A stretch of DNA of 64,000 bases from Candidatus Krumholzibacteriales bacterium. GTDB taxonomy: Bacteria; Krumholzibacteriota; Krumholzibacteriia; Krumholzibacteriales; WJIX01. The position numbers were made by a program, and so were the translations under genes. The DNA lies in contig JAWODM010000014.1 of the NCBI GenBank assembly GCA_046483305.1, positions 59,367 to 123,366 of the forward strand, written 5' to 3'. Within the stretch, counting starts at the first letter, position 1. Each line of letters begins with the position of its first letter. Below the pieces are notes generated by a model. The model did not search any database, had not been told where the DNA came from, and saw only the letters and a list, made by a program, of their open reading frames with translations. Positions 1 to 64,000 of the stretch are shown here, piece after piece.

Positions 1-2494
1 CTACCCCGAGATTACTCCCCGGATAACAGAGAGGATAGATTATGAACTGAGGGTTATCAGGGAGATGGGGTTCTCCGGTTATTTTCTGATAGTATGGGAT
101 ATTGTTAAATCCGCCAAGAATGCCGGGATCCCGGTGGGGCCGGGGAGAGGTTCCGCCGCGGGAAGCATAATATGCTACATACTGGGGATTACCAGTATAG
201 ACCCGCTTCGGAACGGACTCCTTTTCGAGCGGTTCCTGAACCCGGAGAGAGTTTCCATGCCGGATATCGATATCGACTTCTGCGACGACCGGCGGCAGGA
301 AGTAATCGATCACGTGGTGGAGACTTACGGGAAAGAAAATGTATGCCAGATAATAACTTTTGGGAGGATGGCGGCCAGAGCGGTAATCAGGGATGTGGGA
401 AGAGTTCTGATGGTTCCCTTCGGAGATGTTGACAGGCTGGCAAAGATGGTCCCGCCGCAACCGGGGATAACCCTTACAGAAGCTTTAGAGAACGTGCCGG
501 AACTCAGGGAACTTTACCGGAATGACGAAGAAATAAAAAGATTGCTGGATCTTTCGCTCTCTCTGGAAGGTATGGCCAGGCATGCTTCTACTCATGCCGC
601 CGGACTGGTTATAACACCGACTCCTCTGGTAAACCATGTCCCGCTTTTCAGGTCCAACAAGGGGGAGATCACCACCCAGTACGAGATGAAGATTCTTAAC
701 AGTATCGGCCTTCTCAAGATTGATATACTGGGTCTTAAAACCCTCTCCCACATATCCAACACACTGAAGCTGGTGAAGGGGCCGAAAGAGACCGGAATGA
801 AGCCCGATGAGATCCCCATCGAAGACGAAAAAGCTTTCAAACTGCTTCAGAAGGGTCAGACCGTAGGGATATTTCAGCTGGAGAGCGAAGGGATGCGGAA
901 TCTTCTGAGGCGGATCAGGCCGGCCGCCTTCCAGGATGTGATAGCAATAAACGCCCTCTACAGGCCGGGACCGCTGAGAAGCGGAATGGTTGACAATTTC
1001 ATCGAATGCAAGCACGGAAAGAAGAAAATAACTTATATGGATCCCCGGCTGGAACCGATCCTGAAAGAGACCTACGGGGTGATACTGTATCAGGAGCAGG
1101 TGATGCAGGTGGCCAGCGATCTGGCCGGTTTCTCCCTGGGCGAAGCGGATATATTGAGAAGGGCAATGGGCAAGAAGGACATGAAGGCGATGGGGCGGAT
1201 GCGGGAGCAGTTCATGAAGGGAGCGTCCGAGAGGGGGTTGGGGAAAAAGAAGGCTGAGAAAATCTTCGACCTGATGTCCAGTTTTGCGGAATACGGTTTC
1301 AATAAATCCCACTCTGCCGCTTACGCGATGGTTTCCATGCAGACGGCATACCTGAAGGCTCATTACCCGGCCGCTTTCATGGCGGCGGCAATGACCAATG
1401 ATATGGGTAATACCGACCGGCTGATGTTCCTTCTGGAAGAGTGCCACAGCCTGGGAATCGCGGTGCGCCCCCCTGACGTAAATTCCAGTCTGGTGGAATT
1501 CGGGTTGAGCGGAGGCGAGATAACATACGGGCTGGCGGCGATAAAGAATCTGGGTATACCCGCTGCCGGGGCGATTGTTGAGGCAAGGATGGATGGGCCT
1601 TTCGTGGACCTCTACGAAATGTGCGAAAGGATAAATCTCAGAAGCATAAACCGCAGGGCGATGGAGAGTCTGATCAAGAGCGGAGCTACCGATTCGCTTC
1701 CGGGAACCAGATCTCAGAAAATAGCTACCCTTGACGATGTCATCTCCCAGGCGCAGAAGAGGCAGAACGAGAAGGAGAGAGGGCAGACTATTTTTATTTT
1801 TAACGACGATCCCTCTTCGCCGGATATCTGCAATCTCAAGGACGTGCCTCCCTGGGACGAAGACAAGAAACTGAAGGAGGAGAGGGAATCTCTCGGTTTT
1901 TATTTTTCTGGCCATCCCCTGGACCGGTACAGGGATGTTCTGCGCTCGATAGTAAATACCGGCAGCGCGGACCTGGGCAGAAGGAAGAAGGGAAGAAACG
2001 TTATCATAGCCGGCCTTATTAACGGAGTAAGAGTAATACAGGACAAACGCGGCAACACCATGGCTTTCGTATCCATGGAGGATTTCTACGGTTCATTCGA
2101 AGCTATCGTTTTCGCCAGCTGCTACCGCAAAGCCAGAGAGGAGCTGGTAGAAGAGAACGCAGTAGTGATAAAGGGGAAAATATCAAACCGGGACAGGGGC
2201 GAAACCAAGATAATTGCGGATAACATCTATTCAATCGACAGGGCTCTCTCAGCGCTGGCCAGAAGAGTTGTCCTGACCTTGAAATCGAACAGTTTTAACG
2301 AGAAGAGCCTGGCCTCTCTAAAGGACCTGATGTCCAGATTTCCCGGAAGAAGGGAACTCGTTTTCGACTGGCGCGAGAATGGCAATGCGCTGTTCAGGAT
2401 AAAATCAGGGAACTGCAGCGTGGAACCTTCACTGGAATTTGTTGACAGAATCAGGAAAATAGATGGAGTGGAAAATGTTGAAGTTACGGTATAG
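1..2494 (+). CDS. dnaE: DNA polymerase III alpha subunit, C-terminal ~830 aa (5' end lies outside window)
   Basis: The open frame runs from position 2 with no stop. The product carries a DnaE polymerase core and beta-binding/OB-fold region (GYFLIVWD, NKSHSAAYA, FYFSGHPL motifs) and is collinear with bacterial DnaE. Confidence 0.9.
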   Translation, partial: YPEITPRITERIDYELRVIREMGFSGYFLIVWDIVKSAKNAGIPVGPGRGSAAGSIICYILGITSIDPLRNGLLFERFLNPERVSMPDIDIDFCDDRRQEVIDHVVETYGKENVCQIITFGRMAARAVIRDVGRVLMVPFGDVDRLAKMVPPQPGITLTEALENVPELRELYRNDEEIKRLLDLSLSLEGMARHASTHAAGLVITPTPLVNHVPLFRSNKGEITTQYEMKILNSIGLLKIDILGLKTLSHISNTLKLVKGPKETGMKPDEIPIEDEKAFKLLQKGQTVGIFQLESEGMRNLLRRIRPAAFQDVIAINALYRPGPLRSGMVDNFIECKHGKKKITYMDPRLEPILKETYGVILYQEQVMQVASDLAGFSLGEADILRRAMGKKDMKAMGRMREQFMKGASERGLGKKKAEKIFDLMSSFAEYGFNKSHSAAYAMVSMQTAYLKAHYPAAFMAAAMTNDMGNTDRLMFLLEECHSLGIAVRPPDVNSSLVEFGLSGGEITYGLAAIKNLGIPAAGAIVEARMDGPFVDLYEMCERINLRSINRRAMESLIKSGATDSLPGTRSQKIATLDDVISQAQKRQNEKERGQTIFIFNDDPSSPDICNLKDVPPWDEDKKLKEERESLGFYFSGHPLDRYRDVLRSIVNTGSADLGRRKKGRNVIIAGLINGVRVIQDKRGNTMAFVSMEDFYGSFEAIVFASCYRKAREELVEENAVVIKGKISNRDRGETKIIADNIYSIDRALSALARRVVLTLKSNSFNEKSLASLKDLMSRFPGRRELVFDWRENGNALFRIKSGNCSVEPSLEFVDRIRKIDGVENVEVTV

Positions 2495-3248
2495 GATACT
2501 TACGGCGGTTCTATCACTGTTCATGCTGGCTGCTGTTTCCGGCGCGGCAAACGCTCAGTTCCGGGAAGATATCAAAGTTATCGAGATACCGACGGCCGGT
2601 ATTATCCCTCATAAGAGCTATATGTATTCAGGTTCGATGGGCCCTTTCAACTCCCTTCTGTTCGGATTGGATGTAGGCCTCCACGACCGCCTGATGATGG
2701 GCGGTTCTTTCGGCCTGCAGAATTTTATCGGCAGGGGGGATATAGAATATAATGAGCGGCCGGAATTCAGAATAAGACTGAGATTGCTGGAAGAGATAAT
2801 AGGAGGGCCCGCTCTGGCGGTGGGAGTAAATACCCAGGGCCAGAATGAATGGTTTGAAGACCTGGAACGTTACGAGAGGAAATCGAAGGGCTTTTACGCC
2901 GTTTTCAGCAAAGGTTATAAACTCTGGAGGAGGTTTTCTCTCCATTTTGGGATAAACTATTCAATGGAGGATGAATATGAGGACGGTACCGACCTGTTCG
3001 GCGGCGTCAGCATAGAGACATTTCCGGGGATGATGATCCTGTGCGAATACTCGGCCGCTTTCAATGATGATGATGAGGACAATCCCAACCGGATGACCAG
3101 AGGCAGGGGGTATCTTGATCTGGGAGTCCGCTTCGATTACCGGGAGAATATGAGGGTCAGGTTGAATTTCCAGGACCTGTTGGAAAATTATATACCTGAA
3201 TCCGGGGTTTCCAGGTCGGTGGAAATTTCTTATATTAATTTTTTCTGA
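2463..3248 (+). CDS. hypothetical secreted/outer-membrane-like protein
   Basis: N-terminal signal peptide (LTAVLSLFMLAAVSGAANA) and beta-strand-like alternation, with a C-terminal INFF (terminal Phe typical of outer-membrane barrels). No recognised family. An alternative ATG at 2475 is possible. Confidence 0.4.
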   Translation: MEWKMLKLRYRILTAVLSLFMLAAVSGAANAQFREDIKVIEIPTAGIIPHKSYMYSGSMGPFNSLLFGLDVGLHDRLMMGGSFGLQNFIGRGDIEYNERPEFRIRLRLLEEIIGGPALAVGVNTQGQNEWFEDLERYERKSKGFYAVFSKGYKLWRRFSLHFGINYSMEDEYEDGTDLFGGVSIETFPGMMILCEYSAAFNDDDEDNPNRMTRGRGYLDLGVRFDYRENMRVRLNFQDLLENYIPESGVSRSVEISYINFF

Positions 3249-3260
3249 AGGGTGAGGAGT

Positions 3261-4217
3261 ATGACAGTCGGGAAAAAGAGAAGACTTGATTTTGAGGACC
3301 CGGTGTACGAACTGGAGGAGAAGATCGAAGCGGGAAAGCAGAGGGGGCTGGAACCGGAGTCCGCCGAAATGAAAAAACTGAGGGAGAGGCTGGAGGAGCT
3401 CGAAGCCAGAGTATACAGCGGGCTTTCCCCCTGGGAGGAGGTTCAGCTGGCAAGGCATCCCGACCGGCCCACCGCTGTTCAGTATATGAATGAAATTTTC
3501 GATGAATTCCTTGAATTTCATGGCGACAGGTATTTCGGTGATGACCCGGCGGTGGTTGGGGGGCTGGTTTCCCTGAACGGAAGAAGGATGGCGGTGGTAG
3601 GGCATGAAAAGGGGAGAAATACCAGGGACAGGCTCAAGCGCAATTTCGGAATGGCATCCCCGGAGGGTTTCAGGAAGTCGCTCAGACTGATGAGGCTGGC
3701 CGAAAAATTCGGGCTTCCGATTATCTCTTTCGTGGATACTCCGGGCGCTTATCCGGGGGTAGGGGCCGAGGAGAGGGGCCAGTCGGCGGCTATTGCTTCG
3801 AATCTCAAGAACCTGTTTGATATATCGGTGCCGATTATAGTAATAATTATCGGCGAAGGCGGGAGTGGGGGTGCTCTCGCTCTGGCTGTGGGGGACATAG
3901 TCCTGATGATGGAGCATGCGGTGTACTCGGTAATTTCTCCGGAAGGATGCGCCGCGATACTTTACAAGAACAAGGAAAAGGCGCCGGAGGCCGCGGCTTC
4001 GCTGAAGCTGACCTCGGCCAACTGCCTGAAGCTGGAAGTCATAGACGAGGTCATCAGCGAGTGCCATGGAGCCGCCCACCGGGACCTCCAGGGCAACGCC
4101 CGGAAGATAAAGGGGCTGATTATGCAGAAACTGGCGGAGCTGGACGGGGTGCCGGGTGATACCCTGCTGAAGAAGAGAGTGGATAAGTTCAGCAGAATAG
4201 GTATTTTTAACGGCTGA
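3261..4217 (+). CDS. accA: acetyl-CoA carboxylase carboxyltransferase subunit alpha
   Basis: MTVGKKRRLDFEDPVYELEEKIE N-terminus; GHEKGRNT, FGMASPEGFRKSLRLMRLAEKFGLPIISFVDTPGAYPG and GEGGSGGALA motifs typical of AccA. The ATG at 3261 follows RBS GGGTGAGGAG; the ORF-track start at 3252 is less likely. Confidence 0.9.
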   Translation: MTVGKKRRLDFEDPVYELEEKIEAGKQRGLEPESAEMKKLRERLEELEARVYSGLSPWEEVQLARHPDRPTAVQYMNEIFDEFLEFHGDRYFGDDPAVVGGLVSLNGRRMAVVGHEKGRNTRDRLKRNFGMASPEGFRKSLRLMRLAEKFGLPIISFVDTPGAYPGVGAEERGQSAAIASNLKNLFDISVPIIVIIIGEGGSGGALALAVGDIVLMMEHAVYSVISPEGCAAILYKNKEKAPEAAASLKLTSANCLKLEVIDEVISECHGAAHRDLQGNARKIKGLIMQKLAELDGVPGDTLLKKRVDKFSRIGIFNG

Positions 4218-4265
4218 AACGGATCAGTATAATTACTGAAAAAAGACCTTTGGAAATATTGGCAC

Positions 4266-4295
4266 TTGACCTCGGTATATCTGATGTTCTATAAT
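4266..4295 (+). promoter_or_regulatory. sigma-70-like promoter (TTGACC - 18 nt - TATAAT) upstream of the Trm112-like gene
   Basis: Near-consensus -35 at 4266-4271 and a perfect -10 at 4290-4295 in an AT-rich spacer downstream of accA. Confidence 0.45.
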
Positions 4296-4403
4296 ATATA
4301 TGTCAGCAATAAAATTAATAATTTACTTGAATTGAAACCCCTGAGTTTATGACCTGTGTCTGAATCAGGGTTTTATTATATTGAACCTGCAGAGGTTTTG
4401 AGA

Positions 4404-4574
4404 ATGACTGTGAGTAATGAGCTGCTGAGCATTCTGGCCTGCCCCAGATGTAAACAGGGGGTAAGGCTTGACAGCACGGAAGAATATATCATTTGCGACG
4501 GGTGCGGGCTTAAATATCCGGTAGAAGAGGATATTCCCGTTATGCTGCTGGAAAGAGCAGAAAAAATCGATTAG
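4404..4574 (+). CDS. Trm112/YcaR-like small zinc-ribbon protein (UPF0434)
   Basis: MTVSNELLSILACPRCKQG...CDGCGLKYPVEEDIPVMLLERA shows the CPxC...CxxC pattern and size typical of the Trm112p-like family. The ORF-track start 4356 lies inside an upstream hairpin, so I chose the ATG at 4404. Confidence 0.65.
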   Translation: MTVSNELLSILACPRCKQGVRLDSTEEYIICDGCGLKYPVEEDIPVMLLERAEKID

Positions 4575-4595
4575 ACTGAAAGAAGGGTAGTTCCC

Positions 4596-5003
4596 GTGAC
4601 CGTATTCACCCATTTTTCTGCCGGGGCCCTGCTTGGCTATTTCTCTCCCGGGTTAGCTTTCGCCGCTTTCCTGGGGCTGTTGAGTCATCTGCTGCTCGAT
4701 TATCTGCCGCATTACGACTTTGAGAATGTATGGCTGGAAATATTATTGGGCTGCGCCGTTCTGGGCTTTCTTATAGCGGGCAGGAGCTGCACCGCTAATA
4801 TCTGTATGGGAGGACTGGTGGCGGTGCTGCCGGATGTGGAGAATCTGCTCTGGAAACTGGGAGCGATCAGGCGGGAGAGGCGGATATTTCCATCTCACAC
4901 CGGCCTGATACCCCACGGAAGGGAGGCCGGAAGACTCAATCTGGCGGCACAGGTTGTTTTCTCTGCCACTGTTGTTGGTTTCCTGCTTTGGAGTAATAAA
5001 TGA
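4596..5003 (+). CDS. YdjM-like membrane-bound metal-dependent hydrolase family protein
   Basis: Small polytopic membrane protein with FTHFSAG and SHLLLDYLPH motifs resembling the YdjM/DUF457 family. Its stop overlaps the next gene's start (ATGA at 5000-5003). Confidence 0.45.
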   Translation: MTVFTHFSAGALLGYFSPGLAFAAFLGLLSHLLLDYLPHYDFENVWLEILLGCAVLGFLIAGRSCTANICMGGLVAVLPDVENLLWKLGAIRRERRIFPSHTGLIPHGREAGRLNLAAQVVFSATVVGFLLWSNK

Positions 5004-8000
5004 AAAGATTAATGATCATAATACTTGTTTTTGCCGTATCCACCCCGGCGCTGAGCTCCGAGCCTCAGGTGAGGATTATAGATTCTGACGGCAGGGGAAT
5101 GGTTGTGGAGGTAACCAGCCCTCCTTACCGGAGAATCCCCGGGCCTGGCGGCCCGGCCAGCGGAGGAGAGATAATAGAAGTTCCCGGTTATGAATTGATT
5201 ATGGAAGAAGACAGGCCGGTGCTTCCTCGCCGCAGGCATCTGTTCTCGGTTGGTTCCGTCTCTGAGATAAAAGTAGAAGTTATTGAAACCGAAACGGAAA
5301 TAATTGAGGGCGCCAAACCTGCCATATTCCATTACGGTTTTGAAATCAATCAGAATTTATGGGAGGGGGCCGGAATCCTGCCCGAAAAGGATAACAGCTT
5401 TGTATTTCTCAGAAAAGCCGGACTATACAGGAAGAAACCCCTCGCCCTGGTAGAGGTCCGGCCGGTGATTTTCAATGAGGAAACGGGGCGGATGACATTC
5501 GCTTCCAGGATTTTATTCAGAATCTCTCACAGTTTCTCTGAGCCGGAAAGAGGAGCGGGCCTGCCCGGTTTCATACTGGGCGCAGGGGACGAAAGCCCCG
5601 TTTCGATAAGCAGGCCTGAAGCGCGGCATTCAGATTTCCAGTTTGGAGAATCAGATCAGTGGGTGAGGCTGGAAGTTCCGGAAACGGGGATATACAGGGT
5701 CGATTATGACGCCCTTCATGATAATGGAATAAACCTGATGGGGATCGATCCCTCCGGGATACGAATCTTCTCAGGGGGGCATTTCTCACAGAATACCAAT
5801 CTTTTTCAGCAGCCGGAGTCAGTCGTGGACGGGGGAAGTTTCAAACAGGATTACAGTATGTCCGAGCATGCCATAAGGCTGGTTGGGATGGAGGACGGCA
5901 CCTTCGATCCCGGCAACTATATTCTGTTCTTTGGCGTGGGAGTGGAAGGGTGGACTGATTATCTGGAACCTGAGGCGGAATCTCACGAACGTTACGACAA
6001 TCTCTACGAAAAGAATAATGTCTACTGGCTGAGCCTGGGAGGAAACTTCGCAGGCGAACCGGCCAGAATGGAATCTCTTGATACCGCCCCCTCCGGCAGC
6101 TCGCCGGAGAACACCATTGATTCCTATATCGAGAGGCTCCATCTGGAGGAGGACCGGGAATATTTCCCGCTTATCTCCGACGACAGATGGGTATGGGATT
6201 TCCTGGTATCCGGGGGGAATAAATCCACCAGAAAGGAATTCAGCGTTCATGATATCGTGAGCAGCGGCTGCAGAATCAGAACTATCGGTTTCGGGGGAAA
6301 GGACAGCGTAACCGACCTGGCCAGGTGTTATCTCAATGACGTCCTGGTGGGGGAAATGGCCTGGATCGGCTCCGACGGCAGTTTCAACCCCGATACCCTT
6401 GATGTCAACGTATCCTCACTCAGAGAGAGCAGCAACTACTTTGAATACCGGAAAACAGACAGCGGGATGGAGATGAATATATACTGGTATCAGGTTTTTT
6501 ACGAGAGGTACCTCAGGCCCGATCCCGATTCCGGAGATCTTGATTTTTCCGCTCCGGGCGCCGGCGGATCCACCCGTTTCATCCTCACGGAGTTTTTCGG
6601 AGAAGACCCATTTATCTTCGATGTTACCGACTATTACAATCCGGTATTACTGGAAGGAGCATATTCTTCCAATGATTCGGTGATCTTCGATTACGGGCTC
6701 GGCACATCTTCCGGGCATTTCATGGCGGTTACCCCTTCCGGCATAAAGGAACCCGGGATAGAGAATTCAGGCAGTATTCCTTCGTTGAGGGATGAACAGG
6801 CGCCTTCCTCCATGGTTGTGATATACCACGGCGCCTTCGAGGAAGCCGCTCTCGAGTATGTGGCGCACCGTTCCGGAAATAATTCTCCGGGTGTGATAAG
6901 GGCGGTGGATATAGACGATGTCTATAATAATTTCTCCGGCGGGCTGAAGGATCCCCTGGCAATAAGAAATTATCTGAAATACCTGTATGACAACTATTCA
7001 GAGGGCGGGGAACCGGCGATAGAATACGCCCTGCTGATGGGAAAGGGAACTTTCGATCCCAAGGATATCAAGGGGGCGGGGAAGGATTTCATTCCATTCT
7101 TCTACAGGACCGTGGGGGGATTTAATGTTTTCGTGGAATACGATGACTTCCTGGCCAGGCTGGACGACACCGGCGACGACTTCGTGGATATCGCCATGGG
7201 AAGGCTGCCCTTTCAGAATTCGCAGGGGGCGGGTAATTACATGGACAAGCTCCGGGGTTACGAAGCGGAAGATAACAACGGCGCCTGGAAGAATAAACTC
7301 ATATTCGTGGCCGACGATGAACATCAGGGAGACAGCCACACGCAGTTTGAGCATATGCAGCAGACCGAACGGATGAGTTCCAACGCAATTAAGCGGGATC
7401 ATTTCGATATCAGCGAAGTTTATCTTCACGAATATCCATTTGACGGTTCCACCAAACCGGAGGCCGCGGCGGCTCTCGCGGAGGAATGGAATGAGGGAGG
7501 TCTGCTGGTCTGTTATTTCGGACACGGTTCTCCATACCAGCTGGCGGACGAGCTGGTACTTAAGAAGTCAGATATATATTCTCTGAATAACGGTAACCGG
7601 CTGCCCCTGTTCCTGCCTCTTTCCTGTTCGGTGGGGGATCAGGAAAAGTTATATGATACATCCCTGTCGGAAGATCTGATCCTCGCCGAAGGAAGGGGGG
7701 CTATTGCCTCCATCGCGGCGGTGACCATAACACTGCCCACCTGGAATGAGGATATGTGCCGTCTCTTTCTGCTGAGGTTGTGGCCGGAGGGGACCCTTGA
7801 TTCCGAAACGGTGGGGAAGGCCCTGAGTTACGCTAAAATAAACAGCCTGACCGCGTATCCCTATATCCTTTCCGGCGACCCCTCCATGAAAATGGCAATG
7901 CCCGAGCTCAACGTCAGGCATGATTACTCCACCATCGACACCCTGGTTACCGGGTTCAGATACTCGGAGAGGGGTTCGGTAATGGTGGATGGCTCTCTTG

Positions 8001-8914
8001 ACCCCGGGTTCAACGGAACCGCCGAAATAATCGTTCGGGAAGCAGAAAAGCGGTTTGAAGTTAATAATTATGATTATAACCACGAGGGCGCGGTAATGTA
8101 CCGGGGAACCTCGGAGATAACCGGAGGTATATTCGATTTCCAGTTTGTAGTGCCTCTTCGCTGCAGGATAGGCGACCGGGCCAGGCTTAGAAGTTATGTC
8201 TACAGCGATGATTACCGTGACGGCGTGGGCGCCTGTGATACCCTCAGGATTATCCAGAATTCCACGCCTCCGGCAAACGACGGGCCTCCCAGAGTCAGCA
8301 TGTACTTCAACAATATGGCTACCAGGGTTAAAAAGGGCTCGCGGCTGTTTGTTGATATAGCTGATGATAACGGTATAGCCATACTGGGCAAGGATCCCCA
8401 GAATTCGATATTGCTGGAGTTCGATGACAGCGGATACCCCATACAGGTTACGGATTATTTCCAGTATGATCATAATTCATACACCAGCGGAGGGCTGGAA
8501 TACTCACTGAATGAGGATTTTGATATCGGAGACCACTCGGTTCTCCTGAGGGTATTCGACAATCTCGGGGAGATGTCGACCGATACCCTGAACTTCTCCA
8601 TAGTCGAAGAGGGGGTGCATAAGATAAGTGATGCCTTTAACTTCCCCAATCCGCTGAGTGAGAGCACCAATTTTGTCTTCCAGCTTACCTCGCCGGCGAA
8701 GGTGAAATTTGCGATTTATAATCTTTCCGGAAAGAAGATCTGGGAGAGAAGGATCAGCGCAGTGGAAGGATACAACAGCATTTACTGGGATGGAACGGAT
8801 TATGCGAATAATACTGTCGCTAACGGAACTTATATATACCTGATAGACGCGAAATTCCCCGGAACACTGGGACGAAACGAGAAAGTGAAGGGCAAGGTGG
8901 TAGTTCTCAAATAG
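5000..8914 (+). CDS. porU: PorU-like peptidase C25 (gingipain family) protein with T9SS C-terminal domain
   Basis: Signal peptide. C25-type catalytic dyad context: GHGSPYQ (~7520) followed by LPLSCSVGDQ (~7625). C-terminal ~85 aa (8657-8914) match the T9SS sorting-domain pattern (FNFPNPLSE...YNLSGKKI...NGTYIYLI). Sits immediately upstream of a PorV-like gene, the conserved PorU-PorV arrangement. Confidence 0.65.
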   Translation: MKRLMIIILVFAVSTPALSSEPQVRIIDSDGRGMVVEVTSPPYRRIPGPGGPASGGEIIEVPGYELIMEEDRPVLPRRRHLFSVGSVSEIKVEVIETETEIIEGAKPAIFHYGFEINQNLWEGAGILPEKDNSFVFLRKAGLYRKKPLALVEVRPVIFNEETGRMTFASRILFRISHSFSEPERGAGLPGFILGAGDESPVSISRPEARHSDFQFGESDQWVRLEVPETGIYRVDYDALHDNGINLMGIDPSGIRIFSGGHFSQNTNLFQQPESVVDGGSFKQDYSMSEHAIRLVGMEDGTFDPGNYILFFGVGVEGWTDYLEPEAESHERYDNLYEKNNVYWLSLGGNFAGEPARMESLDTAPSGSSPENTIDSYIERLHLEEDREYFPLISDDRWVWDFLVSGGNKSTRKEFSVHDIVSSGCRIRTIGFGGKDSVTDLARCYLNDVLVGEMAWIGSDGSFNPDTLDVNVSSLRESSNYFEYRKTDSGMEMNIYWYQVFYERYLRPDPDSGDLDFSAPGAGGSTRFILTEFFGEDPFIFDVTDYYNPVLLEGAYSSNDSVIFDYGLGTSSGHFMAVTPSGIKEPGIENSGSIPSLRDEQAPSSMVVIYHGAFEEAALEYVAHRSGNNSPGVIRAVDIDDVYNNFSGGLKDPLAIRNYLKYLYDNYSEGGEPAIEYALLMGKGTFDPKDIKGAGKDFIPFFYRTVGGFNVFVEYDDFLARLDDTGDDFVDIAMGRLPFQNSQGAGNYMDKLRGYEAEDNNGAWKNKLIFVADDEHQGDSHTQFEHMQQTERMSSNAIKRDHFDISEVYLHEYPFDGSTKPEAAAALAEEWNEGGLLVCYFGHGSPYQLADELVLKKSDIYSLNNGNRLPLFLPLSCSVGDQEKLYDTSLSEDLILAEGRGAIASIAAVTITLPTWNEDMCRLFLLRLWPEGTLDSETVGKALSYAKINSLTAYPYILSGDPSMKMAMPELNVRHDYSTIDTLVTGFRYSERGSVMVDGSLDPGFNGTAEIIVREAEKRFEVNNYDYNHEGAVMYRGTSEITGGIFDFQFVVPLRCRIGDRARLRSYVYSDDYRDGVGACDTLRIIQNSTPPANDGPPRVSMYFNNMATRVKKGSRLFVDIADDNGIAILGKDPQNSILLEFDDSGYPIQVTDYFQYDHNSYTSGGLEYSLNEDFDIGDHSVLLRVFDNLGEMSTDTLNFSIVEEGVHKISDAFNFPNPLSESTNFVFQLTSPAKVKFAIYNLSGKKIWERRISAVEGYNSIYWDGTDYANNTVANGTYIYLIDAKFPGTLGRNEKVKGKVVVLK

Positions 8915-9008
8915 TATCCTGAATCTTTCCGGGGAGCGGAATGTTTACTGCTTGACCGGGTAAGGTAACAATTATTATTTTAAGGTGGTATCAAAGAGAG
9001 GAAATGAT

Positions 9009-10007
9009 ATGAAAAAAATTACTGCAGCTTTGTTGTCAGTCTTAACAGCAATTCTTCTGATCCCCGCCGGCGATACCTTCGCTCAGGGACAGGCGGGAGC
9101 ATACTGTCTGAAGATAGCGCCCGGCGCAAGAGCTAATGGAATGGGTGGAAGCAGTGTGGCTATGGTCGAGGACGCTACCAGTCTCTGGTGGAACCCGGCC
9201 GGAATGTCCATGCTGGAATATTCAATGGCGGATATAATGCATACCAAACTGGTACCTACACTGGCCGCCGATGTTTTCTTTGAATATGCCGGCATAGTTC
9301 ACCACCTGGGTAGCGGGATCAGTGTGGGGTTCGCTTTTCAGTACCTCTCCTACGGCGAGTGGGTGGCCACCGATGAAGGCGGAGAAGAGCTCGGAAACGC
9401 CAGCAGTTACGAGATGTCTCCCATGGTAGGCGCCTCCATGAAACTGGGCGAGAATTTCAGCGTGGGTATGAACTTCAAGTTTGTATATATCGATCTGGCG
9501 CCGAAGTGGGCTACGGTGGAGGGAGAAGAAGGTGTGGGGCATTCCGTGGGCCTGGATATAGGATGCCTTTACAGGATCCCTGAATTCAGCTATGCCGGCT
9601 ACAGGGTAACCGGATTGCGGCTGGGAGCGGCCATATCCAACCTGGGGCCGTCCATTACCTATATCGACAGCGATCAGGCGGCCCCTCTGCCCCGGACCGT
9701 CAGGGTAGGGTTCGGTTATACCGCAGTCAGCAGCGAGCTGTTCGAGGTGAACGTGGCAGGTGACGTGGAAAGGCTGCTGATAGACGGAGATATCGATCCG
9801 ATATATCATGCCGGGAGTGAGTTCGTCTATACCGACCTTTTCGCGGTCAGAGTCGGTTATCTGTATGATAAGGACGGCGACGTCAAGGGTGTAAGCTACG
9901 GGCTGGGATTCAATATAAGCAACCGCATCAGGATTGATTACGGTAACGTTCCCCAGCATGAGGACCTTGACAGAGTGCACCGATGGTCACTGGGCCTTAA
10001 TTTCTAG
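9009..10007 (+). CDS. porV: PorV/PorQ-family T9SS outer-membrane shuttle protein
   Basis: Signal peptide, then the hallmark LKIAPGARANGMGGSSVAMVEDATSLWWNPAGM motif (GARxxGMGG...NPAG) of the PorV/LptO family. Size and composition fit a beta-barrel and the C-terminus is LNF. ATG at 9009 follows RBS GAGAGG. Confidence 0.7.
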   Translation: MKKITAALLSVLTAILLIPAGDTFAQGQAGAYCLKIAPGARANGMGGSSVAMVEDATSLWWNPAGMSMLEYSMADIMHTKLVPTLAADVFFEYAGIVHHLGSGISVGFAFQYLSYGEWVATDEGGEELGNASSYEMSPMVGASMKLGENFSVGMNFKFVYIDLAPKWATVEGEEGVGHSVGLDIGCLYRIPEFSYAGYRVTGLRLGAAISNLGPSITYIDSDQAAPLPRTVRVGFGYTAVSSELFEVNVAGDVERLLIDGDIDPIYHAGSEFVYTDLFAVRVGYLYDKDGDVKGVSYGLGFNISNRIRIDYGNVPQHEDLDRVHRWSLGLNF

Positions 10008-10033
10008 AATCCCCTGGAAAGGTTATTATTGAG

Positions 10034-13000
10034 TTGCGCTTAATTCGATATAGATGGTTATCTGCTGCGTTGCTACTGGTATCGTTAATCTTTCCGCGAA
10101 CCGGAAGCGCTTCGGACAAACTGCCGGTTCTGGAAAAACTCCCCTCGGGGAACCTGATCATAACGGGCCGCTACACGGCTGGCCGCCGGGAGAACTATCC
10201 GCGAAGAAGAAGGTTTAATTACGACCGGCCGTCCATGAGGGAATTCAAAAGGAGGGATGCCAGGCCTCCCCTTCGGTCTTCCGCGGAAGTATCCGGAACC
10301 CGGCACGTAGCCCTGATAAGAATAGGATTCAATACTGACCGGAAAGACGGCCTTTCCAGCCTGGATATAAATGCCGGCGAGGGTGGGTTTATCCTGGAGC
10401 CGGATCAAGACTGGATTATAGATCCCCCTCCGCATGACAGAGACTACTTTAACGCACATATGACCTGCCTGAGAAACTATTATCATGCTCAGTCCTGCGG
10501 CAGGCTCGATATTACCTGGGAAATATTCCCCGCCGCCGACAACAGCTGCTACAAGCTCTCCGACCTCGCCGATTACGGGCCCGGAAGCGGGATGTGGACA
10601 ACCGGCCAGCTGGTTGATTTTGTTCACGCCTCTCTGGATGTAGCCGATCCGGATGTTGACTATACCCGGTTCGATGCAGTGATTATAGCTCACGCCGGTC
10701 CAAATCTTCAGAGCGACGTAAACAATGATACCCCCAATGATGTCCCGTCATTCTTCGCCCGGCTGGGAGATGAAGACCGGTTTGAAACCGGCGACGGATT
10801 AATAATTACCGATTGTTCGGTAATTCCGGAGACCGGTATTCAGGATGGTTACTACTCCGGCATTTCGGCTGTTCTGGCCCATGAATTCGGCCATCAGCTG
10901 GGCCTTCCGGACCTGTACGATATTACCAGCGGCGGAACCGGCATAGGGATCTGGGGCAATATGGGAAGCGGCGGCCAGCTGGGAGTATCTCTGGGAGGGG
11001 AGCGGATAGACGGGATTATTCCTGCCGGCCTCAGCGCCTGGTCCCGGTACTACCTGGGATGGGTCGAGGCGGATACCGTGGAATCTTTCAGAGAGGCCAT
11101 GGAGATTCCCGCCGTGGAGAAGGTTCCGGCTGAGATAATAAGGATAGATATATCCAATGACGAATACTTTCTTATAGAGAACAGGTGCGTGGAGATTGAT
11201 CAGTATCTGACTCTCCTGATAGCCGACCAGGAAACCGGTGTGGTGCTGGGTGTCTACAACTGCAAAAACTGCACGGAAGAGAACATTTACGACGATGGAT
11301 TCATTTATGATCTTGAACTCTCCACCGAATATGACTGTCTTCTGCCGGTGGACCCGGATCTTCCCGCGGGGCCGTTTGACATTAAGCCTGATTTCGGGCC
11401 TGGCCTGCTGATATGGCACATAGACGAGAGGCTGATTGCGTCCAGGTGGGAGGATAACACGCTCAACAGCCGAGAACCATTCTCGATAAGGCTTATGGAA
11501 GCCGGGGGGGTTCTGGATATAGGCGATCCCACTTCGCCGCTCAGCTACGGCAATTACGATGACGCTTATTACCAGGGCAACAGCAATAGCTTTTCAGATG
11601 TGACCATACCCGGCGCGTGGAGTAATATGGGAGTCCCTTCGGGGGTGACGGTGGAGAATATCTCGGCCAGGGATACTGTGATGACTTTCGACGGAGGAAG
11701 AAGGGCGGTTCTTGAAGCGGGGAATATATTCGCCGATACGCTCCCTGCTGCCGAATGCCTGTTACCGGTGGGGAGCCAGCCCGGAATGCTGGCGGTTGAT
11801 CATCAGGGAAACGGCTGGCTGGACGGGATGCCATTCCCGGTTTTCAGCATTGGCTCTTCCCCGCTGCTTCCTTCTGCTTACGGGCCGGGTTTCGCGCTTG
11901 GCGGGGATGCGGTAATTATAGGAGATGCGGAAGGGTATATTCACGCGATTTCTATCTCAGACTGGTCTGAGGCTGGCGGGAACTGGCCGGTTGCCACCTC
12001 CGGATTGAGCGCATACCCGGTGGTTATGGAAATGGAAACAGGAATGGCGGTGGCGGCTGCGGATGAGGAGGGCAGAATTTCCGTGTTGAACAGCTCGGGC
12101 GTGGAAGAATATTCGTTTCAGCTGCCGTCAGGACAGGTAAACGCGGCTAACATTTCGGCTGTGGTCGATTCTGCGGGGCTTACCGGCCGGCTGATCTTCT
12201 TATCGGCGGGGGACAATTCGGTATACCTGTGGTGGTGGAATTTCATCCTCGGAGAGTCCGAATCCGTGAGACTTCCGGTTTCAGCTGATGAAGTATCGGG
12301 CGCCGCTGCACTGGCTGCCGGCGATATCCTGCCCGGGAAAACGGGTTTGGAGGTATATCTGACCGCTCTGCGGGCGGGAAAGATCTATCTCTGCTCCGCT
12401 GACGGGGTAATATTCGAGAGAGATCTCGGCCAGGGGGTCCAGCCCCCCGCGGTGGTGGATATCAACGGAGATACCGTTCTGGATATAGTAGTTACCGACG
12501 GAGAGTCCATATATGCCATCTCAGCTTCGGGGGCCAATCTTACCGGCTGGCCCAGGAAGATTAACGGCATGCATAATTTCCGGCGCAGGCAGAAGATAGC
12601 CGTTCCGGTTTCCGCTGTCGGAAGCGGAGGCGGGGCCAGGGTGATTGCCGTTTCGACGGACGGAATTATATTTACTCTGGATCACCGGGGGGAGCTGCTG
12701 GGCGGCGGCTATCCTGAAAGGATAGCCGGATCGGTAAGACAGGCGCCGCTATTTGTCGATATGGGCGGAGAAGGCGCTTTCGGTTTTATCGATGTCCTGG
12801 AGAACGGGACCGGAGAATATTACCAGAACAGGCCTGAGGCAATCAGAGTCAAATGGAGATCCGGGCCTTTCCGGCCGGATGAGATAGCGACTTCCTGGTT
12901 CGGCTCAAGCGCTGATGCAATGCGAAGATCGTTTGCGACTGGAGTGGGTAGATGGAGCAGCCCCTCGGCGAATTGGGCCGCCATGGACGATAACCTGATA

Positions 13001-13258
13001 ATTTATCCGAACCCGGTTGAGGGGGGAAGGGCCGGTTTTCAGTTCAGGGCTCCTTCCGGATCTCACGCTTCTCTGATGGTATTCAATATTTCCGGAGAGA
13101 TCGTGCTCCAGAGGGAAAAGAGGTGTGAGGGAGGAGAGGAACATGAAATACCGGTACAGCTGTCCGGCACCGGTTCCGGGGTTTACATCGCCCGCCTGGT
13201 GATTACCTCCGGAGGAAGAAGCTTCAAGACACTTAAGAAATTTGCTGTAGTAAATTAA
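10034..13258 (+). CDS. M6/immune-inhibitor-A-like zinc metalloprotease with FG-GAP repeats and T9SS C-terminal domain
   Basis: Signal peptide. HExxH zinc site VLAHEFGHQLGLPDLYD (HEFGH at 10880-10894). Downstream FG-GAP/VCBS-like repeats (VVDINGDTVLDIVVTDGES). C-terminus IIYPNPVEGG...MVFNISGEIV...GVYIARLV fits a T9SS sorting domain. Confidence 0.7.
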   Translation: MRLIRYRWLSAALLLVSLIFPRTGSASDKLPVLEKLPSGNLIITGRYTAGRRENYPRRRRFNYDRPSMREFKRRDARPPLRSSAEVSGTRHVALIRIGFNTDRKDGLSSLDINAGEGGFILEPDQDWIIDPPPHDRDYFNAHMTCLRNYYHAQSCGRLDITWEIFPAADNSCYKLSDLADYGPGSGMWTTGQLVDFVHASLDVADPDVDYTRFDAVIIAHAGPNLQSDVNNDTPNDVPSFFARLGDEDRFETGDGLIITDCSVIPETGIQDGYYSGISAVLAHEFGHQLGLPDLYDITSGGTGIGIWGNMGSGGQLGVSLGGERIDGIIPAGLSAWSRYYLGWVEADTVESFREAMEIPAVEKVPAEIIRIDISNDEYFLIENRCVEIDQYLTLLIADQETGVVLGVYNCKNCTEENIYDDGFIYDLELSTEYDCLLPVDPDLPAGPFDIKPDFGPGLLIWHIDERLIASRWEDNTLNSREPFSIRLMEAGGVLDIGDPTSPLSYGNYDDAYYQGNSNSFSDVTIPGAWSNMGVPSGVTVENISARDTVMTFDGGRRAVLEAGNIFADTLPAAECLLPVGSQPGMLAVDHQGNGWLDGMPFPVFSIGSSPLLPSAYGPGFALGGDAVIIGDAEGYIHAISISDWSEAGGNWPVATSGLSAYPVVMEMETGMAVAAADEEGRISVLNSSGVEEYSFQLPSGQVNAANISAVVDSAGLTGRLIFLSAGDNSVYLWWWNFILGESESVRLPVSADEVSGAAALAAGDILPGKTGLEVYLTALRAGKIYLCSADGVIFERDLGQGVQPPAVVDINGDTVLDIVVTDGESIYAISASGANLTGWPRKINGMHNFRRRQKIAVPVSAVGSGGGARVIAVSTDGIIFTLDHRGELLGGGYPERIAGSVRQAPLFVDMGGEGAFGFIDVLENGTGEYYQNRPEAIRVKWRSGPFRPDEIATSWFGSSADAMRRSFATGVGRWSSPSANWAAMDDNLIIYPNPVEGGRAGFQFRAPSGSHASLMVFNISGEIVLQREKRCEGGEEHEIPVQLSGTGSGVYIARLVITSGGRSFKTLKKFAVVN

Positions 13259-13268
13259 GGGAGTCAGG

Positions 13269-14264
13269 ATGTCAAGAGCAGGAAAGCGCATCACGGCGGC
13301 AGCGGTTCTGATACTGTTTCAGGCGGCCGGAAATTTCTCGGAGGCAGAAGGCAGCGGCCTTCTGACGGCTCCTTCCAGTCTGAAACTTTCCCATTCCGAA
13401 AGAATCGAAAGCAGAAGGAACGAAAGACTGGTCTCAATATTCGATCAGAACAGAGATTTCAGAATCGCCTCCGGCGGCAGCTCGGAGGAGGCCCTTCGCC
13501 TCAACGGGGAAAGGATTCTTTCTCCCGGTATGGTGGCACCTGACAGGGATTCCGGGCCATACACCGCTGCCGGCAGGAGAAAAAGGAATATGGCGATATC
13601 GATTATCGGCTCGGCCCTGCTTCCCGGGCTGGGCGAGATGTATATGTATTCCAGAACCGGAGAAAAATCGATCCTTGGCCGGGCTCTGGGGTTTATCGCG
13701 TTCGAAGCGTACCTGTGGTACGGATATTTGCACAATCACGACAGGGGCAAGGATTTCAAGCGTCAGTACGAAGAATACGGCGACGCTCACTGGAGCCAGG
13801 AAAGGTTCCTTCAGAACCATCCGATCTGTTATACTACCTTTCAGGGGGGGTGCGACAGCTGGCAGCAGTACAATGAGATAGGTTCAGATGATCACTCTTC
13901 AGAATATTTCTATTTCTTCTATACCGCCAAAGAGGTGGACAGGGAGGAATATTACGAGAATATGGGCAAATACGATGCCTTCCTCTACGGCTGGGACGAC
14001 TGGAACGGGGAGTACCTGCACGAGGGGGGAGAGCCCAACTACTGGACCCCTCATAGAACGTATTACTGGGACCTTCGGGGAGAGAGTAATAAATACCTGC
14101 TCAGGGCGGATTACCATGTAATGGGAATGATCGCGGCCAGGGTTGTTTCGATGGTCCAGGCCGGATGGATAGCCCACAACCGGGGGTCAGCGCCGGAGGA
14201 ATGGTCTCTGGAGATAGACAAATCACCCCTGGATTACAGATGCAGCATTAACTACAGGTTTTAG
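13269..14264 (+). CDS. hypothetical secreted protein, LPGLGE-motif family, paralog A
   Basis: Signal peptide. Central IIGSALLPGLGEMYMY...GRALGFIAFEAYLWYGY segment and a Y/E/W-rich region, ending INYRF. Shares architecture and motifs with the next gene. Confidence 0.5.
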   Translation: MSRAGKRITAAAVLILFQAAGNFSEAEGSGLLTAPSSLKLSHSERIESRRNERLVSIFDQNRDFRIASGGSSEEALRLNGERILSPGMVAPDRDSGPYTAAGRRKRNMAISIIGSALLPGLGEMYMYSRTGEKSILGRALGFIAFEAYLWYGYLHNHDRGKDFKRQYEEYGDAHWSQERFLQNHPICYTTFQGGCDSWQQYNEIGSDDHSSEYFYFFYTAKEVDREEYYENMGKYDAFLYGWDDWNGEYLHEGGEPNYWTPHRTYYWDLRGESNKYLLRADYHVMGMIAARVVSMVQAGWIAHNRGSAPEEWSLEIDKSPLDYRCSINYRF

Positions 14265-14278
14265 GGAGGAGATAGAAT

Positions 14279-15154
14279 TTGCGTAAAATATTTGTTTTCA
14301 TAACAGTGATTTTCCTGCCGGTAAACCTGTTTTCCTCATCTCTTTCCATGGACCCGGCGCCGGTCCCTGAACCGGAACAGAAAAGGTCGGTTTTCAGAAG
14401 TTCATATTCGATAGGCGGTTCCGGCTCAGGTGGCATCAGGCTCTCTCTGGCCGGCAGGGAAGGGATCAAATTACAGCTCCTGAGCGCCAGGCGGGGCTAT
14501 GGCTTTGACGGCACCTTTGAACCCGGCAGCCGTGATTATTCCACAGGAGGGATTATAGCCCGCAATGTGCTTCTGCCCGGACTGGGCCAGCGGAAGATGG
14601 GACAGAGAATGCGCTCCCGGATATATTTTTTCCTGGAAGGAGCCGCCTGGGTGGGACTGGGCACGTTCTTCTGGCAGAAAATGGCCAGGACCGGCGCGTA
14701 CGAGGAGTACGCGGTGGCCTACGCCGGTGTGGAAGAAAAAGGGCTTTCAGAGGATTACTATGAGACCATCGGCAATTTCATGAGCAGCGACGGCCCGGGC
14801 GGGTATAACGAATATGTTATGAGAGAAGCCAGGGACCTTTACTACCCCGACCAGGAGGCCATACAGGACTATTATGAGGCCAATGCTCTGACTGGCGACC
14901 AGTCCTGGAGATGGCTTTCCGAGAGTACCTATGACAAATATAATTCACTCCGCAAGGGAGCAAACAGCTCCGAGAGAAGGGCGGTTTATTCCCTGTTCTT
15001 TATGCTGGGATTGAGGCTGATCAGCAACATCGATGCGGTCAGGTCTATTATGACCGATGAAGGAGATCAGGAGCAGGCCGGACAGGGCGGGGCAGCCATA
15101 GATATTCATCAGAACGGGGAAGGTATTTCCGTCGTTCTGAAACGGCCCTTCTGA
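14279..15154 (+). CDS. hypothetical secreted protein, LPGLGQ-motif family, paralog B
   Basis: Signal peptide. IIARNVLLPGLGQRKMG...LEGAAWVGLGTFFWQ segment, DYYE/YYP-rich region and C-terminal Phe. Paralogous to 13269-14264. Confidence 0.5.
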   Translation: MRKIFVFITVIFLPVNLFSSSLSMDPAPVPEPEQKRSVFRSSYSIGGSGSGGIRLSLAGREGIKLQLLSARRGYGFDGTFEPGSRDYSTGGIIARNVLLPGLGQRKMGQRMRSRIYFFLEGAAWVGLGTFFWQKMARTGAYEEYAVAYAGVEEKGLSEDYYETIGNFMSSDGPGGYNEYVMREARDLYYPDQEAIQDYYEANALTGDQSWRWLSESTYDKYNSLRKGANSSERRAVYSLFFMLGLRLISNIDAVRSIMTDEGDQEQAGQGGAAIDIHQNGEGISVVLKRPF

Positions 15155-15210
15155 TCGAACCGGCGGCGCCGGCAGCCAGCCCGCCTCTTTCTGCAGGGAC
15201 AGATTCGGAT

Positions 15211-16122
15211 ATGCGGAAATTACACCGGTTGATTCTATTGTTAATTTTTGTTCCGGCGGCGGTTCATGCCGCCGTGCAGGAGGAAGAGCCTGCTGCCGGG
15301 GATTATCCGAATATAGTGGAAGCTGATTCGGTTCTTGCCGGGCTGAAGGAACCGCTGGGAATCTCCGCCGGGGCCCGCGGCGGGATATATGTGGCCGACG
15401 GGATGAGCGGCAAACTTTTCAAATATATGGCCGGCCGGGAAGTTCTCGAATTTCCGGTGCCCCGGTCGCTTGTTTCGATATATCCGGTTGATGTGGCGGC
15501 CGGAGCGGACCCCTTTATATATGTACTGGATTACTCCTCCGGGAATGTACTAAGATACGACTACAGGGGAGGATATCTGGATGTACTTATATCGTTCGAT
15601 GATTTCAAGCCCTCTTCAATATCGGCGGGAGCGGGAGGGAGCTTTATTCTGACAGATATGGAGAATCATTCGGTCCTGGTACTCAATCCCCTCCTGGACA
15701 GAGAGGTGGAGATAGAGGGTTACGGCTGGGAAGCGGGCTTTTTCAATAAACCGGCGAAAGCTGTAATACTGCGGGACGGGAGGCTGGCGGTTGCCGATAC
15801 CGGCAACCGGAGAGTGCAGATATTTTCGTCCTCGGGCCTCTATCTGAGGCAGTTATCCCCGCCGGACAGCCTTGGCTTCAAATCTCCAAGGTCGCTCTGC
15901 TGCGGCCCGGAGGGAAATATATTCGTTGCCGATACCGGGAGGGGTTCGGTTTTTGCCTACTCGCCCGGAGGGGAATATATCACCGCGATAGATTCCTATT
16001 CGGGAAAGAAAATATCGCCTTCCGCCCTCACTGTCGATCTGAATGATAACCTTTTCGTTGCCGATCTGCTTTCCAGGTCGATTCTCATATACAGGCTTGT
16101 TTATCCGGACAATGAGCGATGA
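15211..16122 (+). CDS. NHL-repeat beta-propeller protein, secreted
   Basis: Signal peptide. Repeated VADTGNRRVQIFSSSG and VADTGRGSVFAYSPGGEY segments typical of NHL repeats. Confidence 0.65.
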   Translation: MRKLHRLILLLIFVPAAVHAAVQEEEPAAGDYPNIVEADSVLAGLKEPLGISAGARGGIYVADGMSGKLFKYMAGREVLEFPVPRSLVSIYPVDVAAGADPFIYVLDYSSGNVLRYDYRGGYLDVLISFDDFKPSSISAGAGGSFILTDMENHSVLVLNPLLDREVEIEGYGWEAGFFNKPAKAVILRDGRLAVADTGNRRVQIFSSSGLYLRQLSPPDSLGFKSPRSLCCGPEGNIFVADTGRGSVFAYSPGGEYITAIDSYSGKKISPSALTVDLNDNLFVADLLSRSILIYRLVYPDNER

Positions 16123-19100
16123 AGCGTTACTCCCTTTCTATTATTATCATGGTTGTATTCACCCTCGCGCCTCTGCGGGCAAATCCGCTCGCGGAGCCGG
16201 GAAGAGGTCCGGTTTCGAGTAAGTCTTTTATCCTTTCGCCGGGCCAGAGCCGTATCGATACCGGCATATCTTTCATAAAACCGGGTTCCGATTCCCTTAT
16301 CATTGACGGCAGGGAAATCGAAAGGGGTGCCGGATACCGGATCAGTTCCCTCAGCGGGGTGATTATCCTGAACAACCCCGCTGAAGGCGGAGAGATGGCG
16401 ATCCTGTATTACAGCAGGTTCCATTTCCCCTTTCCCCCAGTGATGGCGAGAAGGTTCCCCGGAACCGGGGAGGCGCCTTTCAGAACTCCCCTCGCGGATA
16501 CTGCGGCGCTGTTCAGCAGTAAGAAAATTAATCCCTACCGCCTCAACGTTTCGGCCAGCAAATCGGTGGGATTCTCGGTAGGTTCCGCGAGAGGGGTGGG
16601 GATAGATCAGAGCCTGAGAGTGACCATTGCTGGAAAACTTGCCGAAGACCTGGAGGTCAAGGCGTTCCTTTCCGATGACGACCTGCCGGTACAGCCGGAA
16701 GGGAACACCGAGGAGCTCAAACGCCTGGACCGGATATCCATAAATATCAGGAGCAGGCATACCGAAGTAAAGCTCGCCGATTTTGCCTCCTCCCTGGACT
16801 GGTCCGTCTTTTCTTCCTTCGACAGGGAGCTCAGGGGAGGGGAGATTACGGTAAAAGCGGCCGGTCAGCGTTTCATGACAGGCGGAGGCATAGCCAAGGG
16901 CAGGTTTGAAACTATCAACATCACGGGGCGCGAAGGCGTTCAGGGCCCCTACCAGCTTCTGTCCGCCCGGAGGTTCAACGGAGTAATAGTGATTCCGGGT
17001 TCAGAGTCTGTATACCTGAATGGCAAATTAATGAAGAGAGGCCAGGAGAACGATTATGTCATAGATTACAACAGGGCGTCGGTTGCCTTTACCGAGAGAG
17101 TGCCGGTAACCGACGATTCGGAAATCGTAATAGAATTCCAGAAGGGCGAGAGCAATTACGAGCGGAATACCTTCATGGGGGGATGGTCCGCCCCCCTCCG
17201 GGAAGGCGCTGTCAATATCAGGGCCTTCTTCCTGACCGAGAGCGATGATAAGGACTCCCCTCTGGCCGGAGAGTTTACCGACGAGGAGATTTCAGCCCTG
17301 GCGGCGGCGGGAGACAACCCTGACAGCGCCTTTGCGTCCGGGGTGGAGAAGACAGATGAAGGGGGCAGCGGCTACATCTATTCGGAGGCGGATTCATATT
17401 TCGTGTTTGTAGAATCAGGCGCTGAATACCAGCTGGATTTCTACAAAGCCGCAGGCGGGGGGGATTATGATACCGACGGGTTTTCTTCCAGCGGAGAGCT
17501 GAAGTACCGTTACGTTGGCGAGGGAGAAGGGGATTACAGAATAGGCAGGCGGCTCCCCCTTCCTGAAAGGAAGGATCTGGTGGCGGTATCCGCCGATGCC
17601 GGGTCCGATCATCTCTTTCTGAGGGCGGAAGGAGATTTCAGCAGGCATGACAGGAATACCCTGTCCGGGCTCGATGACGGCGACAACAACGGGGCCGCCT
17701 ATACAGTGGAGGGGGGCCTGAGAGGGTTCGATTTTCTGGAATCAACCCTCAATCTGAAAGGAAGTTACTCATCGCTGGAGAGCTCGTTTGCCGCTCCCGA
17801 CCGGGTCCGCAGGGCCTATTTCTACAGGAACTGGAACCTGGAGGGAGTAGAGCTTGAAGGAAGGGAGAATATATCGGGCCTGAAGCTGAACTGGGAAAGG
17901 GACCGGTGGTGGAAGCTGGAAGGGAGCTACAGCAGGTTGACCCGAACCGGTGGGACCTCTGCGGGACGGGGGCGGGCTGAGGGAGAACTGGGGAATCCGG
18001 AAAACAGGGGGTTAAGGTTCCAGTGGCTGAGAACGGAGAACTCCGACCGGAGAAAACGGGAATTCGCTCTGGCGAAAGGGGTGTTTGCGATGTGGAAGCT
18101 GGTTCCGGGGATTACCCTGGACCGGGAGAGGTACCGGAGTTTCAGCCCCGCGGGGGCGGATACCGGAAGGTATTACAGGCAGGGAAAAATCTTTCTGGGA
18201 ACCCGGGATCTGAAAGGTTTCGATGCAGGTATCTCTTTCAACCGCAGGCTTACCGATAACCTGAGAGAGAGCGGCGGCGCGTGGTTCAGGGCCAGGGAGA
18301 ACGACGAGATTATTTTGAACGGTTCATACTCCGGTGGAACCAGGATGATAGATTTCTTTCTGAGCCACCGGGAGAGCGATGAGATAGAGTCTGGAAGCTC
18401 CAGCACCTTTGACCTGGCCAGGATCAAGTACCGGGATTCATACAGGCCGCTGGGGGTCGCTACCGACATCGGCTACAGGATCACTTCCGGCGAGGAGAGA
18501 AGAAGAGAAAGAGCTGTTATCTTCGTGGGAGAGAATCAGGGAGATTACGATGAAGAAGGCAACGAAGTGGGCCAGAAGAGGGGCGACTATATGCTTGTGT
18601 ACATCCCCGGAACGGGTACCGAAGGGGTCAGGACGGTTGAGCTGAACTGGAAGCTGAGCTTCGGGGATGGAATCAGGGGGTTCGGTTCAATGACGGATGA
18701 GGATGGCGGCCTGTTCAACCTGATAAAGAAGAATGTATCCCTGGACCAGATATTCTCTCTTTCCGAAAAATCAACCACCGATGAACTCTTCCGGCTCTAC
18801 ATCATGGATCCCGATCTTCTTCAGAGGGATGACGTGACGGTTGAAGGGTACAACCGGCTCAGGCAGGAATGGAACTTCCTCAGGGACGTCAGGAAGTACA
18901 ACCTCGGTTTTACCTTCTCCAGGGAGGACAGGGAGGATAACAGGACTGAAGGGGCTTCATCCAGCAGCTATCTCAGGGAGATGAGGCTTAAATCGGAGTA
19001 TTTGCCGGTTCCCTCACTGAGCATATCCCTGGAAGGAACCAGGACGGACAGAAGCAGTATTTCTGATAACAGGGCGGTACAGAGCTACGATATCCTCGCC

Positions 19101-19487
19101 TATACCCTCTCCAGCGCTCTCGGCTACAGGAGAGGGCCCAACGCCCGTTTCTCGGTGGAATTCTCCGGGCAGGACAGGGAGGATTACCTCTCAGAGTCCA
19201 GGCAGAATTCGTATTCATTCAAACCTTCAGCCAGCATCTCTCCGGCCGGGGATATAAACATAAGGACTTTCTACAAGTTTACCTACACAGATGTGAAGAA
19301 CGACGGGGGGCAGCCCCTGTTCTTCCTGGAGGAGGGGGTAAGGCAGGACTGGAACATCTTCAGCCGTTACCAGGTGGGAAAGCACATAAGCGTGGGACTT
19401 AACTATACCGGCAGAAGGGAAAAGGATTTCAGGGAGGAGGTGAAGACTGTCCATGCGCTCAAGGTTGAAAGCAGGGCTTATTTTTAG
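16119..19487 (+). CDS. large (1122 aa) hypothetical outer-membrane-type protein
   Basis: Cleavable signal peptide. Composition rich in alternating R/E/D/G/S/Y typical of beta-barrel proteins. C-terminal ESRAYF with terminal Phe. Start overlaps the upstream stop (ATGA). No family recognised by eye. Confidence 0.5.
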   Translation: MKRYSLSIIIMVVFTLAPLRANPLAEPGRGPVSSKSFILSPGQSRIDTGISFIKPGSDSLIIDGREIERGAGYRISSLSGVIILNNPAEGGEMAILYYSRFHFPFPPVMARRFPGTGEAPFRTPLADTAALFSSKKINPYRLNVSASKSVGFSVGSARGVGIDQSLRVTIAGKLAEDLEVKAFLSDDDLPVQPEGNTEELKRLDRISINIRSRHTEVKLADFASSLDWSVFSSFDRELRGGEITVKAAGQRFMTGGGIAKGRFETINITGREGVQGPYQLLSARRFNGVIVIPGSESVYLNGKLMKRGQENDYVIDYNRASVAFTERVPVTDDSEIVIEFQKGESNYERNTFMGGWSAPLREGAVNIRAFFLTESDDKDSPLAGEFTDEEISALAAAGDNPDSAFASGVEKTDEGGSGYIYSEADSYFVFVESGAEYQLDFYKAAGGGDYDTDGFSSSGELKYRYVGEGEGDYRIGRRLPLPERKDLVAVSADAGSDHLFLRAEGDFSRHDRNTLSGLDDGDNNGAAYTVEGGLRGFDFLESTLNLKGSYSSLESSFAAPDRVRRAYFYRNWNLEGVELEGRENISGLKLNWERDRWWKLEGSYSRLTRTGGTSAGRGRAEGELGNPENRGLRFQWLRTENSDRRKREFALAKGVFAMWKLVPGITLDRERYRSFSPAGADTGRYYRQGKIFLGTRDLKGFDAGISFNRRLTDNLRESGGAWFRARENDEIILNGSYSGGTRMIDFFLSHRESDEIESGSSSTFDLARIKYRDSYRPLGVATDIGYRITSGEERRRERAVIFVGENQGDYDEEGNEVGQKRGDYMLVYIPGTGTEGVRTVELNWKLSFGDGIRGFGSMTDEDGGLFNLIKKNVSLDQIFSLSEKSTTDELFRLYIMDPDLLQRDDVTVEGYNRLRQEWNFLRDVRKYNLGFTFSREDREDNRTEGASSSSYLREMRLKSEYLPVPSLSISLEGTRTDRSSISDNRAVQSYDILAYTLSSALGYRRGPNARFSVEFSGQDREDYLSESRQNSYSFKPSASISPAGDINIRTFYKFTYTDVKNDGGQPLFFLEEGVRQDWNIFSRYQVGKHISVGLNYTGRREKDFREEVKTVHALKVESRAYF

Positions 19488-21126
19488 TCTGATGCTGTTT
19501 GCGCCGTCAGTTCTGAATGCCGGGCGGGCGGCCAGGGTGGAATATGCCGGTATCGACCTTCTTGATACCGGAAAGCTGAAGGCGGATTCCTACCTGAAGG
19601 AAGGCGGGCGGTTTTCCGATTCGCTTCTTTCCATGGAATTGCAGAGGCTCGATTCGCTCTATTTCAATATAGGTTACCCCGGAGCGGTTATTGATGCCGA
19701 TACCGCCGCCAGTGGCGATCAGTACCTGATAACCATATCGGTAAGCGAAGGCGGGCAGGCCAGTTTCGGTAAAGTCGCTGTTGCGGGTGATAACCCTGTT
19801 GAGGAAAAGGGAGGGATTTACAGCCTGAAGCGGGGCGAAGATTTCCTCCCCGGGAGAGTGGAAGAGGCCATGAAATTTACCCTTTTCTCGATGAACAGGG
19901 CCGGATTCCCCTATGCCCAGGTATGGATCACCGGATTCGACTATATCCGGGCCGATAATTCGGTGGATATATCCTTTTCCGTAGTTACCGGCGAGCGGAT
20001 GACGGCCTCGGAGGTGGTATTCGAAGGGATTTCATCCACCGACACCTCCACCGCCATGATAGCTTCGGGTTTCAGGAAGGGCAGGGAGTATGACGAAAAG
20101 ATGCTGATCTCGGTCAGAAACCGCCTGGAGGCGAGCGGCCTTTTCGAAGAGGTTCTCCCCGGAAGGGTAATCCGCAGGAGCAAAGGGGAGGTTGCCCTGG
20201 TGTTTCCGGTCAGGGAACAGGAGAGAAGAAACCTCTTCCGGGGGGCTTTCGGATTCTCCCGGAAGCAGAACGATGAATACGAAGTTAACGGGAATGTGGA
20301 ACTTGAGCTTAATAATATAGCGGGGACGGGCAGGGGGGCTGAATTCACCTGGATAAACGACGGCAGGGATTATTCCAGGACAGAGGTGAGCTATCTGGAA
20401 CCGTTTCTTTTCTCCAGGAACCTGTCCCTGGAAACCTCCCTGAGGCAGATTGTCAGGGATTCCCTCTACAATATGAGCAGCGGGAGCCTGAGGTTCAGGG
20501 CGCCTTTCGGCCCGGCCGGATTCAGGCTGTCGGTTTCCGCCTCCGCTGACAGGATCGTAATCCAGAACGACGTCGATCTGAGCAGGAGTTTCAGGCAGAG
20601 ATACGGCCTGGGCCTTGAGAAGAGTAGCGGTTCATATCTGAGGTTCGAGACCTCGCTGGAGGGAGGGCTCAGGAACAGTTACTACAAATTCCGGGATGAC
20701 GAGTCTGTCTGGCAGCTGCTGTATAACATTGAGGCCACCTCTGAGATGCCGACTTTCCGGGGCCAGAGCGCTTATCTCAGGGTGGTATCCGAGGGGATAT
20801 TCAGCGGTGGAGAAATACACCCGGCGGAGCTGTTTTCGGTGGGGGGAGCGAGATCGATCAGAGGCTACCGGGAGAACCAGTTCAGGGCCGAGCGGGCGTC
20901 CTACCTCAATCTGGAATACCGGCTGGGAAGAACCAGCAGGGTATTCCTGTTCAACGATACGGGGGTTATTTACCGAGAGGATACCGGCTGGGAGTTCAGG
21001 AACGGCGCAGGATTCGGCATAAGGTCGGTATCAGCGGTAGGAATCATCGAGCTGAGCTTCGGAATGGCGGAGCGCTTCTCCCTGGACGCCGCCAGAATAC
21101 ATGTGTCGCTGGTGGAGAGTTTCTAG
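19453..21126 (+). CDS. Omp85-family (BamA/TamA-like) outer-membrane protein with POTRA domains
   Basis: Signal peptide. N-terminal POTRA-like repeats. C-terminal surface-antigen barrel with FSVGGARSIRGYRENQF motif and terminal VESF. Overlaps the upstream gene by 35 nt. Confidence 0.65.
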   Translation: MRSRLKAGLIFSLMLFAPSVLNAGRAARVEYAGIDLLDTGKLKADSYLKEGGRFSDSLLSMELQRLDSLYFNIGYPGAVIDADTAASGDQYLITISVSEGGQASFGKVAVAGDNPVEEKGGIYSLKRGEDFLPGRVEEAMKFTLFSMNRAGFPYAQVWITGFDYIRADNSVDISFSVVTGERMTASEVVFEGISSTDTSTAMIASGFRKGREYDEKMLISVRNRLEASGLFEEVLPGRVIRRSKGEVALVFPVREQERRNLFRGAFGFSRKQNDEYEVNGNVELELNNIAGTGRGAEFTWINDGRDYSRTEVSYLEPFLFSRNLSLETSLRQIVRDSLYNMSSGSLRFRAPFGPAGFRLSVSASADRIVIQNDVDLSRSFRQRYGLGLEKSSGSYLRFETSLEGGLRNSYYKFRDDESVWQLLYNIEATSEMPTFRGQSAYLRVVSEGIFSGGEIHPAELFSVGGARSIRGYRENQFRAERASYLNLEYRLGRTSRVFLFNDTGVIYREDTGWEFRNGAGFGIRSVSAVGIIELSFGMAERFSLDAARIHVSLVESF

Positions 21127-21163
21127 TAACGGTAAATTCCCGGATGACAGTGTTGGCAGGTAA

Positions 21164-21191
21164 ATTAATTACAGGAAATTCGATTTTTCTG
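21164..21191 (+). repeat. 28-nt direct repeat, copy A (attaattacaggaaattcgatttttctg)
   Basis: About 25 of 28 positions match copy B at 30874-30900 in the same orientation. Copy A lies 38 nt after the Omp85 stop. Confidence 0.5.
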
Positions 21192-21770
21192 TCAATGAGG
21201 GAAGTGTGGGCAGGAGGATTTGCAACCCCATTTATGCTGTGCTTCGCCGCTTTTATCCTCATTTCAGGCATGTTCCGACACCTTAAAGCAAAATTGGCTG
21301 TGGTATGGGGGAAGTAAGGCCGAATCAGATAATAACTCATCCAACTCTCCTCGAGAGATGACACGGTTTACAATGATCCGGGCCGCTTCAGCCGAGCGGT
21401 GAGCCGCAGAGCCGGGGAGGAGGGTGATAGCGGAGAGGAGGTGGGTCACTGTATGTATTTCCAGCCGATGCGTGCGCGGGATTCTATCAATCACCACCGG
21501 ATCGGTGATAAAGGAAATAATCCTCATTTTGCCGCCGTATTTGACACGCGGCAGTGGGTCATTCTTCCAGACTTCAGCTGTCAGCTAAGCCCGGCATATC
21601 AATTATGAAAAAAAACCAATTCGTTTCGAGAAAAGAATAAAGTAGCGCGCAATAGTTGGGTTTTCGCTTTTTGAGGGGCCATAATAATTTCCCGCAATCA
21701 TTTTCTGGTGTTTGGTTATATGGTTTCCCTTTAAACAGCAGGGTATATGGAGGCGGCATATCTGTGGATG

Positions 21771-22250
21771 CTACCGCCCCCCGTAGATTTTCTTCAGAAA
21801 GCCCCAGCTCACCTCGGCGCTTACCGTGCCGCTAGCGGGAGACACCTCGGCAACGTCGATGAAATCGCACGGCACGGCCAGTGTTCCCTGGCATACACGG
21901 GTGAAGGTGTGCCCCGCGACAAGGATCTCCTTGTCGATATACTGGCTCAGGTTTATCGAATCCGCCTCAAGGTAAAAGCTCTGTCGCGGCTCTCGCGCTT
22001 CGAGGTAATACTCTCCGCAAAAACAGATGCAGATCTCGGGCTTCGGCTGAAAGCGCAGATATCCTTTGGAGATGCAAATAGTATCATCACCGTTTATTAC
22101 TATTGACCGGTAATCTCCGGCGCCGGCTTCAGGCAATTCTGGTTCCCCGGACCTTACTCCATCGCCCGGTCCCAGAATCGATAACAGCAGCAGAGAGGTT
22201 GCTATCAGGAATACTTTCCGCAGATTGGTTATCGAATTGTAATCGCTCAT
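21771..22250 (-). CDS. hypothetical small secreted Cys-containing protein (159 aa)
   Basis: Signal peptide/hydrophobic N-terminus and a CxC...CxxC-type Cys cluster. Sits 63 nt downstream of the S8 protease gene on the same strand. Confidence 0.45.
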   Translation of the reverse strand: MSDYNSITNLRKVFLIATSLLLLSILGPGDGVRSGEPELPEAGAGDYRSIVINGDDTICISKGYLRFQPKPEICICFCGEYYLEAREPRQSFYLEADSINLSQYIDKEILVAGHTFTRVCQGTLAVPCDFIDVAEVSPASGTVSAEVSWGFLKKIYGGR

Positions 22251-22272
22251 TTCAATCTCACCCCGGTAAAGT

Positions 22273-22304
22273 CCGGGAGCCTCCCAAAGCGCGGAGGCTC
22301 CCGG
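22273..22304 (-). other. GC-rich 12-bp stem / 8-nt loop hairpin in the protease-to-small-gene spacer
   Basis: ccgggagcctcc (22273-22284) is a perfect reverse complement of ggaggctcccgg (22293-22304). No following U-tract on either strand. Confidence 0.4.
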
Positions 22305-22313
22305 TAATTGTTC

Positions 22314-25300
22314 TCACCTCAATAGAACCATCTTCTTCGTTATCTTGACATCTTCGGTCACGAACCTGGCGAAGTAGATGCCTGTCGCGACCGCCGAGCC
22401 GTTGTCATTAGTCCCTTTCCACTGGAACTCGTGAATTCCGGGTTCCTTCATCCCCTTGAAGACCTTTTTGACCAGTCTTCCTTTCACATCGTAGATCTTC
22501 AGGGACACCTGCCGCTGATCTCCGGCCGGCAGTCCGAAACGGATAGTGGTGACAGGGTTGAACGGGTTCGGATAGTTCTGCCACAGCGTGAACTTTTCGG
22601 GTATCACGTTGTCGCTGTCGCCGACCGCTTCTCTGCCGTCGGCATCCATGGTGATGGTACCTGAAGCTGTGGCCATCCAGTCGAGTGCGCGGTCGAGGAT
22701 CTCCGCACGCCGCGTCTCTTCCTGGATGTAAGTGAAGTTGAAGGTGAAGTAGACCGAAACATGATTGGGACCGATGTACCTCACCGCTGCCGCTGAATCC
22801 GGCCCGGAGGGGGTCATCGGCCACAGTTTCGAATCCCACTCTTTACCTTCCTTGCTGTAGAAGGCGGACATTTCCTCCCTCGATTCGAACATGTCAAGAG
22901 ACGATCCTGTTCCGCTCCACTTGTAAATTACCTGGCCTCCCGAATAGGTGGTGGACAGTTTGACCTCGTCGGGATAGGAGCCCTGAATTGTAAAGGTCTC
23001 GCCGGCGCCTATGGGATCTCCAGGCGTGCTCGAGATCTGTCTCCAGCCCGGGTCGTCCTTGACGTACGCGGTTCCGGTGTACTGCTCCATCCAGGATCTG
23101 GCTGTGGATCCATAGGAGAGGTCTCTGCCGAGGAACCAGATCTTCTGACTTTCACCATCGGAGGCGCTCAGGAAAGCTCCCAGGGTGTCCATCTGGGTGG
23201 TGCTGAGATACCAGGACTCGTCCACTATGACTGCGTCATAGGAATGAAGTATGGCGGTCGCAGGAACTCCAAGTTCGTCCCAATCCCAGATATCCGCGGT
23301 CCGTCCAGCGGCGGTGAAGGCCTGCTGGAAGACTTCGGGAGCGGTATGACCGGCGCCTCCAAGCAGCACCAGGATATCGCCAGAAGGCATGATGCCGAAC
23401 TCATAGTAAGAAGCGGGAGCTCCGGCCGGATCGAACGACGTGTTCGCGCCGTCGTCCTCCGCCTCCAGATACAGTCTTATCCTGGTTCCGGAAGCCTGCC
23501 CGGGGATGTCGCCTGAATACTCGTCGGGATTACCGGTCGGCGACATGGCCACCGCATTCCAGGTGCCGCCCTCGTTGATGCTGTAATGCAGCTGCACCGA
23601 AGAAACTTCGCCCAGGGCGTCGATCACTTCCGTGGTAACAGTGTACGGGCCTGTAGTATCGAACGTTGAAGATGGCACCGTGGTCGACACAAAGTTGGGA
23701 CCTTCTGTGTCTTCGGCGCCCATTATGCTGACGTCATCGATATACCATCCGACCTTGTTGACCCACGAATCGCTTCCGAAATGGAACCTGATGATGACCT
23801 CCTGTCCCTTGTAGGGTGTAAGGTCGCAAGTCACCTGGTGCCAGTTATCATTGTTGTATCCGGTGAAGCACGGTTCGTTCGGTATGCCCGCGTTGTAGCT
23901 CTTGGCCGTTCCGTTATAACCGATATCCGGAGTGAGTATCGACCAGGTGCTTCCTCCGTCGGTGGAAATCTTTATGTTCCCTCCGTCGTAGTTGGTCTCG
24001 ATATAGTACCACTGCCAGAAGGTCAGCATAGCGTAGGAGCTGCCCGCTGGAACTATGACCTCGGGCGTCTCCAGCTTGGAGTTCGAGCTGGAAGAATAGG
24101 TGCCGCCGACCTGTGTCGCCCAGAGGTTGACCCCTGAATTAGCTCCGTCGGGTCCGGTGGTGGGTTCGCCCCATTCCCAGTCGCCTGTCGAGCTGAATCG
24201 GCCGTCAGTAGCTTCGAAATCCCAGGTGTAATAGTCCACGATCTCGAAGGAATGGTATCCGGATTCCGGTTCTCTTGCCGTATTGGGAACGGCCGCTGCA
24301 TCCCGAGCTCTTATATAGTAGTTGAACACATCGCCCAGAGCGGCCGGTCCGGGAATATCTCCCGTGTAGAGGTCTCCTCCGGCGTTTGTCATGGTGATGG
24401 TAGTGTTGGCGCCGCCGTTCTTGTTGTATGTGAGGAATACCCCGGCTGGATCGACACCCACATTGTCGGTCACAGTAGCCTCTACCGTGTAGGGGCCTGT
24501 CTCGTCCGGCGTATTGGGCAGTGGATAGTGGACTATCTCCGGAGGAGTTATATCCGCTGTCACCTCGAACGAATGCTGTACATCCGGCGCTCCCGACGGA
24601 TGGAAGCTGGTGTTTCCGTCGGTGTTGGTGGCGCTGATGTAGTAATGTACGGTAGTGCCGTAGGATTGCGGAGGTATATCCGCTGAGTATTCGTCCGGGT
24701 TGGCCGTGGGGTTCATCTGCAGGCTAACCGGTCCCGCACCGGCGTCGTAGATCAGGTTGATCCGGTTGGGGTCCAGATACTCGGAGTACACGTTGGCGGC
24801 TACGGTGTAGGTGCTCAAGGTGTCTTCGGTATCATGAAGCGGTTCGTGCAGGATCTCCGGGGCGGCGAACCACTTGAGTGTCCTGTCGATGATGCCCGCC
24901 CTTCTCCACGGTTCCTGGATGTAGTTGAAGTTGAAGGTGAAGTACACAGAACGATATTTATCGCCGTTGTACTTGATTCCGGCGGCCGCGTCTATGCTTT
25001 GCGGATCGTGCGGCATCACGCCGTCCCATTCCTTTCCGGCCTTCTGGTAGGTCCCGGCAATCTCCTCTCTGTCAAGGTACGTACCTTCTCCGGTGTACTG
25101 GTAGACAAGCACGCCGCCCGGATAGGCCTCGCTGCGTTGAGTCTCGTCAGGATACGAACCGGAGATTACGAAGGTCTCATTGGCTCCGATCGGTTCGCCG
25201 GGCGCTCCGGTGAGTTCGCGGTATCCGGGATTGTCCTGGACGTAGGCCGCCCGCATGTACTGTTCTATCCAGGGCCTGGTCGAGGAGTAGAATCCCAGAT

Positions 25301-28300
25301 CGCGTCCCAGCAGGAACAGCTTCTTCTTGGCTTCGCTGGTTCCGCTCTCCAGGAAGGCCGCCAGATCGTTCTGCTCGGTGGTGGTGAGACTGCCCGTTTC
25401 GTCGAGTACGATCACCTTGTAAAGACCAAGCTGTTCCGGAGTTAGCCATCCCTGATCGTAGTGGTTCCAGTAATCGGCCTGGTGGCCGTTGGCTTGGAGC
25501 GCCTCGCGGAACATCTCGAGAGGCGTTCCGTAGTTTGTCCCGATCATAACCAGCACGTCCGCCGAAGGCAGTATGGCGAATTCGTGCGTATCATCGGGCG
25601 CGCCGGCGGGATCGAAGCTTACGTTCTCCTCCGAGGAGGTATCCACCGCCTTGATATAGAATTTGACCTTGGTCCCGTTCGCCTGGCCGGGTATGTCGCC
25701 GGACCATTCGTCTCCGGAAACCAGAGTCATGGGGATTTCCATGAAAGAGGCTCCATCGTCCACCGAGTAGAAGATGGATACACCCGCCACGTCCGAAAGC
25801 GGATCCATAACGTGAGTTGCCACGGTGTACGGCCCGGTATTGTCGAAGGTGCTGGGAGGCACTTCCGTACCGCTTATGACCGGCGGAAAATTATCCGCCG
25901 ACGAACTTCTGACCATCACGTCGTCGATGTACCAGCCAGGTTTGTAAACGCTTCCGTCGCTTCCGAAGTGGAAGCGGAATATCACCTCTGATCCGGCGTA
26001 TGAGGAGACGTCGAACAGCTCCTTCTGCCAGAACTGGTTGTCATACCCGGTAAAGCAGTCCTCTCCGGGTATACCGGCGTTTCCGCTTCGCGCGGTTCCG
26101 TCATACCCTCCCATGGGGGTGAGTACCGTCCAGGTCTCTCCTCCGTCGGTGGAGACCTTGACGTTACCGCCGTCGTAATTTGTTTCAATGGAGTACCAGT
26201 GCCAGAACGACAGCATGGCGTAAGGCTGGCTGGCATCCAATGTAATCGGGATAACATCCAGAGTGGCGTTGGACGAATTTGGATAATTGTCTTCCAGGCC
26301 GGTAGCCCAGACGTTCTCTCCCGAATTCGCTCCGCCTGGTCCGGTGGTGGGGGGACCCCATTCCCAGACATCGCCGCTCTGGACGAATCCGCCGTCGTCG
26401 GGCTCGAAATCCCACAGGAAGTACTCCACTATCTCGAAGCTGTAGGTCCCGTTTTCGGGAACTCGTGCGACGTTGCCGTGATACGATTCATCCATAGCCA
26501 GGATGTAGTAATCATAAATGTCCCCGACCTCGGAAGGCCCTGGGATCGCTCCCTGGTATGATCCGTCTCCCATCAGAGTCATCGACTGCCTGTGGAACAT
26601 GCCTCCGTTCTTCGAGTACATCAGAAAGACCGATTCGACTCCCAGGTTGTCCTCGATAAGGGCTTCCACATAGTAAGGCCCTTTAAGGTTATTGGTGTCG
26701 TAATGCCTCTGGTGAGTAACGGCTGGAGCTTCTTCGTCCCAACCTACGGTGAAGGTATGGACGTTCACTGGAGCTCCGATCGGATCGGTTGTGGTATGCC
26801 CTTCAACGTCCGAAGCGGTCAGGTAATAGGCCACTTCCGTGCCCAGGGGCTGGGCCGGAATGCTGGCCGAATATTCATCTGGAACTCCGGTTGGTTCCAG
26901 TGGCACCGTAACCGGTCCCGCCCCGGCGTCGTAGATCAGGGCGAAGGTTGAGGGATCCAGATCAAAGTAGCTGGATGTTATGTACGCCGTGACCGGATAC
27001 GGGTCGGTGGTGTTCTCGGTGCTGCTGAGCGGAGTATGGGCGATATCCGGGTATCCCAGAAGCCAGTCCAGTATCCTTCCCATCATTCCGTGACGGTCGG
27101 CCTCATTGTCTATCGCTTCGAATCCGAAGGCGAAATAGACCAGCTTGTAGGTCCCGTTATCCACAGACAGGGCCGCCGTTCCGGAGCTACTGATGGAACC
27201 GGCTCCGACATCGCCTTTGGACATGTCGTGAGCGGAGACCGCTCCACTGGGAACCGCCTCATCATAGAAGAGAGCCGATATCGCCGGATAGACGGGATCT
27301 ATCTCGGAAGGATAGCCCTGGTTATTGGCTCCGTCGCCTCCCTCTATGCCGAAGGAGAATCCGGCGCCGACCGGGCTGCCTTCTGATCCGGCTACCCCGC
27401 CAAGCCCTACGTCGTCCTGCACGTATTCGGCGTGGAGGTAATTAGAGTAAAAGTCCTCATCCTTGATATCGTATCCGATATCCTGGCCTGATATGAAGAG
27501 CCGTCCTCCCCCATCCAGATACGCCGCGATATTGGACTGATCATCGGCTGAAAGCGTAGTGGTGTAATCGTTTCCTGTCAGCCAGACCACCGATTCGAAC
27601 ATCGACATCTCGGCGGCGCCGGGCGGAGTCGATACTGTCAGGTAAGACCTTCCAGCCGCCGTGATGGCGTCCTCGTACCAGGTCTGGAACGAACCGCCTC
27701 CGTCGTCATCGACCAGGAGGACCTGGGCCGCTCCAAGCTGGATGTCCTGAGTGGTGATCATGCCTTCCAGGACTTCCACTCCGGTAACTGTAGTGGCCGG
27801 ATAGGGGAAAACGGGCGAATAGACCAGGTCGTAGGTGCCCACCGGCAGCGTTATGCTGTATTCGCCTGTTACCGGGTCGGTGCTGCTCCAAACTACCGCT
27901 TCTCCCGCCAGCCTGACGGAAATATCCGCTTCTATTCCTCCTCCTGAATTCTCGTCGGTTACGTACCCGGCGATAGTGCCGGAAGGAAGCTGATTCAGCG
28001 TAACATCAAAGGTCGTCGTCTCGTCGGCCGTTATTGTGACAATATCCGTCCCCGTCTCGTATCCGAACCTTGAGATCTCTATCGGATGGCTTCCGGCGAC
28101 TGCCTGCATACTGAATGTTCCGTCCGGACCGGAGTATACTTTCTGTCCGGTGTCGGTCAGTATTATCATCGCGTTCTCGACGGTTCCTCCCACCGAACTG
28201 TATATGGTCCCCTCCAGGGTTCCCACGCCGGAGAGCGCCGCGGTCACAGCGGCGTAGGCATTGACCCGCCCCCAGCCGTAGGTGTTATCCATTCCTGGAT

Positions 28301-29678
28301 CGCCCAGTTCCAGGGCGGTCTGAGCGACCAGCTGCTTGGCAATCTCGACATCGATGGTGGGATTCGCCTGATACATCAGGGCGGCTGTTCCCGCCATATG
28401 GGGAGCCGCCATGGAGGTTCCGCTCCATTCGAATCCCGCTCCGTACCACTGCCAGTCGCCGCCCGGAACGGAGGAATAGATCTTGACTCCGGGAGCGGAG
28501 ATATCCGGCTTGGTGTACGTTCCGACATACGGCGGATCGTTCCATGTTACCGGCCCGCGGCTGGAGAAACTCGCGATCACGTCAGAGCTATCCGTCGCTC
28601 CGACTCCGAAAGCGCTGGGAACGTTACCCGGACTGCCCGTGGTGGCGGACCCCGGCCCCGCGTTACCTATCGATATCGCGGGAAACACGTTGGCAGCTAT
28701 CATGTTATCAACAGGCGTAATCATAGCCGAATGGGTCCCGGTCGCGCCCAGCGACATATTCACGATATCGCATCCGTCATCTGTGGCGGGGTCGCCGTCG
28801 GGATCGATGATCCATTCCATCCCGCCGATGACCTGGGCGAACGTTCCGCTTCCGCCGGGGAGGACCAGGGCGTGCATCAGCTGAGCGCCCGGAGCCACGC
28901 CGATATCATACCCGCTGGCGTTGCCGCCTATCATGGTTCCCGAGGTATGAGTGCCGTGTTCGTCGGAATCGTGAGGCACCGAACCCGGGACTATATTTCC
29001 GTCCGAGTCGAACTCCGCCCATCCTCCCGGATAGGTTGGATCCGACGGATTACTGGTCACCATCTTCCCTGAAAGATCGGGATGGCTTATGTCCACTCCG
29101 GTGTCGATTCCTCCGATAACAACTCCGGTTCCGTTCAGTCCGTAACTCGACCAGACCTGTTTTGCTCCGATCTTATCAATCGAGTCCCAGAGCTGGTTCT
29201 GGCTCTGTTGCAGAAGAGGCCTGCTGCTTTCCTCTTGCGGGGGAAGCGTGACTGTGAAGTTCTCGAACACTTCCAGCACGTCGGGCCTTTCGGCGAGCTG
29301 TGTGATTACCTCTGGTTTGGCCCGGACCAGCACCAGGTTATCCAGCCAGAACTGTCTTATCTTCTTTACTTTGGGGGATACCCCGGTTGACTTGAGAAAC
29401 CTGACAAGTTGCGCCTGGCTTCTGCGCTTGGTATCCCTCAGCTTGTTCATCACTGCCGGCCCGTTGCCTCTGATCAGCTGGATGTCGGCAGTTTCCTTCA
29501 TCTTTACTATTGCGGTTACTTCACCTGTAGCTCCGGCCGCCTCTATCTGCGTCCTGAGCTTCGGGCTGATCCTGACCTTTTTGCCTTCCTCGGCGTCCGC
29601 CGAATTCAAGGAAGGGAGCACCAGGAGCAGGACCAGAAAAAGCGCCGCACAGCTGAAACGTCTTATACTTGAAAACAT
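22314..29678 (-). CDS. giant (2454 aa) subtilisin-like S8 serine protease, multidomain T9SS cargo
   Basis: Signal peptide. S8 catalytic triad context: Asp (GGIDTGVD), His (HGTHTSGT) and Ser (GTSMAAPHMAG), roughly nt 28256-29171. Two carboxypeptidase-regulatory-like beta-sandwich segments. Two ~730-aa tandem modules each containing a MAM/choice-of-anchor-J-like segment (WEWG...ANSG...FWHWYSIETNYDGGNVKVSTDGG). C-terminal T9SS sorting domain (YPNPFNP...KIYDVKGRLV...GIYFARFV, nt 22314-22586). Confidence 0.8.
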   Translation of the reverse strand: MFSSIRRFSCAALFLVLLLVLPSLNSADAEEGKKVRISPKLRTQIEAAGATGEVTAIVKMKETADIQLIRGNGPAVMNKLRDTKRRSQAQLVRFLKSTGVSPKVKKIRQFWLDNLVLVRAKPEVITQLAERPDVLEVFENFTVTLPPQEESSRPLLQQSQNQLWDSIDKIGAKQVWSSYGLNGTGVVIGGIDTGVDISHPDLSGKMVTSNPSDPTYPGGWAEFDSDGNIVPGSVPHDSDEHGTHTSGTMIGGNASGYDIGVAPGAQLMHALVLPGGSGTFAQVIGGMEWIIDPDGDPATDDGCDIVNMSLGATGTHSAMITPVDNMIAANVFPAISIGNAGPGSATTGSPGNVPSAFGVGATDSSDVIASFSSRGPVTWNDPPYVGTYTKPDISAPGVKIYSSVPGGDWQWYGAGFEWSGTSMAAPHMAGTAALMYQANPTIDVEIAKQLVAQTALELGDPGMDNTYGWGRVNAYAAVTAALSGVGTLEGTIYSSVGGTVENAMIILTDTGQKVYSGPDGTFSMQAVAGSHPIEISRFGYETGTDIVTITADETTTFDVTLNQLPSGTIAGYVTDENSGGGIEADISVRLAGEAVVWSSTDPVTGEYSITLPVGTYDLVYSPVFPYPATTVTGVEVLEGMITTQDIQLGAAQVLLVDDDGGGSFQTWYEDAITAAGRSYLTVSTPPGAAEMSMFESVVWLTGNDYTTTLSADDQSNIAAYLDGGGRLFISGQDIGYDIKDEDFYSNYLHAEYVQDDVGLGGVAGSEGSPVGAGFSFGIEGGDGANNQGYPSEIDPVYPAISALFYDEAVPSGAVSAHDMSKGDVGAGSISSSGTAALSVDNGTYKLVYFAFGFEAIDNEADRHGMMGRILDWLLGYPDIAHTPLSSTENTTDPYPVTAYITSSYFDLDPSTFALIYDAGAGPVTVPLEPTGVPDEYSASIPAQPLGTEVAYYLTASDVEGHTTTDPIGAPVNVHTFTVGWDEEAPAVTHQRHYDTNNLKGPYYVEALIEDNLGVESVFLMYSKNGGMFHRQSMTLMGDGSYQGAIPGPSEVGDIYDYYILAMDESYHGNVARVPENGTYSFEIVEYFLWDFEPDDGGFVQSGDVWEWGPPTTGPGGANSGENVWATGLEDNYPNSSNATLDVIPITLDASQPYAMLSFWHWYSIETNYDGGNVKVSTDGGETWTVLTPMGGYDGTARSGNAGIPGEDCFTGYDNQFWQKELFDVSSYAGSEVIFRFHFGSDGSVYKPGWYIDDVMVRSSSADNFPPVISGTEVPPSTFDNTGPYTVATHVMDPLSDVAGVSIFYSVDDGASFMEIPMTLVSGDEWSGDIPGQANGTKVKFYIKAVDTSSEENVSFDPAGAPDDTHEFAILPSADVLVMIGTNYGTPLEMFREALQANGHQADYWNHYDQGWLTPEQLGLYKVIVLDETGSLTTTEQNDLAAFLESGTSEAKKKLFLLGRDLGFYSSTRPWIEQYMRAAYVQDNPGYRELTGAPGEPIGANETFVISGSYPDETQRSEAYPGGVLVYQYTGEGTYLDREEIAGTYQKAGKEWDGVMPHDPQSIDAAAGIKYNGDKYRSVYFTFNFNYIQEPWRRAGIIDRTLKWFAAPEILHEPLHDTEDTLSTYTVAANVYSEYLDPNRINLIYDAGAGPVSLQMNPTANPDEYSADIPPQSYGTTVHYYISATNTDGNTSFHPSGAPDVQHSFEVTADITPPEIVHYPLPNTPDETGPYTVEATVTDNVGVDPAGVFLTYNKNGGANTTITMTNAGGDLYTGDIPGPAALGDVFNYYIRARDAAAVPNTAREPESGYHSFEIVDYYTWDFEATDGRFSSTGDWEWGEPTTGPDGANSGVNLWATQVGGTYSSSSNSKLETPEVIVPAGSSYAMLTFWQWYYIETNYDGGNIKISTDGGSTWSILTPDIGYNGTAKSYNAGIPNEPCFTGYNNDNWHQVTCDLTPYKGQEVIIRFHFGSDSWVNKVGWYIDDVSIMGAEDTEGPNFVSTTVPSSTFDTTGPYTVTTEVIDALGEVSSVQLHYSINEGGTWNAVAMSPTGNPDEYSGDIPGQASGTRIRLYLEAEDDGANTSFDPAGAPASYYEFGIMPSGDILVLLGGAGHTAPEVFQQAFTAAGRTADIWDWDELGVPATAILHSYDAVIVDESWYLSTTQMDTLGAFLSASDGESQKIWFLGRDLSYGSTARSWMEQYTGTAYVKDDPGWRQISSTPGDPIGAGETFTIQGSYPDEVKLSTTYSGGQVIYKWSGTGSSLDMFESREEMSAFYSKEGKEWDSKLWPMTPSGPDSAAAVRYIGPNHVSVYFTFNFTYIQEETRRAEILDRALDWMATASGTITMDADGREAVGDSDNVIPEKFTLWQNYPNPFNPVTTIRFGLPAGDQRQVSLKIYDVKGRLVKKVFKGMKEPGIHEFQWKGTNDNGSAVATGIYFARFVTEDVKITKKMVLLR
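22668..27038 (-). repeat. internal tandem duplication inside the S8 gene, two ~2.19-kb units (aa 881-1610 and 1611-2337)
   Basis: Collinear motifs recur at a constant ~730-aa offset: IYDAGAGP 916/1644, WEWG 1105/1834, FRFHFGSD 1234/1964, FTFNF 1581/2311. The unit boundary is near nt 24848/24849. Confidence 0.75.
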
Positions 29679-29733
29679 TTTCTTTCCTTTCTGTGCTGAG
29701 CGCCGGCCTCGCTACCGCGCGCCGGCTGCTTTC

Positions 29734-30504
29734 TTAGCTCTTTTTCGTCTTGACGTCCTTGGTCTTTTTCAGGATCTCGAAGTAATTTATCTCAAAATCT
29801 TCGTACTCTCCGTAGATGCACTCTCCATCCGGGCTCGTGTCGGGGTCGTCGTAAGACAACACTCCCCGCGCCCAGACCTTGGTCTCTAGCCGTTCGTTGC
29901 CTTCGGACATTCCATAAAGCAGAGCGGCATCGGGAACCAGGAACATGGTCATATAACTGATTTTCAATACAGCTTCATCCGTCGGGAAATAATCCTGCAG
30001 ATTGATGGACTCGCAGATCATCTTCTCGTTCTGCCCCCAACTATTGTCCTGGTTCCAGTCCACCCAGAGTGAGACAGTAAGGTCCTTTTCGAATTCGCTG
30101 GCTAGCCGGCTGCTGGCATTGGGTATGTTAATATCCCACCATACCAGAGCCCATTTATTGGGAAGCCAGAGATTGGCGTTCACGAACCAGATTCCGTCGC
30201 AGTCATCCGCGGATGCCCCCAGCTGTTCAATTCCCTTTTCCTTCATGTCGATCGTGGGATATGGATCAGGAGCGGGACCGGGAGTGATCCCGGGGGGCAG
30301 GATCTCATCTTCTGATACAGTCTGGATCTCGCCGGACTGCAGAAACGTCTGCAGATCAATTACATTTGAAGGCAAGTTCTCCTGGATCAGATAGATGGAT
30401 TTTCCTGCCGGTTCCTCCAGGGCCATTTCCTGGGTGTGGAGGATGGAAAAGGAAAGAAGCAGACAGAGGAGGCACATGAACAGTAAGCTCAGTTTGTTGC
30501 GCAT
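29734..30504 (-). CDS. hypothetical secreted protein (256 aa), possibly GEVED-like
   Basis: Signal peptide. Trp-rich central region, GEYEDFEINYF near the C-terminus and a Lys-rich tail. Sits 55 nt upstream of the S8 gene on the same strand. Confidence 0.4.
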   Translation of the reverse strand: MRNKLSLLFMCLLCLLLSFSILHTQEMALEEPAGKSIYLIQENLPSNVIDLQTFLQSGEIQTVSEDEILPPGITPGPAPDPYPTIDMKEKGIEQLGASADDCDGIWFVNANLWLPNKWALVWWDINIPNASSRLASEFEKDLTVSLWVDWNQDNSWGQNEKMICESINLQDYFPTDEAVLKISYMTMFLVPDAALLYGMSEGNERLETKVWARGVLSYDDPDTSPDGECIYGEYEDFEINYFEILKKTKDVKTKKS

Positions 30505-30840
30505 CCTGTCACCCTCTTTCTACCGGGTCTCTTTCGAGACCGGTGATTTTGTTTCGAAAGTTCTACTTTCAGCCGTCTCTTTCTTCACCTCCTTTCACGG
30601 TGGGGATACTACGGCCGGGAGACATCGCCGCACATGTAATATCTCTGTTACTGCCGATTTAGTTTCAGGTTTTTTGGCGAAACGATTCTGTAAGGATTCA
30701 ATTAATCACAGCATGCAGCACAGTGTTAATGTCCCTTGATGCGGATTGTCAGATGTTTGTTTCCTGATGAGAGATAACAGAGCTAGTACTCGGCGCAGTC
30801 CCTGGTGCACTTTTCGCTTTCCCTGATTATACGGGAACCG

Positions 30841-30869
30841 ATTGTAAAGTAGAATTTAGTAAATGTCAA
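30841..30869 (-). promoter_or_regulatory. sigma-70-like promoter on the minus strand (TTGACA - 17 nt - TACAAT) facing the 256-aa/S8/159-aa operon
   Basis: The reverse complement of 30841-30869 reads ttgacatttactaaattctactttacaat. A second TATAAT (reverse complement of 30815-30820) lies just downstream. Confidence 0.45.
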
Positions 30870-30873
30870 CTGG

Positions 30874-30900
30874 ATTAATTACAAGAAATTTGATTTCCTG
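30874..30900 (+). repeat. direct repeat, copy B (attaattacaagaaatttgatttcctg)
   Basis: Matches copy A at 21164-21191. Abuts the minus-strand -35 element. Confidence 0.5.
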
Positions 30901-31113
30901 AACAGCATGTATTCATTAACGGGAATAATAATTGTCATTAGCACTGCCGGGTCCGGCAATCCCCGGTTTTCACTGCAAGGATGGTGAAATGTATAAAGAA
31001 GATAACGTAAACGTTATATCGAGCCTGTTCAATTGCTTGAATCATGTCTTGATCCCCTGCCCTGCCACCTTGACTCCGCCCGTTTACGGGATTATAATTA
31101 TATGTTATGACAA

Positions 31114-32442
31114 TTGGAAGGAGAGGAATTGACTGAATTTCAGAAAGCGATAAATGGCGAGATAACTCCCGCTCTCAAAGAGGTAGCCGGGACTGAATCT
31201 GTGGAAGAGGAAAAGCTCCGCAGACTGGTCGCGGAAGGCAGGGTAGTGATCCTGGGGATGCTGCGGAAGCACTGCCGGATGATAGGTATCGGGGAGGGCC
31301 TTACCACCAAGGTTAATACCAATATAGGGACCAGCCCCGATCACGACGACCTTGAGATCGAGCTTGAAAAGCTCCAGGTTTCGCTGAAGATGGGCACCGA
31401 CGCGGTGATGGACCTTTCCACCGGCGGTGATATCGACCGGATCAGGCGGACCGTGCTGGATCAGTGCACCGTGCCGGTAGGGACAGTTCCGGTGTACCAG
31501 GCCGCCGTGGAGGCCTCAGGGCGGGGAGAGTCCATAACTGAATGCAGTGTCGACAATTTTCTTGATGTAGTAAGGCGTCATGCCGAGGACCGTGTGGATT
31601 TTCTGACCATACACTGCGGGCTGGTCTCCAGGCTGGCCAGAGAAGTGGCCAGGACCAGGGTGGCCGGGGTGGTCAGCCGGGGAGGATCTCTTCTTATGCA
31701 GTGGATGGCCAGGAACAACAGGGAAAATCCGTATTACGAATATTATGACTCTCTGCTGGATATCTGCGAAGAGCATGATGTGGCAATCAGCCTGGGCGAC
31801 GGGCTGAGGCCCGGCTGCCTGGCAGATGCCAGCGACAGGCCGCAGATAGGCGAACTGATGATGATAGGCGAACTGGTTGAGAGAGCCAGGGAACGGGGGG
31901 TGGCTGTATTCGTGGAAGGGCCCGGCCATGTACCCATGAACCAGATACAGGCCAACGTGCAGATCCAGAAAGCTGCCTGCGGCAATGCCCCCTTCTACGT
32001 GCTGGGGCCTATAGTTACAGATGTGGCTCCCGGCTACGATCACATAACATCCGCTGTCGGAGGGGCGATCGCCGCCTGGCACGGCGCCGATTTCCTCTGT
32101 TACGTTACACCCGCCGAGCATCTTCGCCTGCCCTCGGTTAACGATGTCCGTATCGGGGTGATCGCGGCCAGAATTGCCGCTCATGCCGGGGATGTCGCCG
32201 CCGGCCTTCCGGGAGCGGAAGAATGGGACCGGGAGGTATCCGGAAAGAGAGCGGAGCTCGACTGGAAGGGATCGCTGGAGAAGAGCATGGATCCTGAAAG
32301 GGCGGAGGAGCTTTACGACAGATCGCCCGGCGGGGAAGAGGAGCTGTGCACCATGTGCGGGGAGTTCTGCGCGATACGTGGCACCAGAAAGAGCAGGGAA
32401 GACTACCGGAAGGCCCGGGAAGCTGCGACGGAAAATAAATGA
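31114..32442 (+). CDS. thiC: phosphomethylpyrimidine synthase
   Basis: TKVNTNIGTSPDHDDLEIELEKL, DAVMDLSTGGDIDRIRR and C-terminal CTMCGEFCA (Fe-S CxxCxxxC-like) are typical of ThiC. TTG start at 31114, or at 31129 after GGAAGGAGAGG. Confidence 0.9.
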   Translation: MEGEELTEFQKAINGEITPALKEVAGTESVEEEKLRRLVAEGRVVILGMLRKHCRMIGIGEGLTTKVNTNIGTSPDHDDLEIELEKLQVSLKMGTDAVMDLSTGGDIDRIRRTVLDQCTVPVGTVPVYQAAVEASGRGESITECSVDNFLDVVRRHAEDRVDFLTIHCGLVSRLAREVARTRVAGVVSRGGSLLMQWMARNNRENPYYEYYDSLLDICEEHDVAISLGDGLRPGCLADASDRPQIGELMMIGELVERARERGVAVFVEGPGHVPMNQIQANVQIQKAACGNAPFYVLGPIVTDVAPGYDHITSAVGGAIAAWHGADFLCYVTPAEHLRLPSVNDVRIGVIAARIAAHAGDVAAGLPGAEEWDREVSGKRAELDWKGSLEKSMDPERAEELYDRSPGGEEELCTMCGEFCAIRGTRKSREDYRKAREAATENK

Positions 32443-32505
32443 ACGGCTGACCGGCTGAACTGATGTTTGAAAATTATTCCAGTTGATATACAGGGGGCGG
32501 TGTGA

Positions 32506-34833
32506 ATGGCAGAGAGAAGCGGTATTGCCGGCAGCGGTATATCTACCAGATTTGAAGCCTTTATTCCTTTTCTTGAAGGGGCCGGTTCTGACCCGGATAA
32601 TCCGGAAAGCTTCATTCTGAGCAGGCTGGCGGAGAGCCCAGTGCCGCCGGCCATGCTGCTCACTCTCGCGGCAAGGGCGGGGTTTGAGGGGATCCCGGTT
32701 CTCAAACAGGCCGCTCTGGCCGCCGGCGACAACAGCCTGTTCGGGCCCCCTGAAAACAGAGAGCCCAATAGCTGTCAGGGCCCTTCGGATCTCTCCGGAT
32801 CCACCGGACAGCACACCCTGGAATCGGTCTTCGAGACCCTGTTTGAGAGGCTGGGAGAGAGAAGGGATCAGCAGATCAGGATGGCCCGGTCGGTAATGGA
32901 TACCCTCCGGGAGGAAAAGATCACCCTGATAGAAGCTGGTACCGGGACCGGAAAATCTCTGGCTTACCTGGTTCCGTCTGCGATATTCGCCATGGAGGCC
33001 GGAGAGAGAATAGTAGTGTCCACCCATACCAGGAACCTCCAGAACCAGCTGTATGAGCGTGAGATAGAACTGGTGCGGGATGCCCTGGCCCCCGGTATCA
33101 GGGCTGCCCGGCTGGTGGGAAGAGAAAACTATATCTGTGCCAAGAGATTGATTTCGGAGGTCAGCCGGCTGGGGGGCTCCGACCCTCCGGAAGCTCTCCG
33201 CCTGGCGCTAAGCGCCGCTTTCGCCTCGGGGGGTACCGTGGATGAAGCGCCGGCGGAATGCCGGGGGAGTATATCCGCGCCTTCAAGGTGCAGGATGAAC
33301 CGCTGCGGTTATTCGGAGAACTGCCCCCTGCTGAAGGCCAGAAAGAAAGCTTCCGAAGCTGATATATTATTCGTCAACCATGCCCTTGCCCTGGCCGACT
33401 ACAGCGGCGGAGGCAGGGTTCTGGGAGGGTATCATTCCATTATCTTCGACGAGGCTCACCACCTGGAGAGGTCTGTAATGGAAAACCTTTCGGTATCGGT
33501 CTCTCCGGGCGATGTCAGTTCCGTTCTGGAGTGGATCAGGCCGATTGACCCGGAAGAGGAAAGGTGGAAGTTCCTGGTCAACGAACTCGAAGCCGCCTCC
33601 CCCGGCGGGGAATGGAAAGAGGTGGTCAAACGGGCCTCGTCGCTGGCTGCGGGGACAGAGCGTCAGTGGAGGAGTATCTTCAGGGATTTGAACTCCGAAC
33701 TCAACAGTTCGGGAGGACTCAGCTCCGTGAAGAAGAGATATTACGACGGGGATGAAACATTCGGCGACGTCAGAGGCCCTATAGATAGTTACTTAAGCTA
33801 CAATAAGCAGTTATGCGATTCACTCAATATGCTTACTAAGGTGGAGGCAGAGTCAGGTATCCGCTCGTTTCAGCAGGAGATAGAGATAGCGGGGAGTCAA
33901 CTGGCCGAGATTTCCGAGGCGGCCGGTTACCTTACCGGCGTGCTGGATGATGAGGTGGTATACTGGATCGAGTGGAACAGCAGAGGCAGGATCGCGGCTA
34001 TCTGCGGGTCCCCCCTCAGGGTGGACAGGCGGTTCGCCGACTTTCTCACGGACAGCTGCAGGTCGGCGGTTCTTACTTCGGCCACCATCTCGCAGAACGG
34101 CTCCTTTGATTATATCAGCGGATGCCTGGGCACCGGGCTCACCGGCAGGGAAGTAAACGGATATATAGAGCCCTCAACCCTGGTAAACGACCGGAATTGC
34201 AGGATAATTCTCAGGTCTGACCTTCAGAACCCCAACCTGGACAGTTTCTCGGAGCGGGTGGCGGAGCTGATCCGGGAGCTTTCCCGTAATCAGGGAAGAA
34301 GGATTCTGGCGCTGTTCACCTCGTACAGAATGTGCAACCTGACCGCTGAACAGCTTAAAGGCGGCAAGCTTGCCGGCCCCCTGCTGGTTCAGGGAGAAGG
34401 GCTCAGCAGGGATCTTCTCTCCGAGCGGTTCAGGAGCAGCAGTGGCGCCGTGCTGCTCGGTGTAGCCAGTTTCTGGGAAGGCGTTGATTTCCCGGGAACC
34501 CAGCTGGAGATACTGATCATTCCCAAGATACCGTTCCCGGTTCCCACTGACCCGATGGTTGAGGCGCGCACGGATATGATCAGAAGAACGGGGGGAAATC
34601 CCTTTACCGGGCTGTTCCTGCCGGAGGCGATTCTCAGGCTCAGGCAGGGGATCGGCCGCCTGATCAGGGGGGCGGCCGACCGCGGAGTAGTAGTGATAAT
34701 GGATTCGAGGATTCAGGTCAAATCTTACGGCAGGCAGATAATTGATTCCCTCCCAACCGAGCCCCTGCTGGTATTTTCAGGAGAGGAGGTAGTCTCGGAG
34801 TCGGAAGCCTTTTTTGATAAGGGAGGATCATAA
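32506..34833 (+). CDS. DinG/Rad3-family ATP-dependent DNA helicase
   Basis: Walker A EAGTGTGKSLAYLVP, DEAH box IIFDEAHHLE and C-terminal helicase_C_2-like region (GVASFWEGVDFPG...IIPKIPFPVP). Confidence 0.75.
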   Translation: MAERSGIAGSGISTRFEAFIPFLEGAGSDPDNPESFILSRLAESPVPPAMLLTLAARAGFEGIPVLKQAALAAGDNSLFGPPENREPNSCQGPSDLSGSTGQHTLESVFETLFERLGERRDQQIRMARSVMDTLREEKITLIEAGTGTGKSLAYLVPSAIFAMEAGERIVVSTHTRNLQNQLYEREIELVRDALAPGIRAARLVGRENYICAKRLISEVSRLGGSDPPEALRLALSAAFASGGTVDEAPAECRGSISAPSRCRMNRCGYSENCPLLKARKKASEADILFVNHALALADYSGGGRVLGGYHSIIFDEAHHLERSVMENLSVSVSPGDVSSVLEWIRPIDPEEERWKFLVNELEAASPGGEWKEVVKRASSLAAGTERQWRSIFRDLNSELNSSGGLSSVKKRYYDGDETFGDVRGPIDSYLSYNKQLCDSLNMLTKVEAESGIRSFQQEIEIAGSQLAEISEAAGYLTGVLDDEVVYWIEWNSRGRIAAICGSPLRVDRRFADFLTDSCRSAVLTSATISQNGSFDYISGCLGTGLTGREVNGYIEPSTLVNDRNCRIILRSDLQNPNLDSFSERVAELIRELSRNQGRRILALFTSYRMCNLTAEQLKGGKLAGPLLVQGEGLSRDLLSERFRSSSGAVLLGVASFWEGVDFPGTQLEILIIPKIPFPVPTDPMVEARTDMIRRTGGNPFTGLFLPEAILRLRQGIGRLIRGAADRGVVVIMDSRIQVKSYGRQIIDSLPTEPLLVFSGEEVVSESEAFFDKGGS

Positions 34834-35021
34834 TTGAAGATATTCTTCGGCGCTGTCCGGCCGCCATTTAAATCTATGTTTTTATTATATGATTTGTTAA
34901 CATTCATGAAAACCTTCTGTATGGGGGGATCAGAAACAGCTGACAGGCCGGACTGCTGTCGCCCCTGCGGCCGGCCTCCCGCCAGGTTCAGAGACAGATT
35001 GATTCCGGAGGTGATAAGTTT

Positions 35022-36683
35022 ATGAGTTCAGTAAATATAAGAGCTCCCAGAGGGAGCGAGATAAGCTGCAAGGGCTGGTTTCAGGAAGCGGCCCTGAGGA
35101 TGCTGATGAACAACCTGGACAGCGAGAACGCAGAGAACCCAGATGAACTGGTAGTATACGGCGGTACCGGCAAAGCCGCCAGAAACTGGGACTGTTATCA
35201 TGCCATAGTCAGAGAGCTGAAGAATCTTGAGAATGACCAGACCCTGCTGATACAGTCCGGGAAACCGGTGGGTGTCTTCGATTCCCATGAAGGCGCTCCC
35301 CGGGTCCTGATCGCCAACTCTCTGCTGGTTCCAAGGTGGGCTACCTGGGAACATTTCTGGGAGCTGGAGACCAAGAACAAGATGATGTACGGCCAGATGA
35401 CGGCCGGCTCATGGATGTATATCGGAACCCAGGGGATACTCCAGGGAACTTACGAGACCTTAGCAGAATGCGCCAGGAAGCACTTCGGGGGAGACCTCAG
35501 GGGGAGGTTCGTTCTTTCCGGCGGGCTTGGCGGGATGAGCGGCGCGCAGCCCCTGGCGGTTACCATGAACGGAGGGGTGTGCCTGATAGTGGAGGTTGAC
35601 GAGAAGCGGATCCGCAAAAGACTGGATACCAGGTACCTGGACGTGATGGAGACAGATCTGGACAGGGCTCTTTCCAGAGTGGACCGGGCGGTCGAAAAAA
35701 AGGAGCCGCTTTCGGTCGGCCTTCTCGGCAATGCCTCCGATGTGTTCAGAGAGCTCGCTGACAGGGGTATAATACCTGACGTGGTTACCGATCAGACCTC
35801 AGCCCACGACGCCCTTAACGGATACATTCCAAGCGGTTACGACGTGGACGAGGCCGCCGAGCTCAGAAGGAAGGATCCGGACAGGTATGTGAAAGAGGCG
35901 ATTGAATCGATAGTCGTTCATGTTCAGGCGATGCTCGATTTCCAGAAGGAAGGGGCGATAGTCTTCGATTACGGCAATAATATCCGGGGCCAGGCCAGAG
36001 AGGGAGGGCTGGAAAACGCCTTCGATTTCCCCGGTTTCGTTCCCGCCTTTATAAGGCCGATGTTCTGTATAGGGAAGGGGCCTTTCCGCTGGCTGGCCCT
36101 CTCCGGCAGGGAAGAGGACCTTTACAGGACCGATGACCTGGTGCTGGAGCTTTTCCCGGAGAAGGAATCACTGGCGAGATGGATTAAGCTGGCCCGCGAA
36201 AAAGTGGCGTTCCAGGGCCTTCCCGCCCGCATCTGCTGGCTGTCATACGGAGAAAGAGAGAAGCTGGGAGTGGCCATGAACGATCTGGTGGCCAGCGGCG
36301 AGATTTCAGCTCCCATTGTAATCGGAAGGGACCATCTGGACAGCGGTTCGGTGGCTTCCCCCTTCCGGGAAACAGAGAGTATGAAGGACGGCACCGACGC
36401 AGTGGCGGACTGGCCGATTCTCAATGCTCTACTGAACGCGGTTAACGGCGCGGCCTGGGTATCGGTGCACCACGGAGGAGGCGTGGGTATGGGCCTTTCC
36501 ATCCATGCGGGGCTGGCAGTGGTGGCCGACGGGACCGAAAAAGGGCGTGAAAAGCTGATAAGGTGCCTGAGGGGAGACCCTGGCACAGGGATTGCACGAC
36601 ACGCTGATGCAGGCTATGAAATAGCCGTTAACAAGGCGAAAGATGCGGGAATAAACATCCCAATGCTTGAAGAGAAAAGCTGA
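35022..36683 (+). CDS. hutU: urocanate hydratase
   Basis: Full-length collinearity with urocanase ([53 protein letters not shown]). Confidence 0.9.
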
Positions 36684-36779
36684 TTGAAGAGATGATTTTT
36701 TTTCAGGCCTTTCGTTTATTTAAGTTATGCATTTTGCTTGAGTTAACTGCTTATTGTTTCATTATGCAAGGAGTGGCGC

Positions 36780-38066
36780 TTGGTCGAAACAGTTGATTTA
36801 TTACTTCTTGGCGCCGGACAATTGATAACCTGCCGGGCTGAAAAGCCCCTGAGAGGGAAAGATCTTTCGGATCCCGGCATCATAGAGGATGGTGCGTTGG
36901 CGGTGCGCGATGGCAGAATTATTGCCACGGGTACTACCGGTGAGCTGGAGAGAAAATTCAGGGACAGCGATCTGTCTGAGATAATAGACGCGGAGGGGAG
37001 AGTTGTAATGCCGGGTTGGGTTGACCCCCACACTCACGCTGTATTCCCGGGATACAGGGCCGATGAATACGAAGCCCGTATCAGGGGCGACAGCTACCTG
37101 GAGATAGAGAAGAGGGGCGGAGGGATAAAGAGGACAGTGAGGGATTTGAGAAGTACCGGCGAAGACAGATTATTCGAACTGAGCAGGAGGCGTCTCCTGA
37201 AGATGATAAGGTCAGGAGTGACCTCTCTGGAGATTAAGAGCGGGTACGGGCTGGACCTTGAGAATGAGTTGAAAATGCTTCGGGTGATATCCAGGCTCTC
37301 GGAGAAGCTCCCACTTGATATCGTGCCTACTTTCATGGGAGCTCATCAGAAGCCGGAAGAGGACCCGGATGGTTACGTTAAACTGCTTGTCGAGGATATG
37401 ATACCGAAAGTGGCGGAAACAGGCCTGGCAGAATATATCGACGTATTCTGCGAGAAAGGCGTTTTCGGCCTGGAAGAGACCAGGGAGGTTCTGGATGCGG
37501 GGAAAAAGCATGGATTCGGGCTTAAAGCCCACACTGACGAGATATTCGCCATAGGGGGGACTGAACTTGCGGTTGAAATGGGAGCGGTGTCGGTGGAACA
37601 TCTGACCAGAATAACACCCGGGGGGATAAGGGCGCTTGCAGAGAGCGAAACCATCGGGATAATTCTTCCCGGGACATCCTTCGGCCTGGCTTCCAGCCAT
37701 TTTGCCCCCGCCAGGGAACTGGTGGACTCCGGAGCGGCTATAGCTATCGCCACTGATTTCAATCCGGGAAGCAATCCCTCTTCCTCGATGCCGCTTGCGG
37801 TATCGATAGCATGTTCTCAGATGGGGTTGATCCCGGCAGAAGCGATAAACGCCGCCACCGTGAATGCAGCCTGGTCAATCGGGCTGGGCGATGAGACCGG
37901 ATCCCTGATGGAGGGGAAAAAGGGCGACCTGGTGGTTTACGATATAGAGGATTACCGCGAGATACCGGCAAGGGCGGGCCTGGATCATTCCGTCATGGTG
38001 GTCAAGGAGGGCAGCCTTGTCTGGGAGAGGGAAGGATTCAGGAGAGAGAGTGAGGTTGGAGTGTGA
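36780..38066 (+). CDS. hutI: imidazolonepropionase (amidohydrolase family)
   Basis: Amidohydrolase metal-binding motifs (DPHTHAVF, KAHTDE, ATDFNPGS), ~420 aa, immediately downstream of hutU. Confidence 0.7.
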   Translation: MVETVDLLLLGAGQLITCRAEKPLRGKDLSDPGIIEDGALAVRDGRIIATGTTGELERKFRDSDLSEIIDAEGRVVMPGWVDPHTHAVFPGYRADEYEARIRGDSYLEIEKRGGGIKRTVRDLRSTGEDRLFELSRRRLLKMIRSGVTSLEIKSGYGLDLENELKMLRVISRLSEKLPLDIVPTFMGAHQKPEEDPDGYVKLLVEDMIPKVAETGLAEYIDVFCEKGVFGLEETREVLDAGKKHGFGLKAHTDEIFAIGGTELAVEMGAVSVEHLTRITPGGIRALAESETIGIILPGTSFGLASSHFAPARELVDSGAAIAIATDFNPGSNPSSSMPLAVSIACSQMGLIPAEAINAATVNAAWSIGLGDETGSLMEGKKGDLVVYDIEDYREIPARAGLDHSVMVVKEGSLVWEREGFRRESEVGV

Positions 38067-39484
38067 GCAAGATAAACAAAAAGAGAAGAGAAGCACAGGA
38101 CCTCATCAAGAAGGGCAAGCTCAGTAAGGCTATTGAGCTGTACCGTAAGATTATTTCCAGGCAGGCCAATAATCCCAATCTGCACAACGAACTCGGAGAT
38201 ATTTACTTCAGGGCGGGAGACCGGGTACAAGCGGTCTCCTCATTTGAGAACGCCATCGAGAATTATGAAAAGATGGGGTTGTATAATAATGCCGTTGCTG
38301 TATGCAAGAAGGTGCTGAGGATATTCCCTGACAGGCTGATAACCATATACGAGCTGGGTGAATTGAAGGCCAAACAGGGGTTTGGCAGCGACGCGGCCGA
38401 ACATTTTTCACACTACCTGAATATGCTGGTCAGCAACTCCAATATGCCACCCGACGGGGTGGAGGAAAGGCTGGAATTAATTCTCGAATACATGAAGGGG
38501 AAATTCGAAGTCCTTGATCTGGTGGTGGACGCTTTCGTGTCGCTGGAGATGAATATGAAGGCCGCGGAAGTGCTGGTGTCCATCCTGAATGATGCGTGCG
38601 GGAGCGGAAGCGAAGCGGTAGGCGGAAATTGCAGGGAAAGGCTGGAGCGCCTTATGCAGTCGCTCACCCCGGACCAGAAAAGCAAGATAGACGAGCAACT
38701 GAGCTCCGCCGACGGGCCGGACCCAGGCGCTGCCGGAGACCGGATGGATATGGAAGATGTGGTTTCGGAGAAAGTGGTGGGGACTGAGGATATCATTTCA
38801 GGTTCGGAATATATAGACGAGGGGGAATCGGATTCCCCTGAAACCCATTCCGGGGGGGATAACACAGCCGGCCAGGAAACAGGAGACTCCCTGTACGATA
38901 TGGATGACCCGGAGACCGGAGACAGTCCCGCTGCCGGTTCCGAGCGGGTGGAGGAGGAAGTTTTCCCCCCGCCGGAGCTGGATGAAGAGGAAGTCGCAGC
39001 CGGGGACCATTCTTCCAGAGCGGATGAAACGCAAAGTTTCGCGGAGCTGATTGATTCTGTCAGCGACGAAAGCGGCGAGTCTCTGGCGGGGCAGATAACC
39101 AGCGATATAGACGACGGGGACCTTAAGAGCCACTATGATATGGGGATGGCTTATATTGAGATGCAGCTCTATGATAAGGCTATAAAGGAGCTTCAGATAG
39201 CGTCCCGGGCCGATGAGATGAAACTGCGCTCACTGGAGATGATAGGGCTGTGCTTCATTTCCAAACAGGAGCCCCGCCTGGCTGTAAAACAGCTGGAGAG
39301 AGGGCTGGAGATATCGGAAAAACTGGGGGCGGAGAACCTGGGAATTCATTACAATCTGGGACTGGCTTACGAAGCCCTCGACGAAACAGAAAAGGCCCGC
39401 GAGCATTTCGAGCAGGTCTATATCGTGGACGTTACCTTCCGCGAAATCAAAGAGAAGATGCAGAAATTCAAAACCCTTACCTGA
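38063..39484 (+). CDS. TPR-repeat protein with long acidic low-complexity linker
   Basis: TPR-like helices at both ends and a D/E/S/G-rich central region. GTG start overlaps the hutI stop. Confidence 0.6.
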   Translation: MSKINKKRREAQDLIKKGKLSKAIELYRKIISRQANNPNLHNELGDIYFRAGDRVQAVSSFENAIENYEKMGLYNNAVAVCKKVLRIFPDRLITIYELGELKAKQGFGSDAAEHFSHYLNMLVSNSNMPPDGVEERLELILEYMKGKFEVLDLVVDAFVSLEMNMKAAEVLVSILNDACGSGSEAVGGNCRERLERLMQSLTPDQKSKIDEQLSSADGPDPGAAGDRMDMEDVVSEKVVGTEDIISGSEYIDEGESDSPETHSGGDNTAGQETGDSLYDMDDPETGDSPAAGSERVEEEVFPPPELDEEEVAAGDHSSRADETQSFAELIDSVSDESGESLAGQITSDIDDGDLKSHYDMGMAYIEMQLYDKAIKELQIASRADEMKLRSLEMIGLCFISKQEPRLAVKQLERGLEISEKLGAENLGIHYNLGLAYEALDETEKAREHFEQVYIVDVTFREIKEKMQKFKTLT

Positions 39485-39495
39485 AAACGGAATTA

Positions 39496-40323
39496 ATGGA
39501 CAAGCCATGTGACCTTCATATTCATTCGGCCTATTCGGATGGAATTCTCTCTCCCGGCGAAATTGTCAAAAGGGCCAGCCGGAAAGGGCTGGCAGCCGTG
39601 GCGGTGACGGATCATGACACTACCGGGGGGCAGGAGGAAGCGGTCGCAGCCGGCCTGGAATACGGAATCGATGTGATCCGCGGGATTGAATTCAGCGCGT
39701 TAGAGGATGGAAGAGGGTTCCATATACTGGGTTACCTTATAGACCTGAATGACCGGGCAATCATCGAGAGCGTGGAGTGGCTCAGGGAGAAGAGGCTGGT
39801 AAGATTCAGAGAGATGCTGGATAAACTGGATGGCCTCGGTTTCCGGATTGACATGGATTATATTCGGGATTCGGAGGAGATCGATTCCTACGGCCGGCCC
39901 CACCTGGCCAGAATGATGCTTGAGAACGGTTTTATATCCCACTATCAGGAAGCTTATTCCAGATACCTGGGCAACGGCCGGGTGGCTCATGTGGCCAAAG
40001 AGGTTCTGCCGCTGCAGAAGGTTATTGAACTGATCAGAAATGCCGGAGGCGTTCCGGTATGGGCTCATCCCGGAGGCAGGATTCTCGCCGGCGGGCATCT
40101 GAAGAATATGATGGAGATGGGGCTGCAGGGCGTGGAAGTATGGCACCCCAACCATAATTCCGATCTGGAGCACAGGATAGCGGCGGTAGCCGCCGAGTAC
40201 GGGCTGGTAGCCACCGGGGGTTCGGACTTCCATTTTGAGGAGGGGATGAAAGTTGATATCGGAGGCAAGCACGCCCCCTTCAGTTCGGTCCAGCGCCTGC
40301 GCGAGCTGGCTGATTTATCTTGA
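39496..40323 (+). CDS. PHP-domain metal-dependent phosphoesterase (TrpH/YciV-like)
   Basis: DLHIHSAYSDG...VAVTDHDT and later WAHPG motifs. The ORF-track start 39250 overlaps the TPR gene; the ATG at 39496 fits family length. Confidence 0.7.
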   Translation: MDKPCDLHIHSAYSDGILSPGEIVKRASRKGLAAVAVTDHDTTGGQEEAVAAGLEYGIDVIRGIEFSALEDGRGFHILGYLIDLNDRAIIESVEWLREKRLVRFREMLDKLDGLGFRIDMDYIRDSEEIDSYGRPHLARMMLENGFISHYQEAYSRYLGNGRVAHVAKEVLPLQKVIELIRNAGGVPVWAHPGGRILAGGHLKNMMEMGLQGVEVWHPNHNSDLEHRIAAVAAEYGLVATGGSDFHFEEGMKVDIGGKHAPFSSVQRLRELADLS

Positions 40324-40397
40324 CCGCCGCGCATTTCTTGCTTAGAGTTTCCATTGACATCAAGCCGCTCTTGTATCGCTCAGCGCCGGGTACAGTT

Positions 40398-40946
40398 ATG
40401 AAACCAGACGGTAAAAGACAGAATATCATTCTAACAGCTCTCTTTACTTCGCTGGCCGTGGTCCTGGGATACGTTATGGCGGCGGTTCCCAATGTGGAAC
40501 TGATGACTCTTACTGTTTTCCTCGGCGGGATATTTACCGGCCCCCGCTACGGAGCGGTCACAGGTTTTCTCTCCATAATCATTTTCTCCCTGTTTAATCC
40601 TTATGGGGCGGCCCTTCCGCCCCTGCTGGCGGCCCAGGTCGCCGGATTCACGGTGGCTGGAGCCGCCGGGGGTATGATGAGGGGGATAATAAGGCGGGGG
40701 GGGATGATGACGGCTGCTCTTTCAGGTTTTTTTATAACGCTGTTTTATGATATCTTAACCACCCTCGCTTCCGCTTATATAGCGTTCGGTCCGGAGAATT
40801 TCATGGATGGGCTGATAGGATTCTTTGCGGCGAGCGGGGTTTTCATACTGGCTCACACGGGGGTGAACACCCTGATATTTTCACAGGCCGTTACGGCCGT
40901 CACGAGGGTTTCTTTTTTTGACGATGCGTATAACAGGATATTGTAA
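40398..40946 (+). CDS. small polytopic membrane protein, ECF-transporter-S-component-like
   Basis: About 180 aa with 5-6 hydrophobic helices (LTALFTSLAVVLGYV...PNVELMTLTVFLGGIFTGPRYGAVTGF). The resemblance to ThiW/BioY-like S components is weak. Confidence 0.35.
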   Translation: MKPDGKRQNIILTALFTSLAVVLGYVMAAVPNVELMTLTVFLGGIFTGPRYGAVTGFLSIIIFSLFNPYGAALPPLLAAQVAGFTVAGAAGGMMRGIIRRGGMMTAALSGFFITLFYDILTTLASAYIAFGPENFMDGLIGFFAASGVFILAHTGVNTLIFSQAVTAVTRVSFFDDAYNRIL

Positions 40947-42717
40947 GCTCGCGGGCCTGATTCTGCTGATGTGGTGGGCTGCGGCCGCGGAGTGCCGGGC
41001 GGCGGCAGGTTCAGACTACTCCGCCTCTTCGGATTCATTGCTGATGCCGGGGGATATCTATGTAATTGAGTGGGAATACCTGAGGCGGCTGAATATAGAT
41101 ACTTTCGACGACATTCTCCAGATAGCGCCGGGGGTTTCTTCATGGCGGGAGGGAGTTCCCGGATCCACAACCGGATTTTCGGTTGACGGCTCGAAAACGG
41201 CGCTTCTGGTAAACGGCCGGCTGACAGATAATATCTATACCTCCGAACCTCTGGAGAAGTATGTTGACCTGGGCAGGATGATACGGGTGGAGGTAATTCG
41301 CCGGGGGCTTTTTTCTCTCACCGGTGAAATCGGTTCCGGAAACGCCATAAATCTGGTGGTGGAGAGGGGGGGAAGAGAATCTCCATTCACCCGGGCTGAT
41401 TTCACGTACGGCGGAAGCAACCGGAGGGCGCGGAGGATATGGTTCTCCACCCCAAGGTCTCATGTGAGCGCGGCCATATCCTACAATGAATACCTTCAGG
41501 ATGCCATTGAAGCCCTGGATTACGGCCAGAACAGGCTGATCGGAGACGACCATATGAAATCGGTCTCCTTCGATCTGTCGCTGGGAGGGGACCGGGGCGC
41601 GCTGGTTCACCTGACCCGGTTCGAGGATTCATTCAACCGTACTGCCTGCCTCCGTTCCGAGGATATACGCACCAGCGGGTTTGATTCATGGATCGACTAT
41701 TCAGGAAGCGGATTCCGGGGCTCTGTCAGGCACCGGGGGATTGAGCGGCTTCGCGCTTACGGGAGAATGGCCGGGCTCTGCTCCAGCCTCGGGCTGGAGC
41801 TGGACCGCAGCCTGGGAAACCTTCACCTGAGAACTTTCCTTAAAGGAAGAAATTATCTCTTCGAGAACCGCTTCAGCGGAGTGGAAACCGACCCTGAGAT
41901 ACATAACTACTTCGGAGGCGCAACTCTGTTTTCCAGGCTTGCCGGACATTTCCCTCTGCGGGGTTCCGTATTTCTGGGGGATCACAGCGTATCCGGGAAT
42001 TATCTGGGGTGGGAGATGGGAGCTGCGCGGGAGGGGGGTGGTGGTTCCTATCAGAGCCTCACTCTTTCCAGGAAGCCGCAGCTGCCTTCAGCGGCCATGT
42101 TCTTTCATCCGGTCTCGGGTCTATCCGCTCCCGAATGCTTCGATATAGTAAGCGCCGGCTCGGGGGGCCTGAATCCTCAGATGGTCGAAGAGGTATCCGC
42201 GGAGAGTTCATCGGGGTTCGGATTGATCCTTAATTTATTCTACCGGAGAATTCATGACCTGATCGAACCGGAAGGCCCTGCAGGGGCCTTCGGTAATGCG
42301 CCGGGGTTCGAAGAGGTGTCGGGGATCAGGGCCCGGTTCGGAGAGGACCTGAGCTGGCGGCGGTTTACCCTGGAACTGGAGGCGGGCGGAGAATATTTCT
42401 TCGAAACCGGAGGGATAGGAGCGGGGGTGCCCGAATACACGGCCACGGGAAATCTGTACCTGAGGTTTCCGATGTTCAGGCGGACCGAAATCATGACCCT
42501 GCACCTGAACAGTATGGCGTTCGGGAGGCGTCATTGGTACGGTGAGTCTACAGACCCCGATTCGGTGCATAACTTTTCCCTCTCGCTGACTCTGATGTCG
42601 GCGGTGATAAGGTTTCAGTATAAAAATATACTGGACACCGAATACCAGACTGTTCCGGGATTCAACATGGCCGAAAGGCACTTCAGGGTCGGAATCCTGT
42701 GGAACCTTCCCAATTGA
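40918..42717 (+). CDS. TonB-dependent-receptor-like outer-membrane protein (short, 599 aa)
   Basis: Signal peptide and plug-like N-terminus (DTFDDILQIAPGVS...FSVDGSKTALLVNGRLTDN). Beta-rich remainder, though the C-terminus (WNLPN) is atypical. Confidence 0.45.
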   Translation: MTMRITGYCKLAGLILLMWWAAAAECRAAAGSDYSASSDSLLMPGDIYVIEWEYLRRLNIDTFDDILQIAPGVSSWREGVPGSTTGFSVDGSKTALLVNGRLTDNIYTSEPLEKYVDLGRMIRVEVIRRGLFSLTGEIGSGNAINLVVERGGRESPFTRADFTYGGSNRRARRIWFSTPRSHVSAAISYNEYLQDAIEALDYGQNRLIGDDHMKSVSFDLSLGGDRGALVHLTRFEDSFNRTACLRSEDIRTSGFDSWIDYSGSGFRGSVRHRGIERLRAYGRMAGLCSSLGLELDRSLGNLHLRTFLKGRNYLFENRFSGVETDPEIHNYFGGATLFSRLAGHFPLRGSVFLGDHSVSGNYLGWEMGAAREGGGGSYQSLTLSRKPQLPSAAMFFHPVSGLSAPECFDIVSAGSGGLNPQMVEEVSAESSSGFGLILNLFYRRIHDLIEPEGPAGAFGNAPGFEEVSGIRARFGEDLSWRRFTLELEAGGEYFFETGGIGAGVPEYTATGNLYLRFPMFRRTEIMTLHLNSMAFGRRHWYGESTDPDSVHNFSLSLTLMSAVIRFQYKNILDTEYQTVPGFNMAERHFRVGILWNLPN

Positions 42718-42720
42718 TCC

Positions 42721-42747
42721 TGCAGTGGCAAAATATTTGTCACTGCA
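42721..42747 (+). other. 11-bp-stem hairpin (tgcagtggcaa / ttgtcactgca, one G-U pair) 4 nt after the receptor stop
   Basis: Seen directly in the sequence. No U-tract follows. Confidence 0.4.
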
Positions 42748-43099
42748 AACCCCTTAATTAACGGTTAATTATAATTTGCAATAATTTCGCATAATGCGAA
42801 TTGGGTGTCCCTCATTATTTTTTATTCCCTCCGGCGAGATTTTCCGATTATGGGGGCTGCCTGCGCCAGCGGCGGAGTTCATAAATAAGATAATTGAATA
42901 TTTTTAGGTGGACGGCAGGCGGGCCGATTAACCGCTTATCTTTCCCGCGGGCCCAATAATGATAATAACCTTAATAATGGCATATAACTTGCGGCTGAAC
43001 TTATTCTGTAAATGTGTGGAATAATCAGCCGATTAATAAGCGAAAAAGATTTTAAATATTTGATAGATATTTCAGATCCCGGCCCAGTGGAGGAGATTT

Positions 43100-44785
43100 T
43101 TGAAAGGTGAAATAGCAGATCAGCTCCTGAGCAAAAGTCTGATTACACAGGATCAGCTGACCCTCGCCCTAAAGGAACAGGGAAAGTCAGGGGGCAGTGT
43201 AGGTTATAATCTCGTAAAGACAGGGGCTATATCGGAAAAGGCGTTATCGGAATTTCTTTCCCAGGCCTACCAGGTGGAAGCGGTTGACCTGGAAGAGGTC
43301 GATGCTGACGATCACGCCATAGAACTGATCCCGTCGGAAGTGGCCACCAAGTTCCAGGTGGTTCCTGTCAGGAGAGAGGGCAGGACCCTGACGGTGGCGA
43401 TGGCCAACCCTGACAACATCTTTGCCATAGACGACATCAAGTTCATAACCGGCCTGGATGTCCGTCCGGTAGTGGCCACCGAAACGGCCATCAAGAAGAC
43501 CATTGACCGGTTCTATGATTCGGCGGACTCTCTTGCCGATGTGATGAAGGATATGGAAGACGACCTGGAGCTGGTCGAGGATGAAGAAGAAGATGAAAAT
43601 GCCGGGTTCGCCGAAGCGCAGGACGAAGACGCCCCGGTGGTCAAACTGGTGAACTCCCTCATCGCCGACGCTGTTAAAAGGGAGGCCAGCGATATCCATA
43701 TAGAGCCCTTCGAAAAGACTATCAGGGTCAGGTTCAGAATAGACGGTGTCCTTCACGAGATGATGTCTCCTCCCTACAAGATGAAGGCCGCCATTACTTC
43801 CCGCCTCAAGATCATGGCCGAGCTTGACATTGCCGAAAAGCGGGTGCCGCAGGACGGAAGAATAAGGATCAGGATAGGGAAAAAGAAGATCGATCTGCGA
43901 GTCAGCACTCTCCCTACCATATTCGGCGAGAAGGTGGTGATGAGAATTCTGGACAAGAGCAATCTGGAGATAGACCTTACCAAGCTGGGATTTCAGAAGG
44001 ATGCCCTGAAGATATTTACCGATGCGATCGATTCTCCTTACGGGATGGTACTGGTAACCGGCCCCACCGGAAGCGGGAAAACTACCACCCTGTACTCCGC
44101 GCTGAACAGGATAAACGAACCCCACCACAATATTATGACAGCCGAGGACCCGGTTGAGTACAACCTGGAAGGGATCAACCAGGTCAACGTTCATGAGGAG
44201 ATAGGCCTGACCTTTGCCTCGGCGCTCAAGGCTTTCCTGCGCCAGGACCCCAATATCGTGATGGTCGGTGAGATACGTGACCTCGAAACCGGTTCTATTG
44301 CGGTAAAGGCCGCTCTGACCGGGCATCTTGTTCTAAGCACACTCCACACAAACGACGCCCCCAGTACCATTAACAGGATGATCGATATGGGTATTGAACC
44401 TTTCCTGGTCGCCAGCTCCACAAACCTCATCCTGGCCCAGCGGCTGGTCCGGCGGCTCTGCGGCGAGTGCAAGAAAAAGAAGGAGATACATCCCGAGGTG
44501 ATGAATGAGCTGGGGATCACCGATGGCACTCCTTTCGAAATCTATGAACCGGTCGGCTGCTCCAGATGCAGTAACACCGGTTACAAGGGAAGGGCCGGTC
44601 TGTACGAAGTTCTGAATGTATCGGAAATAATCCGGCAGATGGTACTGGACCGCAGTTCCACCGCGGAGATCAGAGAGCAGGCGGTCAAGGAGGGTATGAT
44701 AACCCTGAGAAAGGACGGGATACGGAAAATCAGGGACGGAATTACGTCCGTAGGAGAAGTATTGAAGGAAACCAGCAACAATTAG
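43100..44785 (+). CDS. pilB: type IV pilus assembly ATPase PilB (GspE family)
   Basis: N-terminal GspE_N-like domain, Walker A LVTGPTGSGKTTTLYS, and tetracysteine CGEC...CSRC. Confidence 0.85.
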   Translation: MKGEIADQLLSKSLITQDQLTLALKEQGKSGGSVGYNLVKTGAISEKALSEFLSQAYQVEAVDLEEVDADDHAIELIPSEVATKFQVVPVRREGRTLTVAMANPDNIFAIDDIKFITGLDVRPVVATETAIKKTIDRFYDSADSLADVMKDMEDDLELVEDEEEDENAGFAEAQDEDAPVVKLVNSLIADAVKREASDIHIEPFEKTIRVRFRIDGVLHEMMSPPYKMKAAITSRLKIMAELDIAEKRVPQDGRIRIRIGKKKIDLRVSTLPTIFGEKVVMRILDKSNLEIDLTKLGFQKDALKIFTDAIDSPYGMVLVTGPTGSGKTTTLYSALNRINEPHHNIMTAEDPVEYNLEGINQVNVHEEIGLTFASALKAFLRQDPNIVMVGEIRDLETGSIAVKAALTGHLVLSTLHTNDAPSTINRMIDMGIEPFLVASSTNLILAQRLVRRLCGECKKKKEIHPEVMNELGITDGTPFEIYEPVGCSRCSNTGYKGRAGLYEVLNVSEIIRQMVLDRSSTAEIREQAVKEGMITLRKDGIRKIRDGITSVGEVLKETSNN

Positions 44786-44801
44786 AAATTGAGGAATTTT
44801 T

Positions 44802-45881
44802 ATGAATCTCAGAACTTTACTGAAGGAAATGATCGAAAGAAAGGCGAGTGATCTGCATATTTCAGCGGGCGCGCCTCCGGTGTTCAGGATCGACGGGCAG
44901 ATAGTCAGGTCGTCATACGATAATGTTAATCCGGAAACCTGCAAGCAGATCGCCTACAGCGTTCTCACCGAAAACCAGCAGAAGAGGTTCGAGAATGAAA
45001 AGGAACTGGATTTTTCATTCGGGATTCAGGGACTGTCCCGCTTCAGGGCGAACGTCTTTCAGCAGAGGGGGGTGGTCAGCCTGGCCATCAGGAAGATCCC
45101 TTTTGAAATACTCGATTTTGACAAACTTGGCCTTCCGGAGGCGGTCCGCACGTTCTCCGAAAAACAGAAGGGGCTGATTCTGGTAACCGGCCCCACCGGA
45201 AGCGGAAAATCAACCACCCTGGCCAGCATGATAGATAAGATAAACAACGAGAGGGCCGCTCATGTGATCACCATAGAGGATCCCATAGAGTATATTCACA
45301 AGCACAAGAAGTGTATCGTCAACCAGCGGGAAGTAAAGGCGGATACCGAGACCTTTGCCCAGGCCCTCAAGTATGTTCTCCGTCAGGATCCGGACGTTAT
45401 ACTGATAGGCGAGATGAGGGACCGGGAGACCATGCAGGCCGCCCTGACCATATCCGAGACCGGGCACCTCGCCTTTGCCACTCTCCACACCAATTCTACT
45501 TTCGAATCTATAAACAGGATAGTGGATACCTTTCCCCCCGGCCAGCAGGGACAGGTCAGGGCCCAGCTCGCATTTGTGCTGAAGGGAGTGGTTACGCAGC
45601 AGCTGATACCGCACCTTTCCGGGACCGGAAGGGTACTGGTGGCCGAAGTGATGGTATGTACGCCGGCGATCAGCGCTATCATAAGAGACGACAAGATTCA
45701 TCAGATATACGGTTTGATGCAGGCCGGGCATAAACACGGCATGCAGACCATGAACCAGGCGCTGTTCGCGGCTGTCAGGAACAGGCAGATATCCAAGAAC
45801 GAAGCGCTGGTCAGGAGTACCGACCCGGCTGAACTTACCCAGATGCTGGGAAAGAAGCAGGTAATGAGCGACAGGATATAG
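44802..45881 (+). CDS. pilT: twitching-motility retraction ATPase PilT
   Basis: ASDLHISAGAPPVFRIDG, Walker A ILVTGPTGSGKSTTLASMID, about 359 aa. Confidence 0.9.
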   Translation: MNLRTLLKEMIERKASDLHISAGAPPVFRIDGQIVRSSYDNVNPETCKQIAYSVLTENQQKRFENEKELDFSFGIQGLSRFRANVFQQRGVVSLAIRKIPFEILDFDKLGLPEAVRTFSEKQKGLILVTGPTGSGKSTTLASMIDKINNERAAHVITIEDPIEYIHKHKKCIVNQREVKADTETFAQALKYVLRQDPDVILIGEMRDRETMQAALTISETGHLAFATLHTNSTFESINRIVDTFPPGQQGQVRAQLAFVLKGVVTQQLIPHLSGTGRVLVAEVMVCTPAISAIIRDDKIHQIYGLMQAGHKHGMQTMNQALFAAVRNRQISKNEALVRSTDPAELTQMLGKKQVMSDRI

Positions 45882-45911
45882 TTGAACGGTTCAATCAGGG
45901 AGTGATCAATA

Positions 45912-47123
45912 ATGGCTACTACATTTGTTTGGAAAGGCAAGACGCCGGCAGGTGAGTCCGTCTCCGGTGAATACAACGCCGATGACAAGAATGAGCTGAT
46001 GGGCCATCTCCGGCGCCGGCGGATCATCGTCACCCAGGTCCGCCAGAAGCCGAAGGACCTCAATATCAATATTGGAATCGGGAACAGGATAACTACCAAA
46101 GACCTTGCAATCTTCACCAGGCAGTTCTCCACCATGATAAATGCCGGGCTGCCCCTGGTGCAGTGCCTGGATATTCTATCCAGCCAGATGGAGAAGGAGC
46201 ATTTCAAGAAGGTAGTAACCGAGGTGACGGAGGATGTGGAGTCAGGTTCGACCCTGGCCGAAGCTCTTCAGAAGCACGACTGCTTCAGCGAGCTGTATGT
46301 CAATATGGTCGGCGCCGGGGAATCGGGGGGTATTCTGGACCTGATTCTCAACAGGCTGGCTGTATTCCTGGAGAAAAATGACGCACTGAAGAGAAAGATC
46401 AAGGGCGCCCTGACCTATCCGACCATCATTTTCCTGGTGGCGGGAGGCGCTACTATCTTTATGCTTCTTTTCATTATTCCGACCTTTGCTCAGATGTTTA
46501 CCGATTTCGGAGGAACCCTTCCGCTTCCTACCAGGATAGTGATGGGGCTGAGCAATTTTCTCAGGGCGAACTGGTGGATCCTGCTGATCGCAGTCGCCGG
46601 AGCGGTTTTCGGACTCAGGAAGTACTACAAGACCGAAAACGGGCATTACAGAATCGACAAGTTCATGCTGAAGATCCCGATCCTGGGCGGCGTTATACGA
46701 AAGGGCGCTATCGCTCTTTTCACCAGAACCCTGGGTACCCTTACCGCCAGCGGTGTTCCGATCATCGACGGGCTGGATATTACAGCCAGGACCGCGGGAA
46801 ACAAGGTAATCGAAGAAGCGGTCATGAATACTAAGGAGAGTATCAGCCAGGGTAACACCATCGCGGAGCCCCTGGGCAAAAGCGGGGTGTTTCCGCCGAT
46901 GGTGGTCCAGATGATCGGAGTGGGGGAGCAGACCGGGGCTCTCGACGAGATGCTCGAGAAGGTCGCCGATTTCTACGATGATGAGGTCGACTCCGCTGTG
47001 GACGCTCTCACTTCGGCGATCGAGCCCATAATGATAGTAATAATGGGTGTAGTGGTGGGCGGTATGCTCATCGCCATGTATCTGCCCATGTTCGAACTGA
47101 TTTCTGTTGTCTCGGGTGGTTAA
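45912..47123 (+). CDS. pilC: type IV pilus inner-membrane platform protein PilC (GspF family)
   Basis: Duplicated GspF-type domains, about 400 aa, three TM segments. Confidence 0.85.
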   Translation: MATTFVWKGKTPAGESVSGEYNADDKNELMGHLRRRRIIVTQVRQKPKDLNINIGIGNRITTKDLAIFTRQFSTMINAGLPLVQCLDILSSQMEKEHFKKVVTEVTEDVESGSTLAEALQKHDCFSELYVNMVGAGESGGILDLILNRLAVFLEKNDALKRKIKGALTYPTIIFLVAGGATIFMLLFIIPTFAQMFTDFGGTLPLPTRIVMGLSNFLRANWWILLIAVAGAVFGLRKYYKTENGHYRIDKFMLKIPILGGVIRKGAIALFTRTLGTLTASGVPIIDGLDITARTAGNKVIEEAVMNTKESISQGNTIAEPLGKSGVFPPMVVQMIGVGEQTGALDEMLEKVADFYDDEVDSAVDALTSAIEPIMIVIMGVVVGGMLIAMYLPMFELISVVSGG

Positions 47124-47147
47124 GAAGGAACCAGAGGTAATTCAAAG

Positions 47148-48884
47148 ATGAAAGTAAATCCGCGTGCCGTCAACCTGCAGGACGAAGATAAGATCAGAAA
47201 GATGATCTTTGTCAGGCTGGTGGTAGCCACTCTGGTAGTGGGAGCCGCTACCATAGCGCTCCAGGCCCAGAGCAGGGAGCTGGCCTCGGCCGTCCTCTAT
47301 TCCCTTCTTGGGGTTATATACCTGAGTACCGGAGCTGTCTATCTGGGGCACCGGCGGGGAGTCCCCTTCAAGTTACTGGTCAGTATTCTTATCGGCGTTG
47401 ATATAGCGGTACTGACCCTGATAGTCCATTACAGCGGCGGATCCGAGTCTATCTTTACCAATCTGTACATACTGACCATATTCATGGGGGGTTTTTACTT
47501 CCAGGTTTCCGGCGGGCTGGTAACCTCCCTGCTGGCCGCCACCGCTTATATAATATACACGCTCCTGGAGCTGAAGGGGGGGGTCAGGTCTCCGGAGGGA
47601 GCCATACTGTTCACCCACCAGAACCTCTTCGATTCACTGATCAACGGGTATGTTCACCTGGCTGTGTTTGTCTCCAGCGGGCTGATCAGCGGATATTTCT
47701 CCCGCAGGATTATCAGCAGCAGGGAAATACTTGCCGACCGGGAAGAGGAGATAAAGCAGATCCAGATAAATAACGATTCCATATTCAGGAATATGAGCAG
47801 CGGGCTGGTGGTTATGAACCTGGAGAGAGAAGTTATATCGATGAATCCCGCGGCCAGGAGGATCCTCGGCGTAGATGAAGGAATGGATGTGGAGGGCAGG
47901 CCTCTCGGAGAAGTTATGGACGGGATGGATCCCCTGCTGCAGGAGCTGGTACTGGTCCAGGAGACCGGGATTCAGAAAAAGAGGCATGAGATCGAACTGG
48001 TCAGGCCGGACGGGACGGAACTTCCGCTCGGTATCAGCATATCCCTGCTCATCGGGAGCGGGGGACAGAAGATGGGAGTAATAGCCCTTTTCCAGGACCT
48101 CACCGAGGTACACATGATGAGAAAGAAGGTAAGGCAGTCGGACAAACTTGCCGCTGTGGGGGAGATATCGGCGGCGATAGCGCATGAAATCAGGGCTCCC
48201 CTGGCCTCCATTTGCGGTTCCACCGAGATGCTGAAGCAGGAACTGGAAGTGGACGAAGAAAATATGGAGCTGATGGACCTTATAATAAGAGAGTCCGACC
48301 GGCTGGACGGAATGATCACCGAGTTTCTGGAGTATTCAAAGATACGCCAGCCGGAGTTCGAATCGGTCAATATCGAGAACTGCCTCAGGGAGACCGTAAT
48401 GCTGATCAAGCACGGCTCTCATCTGAAGGACTCCTGTACCCTCACCTTCGAAGCGGAGGCCGGGGGGATCAGGGTTTTCGCCGACGAGCAGCAGATAAGA
48501 CAGGTATTCCTCAATATCGCTCTGAACGCCTGCCAGGCGGTGGAATGCAACGGGAGCATCAATATCGACCTGAAAACCGTGAAGAAGCGTGCGGAGAACG
48601 GCGAAGGGGAAGTGGAGGAGTACGCCCAGGTCAGATTCATCAACGACGGAGAGCCCATATCAGAGAAGGACAGGGCGCATATATTCGATCCGTTTTTCAC
48701 CACCAAGGAGGGCGGTACCGGCCTGGGCCTGGCCACCGCCGCCAGGATAGTGGAAAGCCATTCAGGATCGATTCACGTGGAAAGCAATAATTTCAGGACA
48801 GTATTTACGCTTCTGCTGCCGCTGAAGCATTTCGAGGGTCAGATAGGAATCAAGGAAATACAGAATCAATTTGAGAAAGTTTAG
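47148..48884 (+). CDS. sensor histidine kinase, PilS-like (multi-TM N-terminus, PAS, HisKA, HATPase)
   Basis: H-box ISAAIAHEIRAPLASI, GTGLGLA G-box, six N-terminal hydrophobic helices. Confidence 0.75.
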   Translation: MKVNPRAVNLQDEDKIRKMIFVRLVVATLVVGAATIALQAQSRELASAVLYSLLGVIYLSTGAVYLGHRRGVPFKLLVSILIGVDIAVLTLIVHYSGGSESIFTNLYILTIFMGGFYFQVSGGLVTSLLAATAYIIYTLLELKGGVRSPEGAILFTHQNLFDSLINGYVHLAVFVSSGLISGYFSRRIISSREILADREEEIKQIQINNDSIFRNMSSGLVVMNLEREVISMNPAARRILGVDEGMDVEGRPLGEVMDGMDPLLQELVLVQETGIQKKRHEIELVRPDGTELPLGISISLLIGSGGQKMGVIALFQDLTEVHMMRKKVRQSDKLAAVGEISAAIAHEIRAPLASICGSTEMLKQELEVDEENMELMDLIIRESDRLDGMITEFLEYSKIRQPEFESVNIENCLRETVMLIKHGSHLKDSCTLTFEAEAGGIRVFADEQQIRQVFLNIALNACQAVECNGSINIDLKTVKKRAENGEGEVEEYAQVRFINDGEPISEKDRAHIFDPFFTTKEGGTGLGLATAARIVESHSGSIHVESNNFRTVFTLLLPLKHFEGQIGIKEIQNQFEKV

Positions 48885-48892
48885 TCAGGGAG

Positions 48893-50278
48893 TTGGAATT
48901 CATGGTAAATGGAAAAGTATTAATCGCTGATGACGAGAAGAGTATGTGCAAGTATCTGTCCATTATGCTCAAGAAGGAAGGGTATGAAGTCGAAACCGTG
49001 TATGACGGAAAGGATGCCATAGAGAAGATCAGGGAGGGCGGCCTTGATGTGGTAATAACCGACATCAGGATGAAGGAGGCCGACGGGCTGGAGGTCCTAT
49101 CCGCCGCCCGCGAGGCCGAATCAAACCTTCCGGTGGTGATAATGACCGCTTACGCCTCCCAGAAGACCGCCATAGAGGCCCTGAACAAGGGCGCTTTCTA
49201 TTACCTGGTCAAAAGGGCCGCCAAGAATGACGAGATAAAGATGGTGGTAAAGAACGCTATCGATATGCGCAGGGTAACCAGTGAAAACGTCTTTCTCAAG
49301 AGGCAGCTGAAGGGTAACGGCGATTTCAAGAATATCATAGGCAAAAGCGAGGAGATGCAGAAGGTGTTCGAGAGGGTAAGGAAGGTAGCCAACTCGGACA
49401 GCACCATCCTGATCAACGGCGAGAGCGGTACCGGGAAGGAGCTGGTGGCAAAATCGATACATTACCAGAGCAGGCGCTCCAAGAATGCCTTCGTTTCGAT
49501 CAACTGCGGAGCTCTTCCTGAAAACCTCCTGGAGAGCGAGCTTTTCGGGCACAGGAAGGGAAGCTTCACCGGAGCGATTAGAGAGAAGGACGGCCTTTTC
49601 AAGGTCGCCTGCGGAGGTACCTTCTTCCTTGACGAGGTGGGAGAGACCTCCCCCGCCATCCAGGTAAAGCTTCTCAGGGTCCTGCAGGAGAGAGAAATCA
49701 TCCCGGTGGGAGGGACCAGGCCCATAAAGGTCGATGTGCGGCTGATAGCTGCCACCAACGCCGACCTGGAGGAGAACGTCAAGAACGGCAGTTTCAGGCC
49801 TGACCTCTATTACCGCCTGAATGTAATACCTATCACGATACCCCCTCTGAGGAAAAGACAGAGCGATATCCCTCTGCTGGTCGATCACTTCCTGAAAAAG
49901 GCCTCCGAGAAGACCAATCAGAAGAAGACCATCTCAAAGAAGGCCCTGGAACTGATGGTCGAGTACGACTGGCCCGGCAACGTCAGGGAGCTGGAGAATA
50001 TAGTGGAGCGTGCGATAGTGCTTCAGGAGGGGGACAGGATCATGCCCCACGACCTGCCCGACAAGATCAGGTTCCACTCCAGGTCGAGCAGGAATATCGT
50101 CCTGGACGATACCCAGATGACGCTGGAGGAACTGGAGAAGGAGTATGTGATCTCGGTGCTGGACGAAACCGGATGGCAAAAGAAGAAAGCGAGCGAGATA
50201 CTTGGGATTAATGCTTCCACGTTGTACCGTAAGATTCAGCGTTATGGCCTGAAACGGGAGAAAGAGACTGTCGAGTAA
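48893..50278 (+). CDS. sigma-54-dependent response regulator (NtrC family, PilR-like)
   Basis: Receiver domain (LIADDEKSM...DVVITDIRM), AAA+ sigma-54 activator domain (GESGTGKELVA, GAFTGA-like GSFTGA, ESELFGH) and C-terminal Fis-type HTH. Confidence 0.85.
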   Translation: MEFMVNGKVLIADDEKSMCKYLSIMLKKEGYEVETVYDGKDAIEKIREGGLDVVITDIRMKEADGLEVLSAAREAESNLPVVIMTAYASQKTAIEALNKGAFYYLVKRAAKNDEIKMVVKNAIDMRRVTSENVFLKRQLKGNGDFKNIIGKSEEMQKVFERVRKVANSDSTILINGESGTGKELVAKSIHYQSRRSKNAFVSINCGALPENLLESELFGHRKGSFTGAIREKDGLFKVACGGTFFLDEVGETSPAIQVKLLRVLQEREIIPVGGTRPIKVDVRLIAATNADLEENVKNGSFRPDLYYRLNVIPITIPPLRKRQSDIPLLVDHFLKKASEKTNQKKTISKKALELMVEYDWPGNVRELENIVERAIVLQEGDRIMPHDLPDKIRFHSRSSRNIVLDDTQMTLEELEKEYVISVLDETGWQKKKASEILGINASTLYRKIQRYGLKREKETVE

Positions 50279-50409
50279 TCTTTACAGTTGATTGCATTAC
50301 GAAACGAGAGAGAGCGAATTAGGATTGGAGCGGATAATAAGCCGGAAAGACAGATGATACAAGTGGTTGTTATAAATGTACTTAACCTCCAAGCCAGCTG
50401 TAACATTCT

Positions 50410-50424
50410 TGGCATATTATTTGC
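50410..50424 (+). promoter_or_regulatory. sigma-54 (-24/-12) promoter TGGCAT-N5-TTGC upstream of pilA
   Basis: TGGCATATTATTTGC has GG and GC at exactly the canonical spacing. It lies 120 nt upstream of the pilin start and immediately downstream of a sigma-54 activator gene. Confidence 0.55.
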
Positions 50425-50545
50425 CCCTATAGTTAGCGGGGCCGCAAAAAGGGCCCGTAAAATGGAAATTAGACGGCTGAGACGCCGTATATAACGATTT
50501 TCGAAGCATGGTCGCTTTGAATCGAGCACACAAAGGAGGTGCAGG

Positions 50546-50980
50546 ATGAATAACAAGGGTTTTACCCTGATCGAGCTGATGATCGTAGTAGTGATTATCG
50601 GTATTCTGGCAGCAATAGCGATCCCGAACTTTATCAACATGCAGGCGAGGGCAAAGGAAGCTGCAACCAAGTCTAACTGTCATACAGTTCAGCTTGCCGC
50701 GGAGGACTTTGCCGTACAGAATGATGGAGTATACGCAGCGGACAATACCTCAGCGCTGCCAAACGGTGACACAGTTGTGGATCTGTTCCCCGGTGGAGCG
50801 CTTCTGGAGAATCCGTTCACCAAGATCGCCTCTGAGCCCAATGTATGGGGCGGAAATGCTGCTCAGGCCGGAGAGATCGGATACGCAGCTATTCTTCTCA
50901 ACGGTATTAATGTAGGCTATAACATCACCGGCGGTGACAAGGATGGCGCCGTTATGATCACTCTCTCGAGTGGACAGTAA
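50546..50980 (+). CDS. pilA: type IV major pilin (PilA-like)
   Basis: N-terminal class III signal MNNKGFTLIELMIVVVIIGILAAIAIPNF (prepilin peptidase site G|FTLIE). Confidence 0.85.
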   Translation: MNNKGFTLIELMIVVVIIGILAAIAIPNFINMQARAKEAATKSNCHTVQLAAEDFAVQNDGVYAADNTSALPNGDTVVDLFPGGALLENPFTKIASEPNVWGGNAAQAGEIGYAAILLNGINVGYNITGGDKDGAVMITLSSGQ

Positions 50981-51003
50981 GATCAGTACAAGTTGACTTT
51001 CGC

Positions 51004-51038
51004 GGGCGGCTCACACACGGGCCGCCCTTTTTGTTTTT
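51004..51038 (+). terminator. rho-independent terminator after pilA
   Basis: gggcggc (51004-51010) pairs with gccgccc (51021-51027), followed by tttttgttttt. Confidence 0.7.
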
Positions 51039-51040
51039 GA

Positions 51041-51178
51041 TACCCTGTATTGGAAAAACCGCTGTCAGTTTCCCCGGCGAGGAAACTGCAGCTCCCGCCT
51101 CGGGCTCGCTCTTTCTGCCCCTGCGGGCCAGAAATCCGTGCCCGCTCGCCCTGCGGAGGGTTTTTCCAATACAGGGTA
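51041..51178 (+). repeat. structured repeat element, copy 1 (perfect 20-bp terminal inverted repeats enclosing 98 bp)
   Basis: taccctgtattggaaaaacc (51041-51060) is the exact reverse complement of ggtttttccaatacagggta (51159-51178). Internal hairpins cagtttcc/ggaaactg and tttctg/cagaaa. Confidence 0.55.
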
Positions 51179-51247
51179 TCAAGATTAAATAACTATAGCT
51201 GGTTGCCCGATTCTTAGTATTGATATTTTTATTATTTAGTTTATTGA

Positions 51248-51332
51248 CCGCTGTCGGTTACTCGCCGGCCGGGGAAACCGCAGCTCTGAGCCTCGCACAT
51301 CGCTCTTTCCGGCCCTGGCGGGCCGGAAATCC
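51248..51332 (+). repeat. structured repeat element, copy 2 (core only, no terminal IR)
   Basis: Aligns to the copy-1 core (ccgctgtc...ctctttc...gggcc.gaaatcc). Both stems are preserved through compensatory changes (cggtt/aaccg; tttccggccc/gggccggaaa). Confidence 0.5.
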
Positions 51333-51617
51333 ATTAACTGTATGAACCAGAATATAAAACGAAATATATATACTTTGCGACTATAAACAGTCTATAATAT
51401 TGACATCGGCGGCGCTGATTGATATATTTAAACCAAGAAAAGGGGTATTTATAGAAGAAACGCTACAGTTTTCTTTTTGTGTTAAATTCAAGGTTTTAAC
51501 TTACAGGAAGGGAGCGGGTAGCGTCTTTTTATATTTTATGATTATACTGTTTGATTTTTTTTCAGGCTGTAGTATTTTCATAAAAAACTAATAATTGACC
51601 CCGCAAAGAAAGCTGTG

Positions 51618-52868
51618 ATGGAAACGATCCTGATAATATTGATAACGGTTCTTATGGGAGCGGTTTTCTACACCTACGCAGGTTATCCGATAATACTTTT
51701 CCTTGTGGGCCTTTTCAGCGGCAGGCAGAGGCGGGGAGGATCGGATGAACTACCCTCCGTGGCCCTTATTATTTCAGCTCACAACGAAAGCAGGATAATA
51801 AGGGACAAGATAGAGAATTCCCTTCAGCTCGATTACCCTTCAGATAAACTGAGGATAATCGTCGCCAGCGACGGTTCCGATGACGGTACCAACAGCATAG
51901 TCAGGGAATACCCGGGAGTTACCCTGAAGGCGTTCGATAACCGGAGCGGAAAGAGCGCCACTCTGAACAGGGCGGTGGTCGGACTTGAAGACGATATACT
52001 GATATTCTCCGACGCGAACGCTTTTTACCGCGGGGATGCGGTCAGGAAGCTGGTCCGTAACTTCGATGACCCCGATGTAGGGTGCGTGGTGGGGAAGCTC
52101 GTCTATATGGACGGCGAATCCAGCGTGGGAAAGGGGGAGAGCCTGTACTGGAGGTACGAAGCTCTGCTTAACTGGCTGGAGAGCCGCAGGAAATCGGTGC
52201 TGGTGGCGACCGGCACCATCTTCGCGATAAGAAGAAAACTGTACCGGCCCGTTCAGAGCGATGTGGCCAACGACCTTCAGATCCCGGCCGATATAGCTTC
52301 CCAGGGGTACGGGGTAGTCTATGAGAAGGAAGCGGTCGCCAGCGAAAAGGCGACTTCATACTACCGCGAGGAATTCATGCGCAAGTACAGGATAATAGTG
52401 AGGGGCCTGACCGGTTACAGGCACCTGAAAGGCGATTTCGGAAACAGTTTCAGGAATTTCCAGTTTGTTTCCAGAAAACTGCTTCGCTGGTGGGTGGGCC
52501 CGATACTGACCTTGGCCTACCTCCTGAATATCTTTCTACTCGGCAATCCAATATTTCTGGCCCTGTTTATCCTCCAGACCGTTTTCTATCTTCTGGCGCT
52601 GGCCGGTTTTGTGACCGGAAGGGGAAACAGGCAGAGCAAGTTTCTATACATACCTTTCTATTTTGTCACCGTTAACGCGGCCTCTTTCTACGCCATAGCC
52701 ACTTTCCTTTCCGGAAAGAGGTATGCCGCCTGGGACAAGGCGGAAACCACCAGGGATATCAGGGAGGACCAGCCATACGTACCCGAACTCAGGATTGTGG
52801 GGAGCGGGGATAATGACCGCCCTGAGGGTAAGAAGAAAAAACGGGGCAAAATGGAAAGGATCACCTGA
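51618..52868 (+). CDS. family 2 glycosyltransferase (membrane-integrated, processive-type)
   Basis: N-terminal TM. SAHNE...DYPSDKLRIIVASDGSDDGT (DxD region), FSDANAF, C-terminal TM helices and a QxxRW-like region. Confidence 0.8.
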   Translation: METILIILITVLMGAVFYTYAGYPIILFLVGLFSGRQRRGGSDELPSVALIISAHNESRIIRDKIENSLQLDYPSDKLRIIVASDGSDDGTNSIVREYPGVTLKAFDNRSGKSATLNRAVVGLEDDILIFSDANAFYRGDAVRKLVRNFDDPDVGCVVGKLVYMDGESSVGKGESLYWRYEALLNWLESRRKSVLVATGTIFAIRRKLYRPVQSDVANDLQIPADIASQGYGVVYEKEAVASEKATSYYREEFMRKYRIIVRGLTGYRHLKGDFGNSFRNFQFVSRKLLRWWVGPILTLAYLLNIFLLGNPIFLALFILQTVFYLLALAGFVTGRGNRQSKFLYIPFYFVTVNAASFYAIATFLSGKRYAAWDKAETTRDIREDQPYVPELRIVGSGDNDRPEGKKKKRGKMERIT

Positions 52869-52876
52869 CTCTATAA

Positions 52877-54040
52877 ATGAAATCTATCAGGATTCTCTTT
52901 TTTATCAGCTCACTGAATTGCGGCGGAGCGGAAAATCATCTTCTCAACATCTGCCGGTTTCTTTCGGGACAGGGGCATTATGCGGCTGTCTGTTCACTCT
53001 CCGGCGGCGGGGACGACCTGGAGGAAAAGTTCAGGGAGCTGGGGACCGGGCTTTCCTATCTTAACCTTCCCTCGCTGGCGTCCTTCTGCAACCCGGCCCG
53101 TGTCGGAAGGCTGAGGCGGATCGTAAAAACAGCCGCCCCGGATATCATTCACGCCCATCTGTATCATGCTGAAGCTACCGCCGCGCTGGGGTCTCTCTTT
53201 TGTGACGCTCCCCTGATAGTTACCAGGCACAGCTCCGGGCTGGAGTTCAACGGTTTCAGGAGGCTGGTGACCGGAGCGGCATCCTCGAGAATAGACCGCC
53301 TGATAGCGGTGAGCTCCCAGGCCGCCGATGAGGCCTCAAAGACCGGAACAGACAGAGAACGGATTTCAGTGATTGAAAGCGGTATAGATACGGATCTCTT
53401 CAGGCCCCTTTCAGGCGATCAGAGGGAGAAAGAGAGAAGAAATTACTTGAACCGGCTGTTCGGAAGCGACGGGGAAAAGCCCCTGATCCTGATCGGTTCG
53501 GTGGGAGGCCTAAGGCCGGTGAAGAACTTTGAGCTTTTTCTCCGGATGGCCGGGCGGCTTACAAACAGCGGAAGCGGTCTGTCTCAGCGGCTGAGGTTCG
53601 TAATCACAGGGGAGGGCGGGCAGAGAGAACGGCTCCGTAAACTGATCGATGAACTGGATATCGGTGATGTGACCGCAATGCCCGGCAGAACCGAAAGCCC
53701 CGAGAAGGTGATCCCGCTCTTTGACATATTCGTCCTGACTTCGGATTCGGAAGGGGTGCCGGTTGCCTTCCTGGAAGCGATGTCATGCGGGGTTCCATGT
53801 GTGGCCAGCAGGGTGGGAGGGATCCCGGATGCGGCTGCCGGAAATTCGCTTCTCCCCGAGGCCGGGGACCTGGACGGATTTGTCCGGAGCGTAAGCTCCC
53901 TGGCAGAAGACGGCCGGCAGCGGGACCGGATAGGAGCCAGAAACAGGGAAATCGCCGTTGAGCGATACGGCCTGGAAGGCTGGGGCAGCCGGATCCTCTC
54001 GGTTTATTCCTCCGCTCTGAAAACTTCCCAGGCAGAATAG
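52877..54040 (+). CDS. family 4 (GT-B) glycosyltransferase
   Basis: N-terminal GGAENHL motif and C-terminal EGVPVAFLEAMSCGVPCVASRVGGIPD (EX7E region) typical of GT4. Confidence 0.8.
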   Translation: MKSIRILFFISSLNCGGAENHLLNICRFLSGQGHYAAVCSLSGGGDDLEEKFRELGTGLSYLNLPSLASFCNPARVGRLRRIVKTAAPDIIHAHLYHAEATAALGSLFCDAPLIVTRHSSGLEFNGFRRLVTGAASSRIDRLIAVSSQAADEASKTGTDRERISVIESGIDTDLFRPLSGDQREKERRNYLNRLFGSDGEKPLILIGSVGGLRPVKNFELFLRMAGRLTNSGSGLSQRLRFVITGEGGQRERLRKLIDELDIGDVTAMPGRTESPEKVIPLFDIFVLTSDSEGVPVAFLEAMSCGVPCVASRVGGIPDAAAGNSLLPEAGDLDGFVRSVSSLAEDGRQRDRIGARNREIAVERYGLEGWGSRILSVYSSALKTSQAE

Positions 54041-54195
54041 AAATATTTCATTTTATTCACATGAAAATTGAAACTTTCGGGTGACTGGAGACTATATATC
54101 AGTAGAGTCATCAGAGAAAACTTAAGATAATACCCGCCGGCGGAATCAAAGCCGGCCGATACAGGATCAACAGAACCGGAAAGAGAGGAACCGCC

Positions 54196-55209
54196 ATGAA
54201 AAAGGGATTACTCGTAGTCCTGGCAGTTGTTGTGGGAACTGCCCTGCTGTCAGCCTGCGGCGCGCAGGCGGGAAGGACAGCGGTGAAAGCGGCCAGCGGT
54301 GAGGAAGCCAGAAAAGAGAAGGCGTTTCTCGGTATTTTCATGTCTGATCTTACTGAGGAGGCGATCAAGGAAAAGGGTTACCGGATTGAAAAAGGCGTTA
54401 TTATCAGCGGGGTGATTGATGGAAGTCCCGCCGATGAAGCTGATATTGAAGAAGGGGACATAGTTATCAGTATCGACGGAATCGAGATCGGGGATACCAG
54501 GCAACTGGCCGGTCAGGTGGCCGCCAGAAAGCCGGGAGACCGGGTGAAGATAGAGCTTTTCAGGAATGGCGAAAAGAAGAGTATCGAGGTGGAACTCGGT
54601 GAGAAGGAAGAGGATGAATGGGTGATTTCCTGGGACGATGATGACCTGAGCAAATACTATATCCAGATGTCCAGGATGGGCAAGCACCTGGGAAAGTCTA
54701 TCGGGGGGATGTTTGAAAGCTACAATTGGAAACTGAGCGGGATGGAAGTTTCGGAAATCGACGGGGACCTGGCGGATTACTTCGAAGTGGATGAGGGGGA
54801 AGGGGTTCTGGTCACCGAAGTTGACGAAGAGGGTGTGGCAGGCCAGATAGGGATAAGGAGCGGCGATATCATCGTGGAGGTAGGGGGAAAGAAGATTGAA
54901 TCGGTGGACGACCTGAATGAAGCCGTGGGAGATTGCGAAGGCGAATTTAAAGTGGTAGTGGTGAGAAAGGGCCGCCGGAAGGAGTTCGAGGTAGATCTGG
55001 AAGATTATGATGCCGGCTATAATATTCACAGGCTTCCCGAAGACAGAGAGCTGAAGATAAAGATTCCCCGCAGGGATATAATCGATATCAAAACCATGAA
55101 ACTGGCCAGAGAGTTCGAGGAGGACCTCGAGAAGGAACTCCAGGAGCTGAAGTTGAAGCTGGAGGAGCTGAAGAAGAGGCTGGAAAGGATGGAAAAAGAC
55201 CGGGAATAA
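54196..55209 (+). CDS. lipoprotein with two PDZ domains and C-terminal coiled coil
   Basis: Lipobox LLSAC. Two PDZ-like segments (GVIISGVIDGSPADEADIEEGDIVISIDG; GVLVTEVDEEGVAGQIGIRSGDIIVEVGG). C-terminal EELKLKLEELKKRLERMEK coiled coil. Confidence 0.65.
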   Translation: MKKGLLVVLAVVVGTALLSACGAQAGRTAVKAASGEEARKEKAFLGIFMSDLTEEAIKEKGYRIEKGVIISGVIDGSPADEADIEEGDIVISIDGIEIGDTRQLAGQVAARKPGDRVKIELFRNGEKKSIEVELGEKEEDEWVISWDDDDLSKYYIQMSRMGKHLGKSIGGMFESYNWKLSGMEVSEIDGDLADYFEVDEGEGVLVTEVDEEGVAGQIGIRSGDIIVEVGGKKIESVDDLNEAVGDCEGEFKVVVVRKGRRKEFEVDLEDYDAGYNIHRLPEDRELKIKIPRRDIIDIKTMKLAREFEEDLEKELQELKLKLEELKKRLERMEKDRE

Positions 55210-55232
55210 TGTTTCTCTGAACCTTTCAGACC

Positions 55233-55264
55233 GGGGTGTTCCGCAGCGGAACACCCCTTTTTTT
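55233..55264 (+). terminator. rho-independent terminator after the PDZ lipoprotein gene
   Basis: ggggtgttcc-gcagc-ggaacacccc followed by ttttttt. Confidence 0.7.
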
Positions 55265-55552
55265 GCCCTTTAACCGGCTGCCGTGATGAGACTGGACCCT
55301 TACGTATTTGAATTGGATTTTCCCCAATATTTCATCAATCAGCCGCAGATGGCAGTTCAGTTACACTGATTCCAGCTCTTATTTTCTGCAGTACAGTATC
55401 GTATGGTTACTCAGTAGAATTACTGTGATGTTTTTGGGGAAACTCCAGGTATTTAAACCTTTGACAGTAACAATAAAGTAGTCTATTTTATTTATCACCG
55501 GAATAGATATCAGGCGGGACATTCCGGGAATTATTAACTGGGAGAGAGAAAT

Positions 55553-56284
55553 ATGGAAGAGAACAGGCAGGAGTTCGAGGTCGATACTGTTAAAGCGGAG
55601 CCTGATAAGAAGTTTCTTGCTTCAATAGCTGACATTTTCGTTGATCCGGGAAAGGTTTTCAACCGTATAGACGCCGGGCTTGAATGGTGGAAGCCGTTCA
55701 TACTGGTAGCTGCTGTCATGATCATCATGGTGTGGGCTCAAGCGCCGGTCAATATGCAGGTAATGTCTCTGAATGAAAGGGGCCTGAGTGAAGAGCAGCT
55801 TCAGATGGCCCTGGACAGAATGGGGACCTTTCAGGTAGTAGGGTATATCGTGGCTCCGATAGCCGCCATTACCATTTACCTGCTCAGCGCGTTGGTGATT
55901 AATATCACCGCCAACCTGATGAGCGGGCGCTCCGATTACAGGAAAGCGCTCAGCCTCTCTATATTTGTTGGCCTGATACCGCTGGTGGAACAGATAATTT
56001 CGGTGGTGGTGGTCCGGATGCGGGGAATAGAGGCTATACAGTCCACCCAGGATGCCCAGATATCTCTCAGCCTGGCTCCTCTTTTTTCGGACGCCGGGAA
56101 TTTTGTCAACTCAATCCTGAAGAGTCTCAGTATTTTCAGTATATGGTATTATATAGTCATGGCCCTGGGTATAGCCGCCATATACAGGATAAATGTCAAG
56201 AAATCCGCGGTTCCGGTGGTTATTCTTTGGATAATTTCCTTCCTGTTCATATATTTAGGTAGTCTGTTCAGCGTGAGCGCGTGA
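55553..56284 (+). CDS. Yip1-family integral membrane protein
   Basis: About 240 aa with five hydrophobic helices after a ~40-aa soluble N-terminus, the typical DUF1282/Yip1 architecture. Confidence 0.55.
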   Translation: MEENRQEFEVDTVKAEPDKKFLASIADIFVDPGKVFNRIDAGLEWWKPFILVAAVMIIMVWAQAPVNMQVMSLNERGLSEEQLQMALDRMGTFQVVGYIVAPIAAITIYLLSALVINITANLMSGRSDYRKALSLSIFVGLIPLVEQIISVVVVRMRGIEAIQSTQDAQISLSLAPLFSDAGNFVNSILKSLSIFSIWYYIVMALGIAAIYRINVKKSAVPVVILWIISFLFIYLGSLFSVSA

Positions 56285-56373
56285 AGGGGTGGCGGCAGGG
56301 AACAGATTTTTTATGATACTGAACTGGAGATTTGCTGGAACTTTTGAAGATTTAAATTCAATGGAGGTCAGGT

Positions 56374-58452
56374 TTGAAGCAGTACAATATCGAAGATTTA
56401 AGAAATGTGGTGTTCGTGGGGCACCAGTCTTCAGGGAAAACATCCCTTTGTGAAGCGATACTTTTCAATACCGGGATTATCAACAGAATGGGAAGCGTTG
56501 AAAACGGCAATACCGTTATGGATTCCGACCCGGAAGAGAAGGAACGTAACATATCGGTTTCGATGAGCATAGCCGCCATCGAAAAGGACGGAAAGAAGAT
56601 AAACCTGATCGATACTCCCGGGTATGCCGATTTCATTGGGCAGATGCTTTCCGGGATAAGTGTCGCTGAAAGCGGCGTGATAGTGATCCCCGCTGACGGA
56701 GGGATTGAAGCCGGTTCCGAGGTCGCCAACAGCTACCTCAGGGATAAGGGAGCCCCCCGTTTCGTATGCGTAAACAAGATGGACAAGGAGCACGCCGATT
56801 TCGATAAATGCGTTCAGGAAGCCCAGAACGTCCTTGGAAAGGAAGTGATGCCGCTGATTCTTCCGGCAGGCAGCGGAGCGCAGTTCAGGGGTGTTGTCAA
56901 TATTCTGGAGAACAAGGCGTATATTTACAGCGAAGGCGGAAAATTCAGCGAGGAGGAAGTCCCCTCCGAACTTGAGGATAAGGTAAATTCTATCCGCGAG
57001 GAGCTTCGTGATTTTGCGGCCGAGAGCGATGATTCCCTGCTGGAGAAGTATCTGGAGACCGGCGAGCTGTCCGGCGAGGAGCTGGTGAGGGGGTTGAGCG
57101 CCGGATGCCGCCAGGGCACCCTGGTGCCGCTGGTGGTGACCTCGGCTGCAGAGAATGTAGGAGTACAGCAGCTTGTCGATATGATGATCAACATGTTTCC
57201 CTCTCCGGCATACTTCGAAGAGGTCAAGGTCCTCAAGGGAGGCGAAGAGACCGCTGTCAGTATAGATCCGGATTCGACTCCTCTGGCCTTTGTGTTCAAA
57301 TCGTATTCCGAGAAGAACGTGGGCAAACTCTCATATCTGAAAGTCCTCTCCGGCAGGATTACCAGCGGTATGGATATGTTCAACTCGACCGCCGAGACAT
57401 CCGTCCGGATCGGGCAGCTGTATTATGCCATGGGAAGCGAGAAGATCGAAACAGACGAAATTTCAACCGGCGATATCGGGGTGGCGGTAAAACTGAAGGA
57501 AGCAAGGGTTAATGATACTCTCTGCGACAAGGACAACCCGGTCCAGATCCCTGAGATAGAATATCCTGAACCTTCCATCAGAACCGGGATCGTGCCCAGG
57601 GATGAAAGCAACATGGACAAGGTCGGTATCGGCCTGAATAAACTGGCTGAAGAGGACCCCAGCTTCACCGTGGAGATCAGCCAGCAGCTGAACCAGACCA
57701 TACTTTCCGGCCAGGGAGAGCTCCATTTCAATGTTATACTGAGCAGGCTCAAGGACCGGCAGGGGGTGGAAGTGGACATGGTGGAACCGGGAGTGGAGTA
57801 TCTTGAGACCATTACCTCGACCAGCCAGGCCCAGGGTAAACACAAGAAGCAGAGCGGGGGAAGGGGCCAGTACGGAGATGTCTGGATCAAGCTGGAACCG
57901 CAGCCCCGCGGGGAAGGGTTTGAGTTCGTGAATGAGATCGTGGGAGGGGTTGTCCCCAGCAAGTTCGTTCCGGCGGTGGAAAAAGGTATAGTCGAAGCGA
58001 TGCAGAAGGGAGTGATCGCCGGATACAGGATGGTGGATGTGCGGGCCACTCTCTACGACGGGACCCATCACAGCGTGGATTCGTCCGAAGCGGCATTCAA
58101 GGCCGCCGGGTCCAAGGGATTCAAGGCCGCGGTAAAGGATGCCAAACCGGTGCTTCTGGAGCCGATAATGGAAGTGACGGTAAGGGTGCCGGAGAATTAT
58201 ATGGGTGATGTGATGGGCGATCTTTCCATGAGAAGGGGGAAGATACAGGGCACCGAACAGGACAACACCATGCAGATAATAAAGGCCCAGGTTCCGCTGG
58301 CTGAACTGTACAGGTATTCCACCTCCCTGAGGTCAATGACTCAGGGGCGGGCCAGTCATACCAGGGTATTCTCTCATTATGAGATAGTGCCTCACGAGCA
58401 GGCGCAGAAGTTAATAGCCCGGGCGAACATAGACGAAGAGGAATCTGATTGA
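56374..58452 (+). CDS. elongation factor G paralog with degenerate GTPase motifs
   Basis: Full EF-G domain order, including domains IV-V (HSVDSSEAAFKAAGS...LLEPIMEVTVRVPENYMGDVMGDLSMRRGKIQG). G1 is GHQSSGKT and switch II reads DTPGY rather than DTPGH. Not in a str operon. Confidence 0.8.
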   Translation: MKQYNIEDLRNVVFVGHQSSGKTSLCEAILFNTGIINRMGSVENGNTVMDSDPEEKERNISVSMSIAAIEKDGKKINLIDTPGYADFIGQMLSGISVAESGVIVIPADGGIEAGSEVANSYLRDKGAPRFVCVNKMDKEHADFDKCVQEAQNVLGKEVMPLILPAGSGAQFRGVVNILENKAYIYSEGGKFSEEEVPSELEDKVNSIREELRDFAAESDDSLLEKYLETGELSGEELVRGLSAGCRQGTLVPLVVTSAAENVGVQQLVDMMINMFPSPAYFEEVKVLKGGEETAVSIDPDSTPLAFVFKSYSEKNVGKLSYLKVLSGRITSGMDMFNSTAETSVRIGQLYYAMGSEKIETDEISTGDIGVAVKLKEARVNDTLCDKDNPVQIPEIEYPEPSIRTGIVPRDESNMDKVGIGLNKLAEEDPSFTVEISQQLNQTILSGQGELHFNVILSRLKDRQGVEVDMVEPGVEYLETITSTSQAQGKHKKQSGGRGQYGDVWIKLEPQPRGEGFEFVNEIVGGVVPSKFVPAVEKGIVEAMQKGVIAGYRMVDVRATLYDGTHHSVDSSEAAFKAAGSKGFKAAVKDAKPVLLEPIMEVTVRVPENYMGDVMGDLSMRRGKIQGTEQDNTMQIIKAQVPLAELYRYSTSLRSMTQGRASHTRVFSHYEIVPHEQAQKLIARANIDEEESD

Positions 58453-58473
58453 TAGTATAGCGGGAGGCATATA

Positions 58474-59229
58474 GTGTCAGGCCATTCCAAGTGGAGTACC
58501 ATAAAGAGGAAAAAGGCGAAGGAAGACGCCAAGCGCGGTAAGATATATACCAAGCTCATTAAGCAGATAGTGATTGCCGCCAAGGAGGGCGGTGGCGATC
58601 CGGAGGCCAACCCGGTTCTGAGAACCGCTGTCCAGAATGCCCGCGACAATAATATGCCGAAAAAGAATATCGCCAAGGCTATTAAGCGTGGCACCGGCGA
58701 GCTTCCCGGAATCAATTACGAACGGTGCTCCTTCGAGGGGTACGCCCCGGGGGGAGTGGCGGTATTCGTCAACTGCCTTACCGATAACCACAACCGGACC
58801 AGCGCCGAGGTCAGGCATATCTTCAATAAGTACAGCGGCCACCTTGGAGAACCTCACTCGGTTTCATACCTGTTTGAGCGGAAGGGGCAGATCGTATTCG
58901 AAGCATCGGAGATGGACGAGGAGACGGTGTACGAAATAGCGTTGGAGAACGGGGCTGAAGATATAAGCCTGGATAACGGTTACTATGAAATAATATCCGC
59001 ACCGGAAAACTTCGAGGCGCTTCATCAGAATATCGTCAAAGCGGGTATTGAATGCGAAACCGCCGAGATAACCCTCATCCCGAATTCAGAGGTTAAGCTG
59101 GACGCTTCTAACGCAGTGGGCGTTCTCAAGCTGCTGGACGCCCTGGAAGACCATGACGATGTGGAGAATGTCAGCTCGAATTTCGATATACCGGATGAGA
59201 TTCTGGAGCAGATACAGGATGAAATCTGA
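58474..59229 (+). CDS. yebC: YebC/PmpR-family transcriptional regulator
   Basis: MSGHSKWSTIKRKKAKEDAKRGKIYTKL N-terminus, about 250 aa. Confidence 0.9.
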   Translation: MSGHSKWSTIKRKKAKEDAKRGKIYTKLIKQIVIAAKEGGGDPEANPVLRTAVQNARDNNMPKKNIAKAIKRGTGELPGINYERCSFEGYAPGGVAVFVNCLTDNHNRTSAEVRHIFNKYSGHLGEPHSVSYLFERKGQIVFEASEMDEETVYEIALENGAEDISLDNGYYEIISAPENFEALHQNIVKAGIECETAEITLIPNSEVKLDASNAVGVLKLLDALEDHDDVENVSSNFDIPDEILEQIQDEI

Positions 59230-59306
59230 ATGATTTTCAACCCGGTCCTCCGCCGTTCGGACCGTGAGACCATGGATATATCTTTTGAAACAGGGATGAG
59301 GACGTT

Positions 59307-59801
59307 ATGTCACTGACGCTCGGTATCGATCCCGGCAGTTACTGTACCGGATACGGACTGGCCCGCTCCGAGGGCCGCAGGAATATCTACGTCGATTCCG
59401 GTGTTATCAGGGTCGGGAAGAACAAAAACAGGGCTGCGCGGCTGAAGGAGATCAAGGAGAAGGTAGACCGGGTGATAGAAATACACGATCCGGATGATGT
59501 GGCTATAGAGGGAATCTTCATATCAAAGAACCCTAAAAGCGCTTTTGCCCTGGGAGAGACCCGGGGGGTAATCCTTCTGGCCGCGGCACAGGCGGGGAAG
59601 GATATTTTCGAATATTCGCCCCGGGAAGTTAAAAGGAGCGTTGCCGGATCGGGCAACGCCCACAAGTCACAGGTAGCCGCCATGATAAGCAAGCTTCTGA
59701 ATCTGGAGCATCAGCCGGAGGTCACCGACGAAACGGACGCTCTGGCGATCGCGTTCTGCCACCTGGCCAGGCGGGCAGGCAGGCTGAAGGGGTTGATCTG
59801 A
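59307..59801 (+). CDS. ruvC: Holliday junction resolvase RuvC
   Basis: LGIDPGSYCTGYGL and ETDALAIAFCH motifs, 164 aa. Confidence 0.9.
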   Translation: MSLTLGIDPGSYCTGYGLARSEGRRNIYVDSGVIRVGKNKNRAARLKEIKEKVDRVIEIHDPDDVAIEGIFISKNPKSAFALGETRGVILLAAAQAGKDIFEYSPREVKRSVAGSGNAHKSQVAAMISKLLNLEHQPEVTDETDALAIAFCHLARRAGRLKGLI

Positions 59802-59802
59802 T

Positions 59803-60420
59803 TTGATAGCGACCATTGAAGGGGTTCTCAGGGCCAGAATGCCCGACAGTATCATTCTGGAAACCGGAAACTTCGGAATACAGGTTTTCGTTCCCGAAAA
59901 ACTGCTGCTGCGTCTCGGCCCGGAGGGAGAACCTCTCCGGCTCTTTACCTACATGCATGTCAGAGAGGATGCCATTACCCTGTACGGTTTCAGCGCCGAG
60001 AGCGAAAAGAGAATGTTCCTGGCCCTGCTGGGAGTAAGCGGAATCGGCCCCAGGGTTGCCATGGGTATCATATCGGCGTCCGGGGCTCCCGAAATAGCGT
60101 CCTTCATCACTTCCGAAGATACCGCCGCTCTGACCAGGTTCCCCGGGGTTGGCAAGAAGACCGCCGAGAGGATCGTGCTGGAGCTGAAGGACCGGCTGGA
60201 GCCGGCCGATTACGGGGTGGAGGAAATGCCCGGGGCCCCCTCTCTGGACAGCGAACTTATCGAAGATGTGGTGGCGGCCCTATGCTCTCTGGGGTTTTCC
60301 CGGAGGAGAGCCGCTATGGCGGTAACCGAGCTTGAACCGGCCGATATATCAGATTCGATGGAGGTGGGGGATATCGTCAGGGAAGTTCTCAGAAGGAACC
60401 CTCCGGGAGGAGTGAGATAG
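59803..60420 (+). CDS. ruvA: Holliday junction branch-migration protein RuvA
   Basis: MIATIEGVL...GVSGIGPRVAMGI HhH motifs, about 205 aa, adjacent to ruvC and ruvB. Confidence 0.9.
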   Translation: MIATIEGVLRARMPDSIILETGNFGIQVFVPEKLLLRLGPEGEPLRLFTYMHVREDAITLYGFSAESEKRMFLALLGVSGIGPRVAMGIISASGAPEIASFITSEDTAALTRFPGVGKKTAERIVLELKDRLEPADYGVEEMPGAPSLDSELIEDVVAALCSLGFSRRRAAMAVTELEPADISDSMEVGDIVREVLRRNPPGGVR

Positions 60421-60422
60421 TT

Positions 60423-61451
60423 ATGGAAAGACCGATCACCGGCCCTGACGCGGCCCCGGAAGAAATCAAGGCGGAATCCCTGCTCCGTCCCAGGACCCTT
60501 TCGGAATTCGTGGGGCAGGAGCGGCTGAAGGAGAACCTGCGGGTATACATAGAGGCCGCCAGGCAGCGCGGGGAACAGCTGGACCACGTACTTCTTCACG
60601 GCCCGCCCGGGCTGGGCAAGACCACCCTGGCCCATATCATAGCCAGGGAGTTGGGCTCCAACATCAACGTGGCCTCCGGGCCGGTATTTCAGAGCCCCGC
60701 CGAGCTCCTCTCCATCCTGACCCAGCTGGAGGAGAGAGATGTGGTATTCATAGACGAGATCCACCGGCTGAACAAGGTGGTGGAGGAGCATCTCTACCCG
60801 GCGATGGAGGAATTCCGCTGTGAGCTGATCGTGGACAAGGGGCCGCACGCCAGGCATTATTCGCTGAATATCGAACCGTTTACCATAGTGGGAGCCACCA
60901 CCAGGGCGGGGATGCTGACTCCCCCCATGAGAAGCAGGTTCGGGGTGGTGGCCCGCCTGGAGTTCTATTCCCCGGAGGAAATTATGGCGATAGTACTCCG
61001 CTCTGCCGGGGTGCTGGGGGTAAAGATAGACGAGCAGGGAGCAGAGGAGATTGCCAAGCGGTCGAGGGGAACACCCCGGATCGCCAACCGGATACTGAGA
61101 AGGGTCCGTGACTTCTCCCAGGTGGAGGGAACCGGAGAGATCGACAGGGAGATAGTGGAATATTCGCTGAACCGGCTTAATATAGACGGGCTGGGCCTGG
61201 ACGAGATGGACAGAAAGATACTGAGGGTCATCGCGGAGCAGTTCTGCGGCGGGCCGGCGGGGATAAAGTCGATAGCGGTGGCGGTCTCGGAGGAAGAGGA
61301 GACCATCGAGGATGTATATGAACCCTTCCTGATACAGAAAGGTTTCGTACAGAGGACAGCCAGAGGAAGAAAGATCACCGGAAGGGGGCTCCGGCATATC
61401 GGCCTGGATCCGTCCAGCTTTGCGGATAAGCAGCAGGACTTTTTCGAGTGA
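60423..61451 (+). CDS. ruvB: Holliday junction helicase RuvB
   Basis: LRPRTLSEFVGQE, Walker A LLHGPPGLGKTTLAHIIA, FIDEIHRL. Confidence 0.95.
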   Translation: MERPITGPDAAPEEIKAESLLRPRTLSEFVGQERLKENLRVYIEAARQRGEQLDHVLLHGPPGLGKTTLAHIIARELGSNINVASGPVFQSPAELLSILTQLEERDVVFIDEIHRLNKVVEEHLYPAMEEFRCELIVDKGPHARHYSLNIEPFTIVGATTRAGMLTPPMRSRFGVVARLEFYSPEEIMAIVLRSAGVLGVKIDEQGAEEIAKRSRGTPRIANRILRRVRDFSQVEGTGEIDREIVEYSLNRLNIDGLGLDEMDRKILRVIAEQFCGGPAGIKSIAVAVSEEEETIEDVYEPFLIQKGFVQRTARGRKITGRGLRHIGLDPSSFADKQQDFFE

Positions 61452-61466
61452 ATGCCCTGATCGGAT

Positions 61467-62525
61467 ATGATGAAGATTGAAGATTTCGATTACGAACTGC
61501 CTGACGAACTGATAGCTCAGTACCCCTCCCAGAAGCGCGAGCACAGCCGCCTGATAGTCTTCCGGCGAAAAAGCGGCAATATATCCGAGACCATTTTCTC
61601 GAATTTCATCAATTATCTTCAGCCCGGCGACCTTCTGGTGATCAACGACACCGAGGTTATCCCGGCCAGAATACTGGGAAACAAGGGCAGCGGCGGCGAG
61701 GTGGAGGTTTTCCTGGTAAGAAGAACCGGCGAGAGGAAATGGGCCGCCCTGGTGAAACCGTCCAGGAGGATCAGGGAGGGAACGGTTATAGAAATCGAGG
61801 GGGGCGAAGACAGTATAACCATAACCGGCGAGATAGGAAGGGGAAGCTGGGAGGTGGAGCTGGGAGGAGAGCTCCCCGAATACGAATTCATCGAGCGTTA
61901 CGGCCACGTGCCCCTTCCGCCCTATATAAAGAGGACGGATGAAGATATAGATTCCAGAAGGTATCAGACGGTATACGCGGAGAGAAAGGGGTCGGTGGCG
62001 GCCCCCACCGCCGGGCTTCACTTCAGCGAGGATATTCTCGGAGCCATCCGGCGGAAGGGATGCATGGTTCTGCCGGTAACCCTGCATATAGGCCCCGGCA
62101 CCTTCAGGCCCCTGGAGAATGAAAAGGTGGAAGATAACCGCCTCTCTCCCGAGGAGTTCAGGATCGACAGGGAGTACTGGGATATAATCAGGATGGCCCG
62201 GCGGGAGAGGCGAAGGGTGATTGCGGTGGGCACCACCACTACCAGGGTGCTGGAATCGATGGCTCACGGGGAATTCACCGAAAGAAGAGAGGAGAATGAG
62301 GGCGGCAGGGAGTATATCTGCGGCTCTACCGGGCTGTTCATCTACCCGGGATTCGAATTCCGGGCGGTGGACGCCCTGCTGACCAACCTGCACCTTCCCC
62401 GCTCTTCGCTTTTTCTGCTGGTAAGCGCCTTCGCGGGCAGGGAGAATATGCTACGGGTATACGAGTGGGCGGTTAGAAGAAAGATCAGATTCTACAGTTA
62501 CGGCGACGTTATGTTCATCACCTGA
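61467..62525 (+). CDS. queA: S-adenosylmethionine:tRNA ribosyltransferase-isomerase
   Basis: FDYELPDELIAQYP, HVPLPPYIKR, VAAPTAGLHFSE. Confidence 0.9.
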   Translation: MMKIEDFDYELPDELIAQYPSQKREHSRLIVFRRKSGNISETIFSNFINYLQPGDLLVINDTEVIPARILGNKGSGGEVEVFLVRRTGERKWAALVKPSRRIREGTVIEIEGGEDSITITGEIGRGSWEVELGGELPEYEFIERYGHVPLPPYIKRTDEDIDSRRYQTVYAERKGSVAAPTAGLHFSEDILGAIRRKGCMVLPVTLHIGPGTFRPLENEKVEDNRLSPEEFRIDREYWDIIRMARRERRRVIAVGTTTTRVLESMAHGEFTERREENEGGREYICGSTGLFIYPGFEFRAVDALLTNLHLPRSSLFLLVSAFAGRENMLRVYEWAVRRKIRFYSYGDVMFIT

Positions 62526-63665
<1,140 letters not shown>

Positions 63666-63693
63666 GTTCGAACTTTTTTTAAAGGGAGGAAAT

Positions 63694-64000
63694 ATGTCAT
63701 ACCTGTTTTTTGCGTTCAGCAACCCCTCAGCGGAGGGTGGCGGATCAACCTTTACCATGCTGATACCCCTGATAGCTATCTTCGTGATTTTCTACTTCGT
63801 GCTGCTGAGGCCTCAGCAGAAGAAGCAGAAGGAGCACCAGAAGATGGTTTCGGAACTAGGCAGGGGGGACATGATTATAACCAATGGAGGGCTTTACGGA
63901 AAGGTCTTCGACGTGAAGGAACACATCATCGTTCTCAAACTGACCGATGACGTAAAGGTGGAACTGGTCAAGAACGCCGTTGCCACCGTGGTGGAGAAAA
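63694..64000 (+). CDS. yajC: preprotein translocase subunit YajC (3' end outside window)
   Basis: ATG at 63694 after AAAGGGAGGA. The TM helix LIPLIAIFVIFYFVLLRPQQKKQKE is YajC-typical, and the tgt-yajC arrangement is conserved. No stop within the window. Confidence 0.8.
   Translation, partial: MSYLFFAFSNPSAEGGGSTFTMLIPLIAIFVIFYFVLLRPQQKKQKEHQKMVSELGRGDMIITNGGLYGKVFDVKEHIIVLKLTDDVKVELVKNAVATVVEK

Follow-up and report, generated by a model that had tools for sequence, protein, structure and literature searches.

The nine open reading frames at 4596-21126, all on the + strand, are read here, with an even chance of being right, as an envelope operon that is conserved, probably co-transcribed and composed of parts with different evolutionary ranges. 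They lie in a 64,000-nt stretch (the window), positions 59,367 to 123,366 of JAWODM010000014.1 (GCA_046483305.1) from a Candidatus Krumholzibacteriales MAG. Their coordinates agree with those of the first-pass annotation, and its two ATGA start/stop overlaps (5000-5003 and 16119-16122) and 35-nt overlap between the giant-barrel and Omp85 genes (19453-19487) were all verified. From the gene of a 135-aa protein to the Omp85 gene, the intergenic gaps are -4, 70, 26, 10, 14, 56, -4 and -35 nt. The earlier description of gaps of 0-56 nt or overlap was accurate except between porU and porV, where the gap measures 70 nt if porV starts at its GTG and 94 nt if it starts at the ATG at 9009. An N-terminal signal peptide was identified in each of the eight proteins encoded between porU and the Omp85 gene, both included.

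A sigma-70-like promoter candidate lies upstream of the array at 4266..4295 (+ strand; TTGACC, 18-nt spacer, TATAAT; 11 of 12 consensus positions); it is the best match in the scanned region, and a consensus match only. The first strong terminator-like hairpin downstream is located at 22273..22304 (+ strand; 12-bp stem with 10 G-C pairs, again a consensus-type match only), between the array side and a convergent subtilase gene and within 21127-30504, a stretch absent from related genomes. No strong terminator-like hairpin was found in the array before this site, and terminator-like sites inside the block were not enriched (15 found versus 17.8 expected from shuffled sequence). Judging from the sequence, the array is probably co-transcribed. 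Since nearly all long open reading frames of the 64-kb window are on the + strand, except at 21.7-30.5 kb, little weight can be put on co-directionality by itself; it is the conservation of gene order, together with overlaps that recur in distant genomes, that goes beyond chance.

Two small genes occupy the 5′ edge. A tenth small gene, the first after accA and located between accA and the 135-aa gene, encodes a Trm112p-like zinc-ribbon protein (4404..4574, + strand; 56 aa from ATG; PF03966 E = 8.8e-11). It has the same position in loci L087 and L088 and probably falls outside the envelope function. The 135-aa hydrophobic protein (4596..5003, + strand), whose stop overlaps the porU start (ATGA), is also kept upstream of porU in L087 and L088. 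Its designation as a YdjM-like inner-membrane hydrolase is unproven, as PF04307 scored 13.6 bits (cutoff 29; E = 0.049) with only 29 residues aligned.

PorU, the T9SS C-terminal signal peptidase/sortase (5000..8914, + strand), was identified at equivalog level (NF033707, 543.5 bits, cutoff 420) and is of the canonical type, scoring 176 bits on the PorU2 model. Its Peptidase_C25 domain (~6812-7894; E = 2e-70, profile positions 1-374) bears out the C25 peptidase assignment, and it carries its own CTD at ~8642-8866 (TIGR04183, 27.2 bits, cutoff 23, residues 1215-1282) in a C-terminus of the Por_Secre_tail/FlgD_ig type (FlgD_ig 28 bits, cutoff 27). The adjoining gene (8985..10007, + strand) encodes an outer-membrane barrel of the PorV/PorQ family (NF033709, 210 bits, cutoff 90; PF19572 E = 3.7e-22). 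The first-pass name PorV therefore stands at family level and not at equivalog level, where the protein scored 146 bits on the PorV model NF033710 (cutoff 250) and 79 bits on the PorQ model (cutoff 220); its position beside porU favours PorV. This porU-porV adjacency is ordinary.

An M6-like metalloprotease-fold protein follows (10034..13258, + strand). It retains an intact HEFGH motif at 10880-10894 (residue 283), and its M6 domain was detected by PF05547 (39.4 bits, cutoff 22; E = 5.5e-10) in an alignment confined to the motif region, with TIGR03296 at 86 bits, under the cutoff of 110.8. A T9SS type-A CTD at ~13001-13255 (TIGR04183, 27.4 bits, cutoff 23) completes the architecture originally proposed for this gene. 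The protein was rejected as a member of NF052323, an inactivated M6-like family, given its score of 233 bits (cutoff 600) and intact motif. Orthologs retain HExxH in 13 of 15 cases; in the remaining two, from L005 and L011, the motif is degenerate and NF052323 scores are 552 and 537 bits. The loss makes the role of dedicated cargo protease, as first suggested, doubtful as the conserved one.

The next two genes encode parA (13269..14264, + strand; LPGLGE at 13620-13637) and parB (14279..15154, + strand; LPGLGQ at 14573-14590). An AF2 model of parA has pLDDT >90 over residues 101-304, and the protein is laid out as a signal peptide, a disordered linker, a helical domain and a C-terminal hairpin with a final F; the C-terminal residue of parB is likewise F, as in 16 of 16 orthologs. 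Single-sequence BLASTP detected no similarity between the two (E = 0.08). Comparison of their family profiles by hhalign gave a probability of 99.4% (E = 8e-22), and by these profiles they are true distant paralogs, as had been claimed. PF18935 (DUF5683) did not match parA or parB of the window even at E <= 10. It was matched at E <= 0.1 by 15 of 31 aligned family members (best E = 1.4e-6), and parB orthologs in L005 and L006 have weak or faint precomputed matches. The pair thus resembles a divergent DUF5683-like branch.

The last three genes form a distinct trio. The secreted NHL-repeat beta-propeller (15211..16122, + strand; PF01436 E = 1.1e-22), recognised as such from the outset, carries a signal peptide that lacks a lipobox cysteine, and its stop overlaps the next start (ATGA). 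The 1122-aa protein that follows (16119..19487, + strand) was modelled as a closed membrane barrel of ~40 strands (pLDDT 82), in agreement with its initial description as an outer-membrane-type protein. It has a signal peptide, the invariant loop motif PVQPEGNTE at 16686-16712 and a terminal F, conserved in 81 of 88 homologs. Sequence comparison with Pfam, NCBIfam and the PDB gave no match. Identification with the SprA/Sov translocon was not supported by sequence matches to TIGR04189, SprA_N or the solved SprA chain, and neither OstA/LptD domains nor likeness to solved LptD was found. Clustered at 50% identity, the family forms ~5,100 clusters, with all lengths close to 1,130 aa.

The terminal gene encodes an Omp85-family protein of 557 aa (19453..21126, + strand) with the POTRA region (E = 3e-12; 47.5 bits, cutoff 21.3), loop-6 motif (IRGY at 20857-20868, residue 469) and C-terminal aromatic residue (F) of the Omp85 superfamily. 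The [VIL]RG[YFW] motif and terminal F are kept in 37 of 38 orthologs. The barrel domain scored 23.6 bits, just below the cutoff of 24, and a ShlB match was also weak. Both BamA POTRA3-5 and TamA align with the POTRA region. As BamA the protein fails on TIGR03303 (93 bits, cutoff 297), with POTRA3-5 alone aligning. The earlier label POTRA-bearing Omp85/TamA-like holds for the POTRA, the loop-6 motif and the short layout of ~three POTRA domains; it does not hold for TamA itself (NF047950, 34 bits, cutoff 625), and the neighbouring large gene is not TamB-like.

The PorU-to-Omp85 block recurs at no fewer than 14 loci, whose labels are Krumholzibacteriota, Latescibacteria, Zixibacteria or unclassified, the stretch from the LPGLG paralogs to Omp85 being syntenic with porUV. 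The full order PorU-PorV-M6-parA-parB-NHL-giant barrel-Omp85 is present in L003, L004, L006, L012, L014, L015, L017, L019, L028, L087 and L088; L016 has the set with no parB match, the block is cut off at PorV in L005 and L011, and L018 has the block without M6. Block members share 23-50% identity across loci, and the gene after Omp85 varies by clade (thiC, ligA-dinG or ubiA). Because identity drops to 23-30% while the flanks differ, the block is not a chance adjacency. Overlaps of 1-4 nt between the NHL and giant-barrel genes recur in distant loci, and seven other loci share the overlap of exactly 35 nt between the giant-barrel and Omp85 genes. Within Krumholzibacteria, accA and thiC on the flanks are conserved as well, and vertical inheritance alone therefore accounts for some of the synteny.

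The giant-barrel and Omp85 genes are paired in 35-38 of 88 loci, and the NHL gene adjoins the giant-barrel gene in 33-35 of 88. Among these are loci of KSB1, Calditrichia and Zixibacteria that have the trio but no porUV within 10 kb. In Ignavibacteria and Bacteroidota the giant-barrel gene stands alone, with neither an Omp85 nor an NHL gene adjoining, so that a dedicated insertase is either not universally needed or encoded elsewhere. The family ranges across the FCB group, including the cultivable Flavobacteriia Tenacibaculum, Lutibacter and Aureibaculum, and Melioribacter. As the trio occurs without porUV and the giant barrel occurs alone, the block is composite. Its link to T9SS would then be one of lineage-specific co-expression, which does not in itself imply functional dependence on T9SS, and the proposal of a single module attached to T9SS is not supported.

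In the composite operon, the first part would be a T9SS end-station set in which PorU acts as sortase/CTD peptidase, PorV as outer-membrane shuttle barrel, and the M6-fold CTD protein would itself be a T9SS substrate. Since some lineages can do without its catalytic motif, the conserved role of the latter is probably that of a retained surface accessory. The second part would be the two paralogous DUF5683-like proteins, presumed helical membrane proteins. The third would be an older three-gene outer-membrane module, in which the Omp85 and propeller most likely assemble or partner the giant barrel: the short Omp85, with ~three POTRA domains, may serve as insertase with the ~40-strand barrel as its client, and the NHL propeller, presumably periplasmic, would assist or stay bound. 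In Krumholzibacteriota and relatives this module appears to have been joined to porUV, such that the components would be made together. The giant barrel may also be in physical or functional contact with PorU/PorV.

A substantial, though minority, likelihood is given to the trio being general outer-membrane biogenesis machinery, handling lipids, lipoproteins or other envelope material with no specific tie to T9SS, and its adjacency to porUV an operon of convenience. The loci lacking porUV fit this account, as do the great size and even length of the family, which would suit a core component of the envelope. In five loci the trio follows pyrH-frr, the neighbourhood of bamA in Proteobacteria, and in Ignavibacteria and Melioribacter 2-4 LolC/E-like MacB_PCD+FtsX permease genes are directly upstream of the barrel gene. 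However, the LolC/E adjacency is confined to a single clade, where synteny extends to unrelated housekeeping genes, domain searches detected no substrate- or lipid-handling domain, and the porUV-to-Omp85 order survives at 23-30% identity while the flanks change, longer than unselected adjacency usually does.

The remaining proposals are less probable. The propeller, ~40-strand barrel and short Omp85 could constitute an unrecognised FCB outer-membrane machine, the barrel being a conduit or platform with PorV/PorU or in the export of surface lipoproteins or other material, and the link being kept in the Krumholzibacteriota operon and scattered in Bacteroidota; we consider this unlikely. More doubtful still is a T9SS sub-machine made up of the whole block, with the barrel serving T9SS as conduit or docking platform, be it as another SprA-like translocon or as the anchor of PorV-PorU attachment complexes. 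The least credible reading is a two-partner-secretion-like pair in which a TpsB-like Omp85 exports the 1122-aa protein to the surface. A weak ShlB/FhaC match on the Omp85 barrel (PF03865, 25.5 bits) and the tight, overlapping arrangement of the two genes speak for it, but the confident model of the putative TpsA is a closed membrane barrel, its C-terminal F is of the OMP type, no TPS domain, haemagglutinin domain or beta-helix was found in it, and the POTRA alignment is with BamA POTRA3-5 and not with the two-POTRA layout of TpsB. The composite operon is the preferred reading.

To our knowledge, T9SS is understood almost solely from work in Bacteroidota, and the block reveals the arrangement of its end-station genes in candidate phyla deep in the FCB group. 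Of greater importance is a family of giant outer-membrane barrels that is very large, uniform and unnamed, and that comes in older lineages with an Omp85 and a propeller of its own. Should the barrel prove to have a definite role in export or assembly, it would add a component to FCB outer-membrane biogenesis, known to be incomplete. Its role is open to genetics in existing model organisms.

In Bacteroidota T9SS, PorU is the sortase and PorV the shuttle, with PorQ and PorZ as partners in P. gingivalis. The block shares with the Bacteroidota porU-porV pair an equivalog PorU with its own CTD and a PorV/PorQ-family barrel directly after it. It differs in that the PorV-like protein is under the PorV equivalog cutoff, the block has neither a PorZ nor a PorQ gene, and the genes that follow are those of the M6-like CTD protein, the two DUF5683-like proteins and the NHL/giant-barrel/Omp85 trio. 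No published description of the PorU-to-Omp85 arrangement was found in a literature search, in line with its having been called undescribed; the M6-like CTD companion of PorU/PorV-like genes, in contrast, is already represented in NCBIfam by NF052323 (M6-like inactivated), NF052324 (PorU2) and NF052325 (PorV2). From their names and consecutive numbers, we infer that these models derive from one gene neighbourhood. That set also combines an M6-fold CTD protein with PorU-like and PorV-like proteins, whereas in the window the M6 protein (233 bits) keeps HEFGH, PorU is canonical and PorV scores 42 bits on PorV2. The giant barrel is, like SprA/Sov, the 36-strand T9SS translocon, a very large single-chain FCB outer-membrane barrel encoded or acting near PorV. 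As in TAM (TamA-TamB), the Omp85 is short with ~three POTRA domains and its gene overlaps that of a very large partner, but this partner is a predicted outer-membrane barrel and not an inner-membrane-anchored TamB/AsmA-like protein; having no lipobox, the Omp85 is also not TamL-like in the sense of Bacteroidota. With BamA-BamB the block shares the pairing of a POTRA Omp85 with a periplasmic beta-propeller, but BamB is an 8-bladed lipoprotein, while the propeller of the block is of the NHL-repeat type without a lipid anchor and its Omp85 scores well below the BamA cutoff (93 versus 297 bits).

The nine-gene block at 4596–21126 on the + strand, which encodes a 135-aa protein, PorU, PorV, an M6-like protein, two LPGLG proteins (parA and parB), an NHL propeller, a predicted 1122-aa giant barrel and an Omp85 protein, is real and under selection, yet composite. 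An ORF scan of the window returned all nine + strand ORFs at exactly the coordinates claimed in the first-pass annotation, together with its two ATGA overlaps (5000–5003 and 16119–16122) and its 35-nt overlap at 19453–19487. The successive gaps are -4, 70, 26, 10, 14, 56, -4 and -35 nt; the claimed spacing of 0–56 nt fails at porU-porV, where the gap is 70 nt with a GTG start or 94 nt with an ATG at 9009. Co-directionality is uninformative here because nearly all long ORFs of the window lie on the + strand, the exception being 21.7–30.5 kb. The best promoter-like site of the region was located at 4266–4295 (consensus match at 11/12 positions) and the first strong terminator-like hairpin at 22273–22304; shuffled sequence yields terminator-like sites at least as often as the block does. 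A tenth small gene, absent from the earlier list, sits between accA and the gene for the 135-aa protein; it encodes a Trm112p-like zinc ribbon (4404–4574; PF03966, E = 9e-11), and two of the compared loci, L087 and L088, have it in this position too. Between dnaE and accA lies a 261-aa ORF (2463–3248) whose coding sequence shares 32 nt with the end of dnaE; it matched no Pfam or NCBIfam family, its sole hit being YjbH at 12.6 bits.

A protein with 100% identity places the window in a Krumholzibacteriales MAG. The gene-neighbourhood comparison proposed in the first-pass annotation was carried out by tblastn and ORF analysis on 88 loci with barrel homologs; lineage labels of loci and homologs are record titles and may be imprecise. 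The block through Omp85 does recur with porUV. The full order PorU-PorV-M6-parA-parB-NHL-barrel-Omp85 was observed in 14–15 loci assigned to Krumholzibacteriota, Latescibacteria (without M6), Zixibacteria SM23_81, "Fibrobacteraceae" and unclassified lineages, with barrel identity down to 23–30% and varying downstream flanks (thiC, ligA-dinG or ubiA). The last three genes also occur without porUV: in a second tier of loci from KSB1, Calditrichia, Zixibacteria and unclassified MAGs, NHL-barrel-Omp85 or barrel-Omp85 was found with no porUV within 10 kb, following pyrH-frr in five loci. A third tier, in Ignavibacteria and Bacteroidota, contains the barrel gene alone, flanked in Lutibacter by ogt and glyS. 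Across loci the NHL/barrel overlaps are conserved at 1–4 nt, and seven further loci reproduce the 35-nt overlap of the barrel and Omp85 genes exactly.

In Melioribacter and its relatives, the barrel gene is immediately preceded by 2–4 LolC/E-like permease genes and followed by housekeeping genes. Such tandem MacB_PCD+FtsX genes occupy 7362–9826 of the L036 locus, with equivalents in other loci of Melioribacter and other Ignavibacteria (L034, L038, L050, L051, L053, L055, L060, L070, L075, L085). These neighbours may point to a connection with lipoproteins or lipids, or may be only clade-level synteny; a surface-lipoprotein exporter role drawn from them is speculation only, as the synteny is confined to one clade. 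In Melioribacter and Calditrichaceae (L036, L053, L054), apparent PorU matches by tblastn close to the barrel gene were rejected, the ORFs being too short at 442–573 aa; they look like the T9SS C-terminal domains (CTDs) of unrelated cargo proteins and not like porU linkage.

The PorU identity proposed earlier was upheld by NF033707 (543 bits, cutoff 420), by Peptidase_C25 (E = 2e-70) and by the protein's own CTD, and judged by sequence this PorU is canonical. The PorV identity stands at the level of the PorV/PorQ family model, which was passed, but its score is under the PorV equivalog cutoff. The M6 protein with a T9SS tail was recovered; its 1074 residues include HEFGH at residue 283 and a T9SS CTD of type A. 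On the model of its NCBIfam relative, the "T9SS-dependent M6-like inactivated metalloprotease", it reaches 233 bits, where the cutoff is 600. HExxH is retained in 13/15 orthologs and is degenerate in those of loci L005 (ALLFGH) and L011 (AKLFGH), which score 552 and 537 bits, respectively, on the inactivated-metalloprotease model. Because these two orthologs are without HExxH, the conserved role of the M6-like protein is probably not proteolysis. In L005 (block at 987–8052), a Peptidase_MA_2/Tricorn/PD40 gene of ~1010 aa lies between the two DUF5683-like genes; L011 (712 to about 7800), the other distant version of the block, has the same parA-parB spacing, but no such gene is annotated there. 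Such a gene beside a degenerate M6 may replace the catalytic function. The name "YdjM-like" given to the 135-aa protein is unproven, the match amounting to only 13.6 bits.

The proteins encoded by parA (13269–14264) and parB (14279–15154) are paralogs as claimed: their ortholog profiles align over 193 columns (99.4% probability, E = 8e-22), while BLASTP of one against the other gave no similarity (E = 0.08). Half of the aligned family members match DUF5683. In the AF2 model of parA, a signal peptide is followed by ~80 disordered residues, then by a confidently predicted helical domain containing three hydrophobic helices, and at the C-terminus by a beta-hairpin of low confidence with F as the final residue; no structural relatives of parA were found in the PDB. 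Terminal F is present in 16/16 parB and 11/15 parA orthologs. A predicted beta-hairpin with terminal F at the end of otherwise helical proteins, in parA, parB and their orthologs, resembles an OMP beta-signal and might dock onto Omp85 or the barrel by strand augmentation.

The NHL protein is secreted and has no lipobox. The protein encoded at 19453–21126, described as a POTRA-bearing Omp85/TamA-like barrel, is an Omp85 whose POTRA domains align to BamA POTRA3–5; it has loop-6 IRGY and terminal F, and its scores are far under both the BamA and the TamA equivalog cutoffs. Pfam and NCBIfam searches with the 1122-aa protein (16119–19487) found nothing up to E = 10, and no PDB chain matches it in sequence. 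Its AF2 model, built from a 26-sequence alignment (pLDDT 82, pTM 0.72), predicts ~40 long beta-strands, two small beta-domains and an OMP-type C-terminal F, a residue present in 81/88 homologs. The most conserved sequence feature is the invariant loop PVQPEGNTE (residues 190–198; 16686–16712), which holds several of the few invariant residues of that alignment (identity down to 23%) in a low-confidence, non-strand region of the model; the loop is a candidate site for function or for binding a partner. At 50% identity the family comprises 5120 clusters at E ≤ 1e-3, 3549 at 1e-10 and 2405 at 1e-30; fragments aside, the 150 clusters listed span 1,050–1,240 aa. At least 584 hits were obtained in a species-representative genome collection. 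Homologs occur, by record title, in Krumholzibacteriota, Latescibacteria, Zixibacteria, KSB1, Calditrichia, Ignavibacteria/Melioribacter, Chloroherpetonaceae, Balneolales and many Bacteroidota; the Bacteroidota-type relatives (at least 5,955) are all labelled "hypothetical protein", with no other name and no Pfam domain.

Since the wider order accA-trm112-135aa-block-thiC is conserved in Krumholzibacteria, the stretch at 21127–30504 is inserted here when compared with related genomes, which are without it and have thiC directly after the Omp85 gene. On the - strand it carries a 159-aa ORF that matched no family (21771–22250), a convergent S8 subtilase gene (22314–29678) whose 2454-aa product has MAM-like and CarboxypepD_reg domains plus a T9SS CTD, and the gene for a 256-aa GEVED-domain protein (29734–30504). 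The stretch has the look of a T9SS cargo island that was inserted. No further T9SS core genes were found among the window ORFs scanned up to 48.9 kb; farther downstream, these ORFs code for hut enzymes, TPR, PHP and ECF proteins, a receptor of the TonB type and type IV pilus proteins. The pilus set (43100–48884) consists of a PilB-like T2SSE protein with MshEN, a PilT-like protein and a PilC-like T2SSF protein, followed by a PilS-like histidine kinase.

The earlier suggestion of a module attached to T9SS is borne out insofar as the block is conserved; the attachment itself is not general, as the NHL/giant-barrel/Omp85 trio is an independent module of wider range, found without porUV, and the barrel is its most widespread part. 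Adjacent porU and porV are the usual arrangement for T9SS, and the M6-like CTD companion is already represented in NCBIfam models. The best-supported reading, with about an even chance of being correct, is that the short Omp85 and the propeller would assemble or partner the giant barrel, and that in Krumholzibacteriota and allied lineages the trio would be co-expressed with T9SS end-station genes and the two DUF5683-like membrane proteins. The main rival, a serious but less probable one, takes the trio as general outer-membrane biogenesis machinery and the porUV link seen in the full-order loci as an operon of convenience. That the giant barrel is instead a direct T9SS conduit or platform is unlikely and has no sequence or specific structural support, and two-partner secretion is very unlikely given the barrel predicted for the 1122-aa protein.

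The claim that no such case has been described agrees with the literature searched, itself incomplete, in which no paper was found on the block, the trio or the barrel family and nothing relevant on DUF5683, PorU2/PorV2, T9SS in these phyla or giant barrels. There is an appreciable chance that the block exposes an outer-membrane machine that has gone unrecognised in the FCB group. Known systems that come closest include the PorU/PorV attachment genes and the NCBIfam M6i/PorU2/PorV2 set. SprA resembles the giant barrel in size class only, and BamA-BamB shares the combination of an Omp85 with a propeller. TAM likewise pairs a short Omp85 with one large partner, but the partner here is a barrel and not TamB.

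Follow-up and report, generated by a model that had tools for sequence, protein, structure and literature searches.

Predicted PorU and PorV of a type IX secretion system encoded side by side in an uncultured Krumholzibacteriota bacterium

Does an uncultured Krumholzibacteriota bacterium encode the surface-processing proteins of a type IX secretion system (T9SS)? An initial annotation of a 64-kb stretch of its DNA (64,000 nucleotides, hereafter the window) had proposed that a PorU-like C25 peptidase gene was directly followed by a gene for a PorV-like barrel. The two open reading frames, 5000–8914 (+ strand, 1304 aa) and 8985–10007 (+ strand, 340 aa), were present exactly as given there. We consider, with a probability of roughly 0.88, that 5000–8914 and 9009–10007 are porU and porV of a T9SS. 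This reading is based on sequence family membership, a conserved catalytic dyad, a predicted PorV fold, three C-terminal sorting domains (CTDs) and a conserved gene order.

To our knowledge, PorU has been studied biochemically in Bacteroidota only, and our literature search found no description of a T9SS in Krumholzibacteriota or Latescibacteria. The family assignment itself had been made automatically by the NCBI pipeline, NCBI already lists the identical protein under the name PorU, and the T9SS has been described as a trait occurring across the FCB superphylum (PMC11205867). As regards the T9SS itself, the porU–porV finding brings no new biology.

The first gene and its C25 domain

The features of the first gene are as follows.

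5000..8914, + strand: porU, T9SS C-terminal signal peptidase/sortase, 1304 aa, with an N-terminal signal peptide and a match to NF033707
6812..7894, + strand: Peptidase C25 catalytic domain of PorU, residues 605–965 (Pfam PF01364, E = 2e-70, full profile)
7523–7525, + strand: codon of catalytic His842, in the GHGS motif (residues 841–844)
7625–7627, + strand: codon of catalytic Cys876, in LPLSCSVG
8642..8911, + strand: type-A CTD of PorU (TIGR04183, 27.2 bits, cutoff 23, match at residues 1215–1282)

A profile search with Peptidase_C25 and PorU models, the check proposed in the initial annotation, was positive. The NCBIfam PorU sortase model NF033707 scored 543.5 bits (cutoff 420, E = 8.9e-163), and the match ran end to end, from residue 218 to residue 1289 of the protein and from position 4 to position 1082 of the 1095-position profile. 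The only PDB sequence match was the solved PorU of Porphyromonas gingivalis (6za2_A, E = 5.6e-46, residues 574–1294). The N-terminus is hydrophobic and reads MKRLMIIILVFAVSTPALSS, a predicted Sec signal peptide.

The GHGS...LPLSCSVG context from which a C25 peptidase had been proposed was found in the translation. Gly841, His842 and Cys876 were invariant among 19 PorU homologues from three phyla, Flavobacteriia included, and the GHG and SC motifs were kept in all 17 of the related loci compared. When the protein was aligned with P. gingivalis PorU, its cysteine column fell on the Cys of TATCDF, and the GHG columns matched too. Judged from these sequence features, the protein would be a transpeptidase (sortase) that cleaves CTDs. 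The tail of the protein, which the initial annotation had called sorting-domain-like, was recognized as a type-A CTD by TIGR04183, and Pfam FlgD_ig also matched it (28 bits, cutoff 27).

P. gingivalis PorU (PG0026; PDB 6za2) and the window protein have in common the C25-fold catalytic domain, aligned columns for GHG and the catalytic Cys, and a CTD of presumably retained type; in both, porV is the next gene downstream. The two differ in that the window protein belongs to another phylum and is ~150 aa longer, mostly at the N-terminus; in length it is nearer to flavobacterial PorU proteins (~1270–1295 aa). Its identity to Bacteroidota PorU proteins is low, at ~25%.

Gingipains also combine a C25 domain with a CTD, and a weak Propeptide_C25 match (Pfam, 18.5 bits, cutoff 22) adds to the resemblance, so one could take the first protein for a gingipain-like secreted protease, an enzyme that is T9SS cargo instead of the sortase. 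We regard this as hardly credible, because the PorU-specific model was matched end to end above its curated cutoff, PorU was the sole PDB match, and the protein has the same length and architecture as flavobacterial PorU proteins. The assignment as PorU was therefore retained.

The second gene and its predicted barrel

The second gene occupies the following position.

9009..10007, + strand: porV, 332 aa, compact PorV-type FadL-like outer-membrane barrel; the open frame reaches a GTG at 8985 upstream

The real start of porV is probably the ATG at 9009, giving 332 aa instead of 340 aa, because an RBS-like GAGAGGA lies upstream, a relative has a 332-aa gene call, and this start aligns with residue 1 of Flavobacterium johnsoniae PorV. 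With this start, porU and porV lie on the same strand with a gap of 94 nt, and their adjacency was kept in 20 related loci (L001–L003 and 17 GTDB-derived loci). The same order, porV directly after porU, holds in P. gingivalis (PG0026/PG0027) and F. johnsoniae (Fjoh_1556/1555). Minus-strand open reading frames within the two genes (e.g. 7649–8473 and 9222–9980) were rejected as shadow frames, since they lie wholly inside strongly supported genes.

The signature on which the initial annotation had based its PorV assignment, APGARANGMGG...LWWNPAG, was found in the translation, and its proposed check with PorV models was positive for the family models. Pfam PorV (PF19572) scored 79.5 bits (cutoff 27) and the NCBIfam PorV/PorQ family NF033709 scored 210 bits (cutoff 90, E = 6e-62), but the strict PorV equivalog NF033710, which was trained on Bacteroidota, stayed below its cutoff of 250 with 146.4 bits and was aligned over profile positions 23–250 of 367 only. 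This shortfall coincides with phylum-level divergence and with a missing loop: ~58 residues of F. johnsoniae PorV are absent between predicted strands 9 and 10 of the window protein, at a place that is extracellular according to the model. The window protein has 332 aa and F. johnsoniae PorV has 402 aa. A compact PorV of ~330 aa was common to the whole Krumholzibacteriota/Latescibacterota/Eisenbacteria group.

The profile of the window PorV family aligned with F. johnsoniae PorV over its full length (6h3i_F, residues 1–395, E = 3.3e-50), and this was the only significant PDB sequence match. In NCBI, relatives of the protein go by the name "PorV/PorQ family", in agreement with the PorV reading. 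An AF2 model of the protein (pLDDT 87.3) contained an N-terminal hatch segment followed by 14 long strands. Foldseek searches with this model returned 8gl6_F first (3.7e-20, TM 0.77) together with 6h3i_F (TM 0.75–0.77 for the two), and FadL came next at ~1e-11. As modelled, the window protein is thus a 14-strand FadL-like barrel nearest in structure to solved PorV. F. johnsoniae PorV, which carries type-A cargo and is bound to SprA in these structures, shares with it the full-length profile alignment, the predicted barrel, the N-terminal ARAxGxG...WNPA segment and the LA(N/A)D loop. In F. johnsoniae, this loop (N87) contacts a conserved lysine of the CTD (PMC10994853).

As alternatives to the cargo carrier PorV, we considered PorQ and a generic FadL-type channel for substrates as identities of the second protein. 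The combined PorV/PorQ model was passed while the PorV equivalog was not, Pfam gave weak Toluene_X and UPF0164 matches, and FadL and TodX were the next structural matches. However, the PorV equivalog score was about twice that of PorQ (78.6 bits), the sole significant PDB sequence match was PorV, the Foldseek E-value was eight orders of magnitude better for PorV than for FadL, and the gene stands directly after porU, as in the two studied species. These results make a PorQ or FadL-type channel highly improbable and favour PorV, which by analogy would bind PorU here as well.

Sorting domains, predicted cargo and proposed processing

The initial annotation had further held that downstream sorting-domain proteins were real cargo. 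A CTD-bearing protease was indeed encoded directly downstream of porV, and a second one 12 kb away.

10034..13258, + strand: M6-like (immune inhibitor A-type) metalloprotease, 1074 aa (Pfam Peptidase_M6, 39.4 bits, cutoff 22)
10880–10894, + strand: HEFGH motif of the M6-like metalloprotease, intact zinc site
13001–13255, + strand: type-A CTD of the M6-like metalloprotease (TIGR04183, 27.4 bits, cutoff 23)
22314..29678, − strand: subtilase (S8), 2454 aa, with InhA-like MAM domains (Pfam Peptidase_S8, E = 1.2e-50)
22317–22577, − strand: type-A CTD of the subtilase (TIGR04183, 33.7 bits, cutoff 23; Por_Secre_tail, 30 bits, cutoff 27)

With PorU, this gave three type-A CTD proteins in the 64-kb window; PNP, G.Y and a lysine close to the C-terminus recurred as motifs in all three CTDs. 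The M6-like metalloprotease is predicted to be T9SS cargo because of its type-A CTD, and the subtilase is likewise predicted cargo from its sequence. The genome thus has the genes for the surface-processing pair of a T9SS and for at least two large proteases predicted to be secreted. This fits a protein-degrading lifestyle, and treating the CTD-bearing proteins of this MAG as exported is supported.

The gene order porU–porV–M6 was kept in relatives, and it mirrors a trio of consecutive NCBIfam models, PorU2 (NF052324), PorV2 (NF052325) and a T9SS-dependent M6-like inactivated metalloprotease (NF052323). In both cases three protein kinds stand side by side, and the trio models matched the window proteins partially, with 175.6, 42.4 and 233 bits, respectively. 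An alternative is that the pair, together with an M6-like protein, makes up a sorting system of its own, of the PorU2/PorV2 type, outside the canonical T9SS attachment machinery; our literature search on PorU2/PorV2 gave nothing relevant. This is very unlikely, as each of the three scores falls well short of its cutoff (450, 325 and 600 bits), whereas the canonical PorU model (above its cutoff) and the PorV and PorV/PorQ models fit much better. In addition, the NF052323 family is described as inactivated, but the HEFGH motif is intact in the window and was kept in 14 of the 14 related loci having the M6 gene, and four related loci retained porU–porV while the M6 gene was missing. The canonical PorU–PorV assignment was thus preferred.

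The roles of PorV and PorU were taken from published work (PMC10994853; PMC12365241), in which PorV binds cargo CTDs and docks on SprA/Sov and PorU; F. johnsoniae and P. gingivalis are the only species for which this mechanism is known. By analogy with these systems, cargo carrying a Sec signal peptide and a type-A CTD would cross the outer membrane through a PorV-bound translocon. PorV, as a 14-strand FadL-like barrel, would carry the cargo to PorU and would also hold PorU on the cell surface. PorU, itself presumably exported by means of its own CTD, would act as a C25-fold cysteine transpeptidase using His842 and Cys876 and would remove the cargo CTD; the cargo would then be released or be linked by PorU to a surface glycolipid. 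The surface anchor of P. gingivalis is A-LPS.

Every substantial open reading frame of the window was searched against NCBIfam, and many also against Pfam. The initial annotation had named the absence of other T9SS core genes from the genome as a ground against its reading; within the 64 kb, no family match was found to the SprA/Sov translocon, the PorK/N ring, the PorL/M motor, PorW, PorT, PorZ, PorQ or PorP. Apart from the CTDs, the only further match to a T9SS model was that of a TPR protein with PorW/SprE, whose 21 bits (cutoff 250) are at chance level. We infer that the translocon and motor genes lie elsewhere in the genome, and the claim of a whole T9SS depends on that inference.

The nine-gene string and its predicted giant barrel

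In Krumholzibacteriota, Latescibacterota and allied lineages, porU–porV form part of the opening of a conserved string of nine genes. They encode, in order, a 135-aa membrane protein, PorU, PorV, the M6 protease, two LLPGLG proteins, an NHL propeller, a giant barrel of 1122 aa (p1122) and an Omp85 protein. What forward-looking value the finding has lies in the compact loop-less PorV subfamily and in the widespread uncharacterised giant barrel of the same string. The remaining members are as follows.

4596..5003, + strand: 135-aa membrane protein, first gene of the string; its stop and the porU start share 4 nt
13269..15154, + strand: two proteins, 331 aa and 291 aa long, secreted or in the membrane, that both contain an LLPGLG motif and accompany porU–porV in related loci
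15211..16122, + strand: NHL-repeat beta-propeller protein, 303 aa, with a signal peptide (Pfam NHL, E = 1.1e-22)
16119..19487, + strand: p1122, giant predicted outer-membrane beta-barrel, 1122 aa
19453..21126, + strand: 557-aa (TamA-sized) member of the Omp85 family with POTRA domains, closing the string (Pfam POTRA, 47.5 bits, cutoff 21.3)

The 135-aa protein had no family match above threshold, and its gene was kept upstream of porU in related loci L001–L003 and L012. Neither the 331-aa nor the 291-aa protein matched a Pfam or NCBIfam model. We rejected the two as paralogues of each other, their likeness being confined to the short motif (E = 0.08).

The p1122 model had ~38 predicted strands, and SprA was its top Foldseek match. 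This likeness was not specific: p1122 showed no sequence similarity and no specific structural similarity to SprA, and it was rejected as the SprA/Sov translocon. None of the 83 retrieved loci contained an SprA-sized gene. Conceivably, the nine genes might work on their own as a module for outer-membrane export and attachment, with the giant barrel as a reduced translocon that would partner the compact loop-less PorV; we regard this idea as speculative and unlikely to be correct.

The genes on either side of p1122 tended to stay with it. The NHL propeller gene stood immediately upstream of p1122 homologues across phyla, and the Omp85 gene, whose product scored 93 bits with the BamA model TIGR03303 (below the cutoff of 297), was kept downstream of them.

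The porU–porV gene pair

The initial annotation had described a PorU-like C25 peptidase carrying its own type IX secretion system (T9SS) sorting domain, followed by a PorV-like protein. When the translations were read, both open reading frames and the quoted motifs were present:

5000-8914, + strand: porU, 1304 aa
8985-10007, + strand: porV open frame, 340 aa

The first protein contains the His context ...VCYFGHGSPYQ..., in which GHGS occupies residues 841-844, and the Cys context ...LPLFLPLSCSVGDQ..., which carries Cys876. The NCBIfam PorU sortase model NF033707 scored 543.5 bits, above its curated cutoff of 420, and aligned residues 218-1289 with profile positions 4-1082 of 1095. Pfam Peptidase_C25 matched residues 605-965 (E=2e-70) with the profile covered entirely. 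Among solved structures, the sole sequence match was Porphyromonas gingivalis PorU (6za2_A, E=5.6e-46), whose GHG and catalytic Cys columns aligned with those of our protein. The type-A sorting domain (CTD) model TIGR04183 matched residues 1215-1282 with 27.2 bits (cutoff 23). These results bore out both the PorU assignment and the sorting domain. When 19 PorU homologues (Krumholzibacteriota-like MAGs, Cloacimonadaceae and Flavobacteriia) were aligned, no variation was seen at G841, H842 or C876, nor at the PNP and G/Y positions within the CTD; the PorU motifs were also retained in 17 related genomic loci. Two NCBI records (MFO7914378.1 and MGM0483601.1) have the identical PorU sequence, encoded on a 127.9-kb contig, and automated pipelines already annotate the porU–porV pair as such.

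In the second protein, the quoted motif was found within ...APGARANGMGGSSVAMVEDATSLWWNPAG.... Its start is most likely the ATG at 9009, giving a 332-aa product, because an RBS-like GAGAGGA stands 5' of this ATG, gene calling gives the orthologue in a relative the same length, and residue 9 of the long ORF pairs with residue 1 of Flavobacterium johnsoniae PorV. It scored above threshold with Pfam PorV (79.5 bits; cutoff 27) and with NCBIfam's PorV/PorQ family model (210 bits; cutoff 90). The strict PorV equivalog model gave 146.4 bits, below its threshold of 250; this score is about twice that of PorQ (78.6) and well over that of PorV2 (42.4). A profile of 24 subfamily members aligned end to end with residues 1-395 of F. 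johnsoniae PorV (6h3i_F, E=3.3e-50). An AlphaFold2 model (pLDDT 87.3) had 14 long strands preceded by a hatch segment at the N-terminus, and its best Foldseek matches were PorV chains of T9SS translocon complexes, 8gl6_F (3.7e-20, TM 0.77) and 6h3i_F; FadL and TodX came next at about 1e-11. The PorV-like designation was thus upheld.

The relatives of this protein, from Krumholzibacteriota, Latescibacterota and Eisenbacteria, are all about 330 aa long and are labelled "PorV/PorQ family protein" at NCBI. The sole difference between the subfamily profile and F. johnsoniae PorV was one deletion of about 58 residues (roughly 259-316 in F. johnsoniae, strands 9-10), missing here and in all close relatives. 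Judged from the strand order of the model, with the periplasmic loop 193-199 named in PMC10994853 as a landmark, the deletion would fall in the extracellular loop that joins strands 9 and 10. Three PorV loops enter the SprA pore, and the absent one may be among them. The F. johnsoniae loop whose backbone at N87 contacts the conserved CTD lysine (PMC10994853) is conserved in the second protein as LAAD, with the Asp invariant within the subfamily.

Sorting-domain proteins and the secretion system

Two further proteins in the window carry a type-A CTD:

10034-13258, + strand: M6-like metalloprotease, 1074 aa, directly 3' of porV, with an intact HEFGH
22314-29678, - strand: subtilase, 2454 aa, with InhA-like MAM domains and a C-terminal type-A CTD

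TIGR04183 (cutoff 23) scored 27.4 bits on the metalloprotease and 33.7 bits on the subtilase, and the Pfam sorting-domain model gave the latter 30 (cutoff 27). PNP, G.Y and near-terminal Lys motifs are common to all three CTDs in the window. These domains support the proposal that the nearby sorting-domain proteins are real cargo, and both proteases may be regarded as putative T9SS substrates. The subtilase also carries CarboxypepD_reg, reelin-like and CBM56-like domains. A 256-aa GEVED-domain protein lies just upstream of its start, at higher coordinates (span 22314-30504, - strand), and a GC-rich hairpin with a 12-bp stem (22273-22304) lies just past its stop.

The best NCBIfam match of the M6-like protein was NF052323, the T9SS-dependent M6-like inactivated metalloprotease (233 bits; cutoff 600). 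That family is described as inactivated, whereas the protein here keeps HEFGH, as in 14 of the 14 loci carrying the gene; it therefore looks like an active counterpart of the family. The associated PorU2 and PorV2 models likewise gave partial matches (175.6 and 42.4 bits; cutoffs 450 and 325). We consider identity with this trio very unlikely, since the scores were far under the cutoffs and the canonical models fit better.

PorK/L/M/N, SprA/Sov, PorW, PorT, PorZ, PorQ and PorP had no match among all substantial ORFs of the 64-kb window. T9SS genes are usually scattered over the genome, so their absence from the window says nothing about genome-wide absence. Krumholzibacteriota was reportedly assigned to the FCB group in the phylum's original description; NCBI taxonomy lists it as a phylum directly under Bacteria. 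According to reviews, T9SS is found across the Fibrobacteres-Chlorobi-Bacteroidetes superphylum (PMC11205867). In the literature collection searched, no paper linked T9SS with Krumholzibacteriota or Latescibacteria. Taken together, the evidence supports a canonical porU–porV pair in this Krumholzibacteriota MAG, with predicted CTD cargo encoded beside it. By analogy with P. gingivalis and F. johnsoniae, from which the mechanism is taken over, the pair would function as it does there.

Gene order and the predicted giant barrel

The genes at 4596-21126 lie on one strand, overlapping or tightly packed, and the best promoter-like site is at 4266-4295. Its 3' part comprises:

13269-14264, + strand: p331, 331 aa
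14279-15154, + strand: p291, 291 aa
15211-16122, + strand: NHL-propeller gene, 5' of p1122
16119-19487, + strand: p1122, 1122 aa, signal peptide, C-terminal ...RAYF
19453-21126, + strand: Omp85/POTRA gene, TamA-sized (557 aa; 557-614 aa across loci), 3' of p1122

A relative with a 64% identical PorU has the same gene order: DnaE, a 257-aa OMP-like protein, AccA, a Trm112-like protein, a 135-aa protein, PorU, PorV, M6, and proteins of 328 aa, 290 aa, NHL type and 1122 aa. Among Krumholzibacteriota, Latescibacterota and allied MAGs, 17 loci kept the order PorU-PorV-(M6)-p331-p291-NHL-p1122-Omp85; M6 was absent in 4 of them. p331 and p291, which accompany porU–porV in related loci, each have a signal-like N-terminus, a hydrophobic stretch that contains LLPGLG, and Phe as the last residue; family searches gave no match. 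A 261-aa protein encoded between dnaE and accA (2463-3248, + strand) resembles an outer-membrane protein, having a signal peptide and a terminal ...YINFF; it matched no family, and its position is kept in relatives (L001, L007, L009, L012 and L032).

p1122 matched neither family models nor PDB sequences, and AlphaFold2 (pLDDT 81.5) predicted a giant outer-membrane barrel of about 38 long strands. The family is highly conserved, with the motif PVQPEGNTE. Probing one genome per GTDB species with p1122 gave more than 581 loci; the family is found in over 581 species-level genomes and is annotated as hypothetical throughout. Hosts include Krumholzibacteriota, Latescibacterota, Fibrobacterota-labelled MAGs, Calditrichota, Ignavibacteria/Melioribacter, KSB1, Kryptoniota and others. 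The NHL-p1122-Omp85 module (window; loci L024, L028 and L040) is kept well outside the clade in which it adjoins porU/porV. Calditrichota, Ignavibacteria, Melioribacter and other lineages have only this module or p1122 alone; the giant barrel is therefore linked to porU/porV in one clade, not universally. In the Calditrichota-type loci inspected, the module followed rpsB-tsf-pyrH-frr, with no porU/porV nearby. In Proteobacteria, this ribosomal-protein context leads to bamA. We consider it improbable that the nine genes strung together in this clade, giant barrel and compact PorV included, make up an export module of their own.

One contig labelled 'Patescibacteria group bacterium' (DATKWS010000134.1, locus L004) carries a p291-NHL-p1122-Omp85 string with 52% identity to the window. 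Patescibacteria are not known to have an outer membrane, and the string would be out of place there; the contig is thus probably mis-binned or mislabelled.

Remainder of the window

The window is ordinary chromosome, with genes for DnaE, AccA, ThiC, a DinG-like helicase, HutU/HutI, EF-G, YebC, RuvCAB, QueA and Tgt; tRNA and Rfam searches of it gave no matches. Other features were:

40320-40946, + strand: 208-aa multi-pass membrane protein, overlapping the next gene; family search without match
40918-42717, + strand: 599-aa protein with a TonB-dependent-receptor Plug domain (27.7 bits) and no recognisable receptor barrel family
43100-50980, + strand: type IV pilus block (PilB, PilT, PilC, sensor kinase, sigma-54 response regulator, PilA-like pilin)

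The T9SS genes and these surface motility/adhesion genes are thus separated by about 20 kb.

Follow-up and report, generated by a model that had tools for sequence, protein, structure and literature searches.

An M6-type metalloprotease gene with predicted propeller and type IX sorting domains in a conserved porU-porV cluster of a Candidatus Krumholzibacteriales genome

The M6 gene and its neighbours

The window analysed here (the whole 64,000-nucleotide stretch, from a Candidatus Krumholzibacteriales bacterium, whose numbering is used throughout) carries a run of genes on its plus strand in which an M6-like metalloprotease gene follows two type IX secretion system (T9SS) genes:

5000-8914, plus strand: porU, C25-type T9SS sortase, 1304 amino acids (AAs), two genes upstream of the M6 gene (NF033707 543.5 bits against a cutoff of 420; Pfam Peptidase_C25 E 2e-70)
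8985-10007, plus strand: PorV-family outer-membrane barrel, 340 AAs, ending 26 nt before the M6 start (NF033709 210 bits against a cutoff of 90; Pfam PorV 79.5 bits)
10034-13258, plus strand: M6-like metalloprotease gene with propeller and T9SS C-terminal domain (CTD); complete ORF, 1074 AAs, TTG start, stop included
13269-21126, plus strand: five tightly packed genes downstream of the M6 gene, encoding proteins of 331 AAs, 291 AAs, 303 AAs (NHL-repeat), 1122 AAs and 557 AAs (POTRA/Omp85)

The ORF at 10034-13258 is a real gene. Its product and the NCBI MAG protein P0001, recorded as 'immune inhibitor A [Candidatus Krumholzibacteriales bacterium]', are 100% identical, except that the annotated start of P0001 makes it 12 AAs shorter; the longer start is common to the 84% identical protein P0002 and yields a proper signal-peptide n-region. 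An earlier sequence-only reading of this DNA had placed the same ORF immediately after porUV, and both parts of that description are borne out: the exact ORF is among those listed, its plus-strand translation has no internal stops, and a PorU gene (by NF033707) and a PorV-family gene lie directly upstream.

The downstream genes are spaced by gaps of 10, 14 and 56 nt and then by overlaps of 4 and 35 nt, and terminator-like matches within the cluster are weak and no commoner than in shuffled sequence. The 331 and 291 AA proteins have no Pfam or NCBIfam matches, and a BLASTP comparison of the two as possible paralogs finds nothing in common beyond an LLPGLG patch (E 0.08); the 1122 AA protein has no sequence matches in the PDB. 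Further along, the window encodes a second large protease cargo, a 2454 AA subtilase with a CTD (22314-29678, minus strand).

We compared this gene order across 80 species-level loci from many FCB lineages. A PorV gene lies directly upstream of the M6 gene in 66 of 66 loci and a PorU gene upstream in 46 of 48, and the five downstream genes, taken in order from the 331 AA protein to POTRA/Omp85, are conserved in 47 of 60, 44 of 52, 27 of 50, 40 of 47 and 32 of 42 loci. Five out of five distant homolog loci share accA-PorU-PorV-M6 together with the five downstream genes. The M6 gene has a fixed place, the third, in a porU-porV-M6 cluster that recurs in many FCB lineages. Membership of a PorU2/PorV2 cassette (NF052324, NF052325) was considered and rejected, since the neighbours score as the canonical PorU and PorV families, both here and beside bona fide M6i proteins (below).

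Domain organization of the M6 protein

The protein consists of a signal peptide, a conserved N-terminal segment, an M6 catalytic domain, a β-rich middle domain, a propeller of about eight blades and a type-A T9SS CTD, in that order. A full-length AF2 model of the 1074 AAs has a pLDDT of 89.5 and a pTM of 0.89, and a model of the N-terminal half has a pLDDT of 92.6. The features are as follows:

10034-10111, plus strand: putative Sec signal peptide, AAs 1-26, MRLIRYRWLSAALLLVSLIFPRTGSA, from direct reading of the sequence
10112-10285, plus strand: conserved N-terminal segment, AAs 27-84, a candidate propeptide; β-hairpin, then an Arg-rich disordered linker
10286-11068, plus strand: M6 (thuringilysin-type metzincin) catalytic domain, AAs 85-345
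10880-10912, plus strand: zinc-binding motif H283-E284-F-G-H287-Q-L-G290-L-P-D293 (HExxHxxGxxD)
10961-10963, plus strand: Met310, candidate Met-turn methionine, WGNMGSGG; invariant in 90 sequences, aligns to InhA WSLMSGGS
11069-11677, plus strand: β-rich middle domain, AAs 346-548, packed against the catalytic domain (pLDDT >85)
11678-12913, plus strand: β-propeller of about eight blades, AAs 549-960, apparently FG-GAP-derived and degenerate in this lineage
12446-12553, plus strand: sole intact FG-GAP calcium-type blade motif, P805-PAVVDINGDTVLDIVV...GANLTGWP-R841, with one DxNGD-type motif at AAs 809-817
12986-13255, plus strand: type-A T9SS C-terminal sorting domain, AAs 985-1074 (YPNP ... 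GVYIARL ... KFAVVN), TIGR04183

AAs 1-26 are probably a signal peptide, and AAs 2-19 form a helix in the structure model. The segment that follows contains a modelled hairpin at AAs 29-48 (consensus PVLxRxxxG; strands 29-35 and 41-48, block-mean pLDDT 77-90) and low-confidence stretches at AAs 51-58 and 70-82; the hairpin and a FxFDRPS stretch are kept in homologs. InhA is made as a zymogen, and by analogy AAs 27-84 may be a propeptide that would hold the enzyme latent.

The sequence-only reading had placed the protein in the M6/InhA type on the strength of a HEFGHxxGLPDLYD motif (HEFGHQLGLPDLYD, AAs 283-296), and this assignment is well founded. Pfam Peptidase_M6 (PF05547) hits the protein at 39.4 bits (cutoff 22), over only 49 residues (AAs 276-324), and also hits 42 of 43 homologs. 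HExxHxxGxxD is present in 118 of 120 homologs, and H283, H287, G290, D293, Y295 and M310 are invariant in an alignment of 90 sequences. Because of this conservation and the above-cutoff Pfam score, the motif is not a chance occurrence. The NCBIfam M6 domain model TIGR03296 gives 86.3 bits, under its cutoff of 110.8, which marks the protein as a member of a divergent subfamily. We use HExxHxxGxxD, with Asp as third ligand, as defined in PMC12237041, according to which the third zinc ligand of thuringilysins is an Asp and is accompanied by a Met-turn. The zinc motif aligns to InhA AHAFGHDLGLPDEYD (from the E-to-A crystal mutant), the catalytic domain has a fold like that of InhA, and 358 residues of the M6 protein align to InhA2, taking in part of the middle domain. 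A thermolysin-like fold with a Glu third ligand, as had been expected, is not what we find; judging from these alignments, the fold is instead that of a metzincin and the third ligand is the Asp of HExxHxxGxxD. With its intact and conserved active-site motif, the protein is predicted to be an active zinc metalloprotease of the M6 metzincin type.

The region of AAs 549-960 is modelled with confidence as a β-propeller of about 400 AAs. Roughly 500 AAs of calcium-binding FG-GAP/VCBS repeats and an integrin-like propeller had been described here; the propeller fold stands, but the repeats and the specific likeness to integrin do not. We discard the idea of many calcium-binding FG-GAP repeats in the window protein, since it has a single such motif and scores 14.1 bits (E 0.077) with Pfam FG-GAP_3, under the cutoff of 26.9. 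In the alignment, residues D809 and P840 of that motif are invariant and D813 is nearly so; other orthologs have a second DxDGDG motif on the neighbouring blade, which is degenerate in the window protein (VGSGGGARVIAV). FG-GAP_3 (PF13517) matches 20 of 43 homologs and FG-GAP (PF01839) matches 12 of 43, and these matches, with the two adjacent canonical motifs in orthologs, argue that the propeller is FG-GAP-derived by homology. The best structural superpositions are with the 8-bladed Cake8, BamB and YxaL and not with integrin, and the propeller is as much like BamB, YxaL and the PQQ-type propellers as it is like integrin.

The CTD noted in the sequence-only reading is supported by TIGR04183 (27.4 bits against a cutoff of 23) and by a modelled C-terminal β-sandwich of about seven strands (AAs 989-1073). 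Pfam PF18962 gives 23.2, below its cutoff of 27, and matches 36 of 43 homologs. A profile of the M6 family finds the solved CTDs 8glj_D (E 1.4e-4) and that of PorZ in 5m11 (E 0.005). We also considered a special 'retained CTD' class common to the M6 protein and PorU and rejected it, as the CTDs of the M6 protein, PorU and the 2454 AA subtilase are equally distant from one another.

Orthologs that have lost the zinc site

The zinc ligands are lost in 12 of 73 orthologs, from Bacteroidota, Ignavibacteria, Calditrichaceae and KSB1 MAGs. These form one clade in a neighbour-joining tree, with the window protein among the active majority (61 of 73), and from the sequences compared the loss appears confined to one derived clade. 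The zinc-less orthologs occupy the same slot, downstream of PorU and PorV genes that score as canonical (934-966 and 257-260 bits, respectively), and their ex-catalytic domain is the best conserved part of the protein, with 31-37% identity against 15-21% in the propeller.

Three of the four inactive orthologs scanned pass the 600 bit cutoff of NF052323 ('T9SS-dependent M6-like inactivated metalloprotease', T9SSA_dep_M6i), with scores of 774 (L077), 840 (L087), 668 (L037) and 552 (L075) bits. The window protein scores 233 bits against that cutoff and so lies outside NF052323 by its curated threshold; it retains H283, E284, H287 and D293, where NF052323 members have ASFGS, IMFGS or HQFGH...S. 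The NCBIfam name, in calling the M6i family 'T9SS-dependent', treats it as cargo.

Two points here go beyond the sequence-only reading, namely the fixed place of the gene in the porU-porV cluster and its relation, as an apparently active counterpart, to NF052323.

Proposed role

Since porU and porV precede the M6 gene in all the related genomes examined, its product is probably a dedicated partner of theirs and not a random cargo, and the fixed third-gene position, taken together with retention of the gene after loss of the zinc site, leads us to infer such a role. Synteny by itself does not separate a machine accessory from a housekeeping cargo that is co-transcribed with export genes. The model that we favour, in which our confidence is about evenly balanced, is that of an active M6 metzincin, exported by the T9SS, with its propeller as a binding platform, that is a dedicated partner of the PorU/PorV module. 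The Sec pathway would carry the protein over the inner membrane, and the type-A CTD would then route it through the type IX secretion system across the outer membrane. There, on the cell surface, the metzincin domain would cut peptide bonds, and the propeller, whose roughly eight blades include one conserved calcium-type FG-GAP blade, would serve as the binding platform. The conserved role would be that of dedicated partner to the PorU/PorV attachment (sortase/shuttle) module, bound at or beside it, in a coupling that may be physical or functional. In active lineages such as this Krumholzibacteriota genome, the protein might in addition act there as a processing enzyme, probably on T9SS cargo or on the pro/CTD segments of such cargo.

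A broader idea, which we advance tentatively as possible but on the doubtful side, is that M6/M6i is a conserved and hitherto unrecognised third subunit of the PorU-PorV attachment/processing module of the T9SS in FCB outside the well-studied Bacteroidia. It would then be an ancestral, protease-bearing counterpart of PorZ, whose catalysis was lost once toward Ignavibacteria and some Bacteroidota while the scaffold role was kept.

The M6 protein could instead be T9SS cargo of an ordinary kind, a scavenging protease that acts on environmental proteins from the surface or after release, and whose slot reflects inherited gene order and co-regulation and no role in the machinery. We consider this rather unlikely, but it accounts for a good deal. 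A signal peptide, an enzyme domain and a type-A CTD are the full set of cargo hallmarks; NCBI uses the names 'immune inhibitor A' for the protein and 'T9SS-dependent' for its sister family; and the same window encodes the subtilase with its own CTD. The wider neighbourhood (dnaE, accA, Trm112) is deeply syntenic too, which points to a generally conservative gene order in these lineages. However, the link to PorV (66 of 66) and PorU (46 of 48) persists across many FCB lineages at a mere 24-30% protein identity, which is much tighter than expected for a nutritional enzyme. A scavenger that has lost its zinc site should moreover decay or vanish, whereas in the inactive clade the protein is full-length, its gene has kept the slot, and the former catalytic domain is its best conserved part.

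It seems improbable that the protein is a functional equivalent of PorZ, acting as a surface adaptor whose propeller picks up the anchoring glycolipid or glycan for delivery to the PorU sortase, with its CTD retained and its protease activity secondary or used only in self-maturation. Such a role would fit the propeller plus CTD plan, which is that of PorZ, the encoding of the protein with PorU and PorV, and a Foldseek match to PorZ 5m11 (E 6e-11); it would also fit the inactive orthologs, which by keeping the gene indicate that catalysis is dispensable for its retention. But the M6 protein has one propeller of about eight blades and not two of seven, and the propeller is its least conserved domain, which would be odd for a conserved ligand-binding module. 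The zinc motif is also under strong purifying selection in the active lineages (118 of 120), so catalysis matters there. Finally, the notion that the M6 call is empty and the protein a pseudo-protease or bearer of a chance motif is effectively refuted: the nearest NCBIfam model is named 'inactivated', the Pfam M6 match is limited to 49 residues and TIGR03296 falls under its cutoff, but the catalytic elements are all there and vary little or not at all among 90 sequences, and the genuinely inactivated orthologs, which differ clearly at the catalytic positions, group in a clade of their own.

The T9SS literature that we found is almost entirely about a few Bacteroidota, and searches with PorU2, PorV2, M6-like, Krumholzibacteriota T9SS and T9SS immune inhibitor A found no link between the M6 family and T9SS function. 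In all the species examined, from Krumholzibacteriota to Ignavibacteria, the M6 gene comes after porU-porV. On the favoured model of a PorU/PorV partner it is a concrete candidate for an accessory that is missing from the attachment step, and M6 and M6i are a natural active/inactive pair in which scaffold and catalytic roles could be separated. If it is cargo only, the protein is an unremarkable secreted protease that already carries the annotation 'immune inhibitor A'.

Comparison with known systems

The M6 protein shares with FG-GAP propellers the DxNGDxxxD calcium-type motif, which it retains on one blade. The propeller of integrin α has seven blades, against about eight here, and profile matches of the M6 family to integrin α-IIb are non-significant (E about 0.8).

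InhA1 and InhA2 of Bacillus (MEROPS M6 'thuringilysins', PF05547, PDB 4YU5) have HExxHxxGxxD, the Asp third ligand and the Met-turn methionine in common with the M6 protein. They are secreted, as the M6 protein is predicted to be, and its N-terminal segment may correspond to a propeptide. Sequence similarity to InhA does not extend beyond the region of the motif (phmmer E 7e-4 over 47 residues). InhA is a Gram-positive secreted virulence protease with neither a propeller nor a T9SS CTD, whereas the M6 protein has predicted T9SS export and a gene locked to porU-porV.

The gene for PorZ of Porphyromonas gingivalis is presumably not adjacent to porU-porV in that organism. PorZ (PDB 5M11) belongs to the PorQ-U-V-Z attachment complex as its surface subunit. 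It is built with two 7-bladed propellers and lacks a protease domain, and the M6 protein has no specific similarity to it, in sequence or structure, beyond the CTD and generic propeller geometry. With its two propellers and uncleaved CTD, PorZ binds A-LPS and feeds PorU (PMC8545088). The tie of PorZ to PorU/PorV is experimental (PMC8545088), whereas that of the M6 protein is conserved operon membership; the comparison with PorZ is an analogy and not a family relationship.

The members of NF052323 share the overall plan of the window protein. They are in the same length class (about 1040 AAs), have an M6-like domain, an FG-GAP propeller and a type-A CTD in the same order, occupy the slot directly after PorU and PorV, and show full-length homology to the window protein at 24-26% identity. 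They differ from it in the zinc-site region (for example AASFGSYLGLPDLFD or IMFGSQLGLPSLF), which is intact in the window protein. By these comparisons of sequence, the inactivated NF052323 family has in the window protein a counterpart with an intact catalytic site.

Domain structure of the M6 protein

The features discussed here are as follows (nucleotide positions in the window, residues of the M6 protein):

5000-8914: porU (NF033707, 543 bits; cutoff 420)
8985-10007: PorV-family barrel (NF033709, 210 bits), ending 26 nt before the M6 ORF
10034-13258, plus strand: M6 gene (1074 aa, TTG start, from the ORF listing)
13269-21126, plus strand: five downstream genes (331 aa, 291 aa, NHL-repeat, 1122 aa, POTRA/Omp85)
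residues 27-84: N-terminal segment after the signal peptide (model and homologue conservation)
residues 549-960: propeller, about 29 or more strands in sets of four (model)
residues 985-1074: T9SS C-terminal domain, CTD (TIGR04183, 27.4 bits against a cutoff of 23)

The M6 ORF has exactly the coordinates assigned to it by an earlier, sequence-only reading, and its translation contains no internal stops. Its product is 100% identical to the NCBI MAG protein P0001 ("immune inhibitor A", Candidatus Krumholzibacteriales bacterium), for which NCBI places the start 12 codons after the TTG at 10034, giving 1062 aa (window 10034-10069). In the shorter form the signal peptide is deprived of its positively charged n-region; the longer start is common to the 84% identical homologue P0002 and yields a normal signal peptide, MRLIRYRWLSAALLLVSLIFPRTGSA, and P0002 supports the longer form.

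The M6/InhA-type protease proposed in that reading is borne out by Pfam Peptidase_M6 (39.4 bits, cutoff 22; a span of only 49 residues) and by the zinc motif, HEFGHQLGLPDLYD, at residues 283-296. The family models for this domain are mixed yet consistent: NCBIfam TIGR03296 (86 bits) stays under its cutoff of 110.8, and the top NCBIfam model, NF052323 ("T9SS-dependent M6-like inactivated metalloprotease"), reaches 233 bits where its cutoff is 600. The motif has the extended metzincin form HExxHxxGxxD, so the thermolysin-like fold and third-ligand Glu expected earlier were wrong in detail; the third ligand is the Asp of this motif (D293), as in the thuringilysins (MEROPS M6) and snapalysins (PMC12237041). 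Thus neither the M6 match nor the third ligand, on which the reading had been staked, is missing. By phmmer, VLAHEFGHQLGLPDLYD...WGNMGSGG of the M6 protein pairs with VFAHAFGHDLGLPDEYD...WSLMSGGS of InhA (Bacillus immune inhibitor A); H283, H287, G290, D293, Y295 and M310 are invariant in 90 sequences and E284 nearly so, and 118 of 120 homologues retain HExxHxxGxxD. The motif, the invariant residues and the InhA alignment show the M6 protein to be an M6-type metzincin with an intact active-site motif.

InhA is made as a zymogen, and by analogy residues 27-84 are a candidate propeptide; they include a conserved hairpin (residues 29-48, consensus PVLxRxxxG, block-mean pLDDT 77-90), followed by an Arg-rich linker, with disordered stretches at 51-58 and 70-82. 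The middle domain (residues 346-548) is beta-rich, and part of it falls within the InhA2 superposition. The T9SS sorting domain also stands: TIGR04183 is above its cutoff, solved CTDs were matched in a profile search, and the model is a beta-sandwich of about seven strands.

By target TM-score the best Foldseek matches for the propeller are the 8-bladed Cake8 (0.72) and BamB (0.67). A family profile finds designed PQQ-type Cake propellers (E 6e-25) and the FG-GAP-type CRTAC1, PVL lectin and ITFG2 at only 1e-3 to 1e-2; its match to integrin alpha-IIb falls short of significance. With the FG-GAP_3 model the M6 protein reaches 14 bits (E 0.077), and it has a single calcium-type FG-GAP motif (PPAVVDINGDTVLDIVV...GWPR, residues 805-841, with D809 and P840 invariant). 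Other orthologues have two adjacent canonical FG-GAP motifs, the second of which is degenerate in the window protein, and among 43 diverse homologues FG-GAP_3 matches 20 (best E 1.9e-18) and FG-GAP 12. The propeller is FG-GAP-derived and has undergone erosion in this lineage; the phrase "calcium-binding repeats" was therefore an overstatement.

The porU-porV locus

The M6 gene does directly follow porU-porV, as claimed from sequence alone, and both families pass their NCBIfam models. Successive genes of the cluster are separated by 70, 26, 10, 14 and 56 nt, and at the last two junctions they overlap, by 4 and 35 nt. By consensus scan only, 4266-4295 is a strong promoter-like site, and the only strong terminator hairpin is at 22273-22304, beyond the cluster. 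This hairpin (12-bp stem, 10 G-C pairs, then a T-rich tail; the strongest terminator-like site in 4000-22500) has its T-run on the plus strand, sits just outside a minus-strand 2454-aa gene, about 10 nt from its stop codon, and may act in both directions. The latter ORF (22314-29678), convergent with the cluster, contains stretches resembling subtilisin (matches to the mycosin and dentilisin PrtP models), others in common with M36-type sortase-dependent proteases, and a T9SS type-A CTD that TIGR04183 recognises clearly (33.7 bits). Its product is predicted to be a second giant T9SS protease cargo.

A 135-aa ORF (4596-5003, plus strand) stands right before porU and overlaps its start codon; it matches no Pfam or NCBIfam family, and tblastn finds it in the same position in many related loci (69-162 bits). 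The five downstream genes are co-conserved with the M6 gene in many FCB lineages, are mostly without family assignment, and look like a so far uncharacterised module of the outer membrane that is connected with porU-porV. The 331-aa and 291-aa signal-peptide proteins have only an LLPGLG patch in common, with a faint DUF5683 match in homologues, and the 1122-aa protein has no match in Pfam, NCBIfam or PDB.

Gene order is alike in five homologous loci on long contigs (L001, L002, L004, L006 and L007; M6 proteins 27-50% identical to that of the window): accA, (Trm112), small ORF, PorU, PorV and M6, then genes for proteins of ~300 aa and ~260-290 aa, an NHL-repeat protein, one of ~1130 aa and POTRA/Omp85. 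Further upstream, the window (65-4217, plus strand) and these loci share the order dnaE, a ~260-aa unknown gene, accA and Trm112 ahead of porU, with Trm112 in four of the five (L006 is without it). A scan with one genome per species gave at least 575 loci encoding relatives, of which the best 80 were used; their MAG labels are Krumholzibacteriota, Eisenbacteria, Fibrobacteraceae, Gemmatimonadota, Aegiribacteria, KSB1, Calditrichaceae, Zixibacteria, Ignavibacteria and Bacteroidota.

Table. Neighbours of the M6 gene in the best 80 loci (tblastn with window proteins; each denominator counts the loci whose flanking DNA was long enough)
PorV, directly upstream: 66/66
PorU, upstream: 46/48
331-aa gene, downstream: 47/60
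291-aa gene, downstream: 44/52
NHL-repeat gene, downstream: 27/50
1122-aa gene, downstream: 40/47
Omp85 gene, downstream: 32/42

The place behind porU-porV is thus a fixed one for the M6 gene in many FCB lineages. Gene order around the cluster is unusually deeply conserved for M6 proteins this divergent, and synteny is therefore weaker as a functional argument.

Orthologues without zinc ligands

Of the orthologues found at this position, twelve lack the zinc ligands (for example AASFGSYLGLPDLFD and SIMFGSQLGLPSLFN; HQFGHQLGLPS is intermediate). Their MAG labels are Bacteroidota, Ignavibacteria, Calditrichaceae, "Cytophagia" and KSB1, two being only "bacterium". In a neighbour-joining tree of 73 orthologues these 12 form a single clade, and the remaining 61, the window protein among them, retain HExxH; the M6 gene is thereby kept, without catalysis, in one derived clade. 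Relative to the window protein the ex-catalytic domain is their best-conserved part (31-37% identity; propeller 15-21%). Three of the four scanned pass NF052323 (L077, L087 and L037 with 774, 840 and 668 bits), and L075, at 552, is just below the cutoff. The inactive family has more than 2700 database matches, most of which are called hypothetical or go by the name "T9SS type A sorting domain-containing protein".

In L077 and L087 the neighbouring genes match the canonical models for PorU (934 and 966 bits) and PorV (257 and 260 bits), not those for PorU2 or PorV2. At L087 (Ignavibacteriae MAG; 11038-14770, plus strand) two extra genes lie between the inactivated M6 gene and the 331-aa-gene homologue, encoding a 221-aa lipoprotein with a FlgD-Ig-like region and a 1020-aa protein with TolB-type propeller matches and a flagellinolysin-like HExxH region; at this locus the latter may be a replacement protease.

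Possible role and relationship to known systems

We give about even weight to an accessory model, in which what is conserved in the M6 protein is a function linked with the PorU/PorV attachment module. It would have a binding or scaffold role at the cell surface with that module, and in active lineages like the window's the enzyme would also act as a protease at that site, with cargo pro-segments or linker/CTD regions as plausible targets. Our literature search found no support for this model, which is a point against it. An ordinary cargo protease merely riding in the porU-porV operon is possible but distinctly less probable; the NCBIfam name treats the NF052323 family as cargo, and the CTD showed no special signature, both of which count against the accessory model. 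In P. gingivalis the attachment module operates together with PorZ, a protein of two propellers and a CTD that stays uncleaved; PorZ binds A-LPS and supplies PorU (PMC8545088). A strict PorZ-equivalent adaptor is unlikely, and the likeness, being architectural only, also weighs against the accessory model. For the window protein a pseudo-enzyme or chance motif is hardly credible beside its invariant zinc-site residues.

The architecture of the M6 protein alone is ordinary and already annotated. The protein is a divergent structural member of peptidase family M6, predicted to work likewise. That its linkage to porU-porV is universal and that the gene is kept after inactivation, points of which our literature search found no mention, gives T9SS biology outside Bacteroidia a lead that can be tested. 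The protein falls outside the PorZ family. Nor does it belong to NF052323, since the score falls short and the site is not inactivated; it is the more widespread counterpart of that family, catalytically intact judging by its residues.

Follow-up and report, generated by a model that had tools for sequence, protein, structure and literature searches.

Our results suggest that genes A and B, two neighbouring genes of the window (i.e., the whole stretch of 64,000 nucleotides from a Candidatus Krumholzibacteriales bacterium that was analysed; Table 1), are probably an unrecognised subunit pair of the type IX secretion system (T9SS) cell-surface machinery, a function read from synteny and structural models. 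More specifically, we tentatively favor, with a probability of roughly 0.4, the hypothesis that the two proteins are a Sec-exported pair of paralogs, that they belong to a divergent DUF5683-superfamily branch, and that they form a membrane-embedded heteromer, an accessory to the PorU/PorV complex. The boundaries and lengths that the original prediction gave for the two reading frames were exact, and so was its placement of the pair between a T9SS cargo protease and a block of NHL and outer-membrane proteins, an arrangement that is conserved across loci. The Shine-Dalgarno sites of both genes are strong.

Table 1. Features of genes A and B and of the surrounding cluster (positions are those of the window; aa, amino acids).
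Feature	Position	Strand	Basis and remarks
PorU (T9SS sortase), first gene of the cluster	5000..8914	+	NF033707, 543 bits vs. cutoff 420
PorV/PorQ-family outer-membrane protein	8985..10007	+	NF033709, 210 bits vs. cutoff 90; Pfam PorV match
M6-like metalloprotease, intact HEFGH, T9SS C-terminal sorting domain	10034..13258	+	Pfam/NCBIfam; missing from the cluster in 6 related genomes
Shine-Dalgarno AAGGGAG for A	13257..13263	+	Read from sequence; overlaps the stop codon of the upstream M6 gene
Gene A, A-type of the DUF5683-like pair	13269..14264	+	ORF, 331 aa; 143 homologs; AF2 pLDDT >90 at residues 100-305
A, signal-peptide-like N-terminus, about aa 1-26	13269..13346	+	Sole strongly hydrophobic segment; AF2 helix 3-21
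A, variable disordered N-tail, about aa 27-98	13347..13562	+	pLDDT <50
A, helix 1, aa 101-130, kinked at S115-x-x-L-P119-G120-L-G122-E123	13569..13658	+	Invariant columns and AF2 model
A, LLPGLGE motif, aa 117-123, in helix 1	13617..13637	+	Invariant columns
A, long helix 2, aa 133-174, hydrophobic lower half; conserved E146, W150	13665..13790	+	AF2, profile alignment, position-wise polarity
A, Tyr/Trp/Glu-rich head insert, aa 175-260: DAHW, invariant C187 and C195, YNE, EEYYEN, GWDDW	13791..14048	+	Family consensus, AF2
A, long helix 3, aa 261-305, hydrophobic lower half; invariant R291, S294, D-A motif	14049..14183	+	Consensus, AF2
A, amphipathic C-terminal beta-hairpin, ends INYRF, invariant Phe331	14196..14261	+	Homolog C-termini, AF2
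A, stop codon TAG	14262..14264	+	Sequence
Shine-Dalgarno GGAGGAG for B	14265..14271	+	Read from sequence; begins one base past the A stop codon
Gene B, B-type, TTG start	14279..15154	+	ORF, 291 aa; 81 homologs; AF2 model
B, LLPGLGQ motif, aa 98-104, within kinked helix 1	14570..14590	+	Consensus, AF2
B, long helix 2, aa 110-149; conserved E120, W124	14606..14725	+	Consensus, AF2
B, head insert, aa 150-214: DYYE, DGPGGYNE, REARDLYYPD, YYE-x-N, WRW	14726..14920	+	Consensus, AF2
B, long helix 3, aa 215-260; invariant R246, S249, D252	14921..15058	+	Consensus, AF2
B, amphipathic C-terminal beta-hairpin, ends LKRPF	15089..15151	+	Homolog C-termini, AF2
NHL-repeat beta-propeller protein with signal peptide	15211..16122	+	Pfam NHL 1e-22; 3' of B in 43/45 loci
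1122-aa uncharacterised conserved protein, ends in invariant E-x-R-A-x-F	16119..19487	+	Present in 41/45 loci
Omp85-family protein with POTRA domains, last gene of the cluster	19453..21126	+	Pfam/NCBIfam, synteny

That A and B are tandem paralogs of one architecture, as originally proposed, emerged from comparing their families rather than the two sequences alone. Pairwise BLASTP was not significant beyond the short motif (E 0.08; 28 residues, i.e., the motif region only) and was dropped as a paralogy test, since it would have led to the wrong rejection of a relationship that the profile comparison shows. In contrast, the two family profiles aligned over 189 columns in hhalign (98.6% probability, E 7e-16), reciprocal hmmsearch with the A and B profiles gave E-values of 8e-10 and 3e-5, and invariant positions are common to the two families over the core. 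Because the profiles align over this length, A and B are, on profile evidence, true remote paralogs, homologous over the whole core, and the pair represents a clean case of paralogy that BLAST misses but profiles show clearly. Sequence identity within the families is about 40%, yet many positions are invariant. A 522-aa homolog (P0304) considered as an A-B fusion turned out to be a frameshifted read-through.

The duplication is old, as had been proposed: divergent lineages, Candidatus Eisenbacteria among them, and the dapA-dapB loci already have separate A-type and B-type copies, arranged in this order. Retained function in the sense of redundancy is unlikely, however, since the conservation of both copies in every genome, in a fixed order, argues for complementary subunits. 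A reading of the pair as redundant, either soluble secreted proteins or T9SS substrates, whose likeness has no functional meaning and reflects recent duplication or composition, is very improbable and largely refuted. While the signal peptides on both proteins and the non-significant BLASTP result would fit such a view, it is contradicted by the strong profile homology, the many invariant positions at this level of identity, the hydrophobic lower halves of the long helices (below), the lack of a T9SS C-terminal domain, and the split into A and B types in distant lineages, where both are always co-retained in one order. Neither A nor B matched the T9SS sorting domain (Por_Secre_tail/TIGR04183), which was found in the neighbouring M6 protein, in PorU and in a 2454-aa protease, and neither matched curated T9SS component families in NCBIfam or Pfam; judged by the absence of a Por_Secre_tail match, the two proteins are not T9SS cargo.

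The AlphaFold2 (AF2) models of A and B, computed separately, have the same, mostly helical architecture with a core pLDDT above 90: a signal peptide, a disordered N-tail, a kinked S-x-LLPGLG-[EQ] helix, two antiparallel helices of about 45 residues each with a Tyr/Trp/Glu-rich insert between them, and an amphipathic C-terminal beta-hairpin with the terminal Phe. Of the two folds suggested for comparison, a beta-barrel is excluded by both models, which predict helical hairpins with one C-terminal beta-hairpin; no solved fold relative specific to either model was found. The elements read from the sequence at the outset are all there, among them a signal peptide in each protein (the N-terminal segment being the only strongly hydrophobic stretch in A and B), a variable region after it (about 70-80 aa, disordered in both models, with the short conserved motifs S-[VI]-F and ETLRL-x-G-x-R-L in the A-family consensus), the common [IL]LPGLG[EQ] segment, and a late hydrophobic segment followed by a C-terminal Phe whose conservation argues against chance. 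Two points of the description had to be revised. The G..A(W/F).G half of the proposed motif is out of register, the residues truly in common being the E-x-x-x-W of helix 2 (E146/W150 in A; E120/W124 in B), and the Tyr/Glu/Trp-rich region, which exists in each protein, is not a tail but an insert between the two long helices.

While no family had been recognised originally, A and B are, by transitive profile-level homology, divergent members of the DUF5683 superfamily, and the suggested check of DUF5683-like families proved to be the right lead. The window proteins themselves were assigned to no family in Pfam or NCBIfam scans, and neither protein matched PF18935 (DUF5683) in the Pfam scan even at E<=1. 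At this same level, 72/88 A-family and 55/73 B-family members matched (best around 1e-5 to 1e-6, covering profile positions 4-131 of 151), as did 32/103 of the wider relatives at E<=0.01 (best 6.6e-10); homolog P0097, with 28.8 bits, and the dapB-linked A-type proteins, with 36-37 bits, exceed the Pfam gathering cutoff of 26.7 bits. The B profile alone retrieved 1392 cluster representatives of the superfamily at E<=0.001. It is important to note that a word-indexed search with the combined profile re-found only the Krumholzibacteriota set, whereas the exhaustive profile search revealed the wider family.

PF18935 shares with A and B a kinked first helix with S-x-x-LPGLGQ, a second helix with E...W and a late helix with N/R-x-V-S-x-x-D-A. 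A and B differ from it in their Tyr/Trp/Glu-rich head of 65-130 residues between helices 2 and 3, and in being an obligate pair sited within the PorU/PorV cluster. The PF18935 matches span 170-205 protein residues per about 110-128 profile positions, which indicates a large insert; that is, neither A (insert at aa 175-260) nor B (aa 150-214) is a compact DUF5683 domain of about 150 residues. PF20382 (DUF6677), which matched 12/103 of the wider relatives and one dapB-linked B-type protein, resembles A and B only in the helix-PG-x-G-Q-helix hairpin with which the core opens; it has no counterpart to the head, helix 3 or the C-terminal hairpin and is likewise uncharacterised. PDB sequence searches with three profiles returned no match, no experiment on or structure of a DUF5683 protein was found, and the literature search gave nothing relevant on DUF5683, on T9SS in Krumholzibacteriota or Eisenbacteria, or on PorU2/PorV2. 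The A/B cluster provides the first contextual hypothesis for the superfamily.

This context is highly conserved. The order PorU-PorV-(M6)-A-B-NHL-~1120-aa protein-Omp85 was invariant across 42 species-level Krumholzibacteriota genomes, with A directly upstream of B in all 37 loci with room and with A and B still adjoining PorV in the 6 genomes that have lost the M6 gene. The full cluster was also found in six divergent relatives, two of which map to Candidatus Eisenbacteria (via flanking proteins), and in every one of the 8 long metagenome contigs that carry relatives at E<=1e-13. In four divergent clusters, an A-type gene lay upstream of a B-type gene. A reduced variant in TA06 has a single copy, preceded by a protein with a T9SS C-terminal domain. 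Hence, synteny of A/B with porU and porV is conserved across divergent genomes, including Krumholzibacteriota and Candidatus Eisenbacteria, and the distribution next to porUV, which the original prediction had proposed to survey, places the pair in the PorU/PorV cluster of at least two uncultivated phyla. The 1122-aa protein of this cluster has no Pfam, NCBIfam or PDB relative, including in profile searches against PDB and Pfam.

Alternatively, A and B might constitute a general cell-envelope module outside the T9SS mechanism, e.g., for binding or organising peptidoglycan, LPS or a lipid-linked glycan, with operon fixation in Krumholzibacteriota and Eisenbacteria as the only tie to their neighbours, a set of envelope genes. 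Classical DUF5683 is widespread and is found near dapB in Bacteroidota, and the very distant A/B pairs adjoin dapA-dapB (diaminopimelate pathway), A then B, with no T9SS genes nearby, one of them being followed by an S13 D-Ala-D-Ala carboxypeptidase; T9SS is therefore not necessarily part of the ancestral role. The head's conserved Tyr, Trp, Asp and Glu residues may, in addition, be likened to those on many sugar-binding surfaces. For the subfamily studied here, however, such a role appears unlikely: in at least two candidate phyla, all examined loci of sufficient length tie it to PorV and a T9SS-CTD protein, and this linkage persists both where the M6 gene has been lost and in the single-copy variant of TA06.

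A and B had also been described as secreted, which is correct in that they are Sec-exported but not in that about 20 residues of each long helix appear to be in non-aqueous, membrane-like surroundings, and both proteins are without a T9SS sorting domain. The lower half of each long helix (helices 2 and 3) has hydrophobic variable positions (10-19% charged or strongly polar, vs. 47-67% in the upper halves), and the few polar residues there are the conserved ones. The family hydropathy peaks of the helices are borderline only, and their scores on a crude translocon scale are poor (+5 to +13), helix 1 of the B family being especially polar. Clusters of K/R precede helix 1 in A and occupy the turn between helices 1 and 2 in B, which makes the positive-inside rule ambiguous. 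The lower helix bundles appear, without certainty, to be membrane-embedded, and we infer a periplasmic location of the head from the signal peptide, the three putative spans and the invariant Cys pair of the A family (C187 and C195).

Under our favored hypothesis, helix 1 and the lower ~20 residues of the long helices would form a hydrophobic, membrane-embedded bundle that holds a conserved polar set (the Glu of helix 2 and, equally deep, the Arg/Ser/Asp of helix 3). A water-exposed head would be made up of the Tyr/Trp/Glu/Asp-rich insert and of the upper half of each long helix, and the short amphipathic beta-hairpin with the invariant Phe would end the chain. A and B would be translated as a unit. 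An A/B heteromer is most likely, as their co-retention and fixed order suggest. The bundle would serve as a membrane anchor for the pair; biophysical grounds favor the cytoplasmic membrane, which would leave the N-tail and head on the periplasmic side, where the head may bind a ligand or partner through its aromatic and acidic residues. The heads and the long, flexible N-tails could reach the outer-membrane PorU/PorV complex or its glycolipid/cell-wall ligand, and the heteromer, as a fixed accessory of an envelope machine comprising the PorU sortase, PorV, the NHL propeller, the ~1120-aa protein and Omp85, may thereby organise or tether T9SS cargo processing and cell-surface attachment.

T9SS has been described almost entirely from Bacteroidota, PorQ being a beta-barrel and PorZ consisting of beta-propellers and a CTD. 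The T9SS attachment complex is given as PorQ, PorU, PorV and PorZ in the account of PMC12365241. In Bacteroidota, PorQ and PorZ go together with PorU and PorV, in their genes or in action, whereas no PorQ or PorZ was recognisable in the present cluster, where A, B, the NHL protein and the 1122-aa protein take the place of these accessories. The analogy is one of context only, since A and B have no sequence or fold similarity to PorQ or PorZ and are predicted helical hairpins without a CTD. Periplasmic helical bundles between membrane helices (e.g., McpS/TorS sensor domains and Wzz-type co-polymerases) are also among the closest systems. PorU and PorV are locked in an invariant cluster with A, B, the NHL propeller, the ~1120-aa protein and a dedicated Omp85 in at least two candidate phyla, and this cluster would therefore define an alternative accessory set for cargo processing or attachment. 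A bolder and decidedly improbable possibility is that A and B serve as a coupling unit, embedded in the membrane, for an unrecognised, T9SS-linked surface-attachment machine made of these same components, in which the buried Glu and Arg/Ser/Asp would act like a stator pair and relay energy or a conformational signal from one membrane to the other, while the heads would hold a glycolipid/cell-wall anchor for PorU-catalysed attachment. If this were true, the DUF5683 superfamily would gain its first function, within a machine conserved across several uncultivated phyla, none of which is known to use Bacteroidota-type accessories.

Finally, the C-terminus of A and B allows a different placement of the pair, namely as outer-membrane-anchored periplasmic helical proteins in which the terminal-Phe hairpin serves as an OMP-type beta-signal for BAM or the co-encoded Omp85. 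The hairpin would be part of an oligomeric barrel, or beta-augment PorV, the 1122-aa protein or Omp85, with the stalk and head in the periplasm. The terminal Phe is (near-)invariant, being present in 120/120 A and 78/81 B homologs and in 97/144 of the wider relatives; like the beta-signal of outer-membrane barrels, it follows alternating hydrophobic residues, both hairpin strands alternating hydrophobic and polar positions, and the A-type ending [LI]-x-Y-R-F resembles the classical porin C-terminus. However, the B-type ending (R-S-F, with Arg at -3) fits a beta-signal less well, and 19/144 of the wider relatives end in Pro. The pLDDT of the hairpin (about 57-70), which is lower than that of the core, would fit a partner-dependent element, and the neighbours are all outer-membrane or surface proteins, including the dedicated Omp85 and the large protein that ends in an invariant Phe. 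Yet A and B, unlike outer-membrane barrels, have only two predicted strands and are otherwise helical, and a two-stranded hairpin alone cannot make a barrel; recognition by BAM/Omp85 is putative. With respect to the helices, the internal ones are poor as translocon-inserted spans, which favors the outer-membrane placement, but three segments of about 20 residues with hydrophobic variable positions should act as stop-transfer sequences in SecYEG and retain the protein in the cytoplasmic membrane. Overall, we consider this placement possible but somewhat unlikely.

Two observations on the hairpin and its surroundings also speak against the favored cytoplasmic-membrane placement. A cytoplasmic-membrane topology would put the invariant Phe hairpin in the cytoplasm, without an obvious rationale, and the [LI]-x-Y-R-F ending, together with the outer-membrane nature of all neighbour genes, points to the outer membrane.

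The two adjacent genes under study, A and B, lie exactly where the original prediction had placed them (Table), and every architectural element listed for them was found in both proteins. These elements are a signal-peptide-like N-terminus, which is the sole strongly hydrophobic stretch of each protein, a variable region of ~70-80 residues, the conserved segment (LLPGLGE in A, LLPGLGQ in B), a Tyr/Glu/Trp-rich region, a late hydrophobic helix, and a C-terminal Phe that is present in 120/120 A homologs and 78/81 B homologs. The first half of the motif proposed for the pair, LLPGLG[QE], is shared; its second half, G..A(W/F).G, turned out to be out of register, the truly common residues being a Glu and a Trp four residues apart. 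The strong Shine-Dalgarno sequence of A (AAGGGAG) shares bases with the stop codon of the gene before it and that of B (GGAGGAG, also strong) starts one base past the stop codon of A; hence, A and B are very probably translated as one unit. All genes from PorU to Omp85 are on the same strand, and terminator-like sites showed no excess across window positions 4200-21800 (14 vs. 16.9 expected in shuffled sequence).

Features of the gene cluster (nucleotide positions in the window) and elements of the AlphaFold2 models of A and B (residue positions)
Feature	Position	Strand	Details
PorU	5000-8914	+	NF033707, 543 bits
PorV	8985-10007	+	
M6-like protease	10034-13258	+	Intact HEFGH; T9SS C-terminal domain
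A	13269-14264	+	ORF, 331 aa, ATG start
B	14279-15154	+	ORF, 291 aa, TTG start
NHL propeller	15211-16122	+	
Uncharacterised protein	16119-19487	+	1122 aa
Omp85/POTRA protein	19453-21126	+	
Subtilisin-like protein	22314-29678	-	2454 aa; T9SS C-terminal sorting domain; just downstream of the cluster, opposite strand
Model elements 1-2	A, B		Signal helix, then disordered N-tail
Model element 3	A 101-117 + 121-130; B 89-98 + 102-106		Short helix kinked at PGLG
Model element 4	A 133-174; B 110-149		~40-residue helix (helix 2)
Model element 5	A, B		Several small helices from the Tyr/Trp/Glu-rich insert (head)
Model element 6	A 261-305; B 215-260		~45-residue return helix (helix 3)
Model element 7	A, B		Two-stranded beta-hairpin, lower confidence

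Pairwise BLASTP of A vs. B covered only 28 residues around the LLPGLG motif (E 0.08), a result that would count against the tandem paralogy originally proposed; the family profiles, however, contradict it. An 88-sequence alignment of the A family and a 73-sequence alignment of the B family matched each other in hhalign with 98.6% probability (E 7e-16) across 189 columns that begin at the LLPGLG segment and end at the terminal Phe, and reciprocal hmmsearch confirmed the link (B profile vs. A, E 8e-10; A profile vs. B, E 3e-5). Common positions run along the whole core of the joint alignment: S-x-x-L-P-G, E-x-x-x-W in helix 2, YNE, YYE-x-N, a Trp, L-R-x-x-S, R-V-V-S-x-x-D-A, and the final Phe. 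At the level of sequence profiles, A and B are thus true remote paralogs. The N-tails of A (13347-13562) and B (14339-14540) are variable and disordered, yet carry short conserved motifs that may be docking peptides, S-[VI]-F in both families and ETLRL-x-G-x-R-L-x-x-P in the A family.

The window comes from a member of Candidatus Krumholzibacteriota. B was found in 42 species-representative genomes, all Krumholzibacteriota or unlabelled/loosely labelled MAGs, and in each of the 37 tblastn loci with sequence available A immediately precedes B. The predicted position, between a T9SS cargo protease and an NHL/outer-membrane block, is seen in the window and the order is invariant in the related loci, with the M6 gene absent from six otherwise intact clusters, in which A directly follows PorV (L022, L024, L027, L028, L033, L043). 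An exhaustive search recovered divergent relatives in the same cluster at six further loci (L046, L048-L052); in the four such clusters scored, the upstream gene was A-type and the downstream gene B-type (4/4), and flanking proteins connect two of the loci, L048 and L049, with another candidate phylum, Candidatus Eisenbacteria (Eiseniibacteriota). Long metagenome contigs with relatives at E<=1e-13 had a large CTD protein upstream in 8/8 cases and a ~1100-aa protein downstream in 7/8. A reduced form occurs in candidate division TA06 (locus L053, GCA_022562655.1, 1181-6727), where a single B-like gene comes directly after that of a 1104-aa FG-GAP protein carrying Por_Secre_tail (T9SS C-terminal domain) and is followed by a ResB-like gene in place of the NHL, ~1120-aa protein and Omp85 genes. 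Judged from gene order and homology, the A/B pairing is obligate with fixed order, and the subfamily is tightly linked to PorU/PorV over multiple phyla. A 522-aa protein on a 2.4-kb metagenome contig (P0304) was considered as an A-B fusion and rejected; given its out-of-frame-looking, low-complexity middle section, it is most likely a frameshift/assembly artefact merging neighbouring A and B genes.

A and B themselves had no match in Pfam or NCBIfam, so the family surfaced via their relatives: PF18935 (DUF5683) was matched at E<=1 by 72/88 A-family and 55/73 B-family members, with best E-values of ~1e-5 to 1e-6 and a few above the gathering score. These matches reach from profile position 4 to position 131 (of 151) yet are spread over 170-205 protein residues, which identifies the head as an insertion. 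A B-profile HMM search of 1.84 billion representatives retrieved 1392 relatives at E<=0.001 (648 at E<=1e-10), mostly 220-330 aa and aligned over the whole core, with the terminal Phe in 97 of 144 newly retrieved ones; among 103 scanned, 32 matched DUF5683 at E<=0.01 (best 6.6e-10) and 12 matched DUF6677. These profile matches show the affinity of A and B to the DUF5683 superfamily, an already known but uncharacterised group for which we found no functional literature; the two represent a paired, head-bearing, T9SS-linked branch of it. The weakest relatives, L090 (8523-10672) and L098 (8577-10576), show dapA, dapB, an A-type gene (438-452 aa, above the DUF5683 gathering score) and then a B-type gene, both proteins of each pair ending in Phe; in L090, an S13 D-Ala-D-Ala carboxypeptidase gene follows. 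Since A-then-B also stands beside dapA-dapB, the pair is, by gene order, an ancient two-gene module with at least two contexts, and the dapA-dapB context suggests an older, cell-wall-related setting.

AlphaFold2 models, each built from its own family alignment (mean pLDDT 78.5 for A and 76.6 for B, cores >90), agree with each other and show a common predicted helical-hairpin architecture. Both long helices run unbroken from a hydrophobic lower part of ~20 residues, where charged or strongly polar residues make up 10-19% at the variable alignment positions, into a polar upper half, where the share is 47-67%. The few polar residues of the lower part are conserved: a Glu in helix 2 and, at the same depth, Arg/Asn, Ser and Asp in helix 3. 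A bundle facing lipid and a head facing water would give this distribution, and the lower bundle is likely membrane-embedded; three results speak against this, namely a borderline mean hydropathy, an unfavourable crude translocon-scale sum (above all for helix 1 of B) and an ambiguous K/R distribution. The head of A has two invariant Cys (C187 and C195), and distant A-types also have two at other positions, which fits an extracytoplasmic head; a metal site is a possible alternative.

From synteny and models, we propose an A/B heteromer whose lower bundle would sit in a membrane, with head and N-tail in the periplasm, and which would serve as an accessory to the PorU/PorV machinery that processes and attaches cargo. 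We favor an anchor in the cytoplasmic membrane, since three hydrophobic helical segments should be held back by SecYEG. Outer-membrane anchoring is a serious rival: hydrophobic and polar residues alternate in the hairpin strands, A-types end in [LI]-x-Y-R-F, which, like porin C-termini, looks like an outer-membrane beta-signal, Omp85 is encoded in the same cluster, and the neighbours are outer-membrane proteins. A more general envelope role, to which the distant pairs beside dapA-dapB point, is a third possibility. A role as T9SS cargo is ruled out, as neither protein has a C-terminal sorting domain (Pfam, NCBIfam), and neither matched a named T9SS component; the known Bacteroidota attachment complex is given as PorQ/U/V/Z in PMC12365241. 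The original observation is confirmed, and its interpretation is supported in part. We found no literature linking T9SS to Krumholzibacteriota or Eisenbacteria, or to DUF5683, and the conserved cluster, with four uncharacterised families, offers a definite starting point for work on the T9SS of other phyla than Bacteroidota as well as on DUF5683.

The 1122-aa protein, which 41/45 related loci retain and which divergent lineages share at 21-26% identity, has no relative in Pfam, NCBIfam or PDB and is an uncharacterised family in its own right. Its C-terminal E-x-R-A-x-F is invariant, its gene shares 4 nt with the NHL gene and 35 nt with the Omp85 ORF, and the protein probably resides in the outer membrane as a large partner of Omp85. 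The best NCBIfam match of the M6-like protein was 'T9SS-dependent M6-like inactivated metalloprotease' (233 bits vs. a cutoff of 600), despite the intact HEFGH; its counterpart in TA06 and other lineages is chiefly an FG-GAP propeller plus CTD. Beyond the cluster, AccA and Trm112 upstream (3252-4217) and ThiC and a DinG-like helicase downstream (31114-34833) are conserved across Krumholzibacteriota (L001, L002) and in the Eisenbacteria-linked L048; in the window, the region of the subtilisin-like protein, a putative very large T9SS cargo protease, is inserted between Omp85 and ThiC. Further downstream are hutU and hutI (35022-38066) and a type IV pilus set, PilB, PilT and PilC (43100-47123, +), followed by a sensor histidine kinase (47148-48884).
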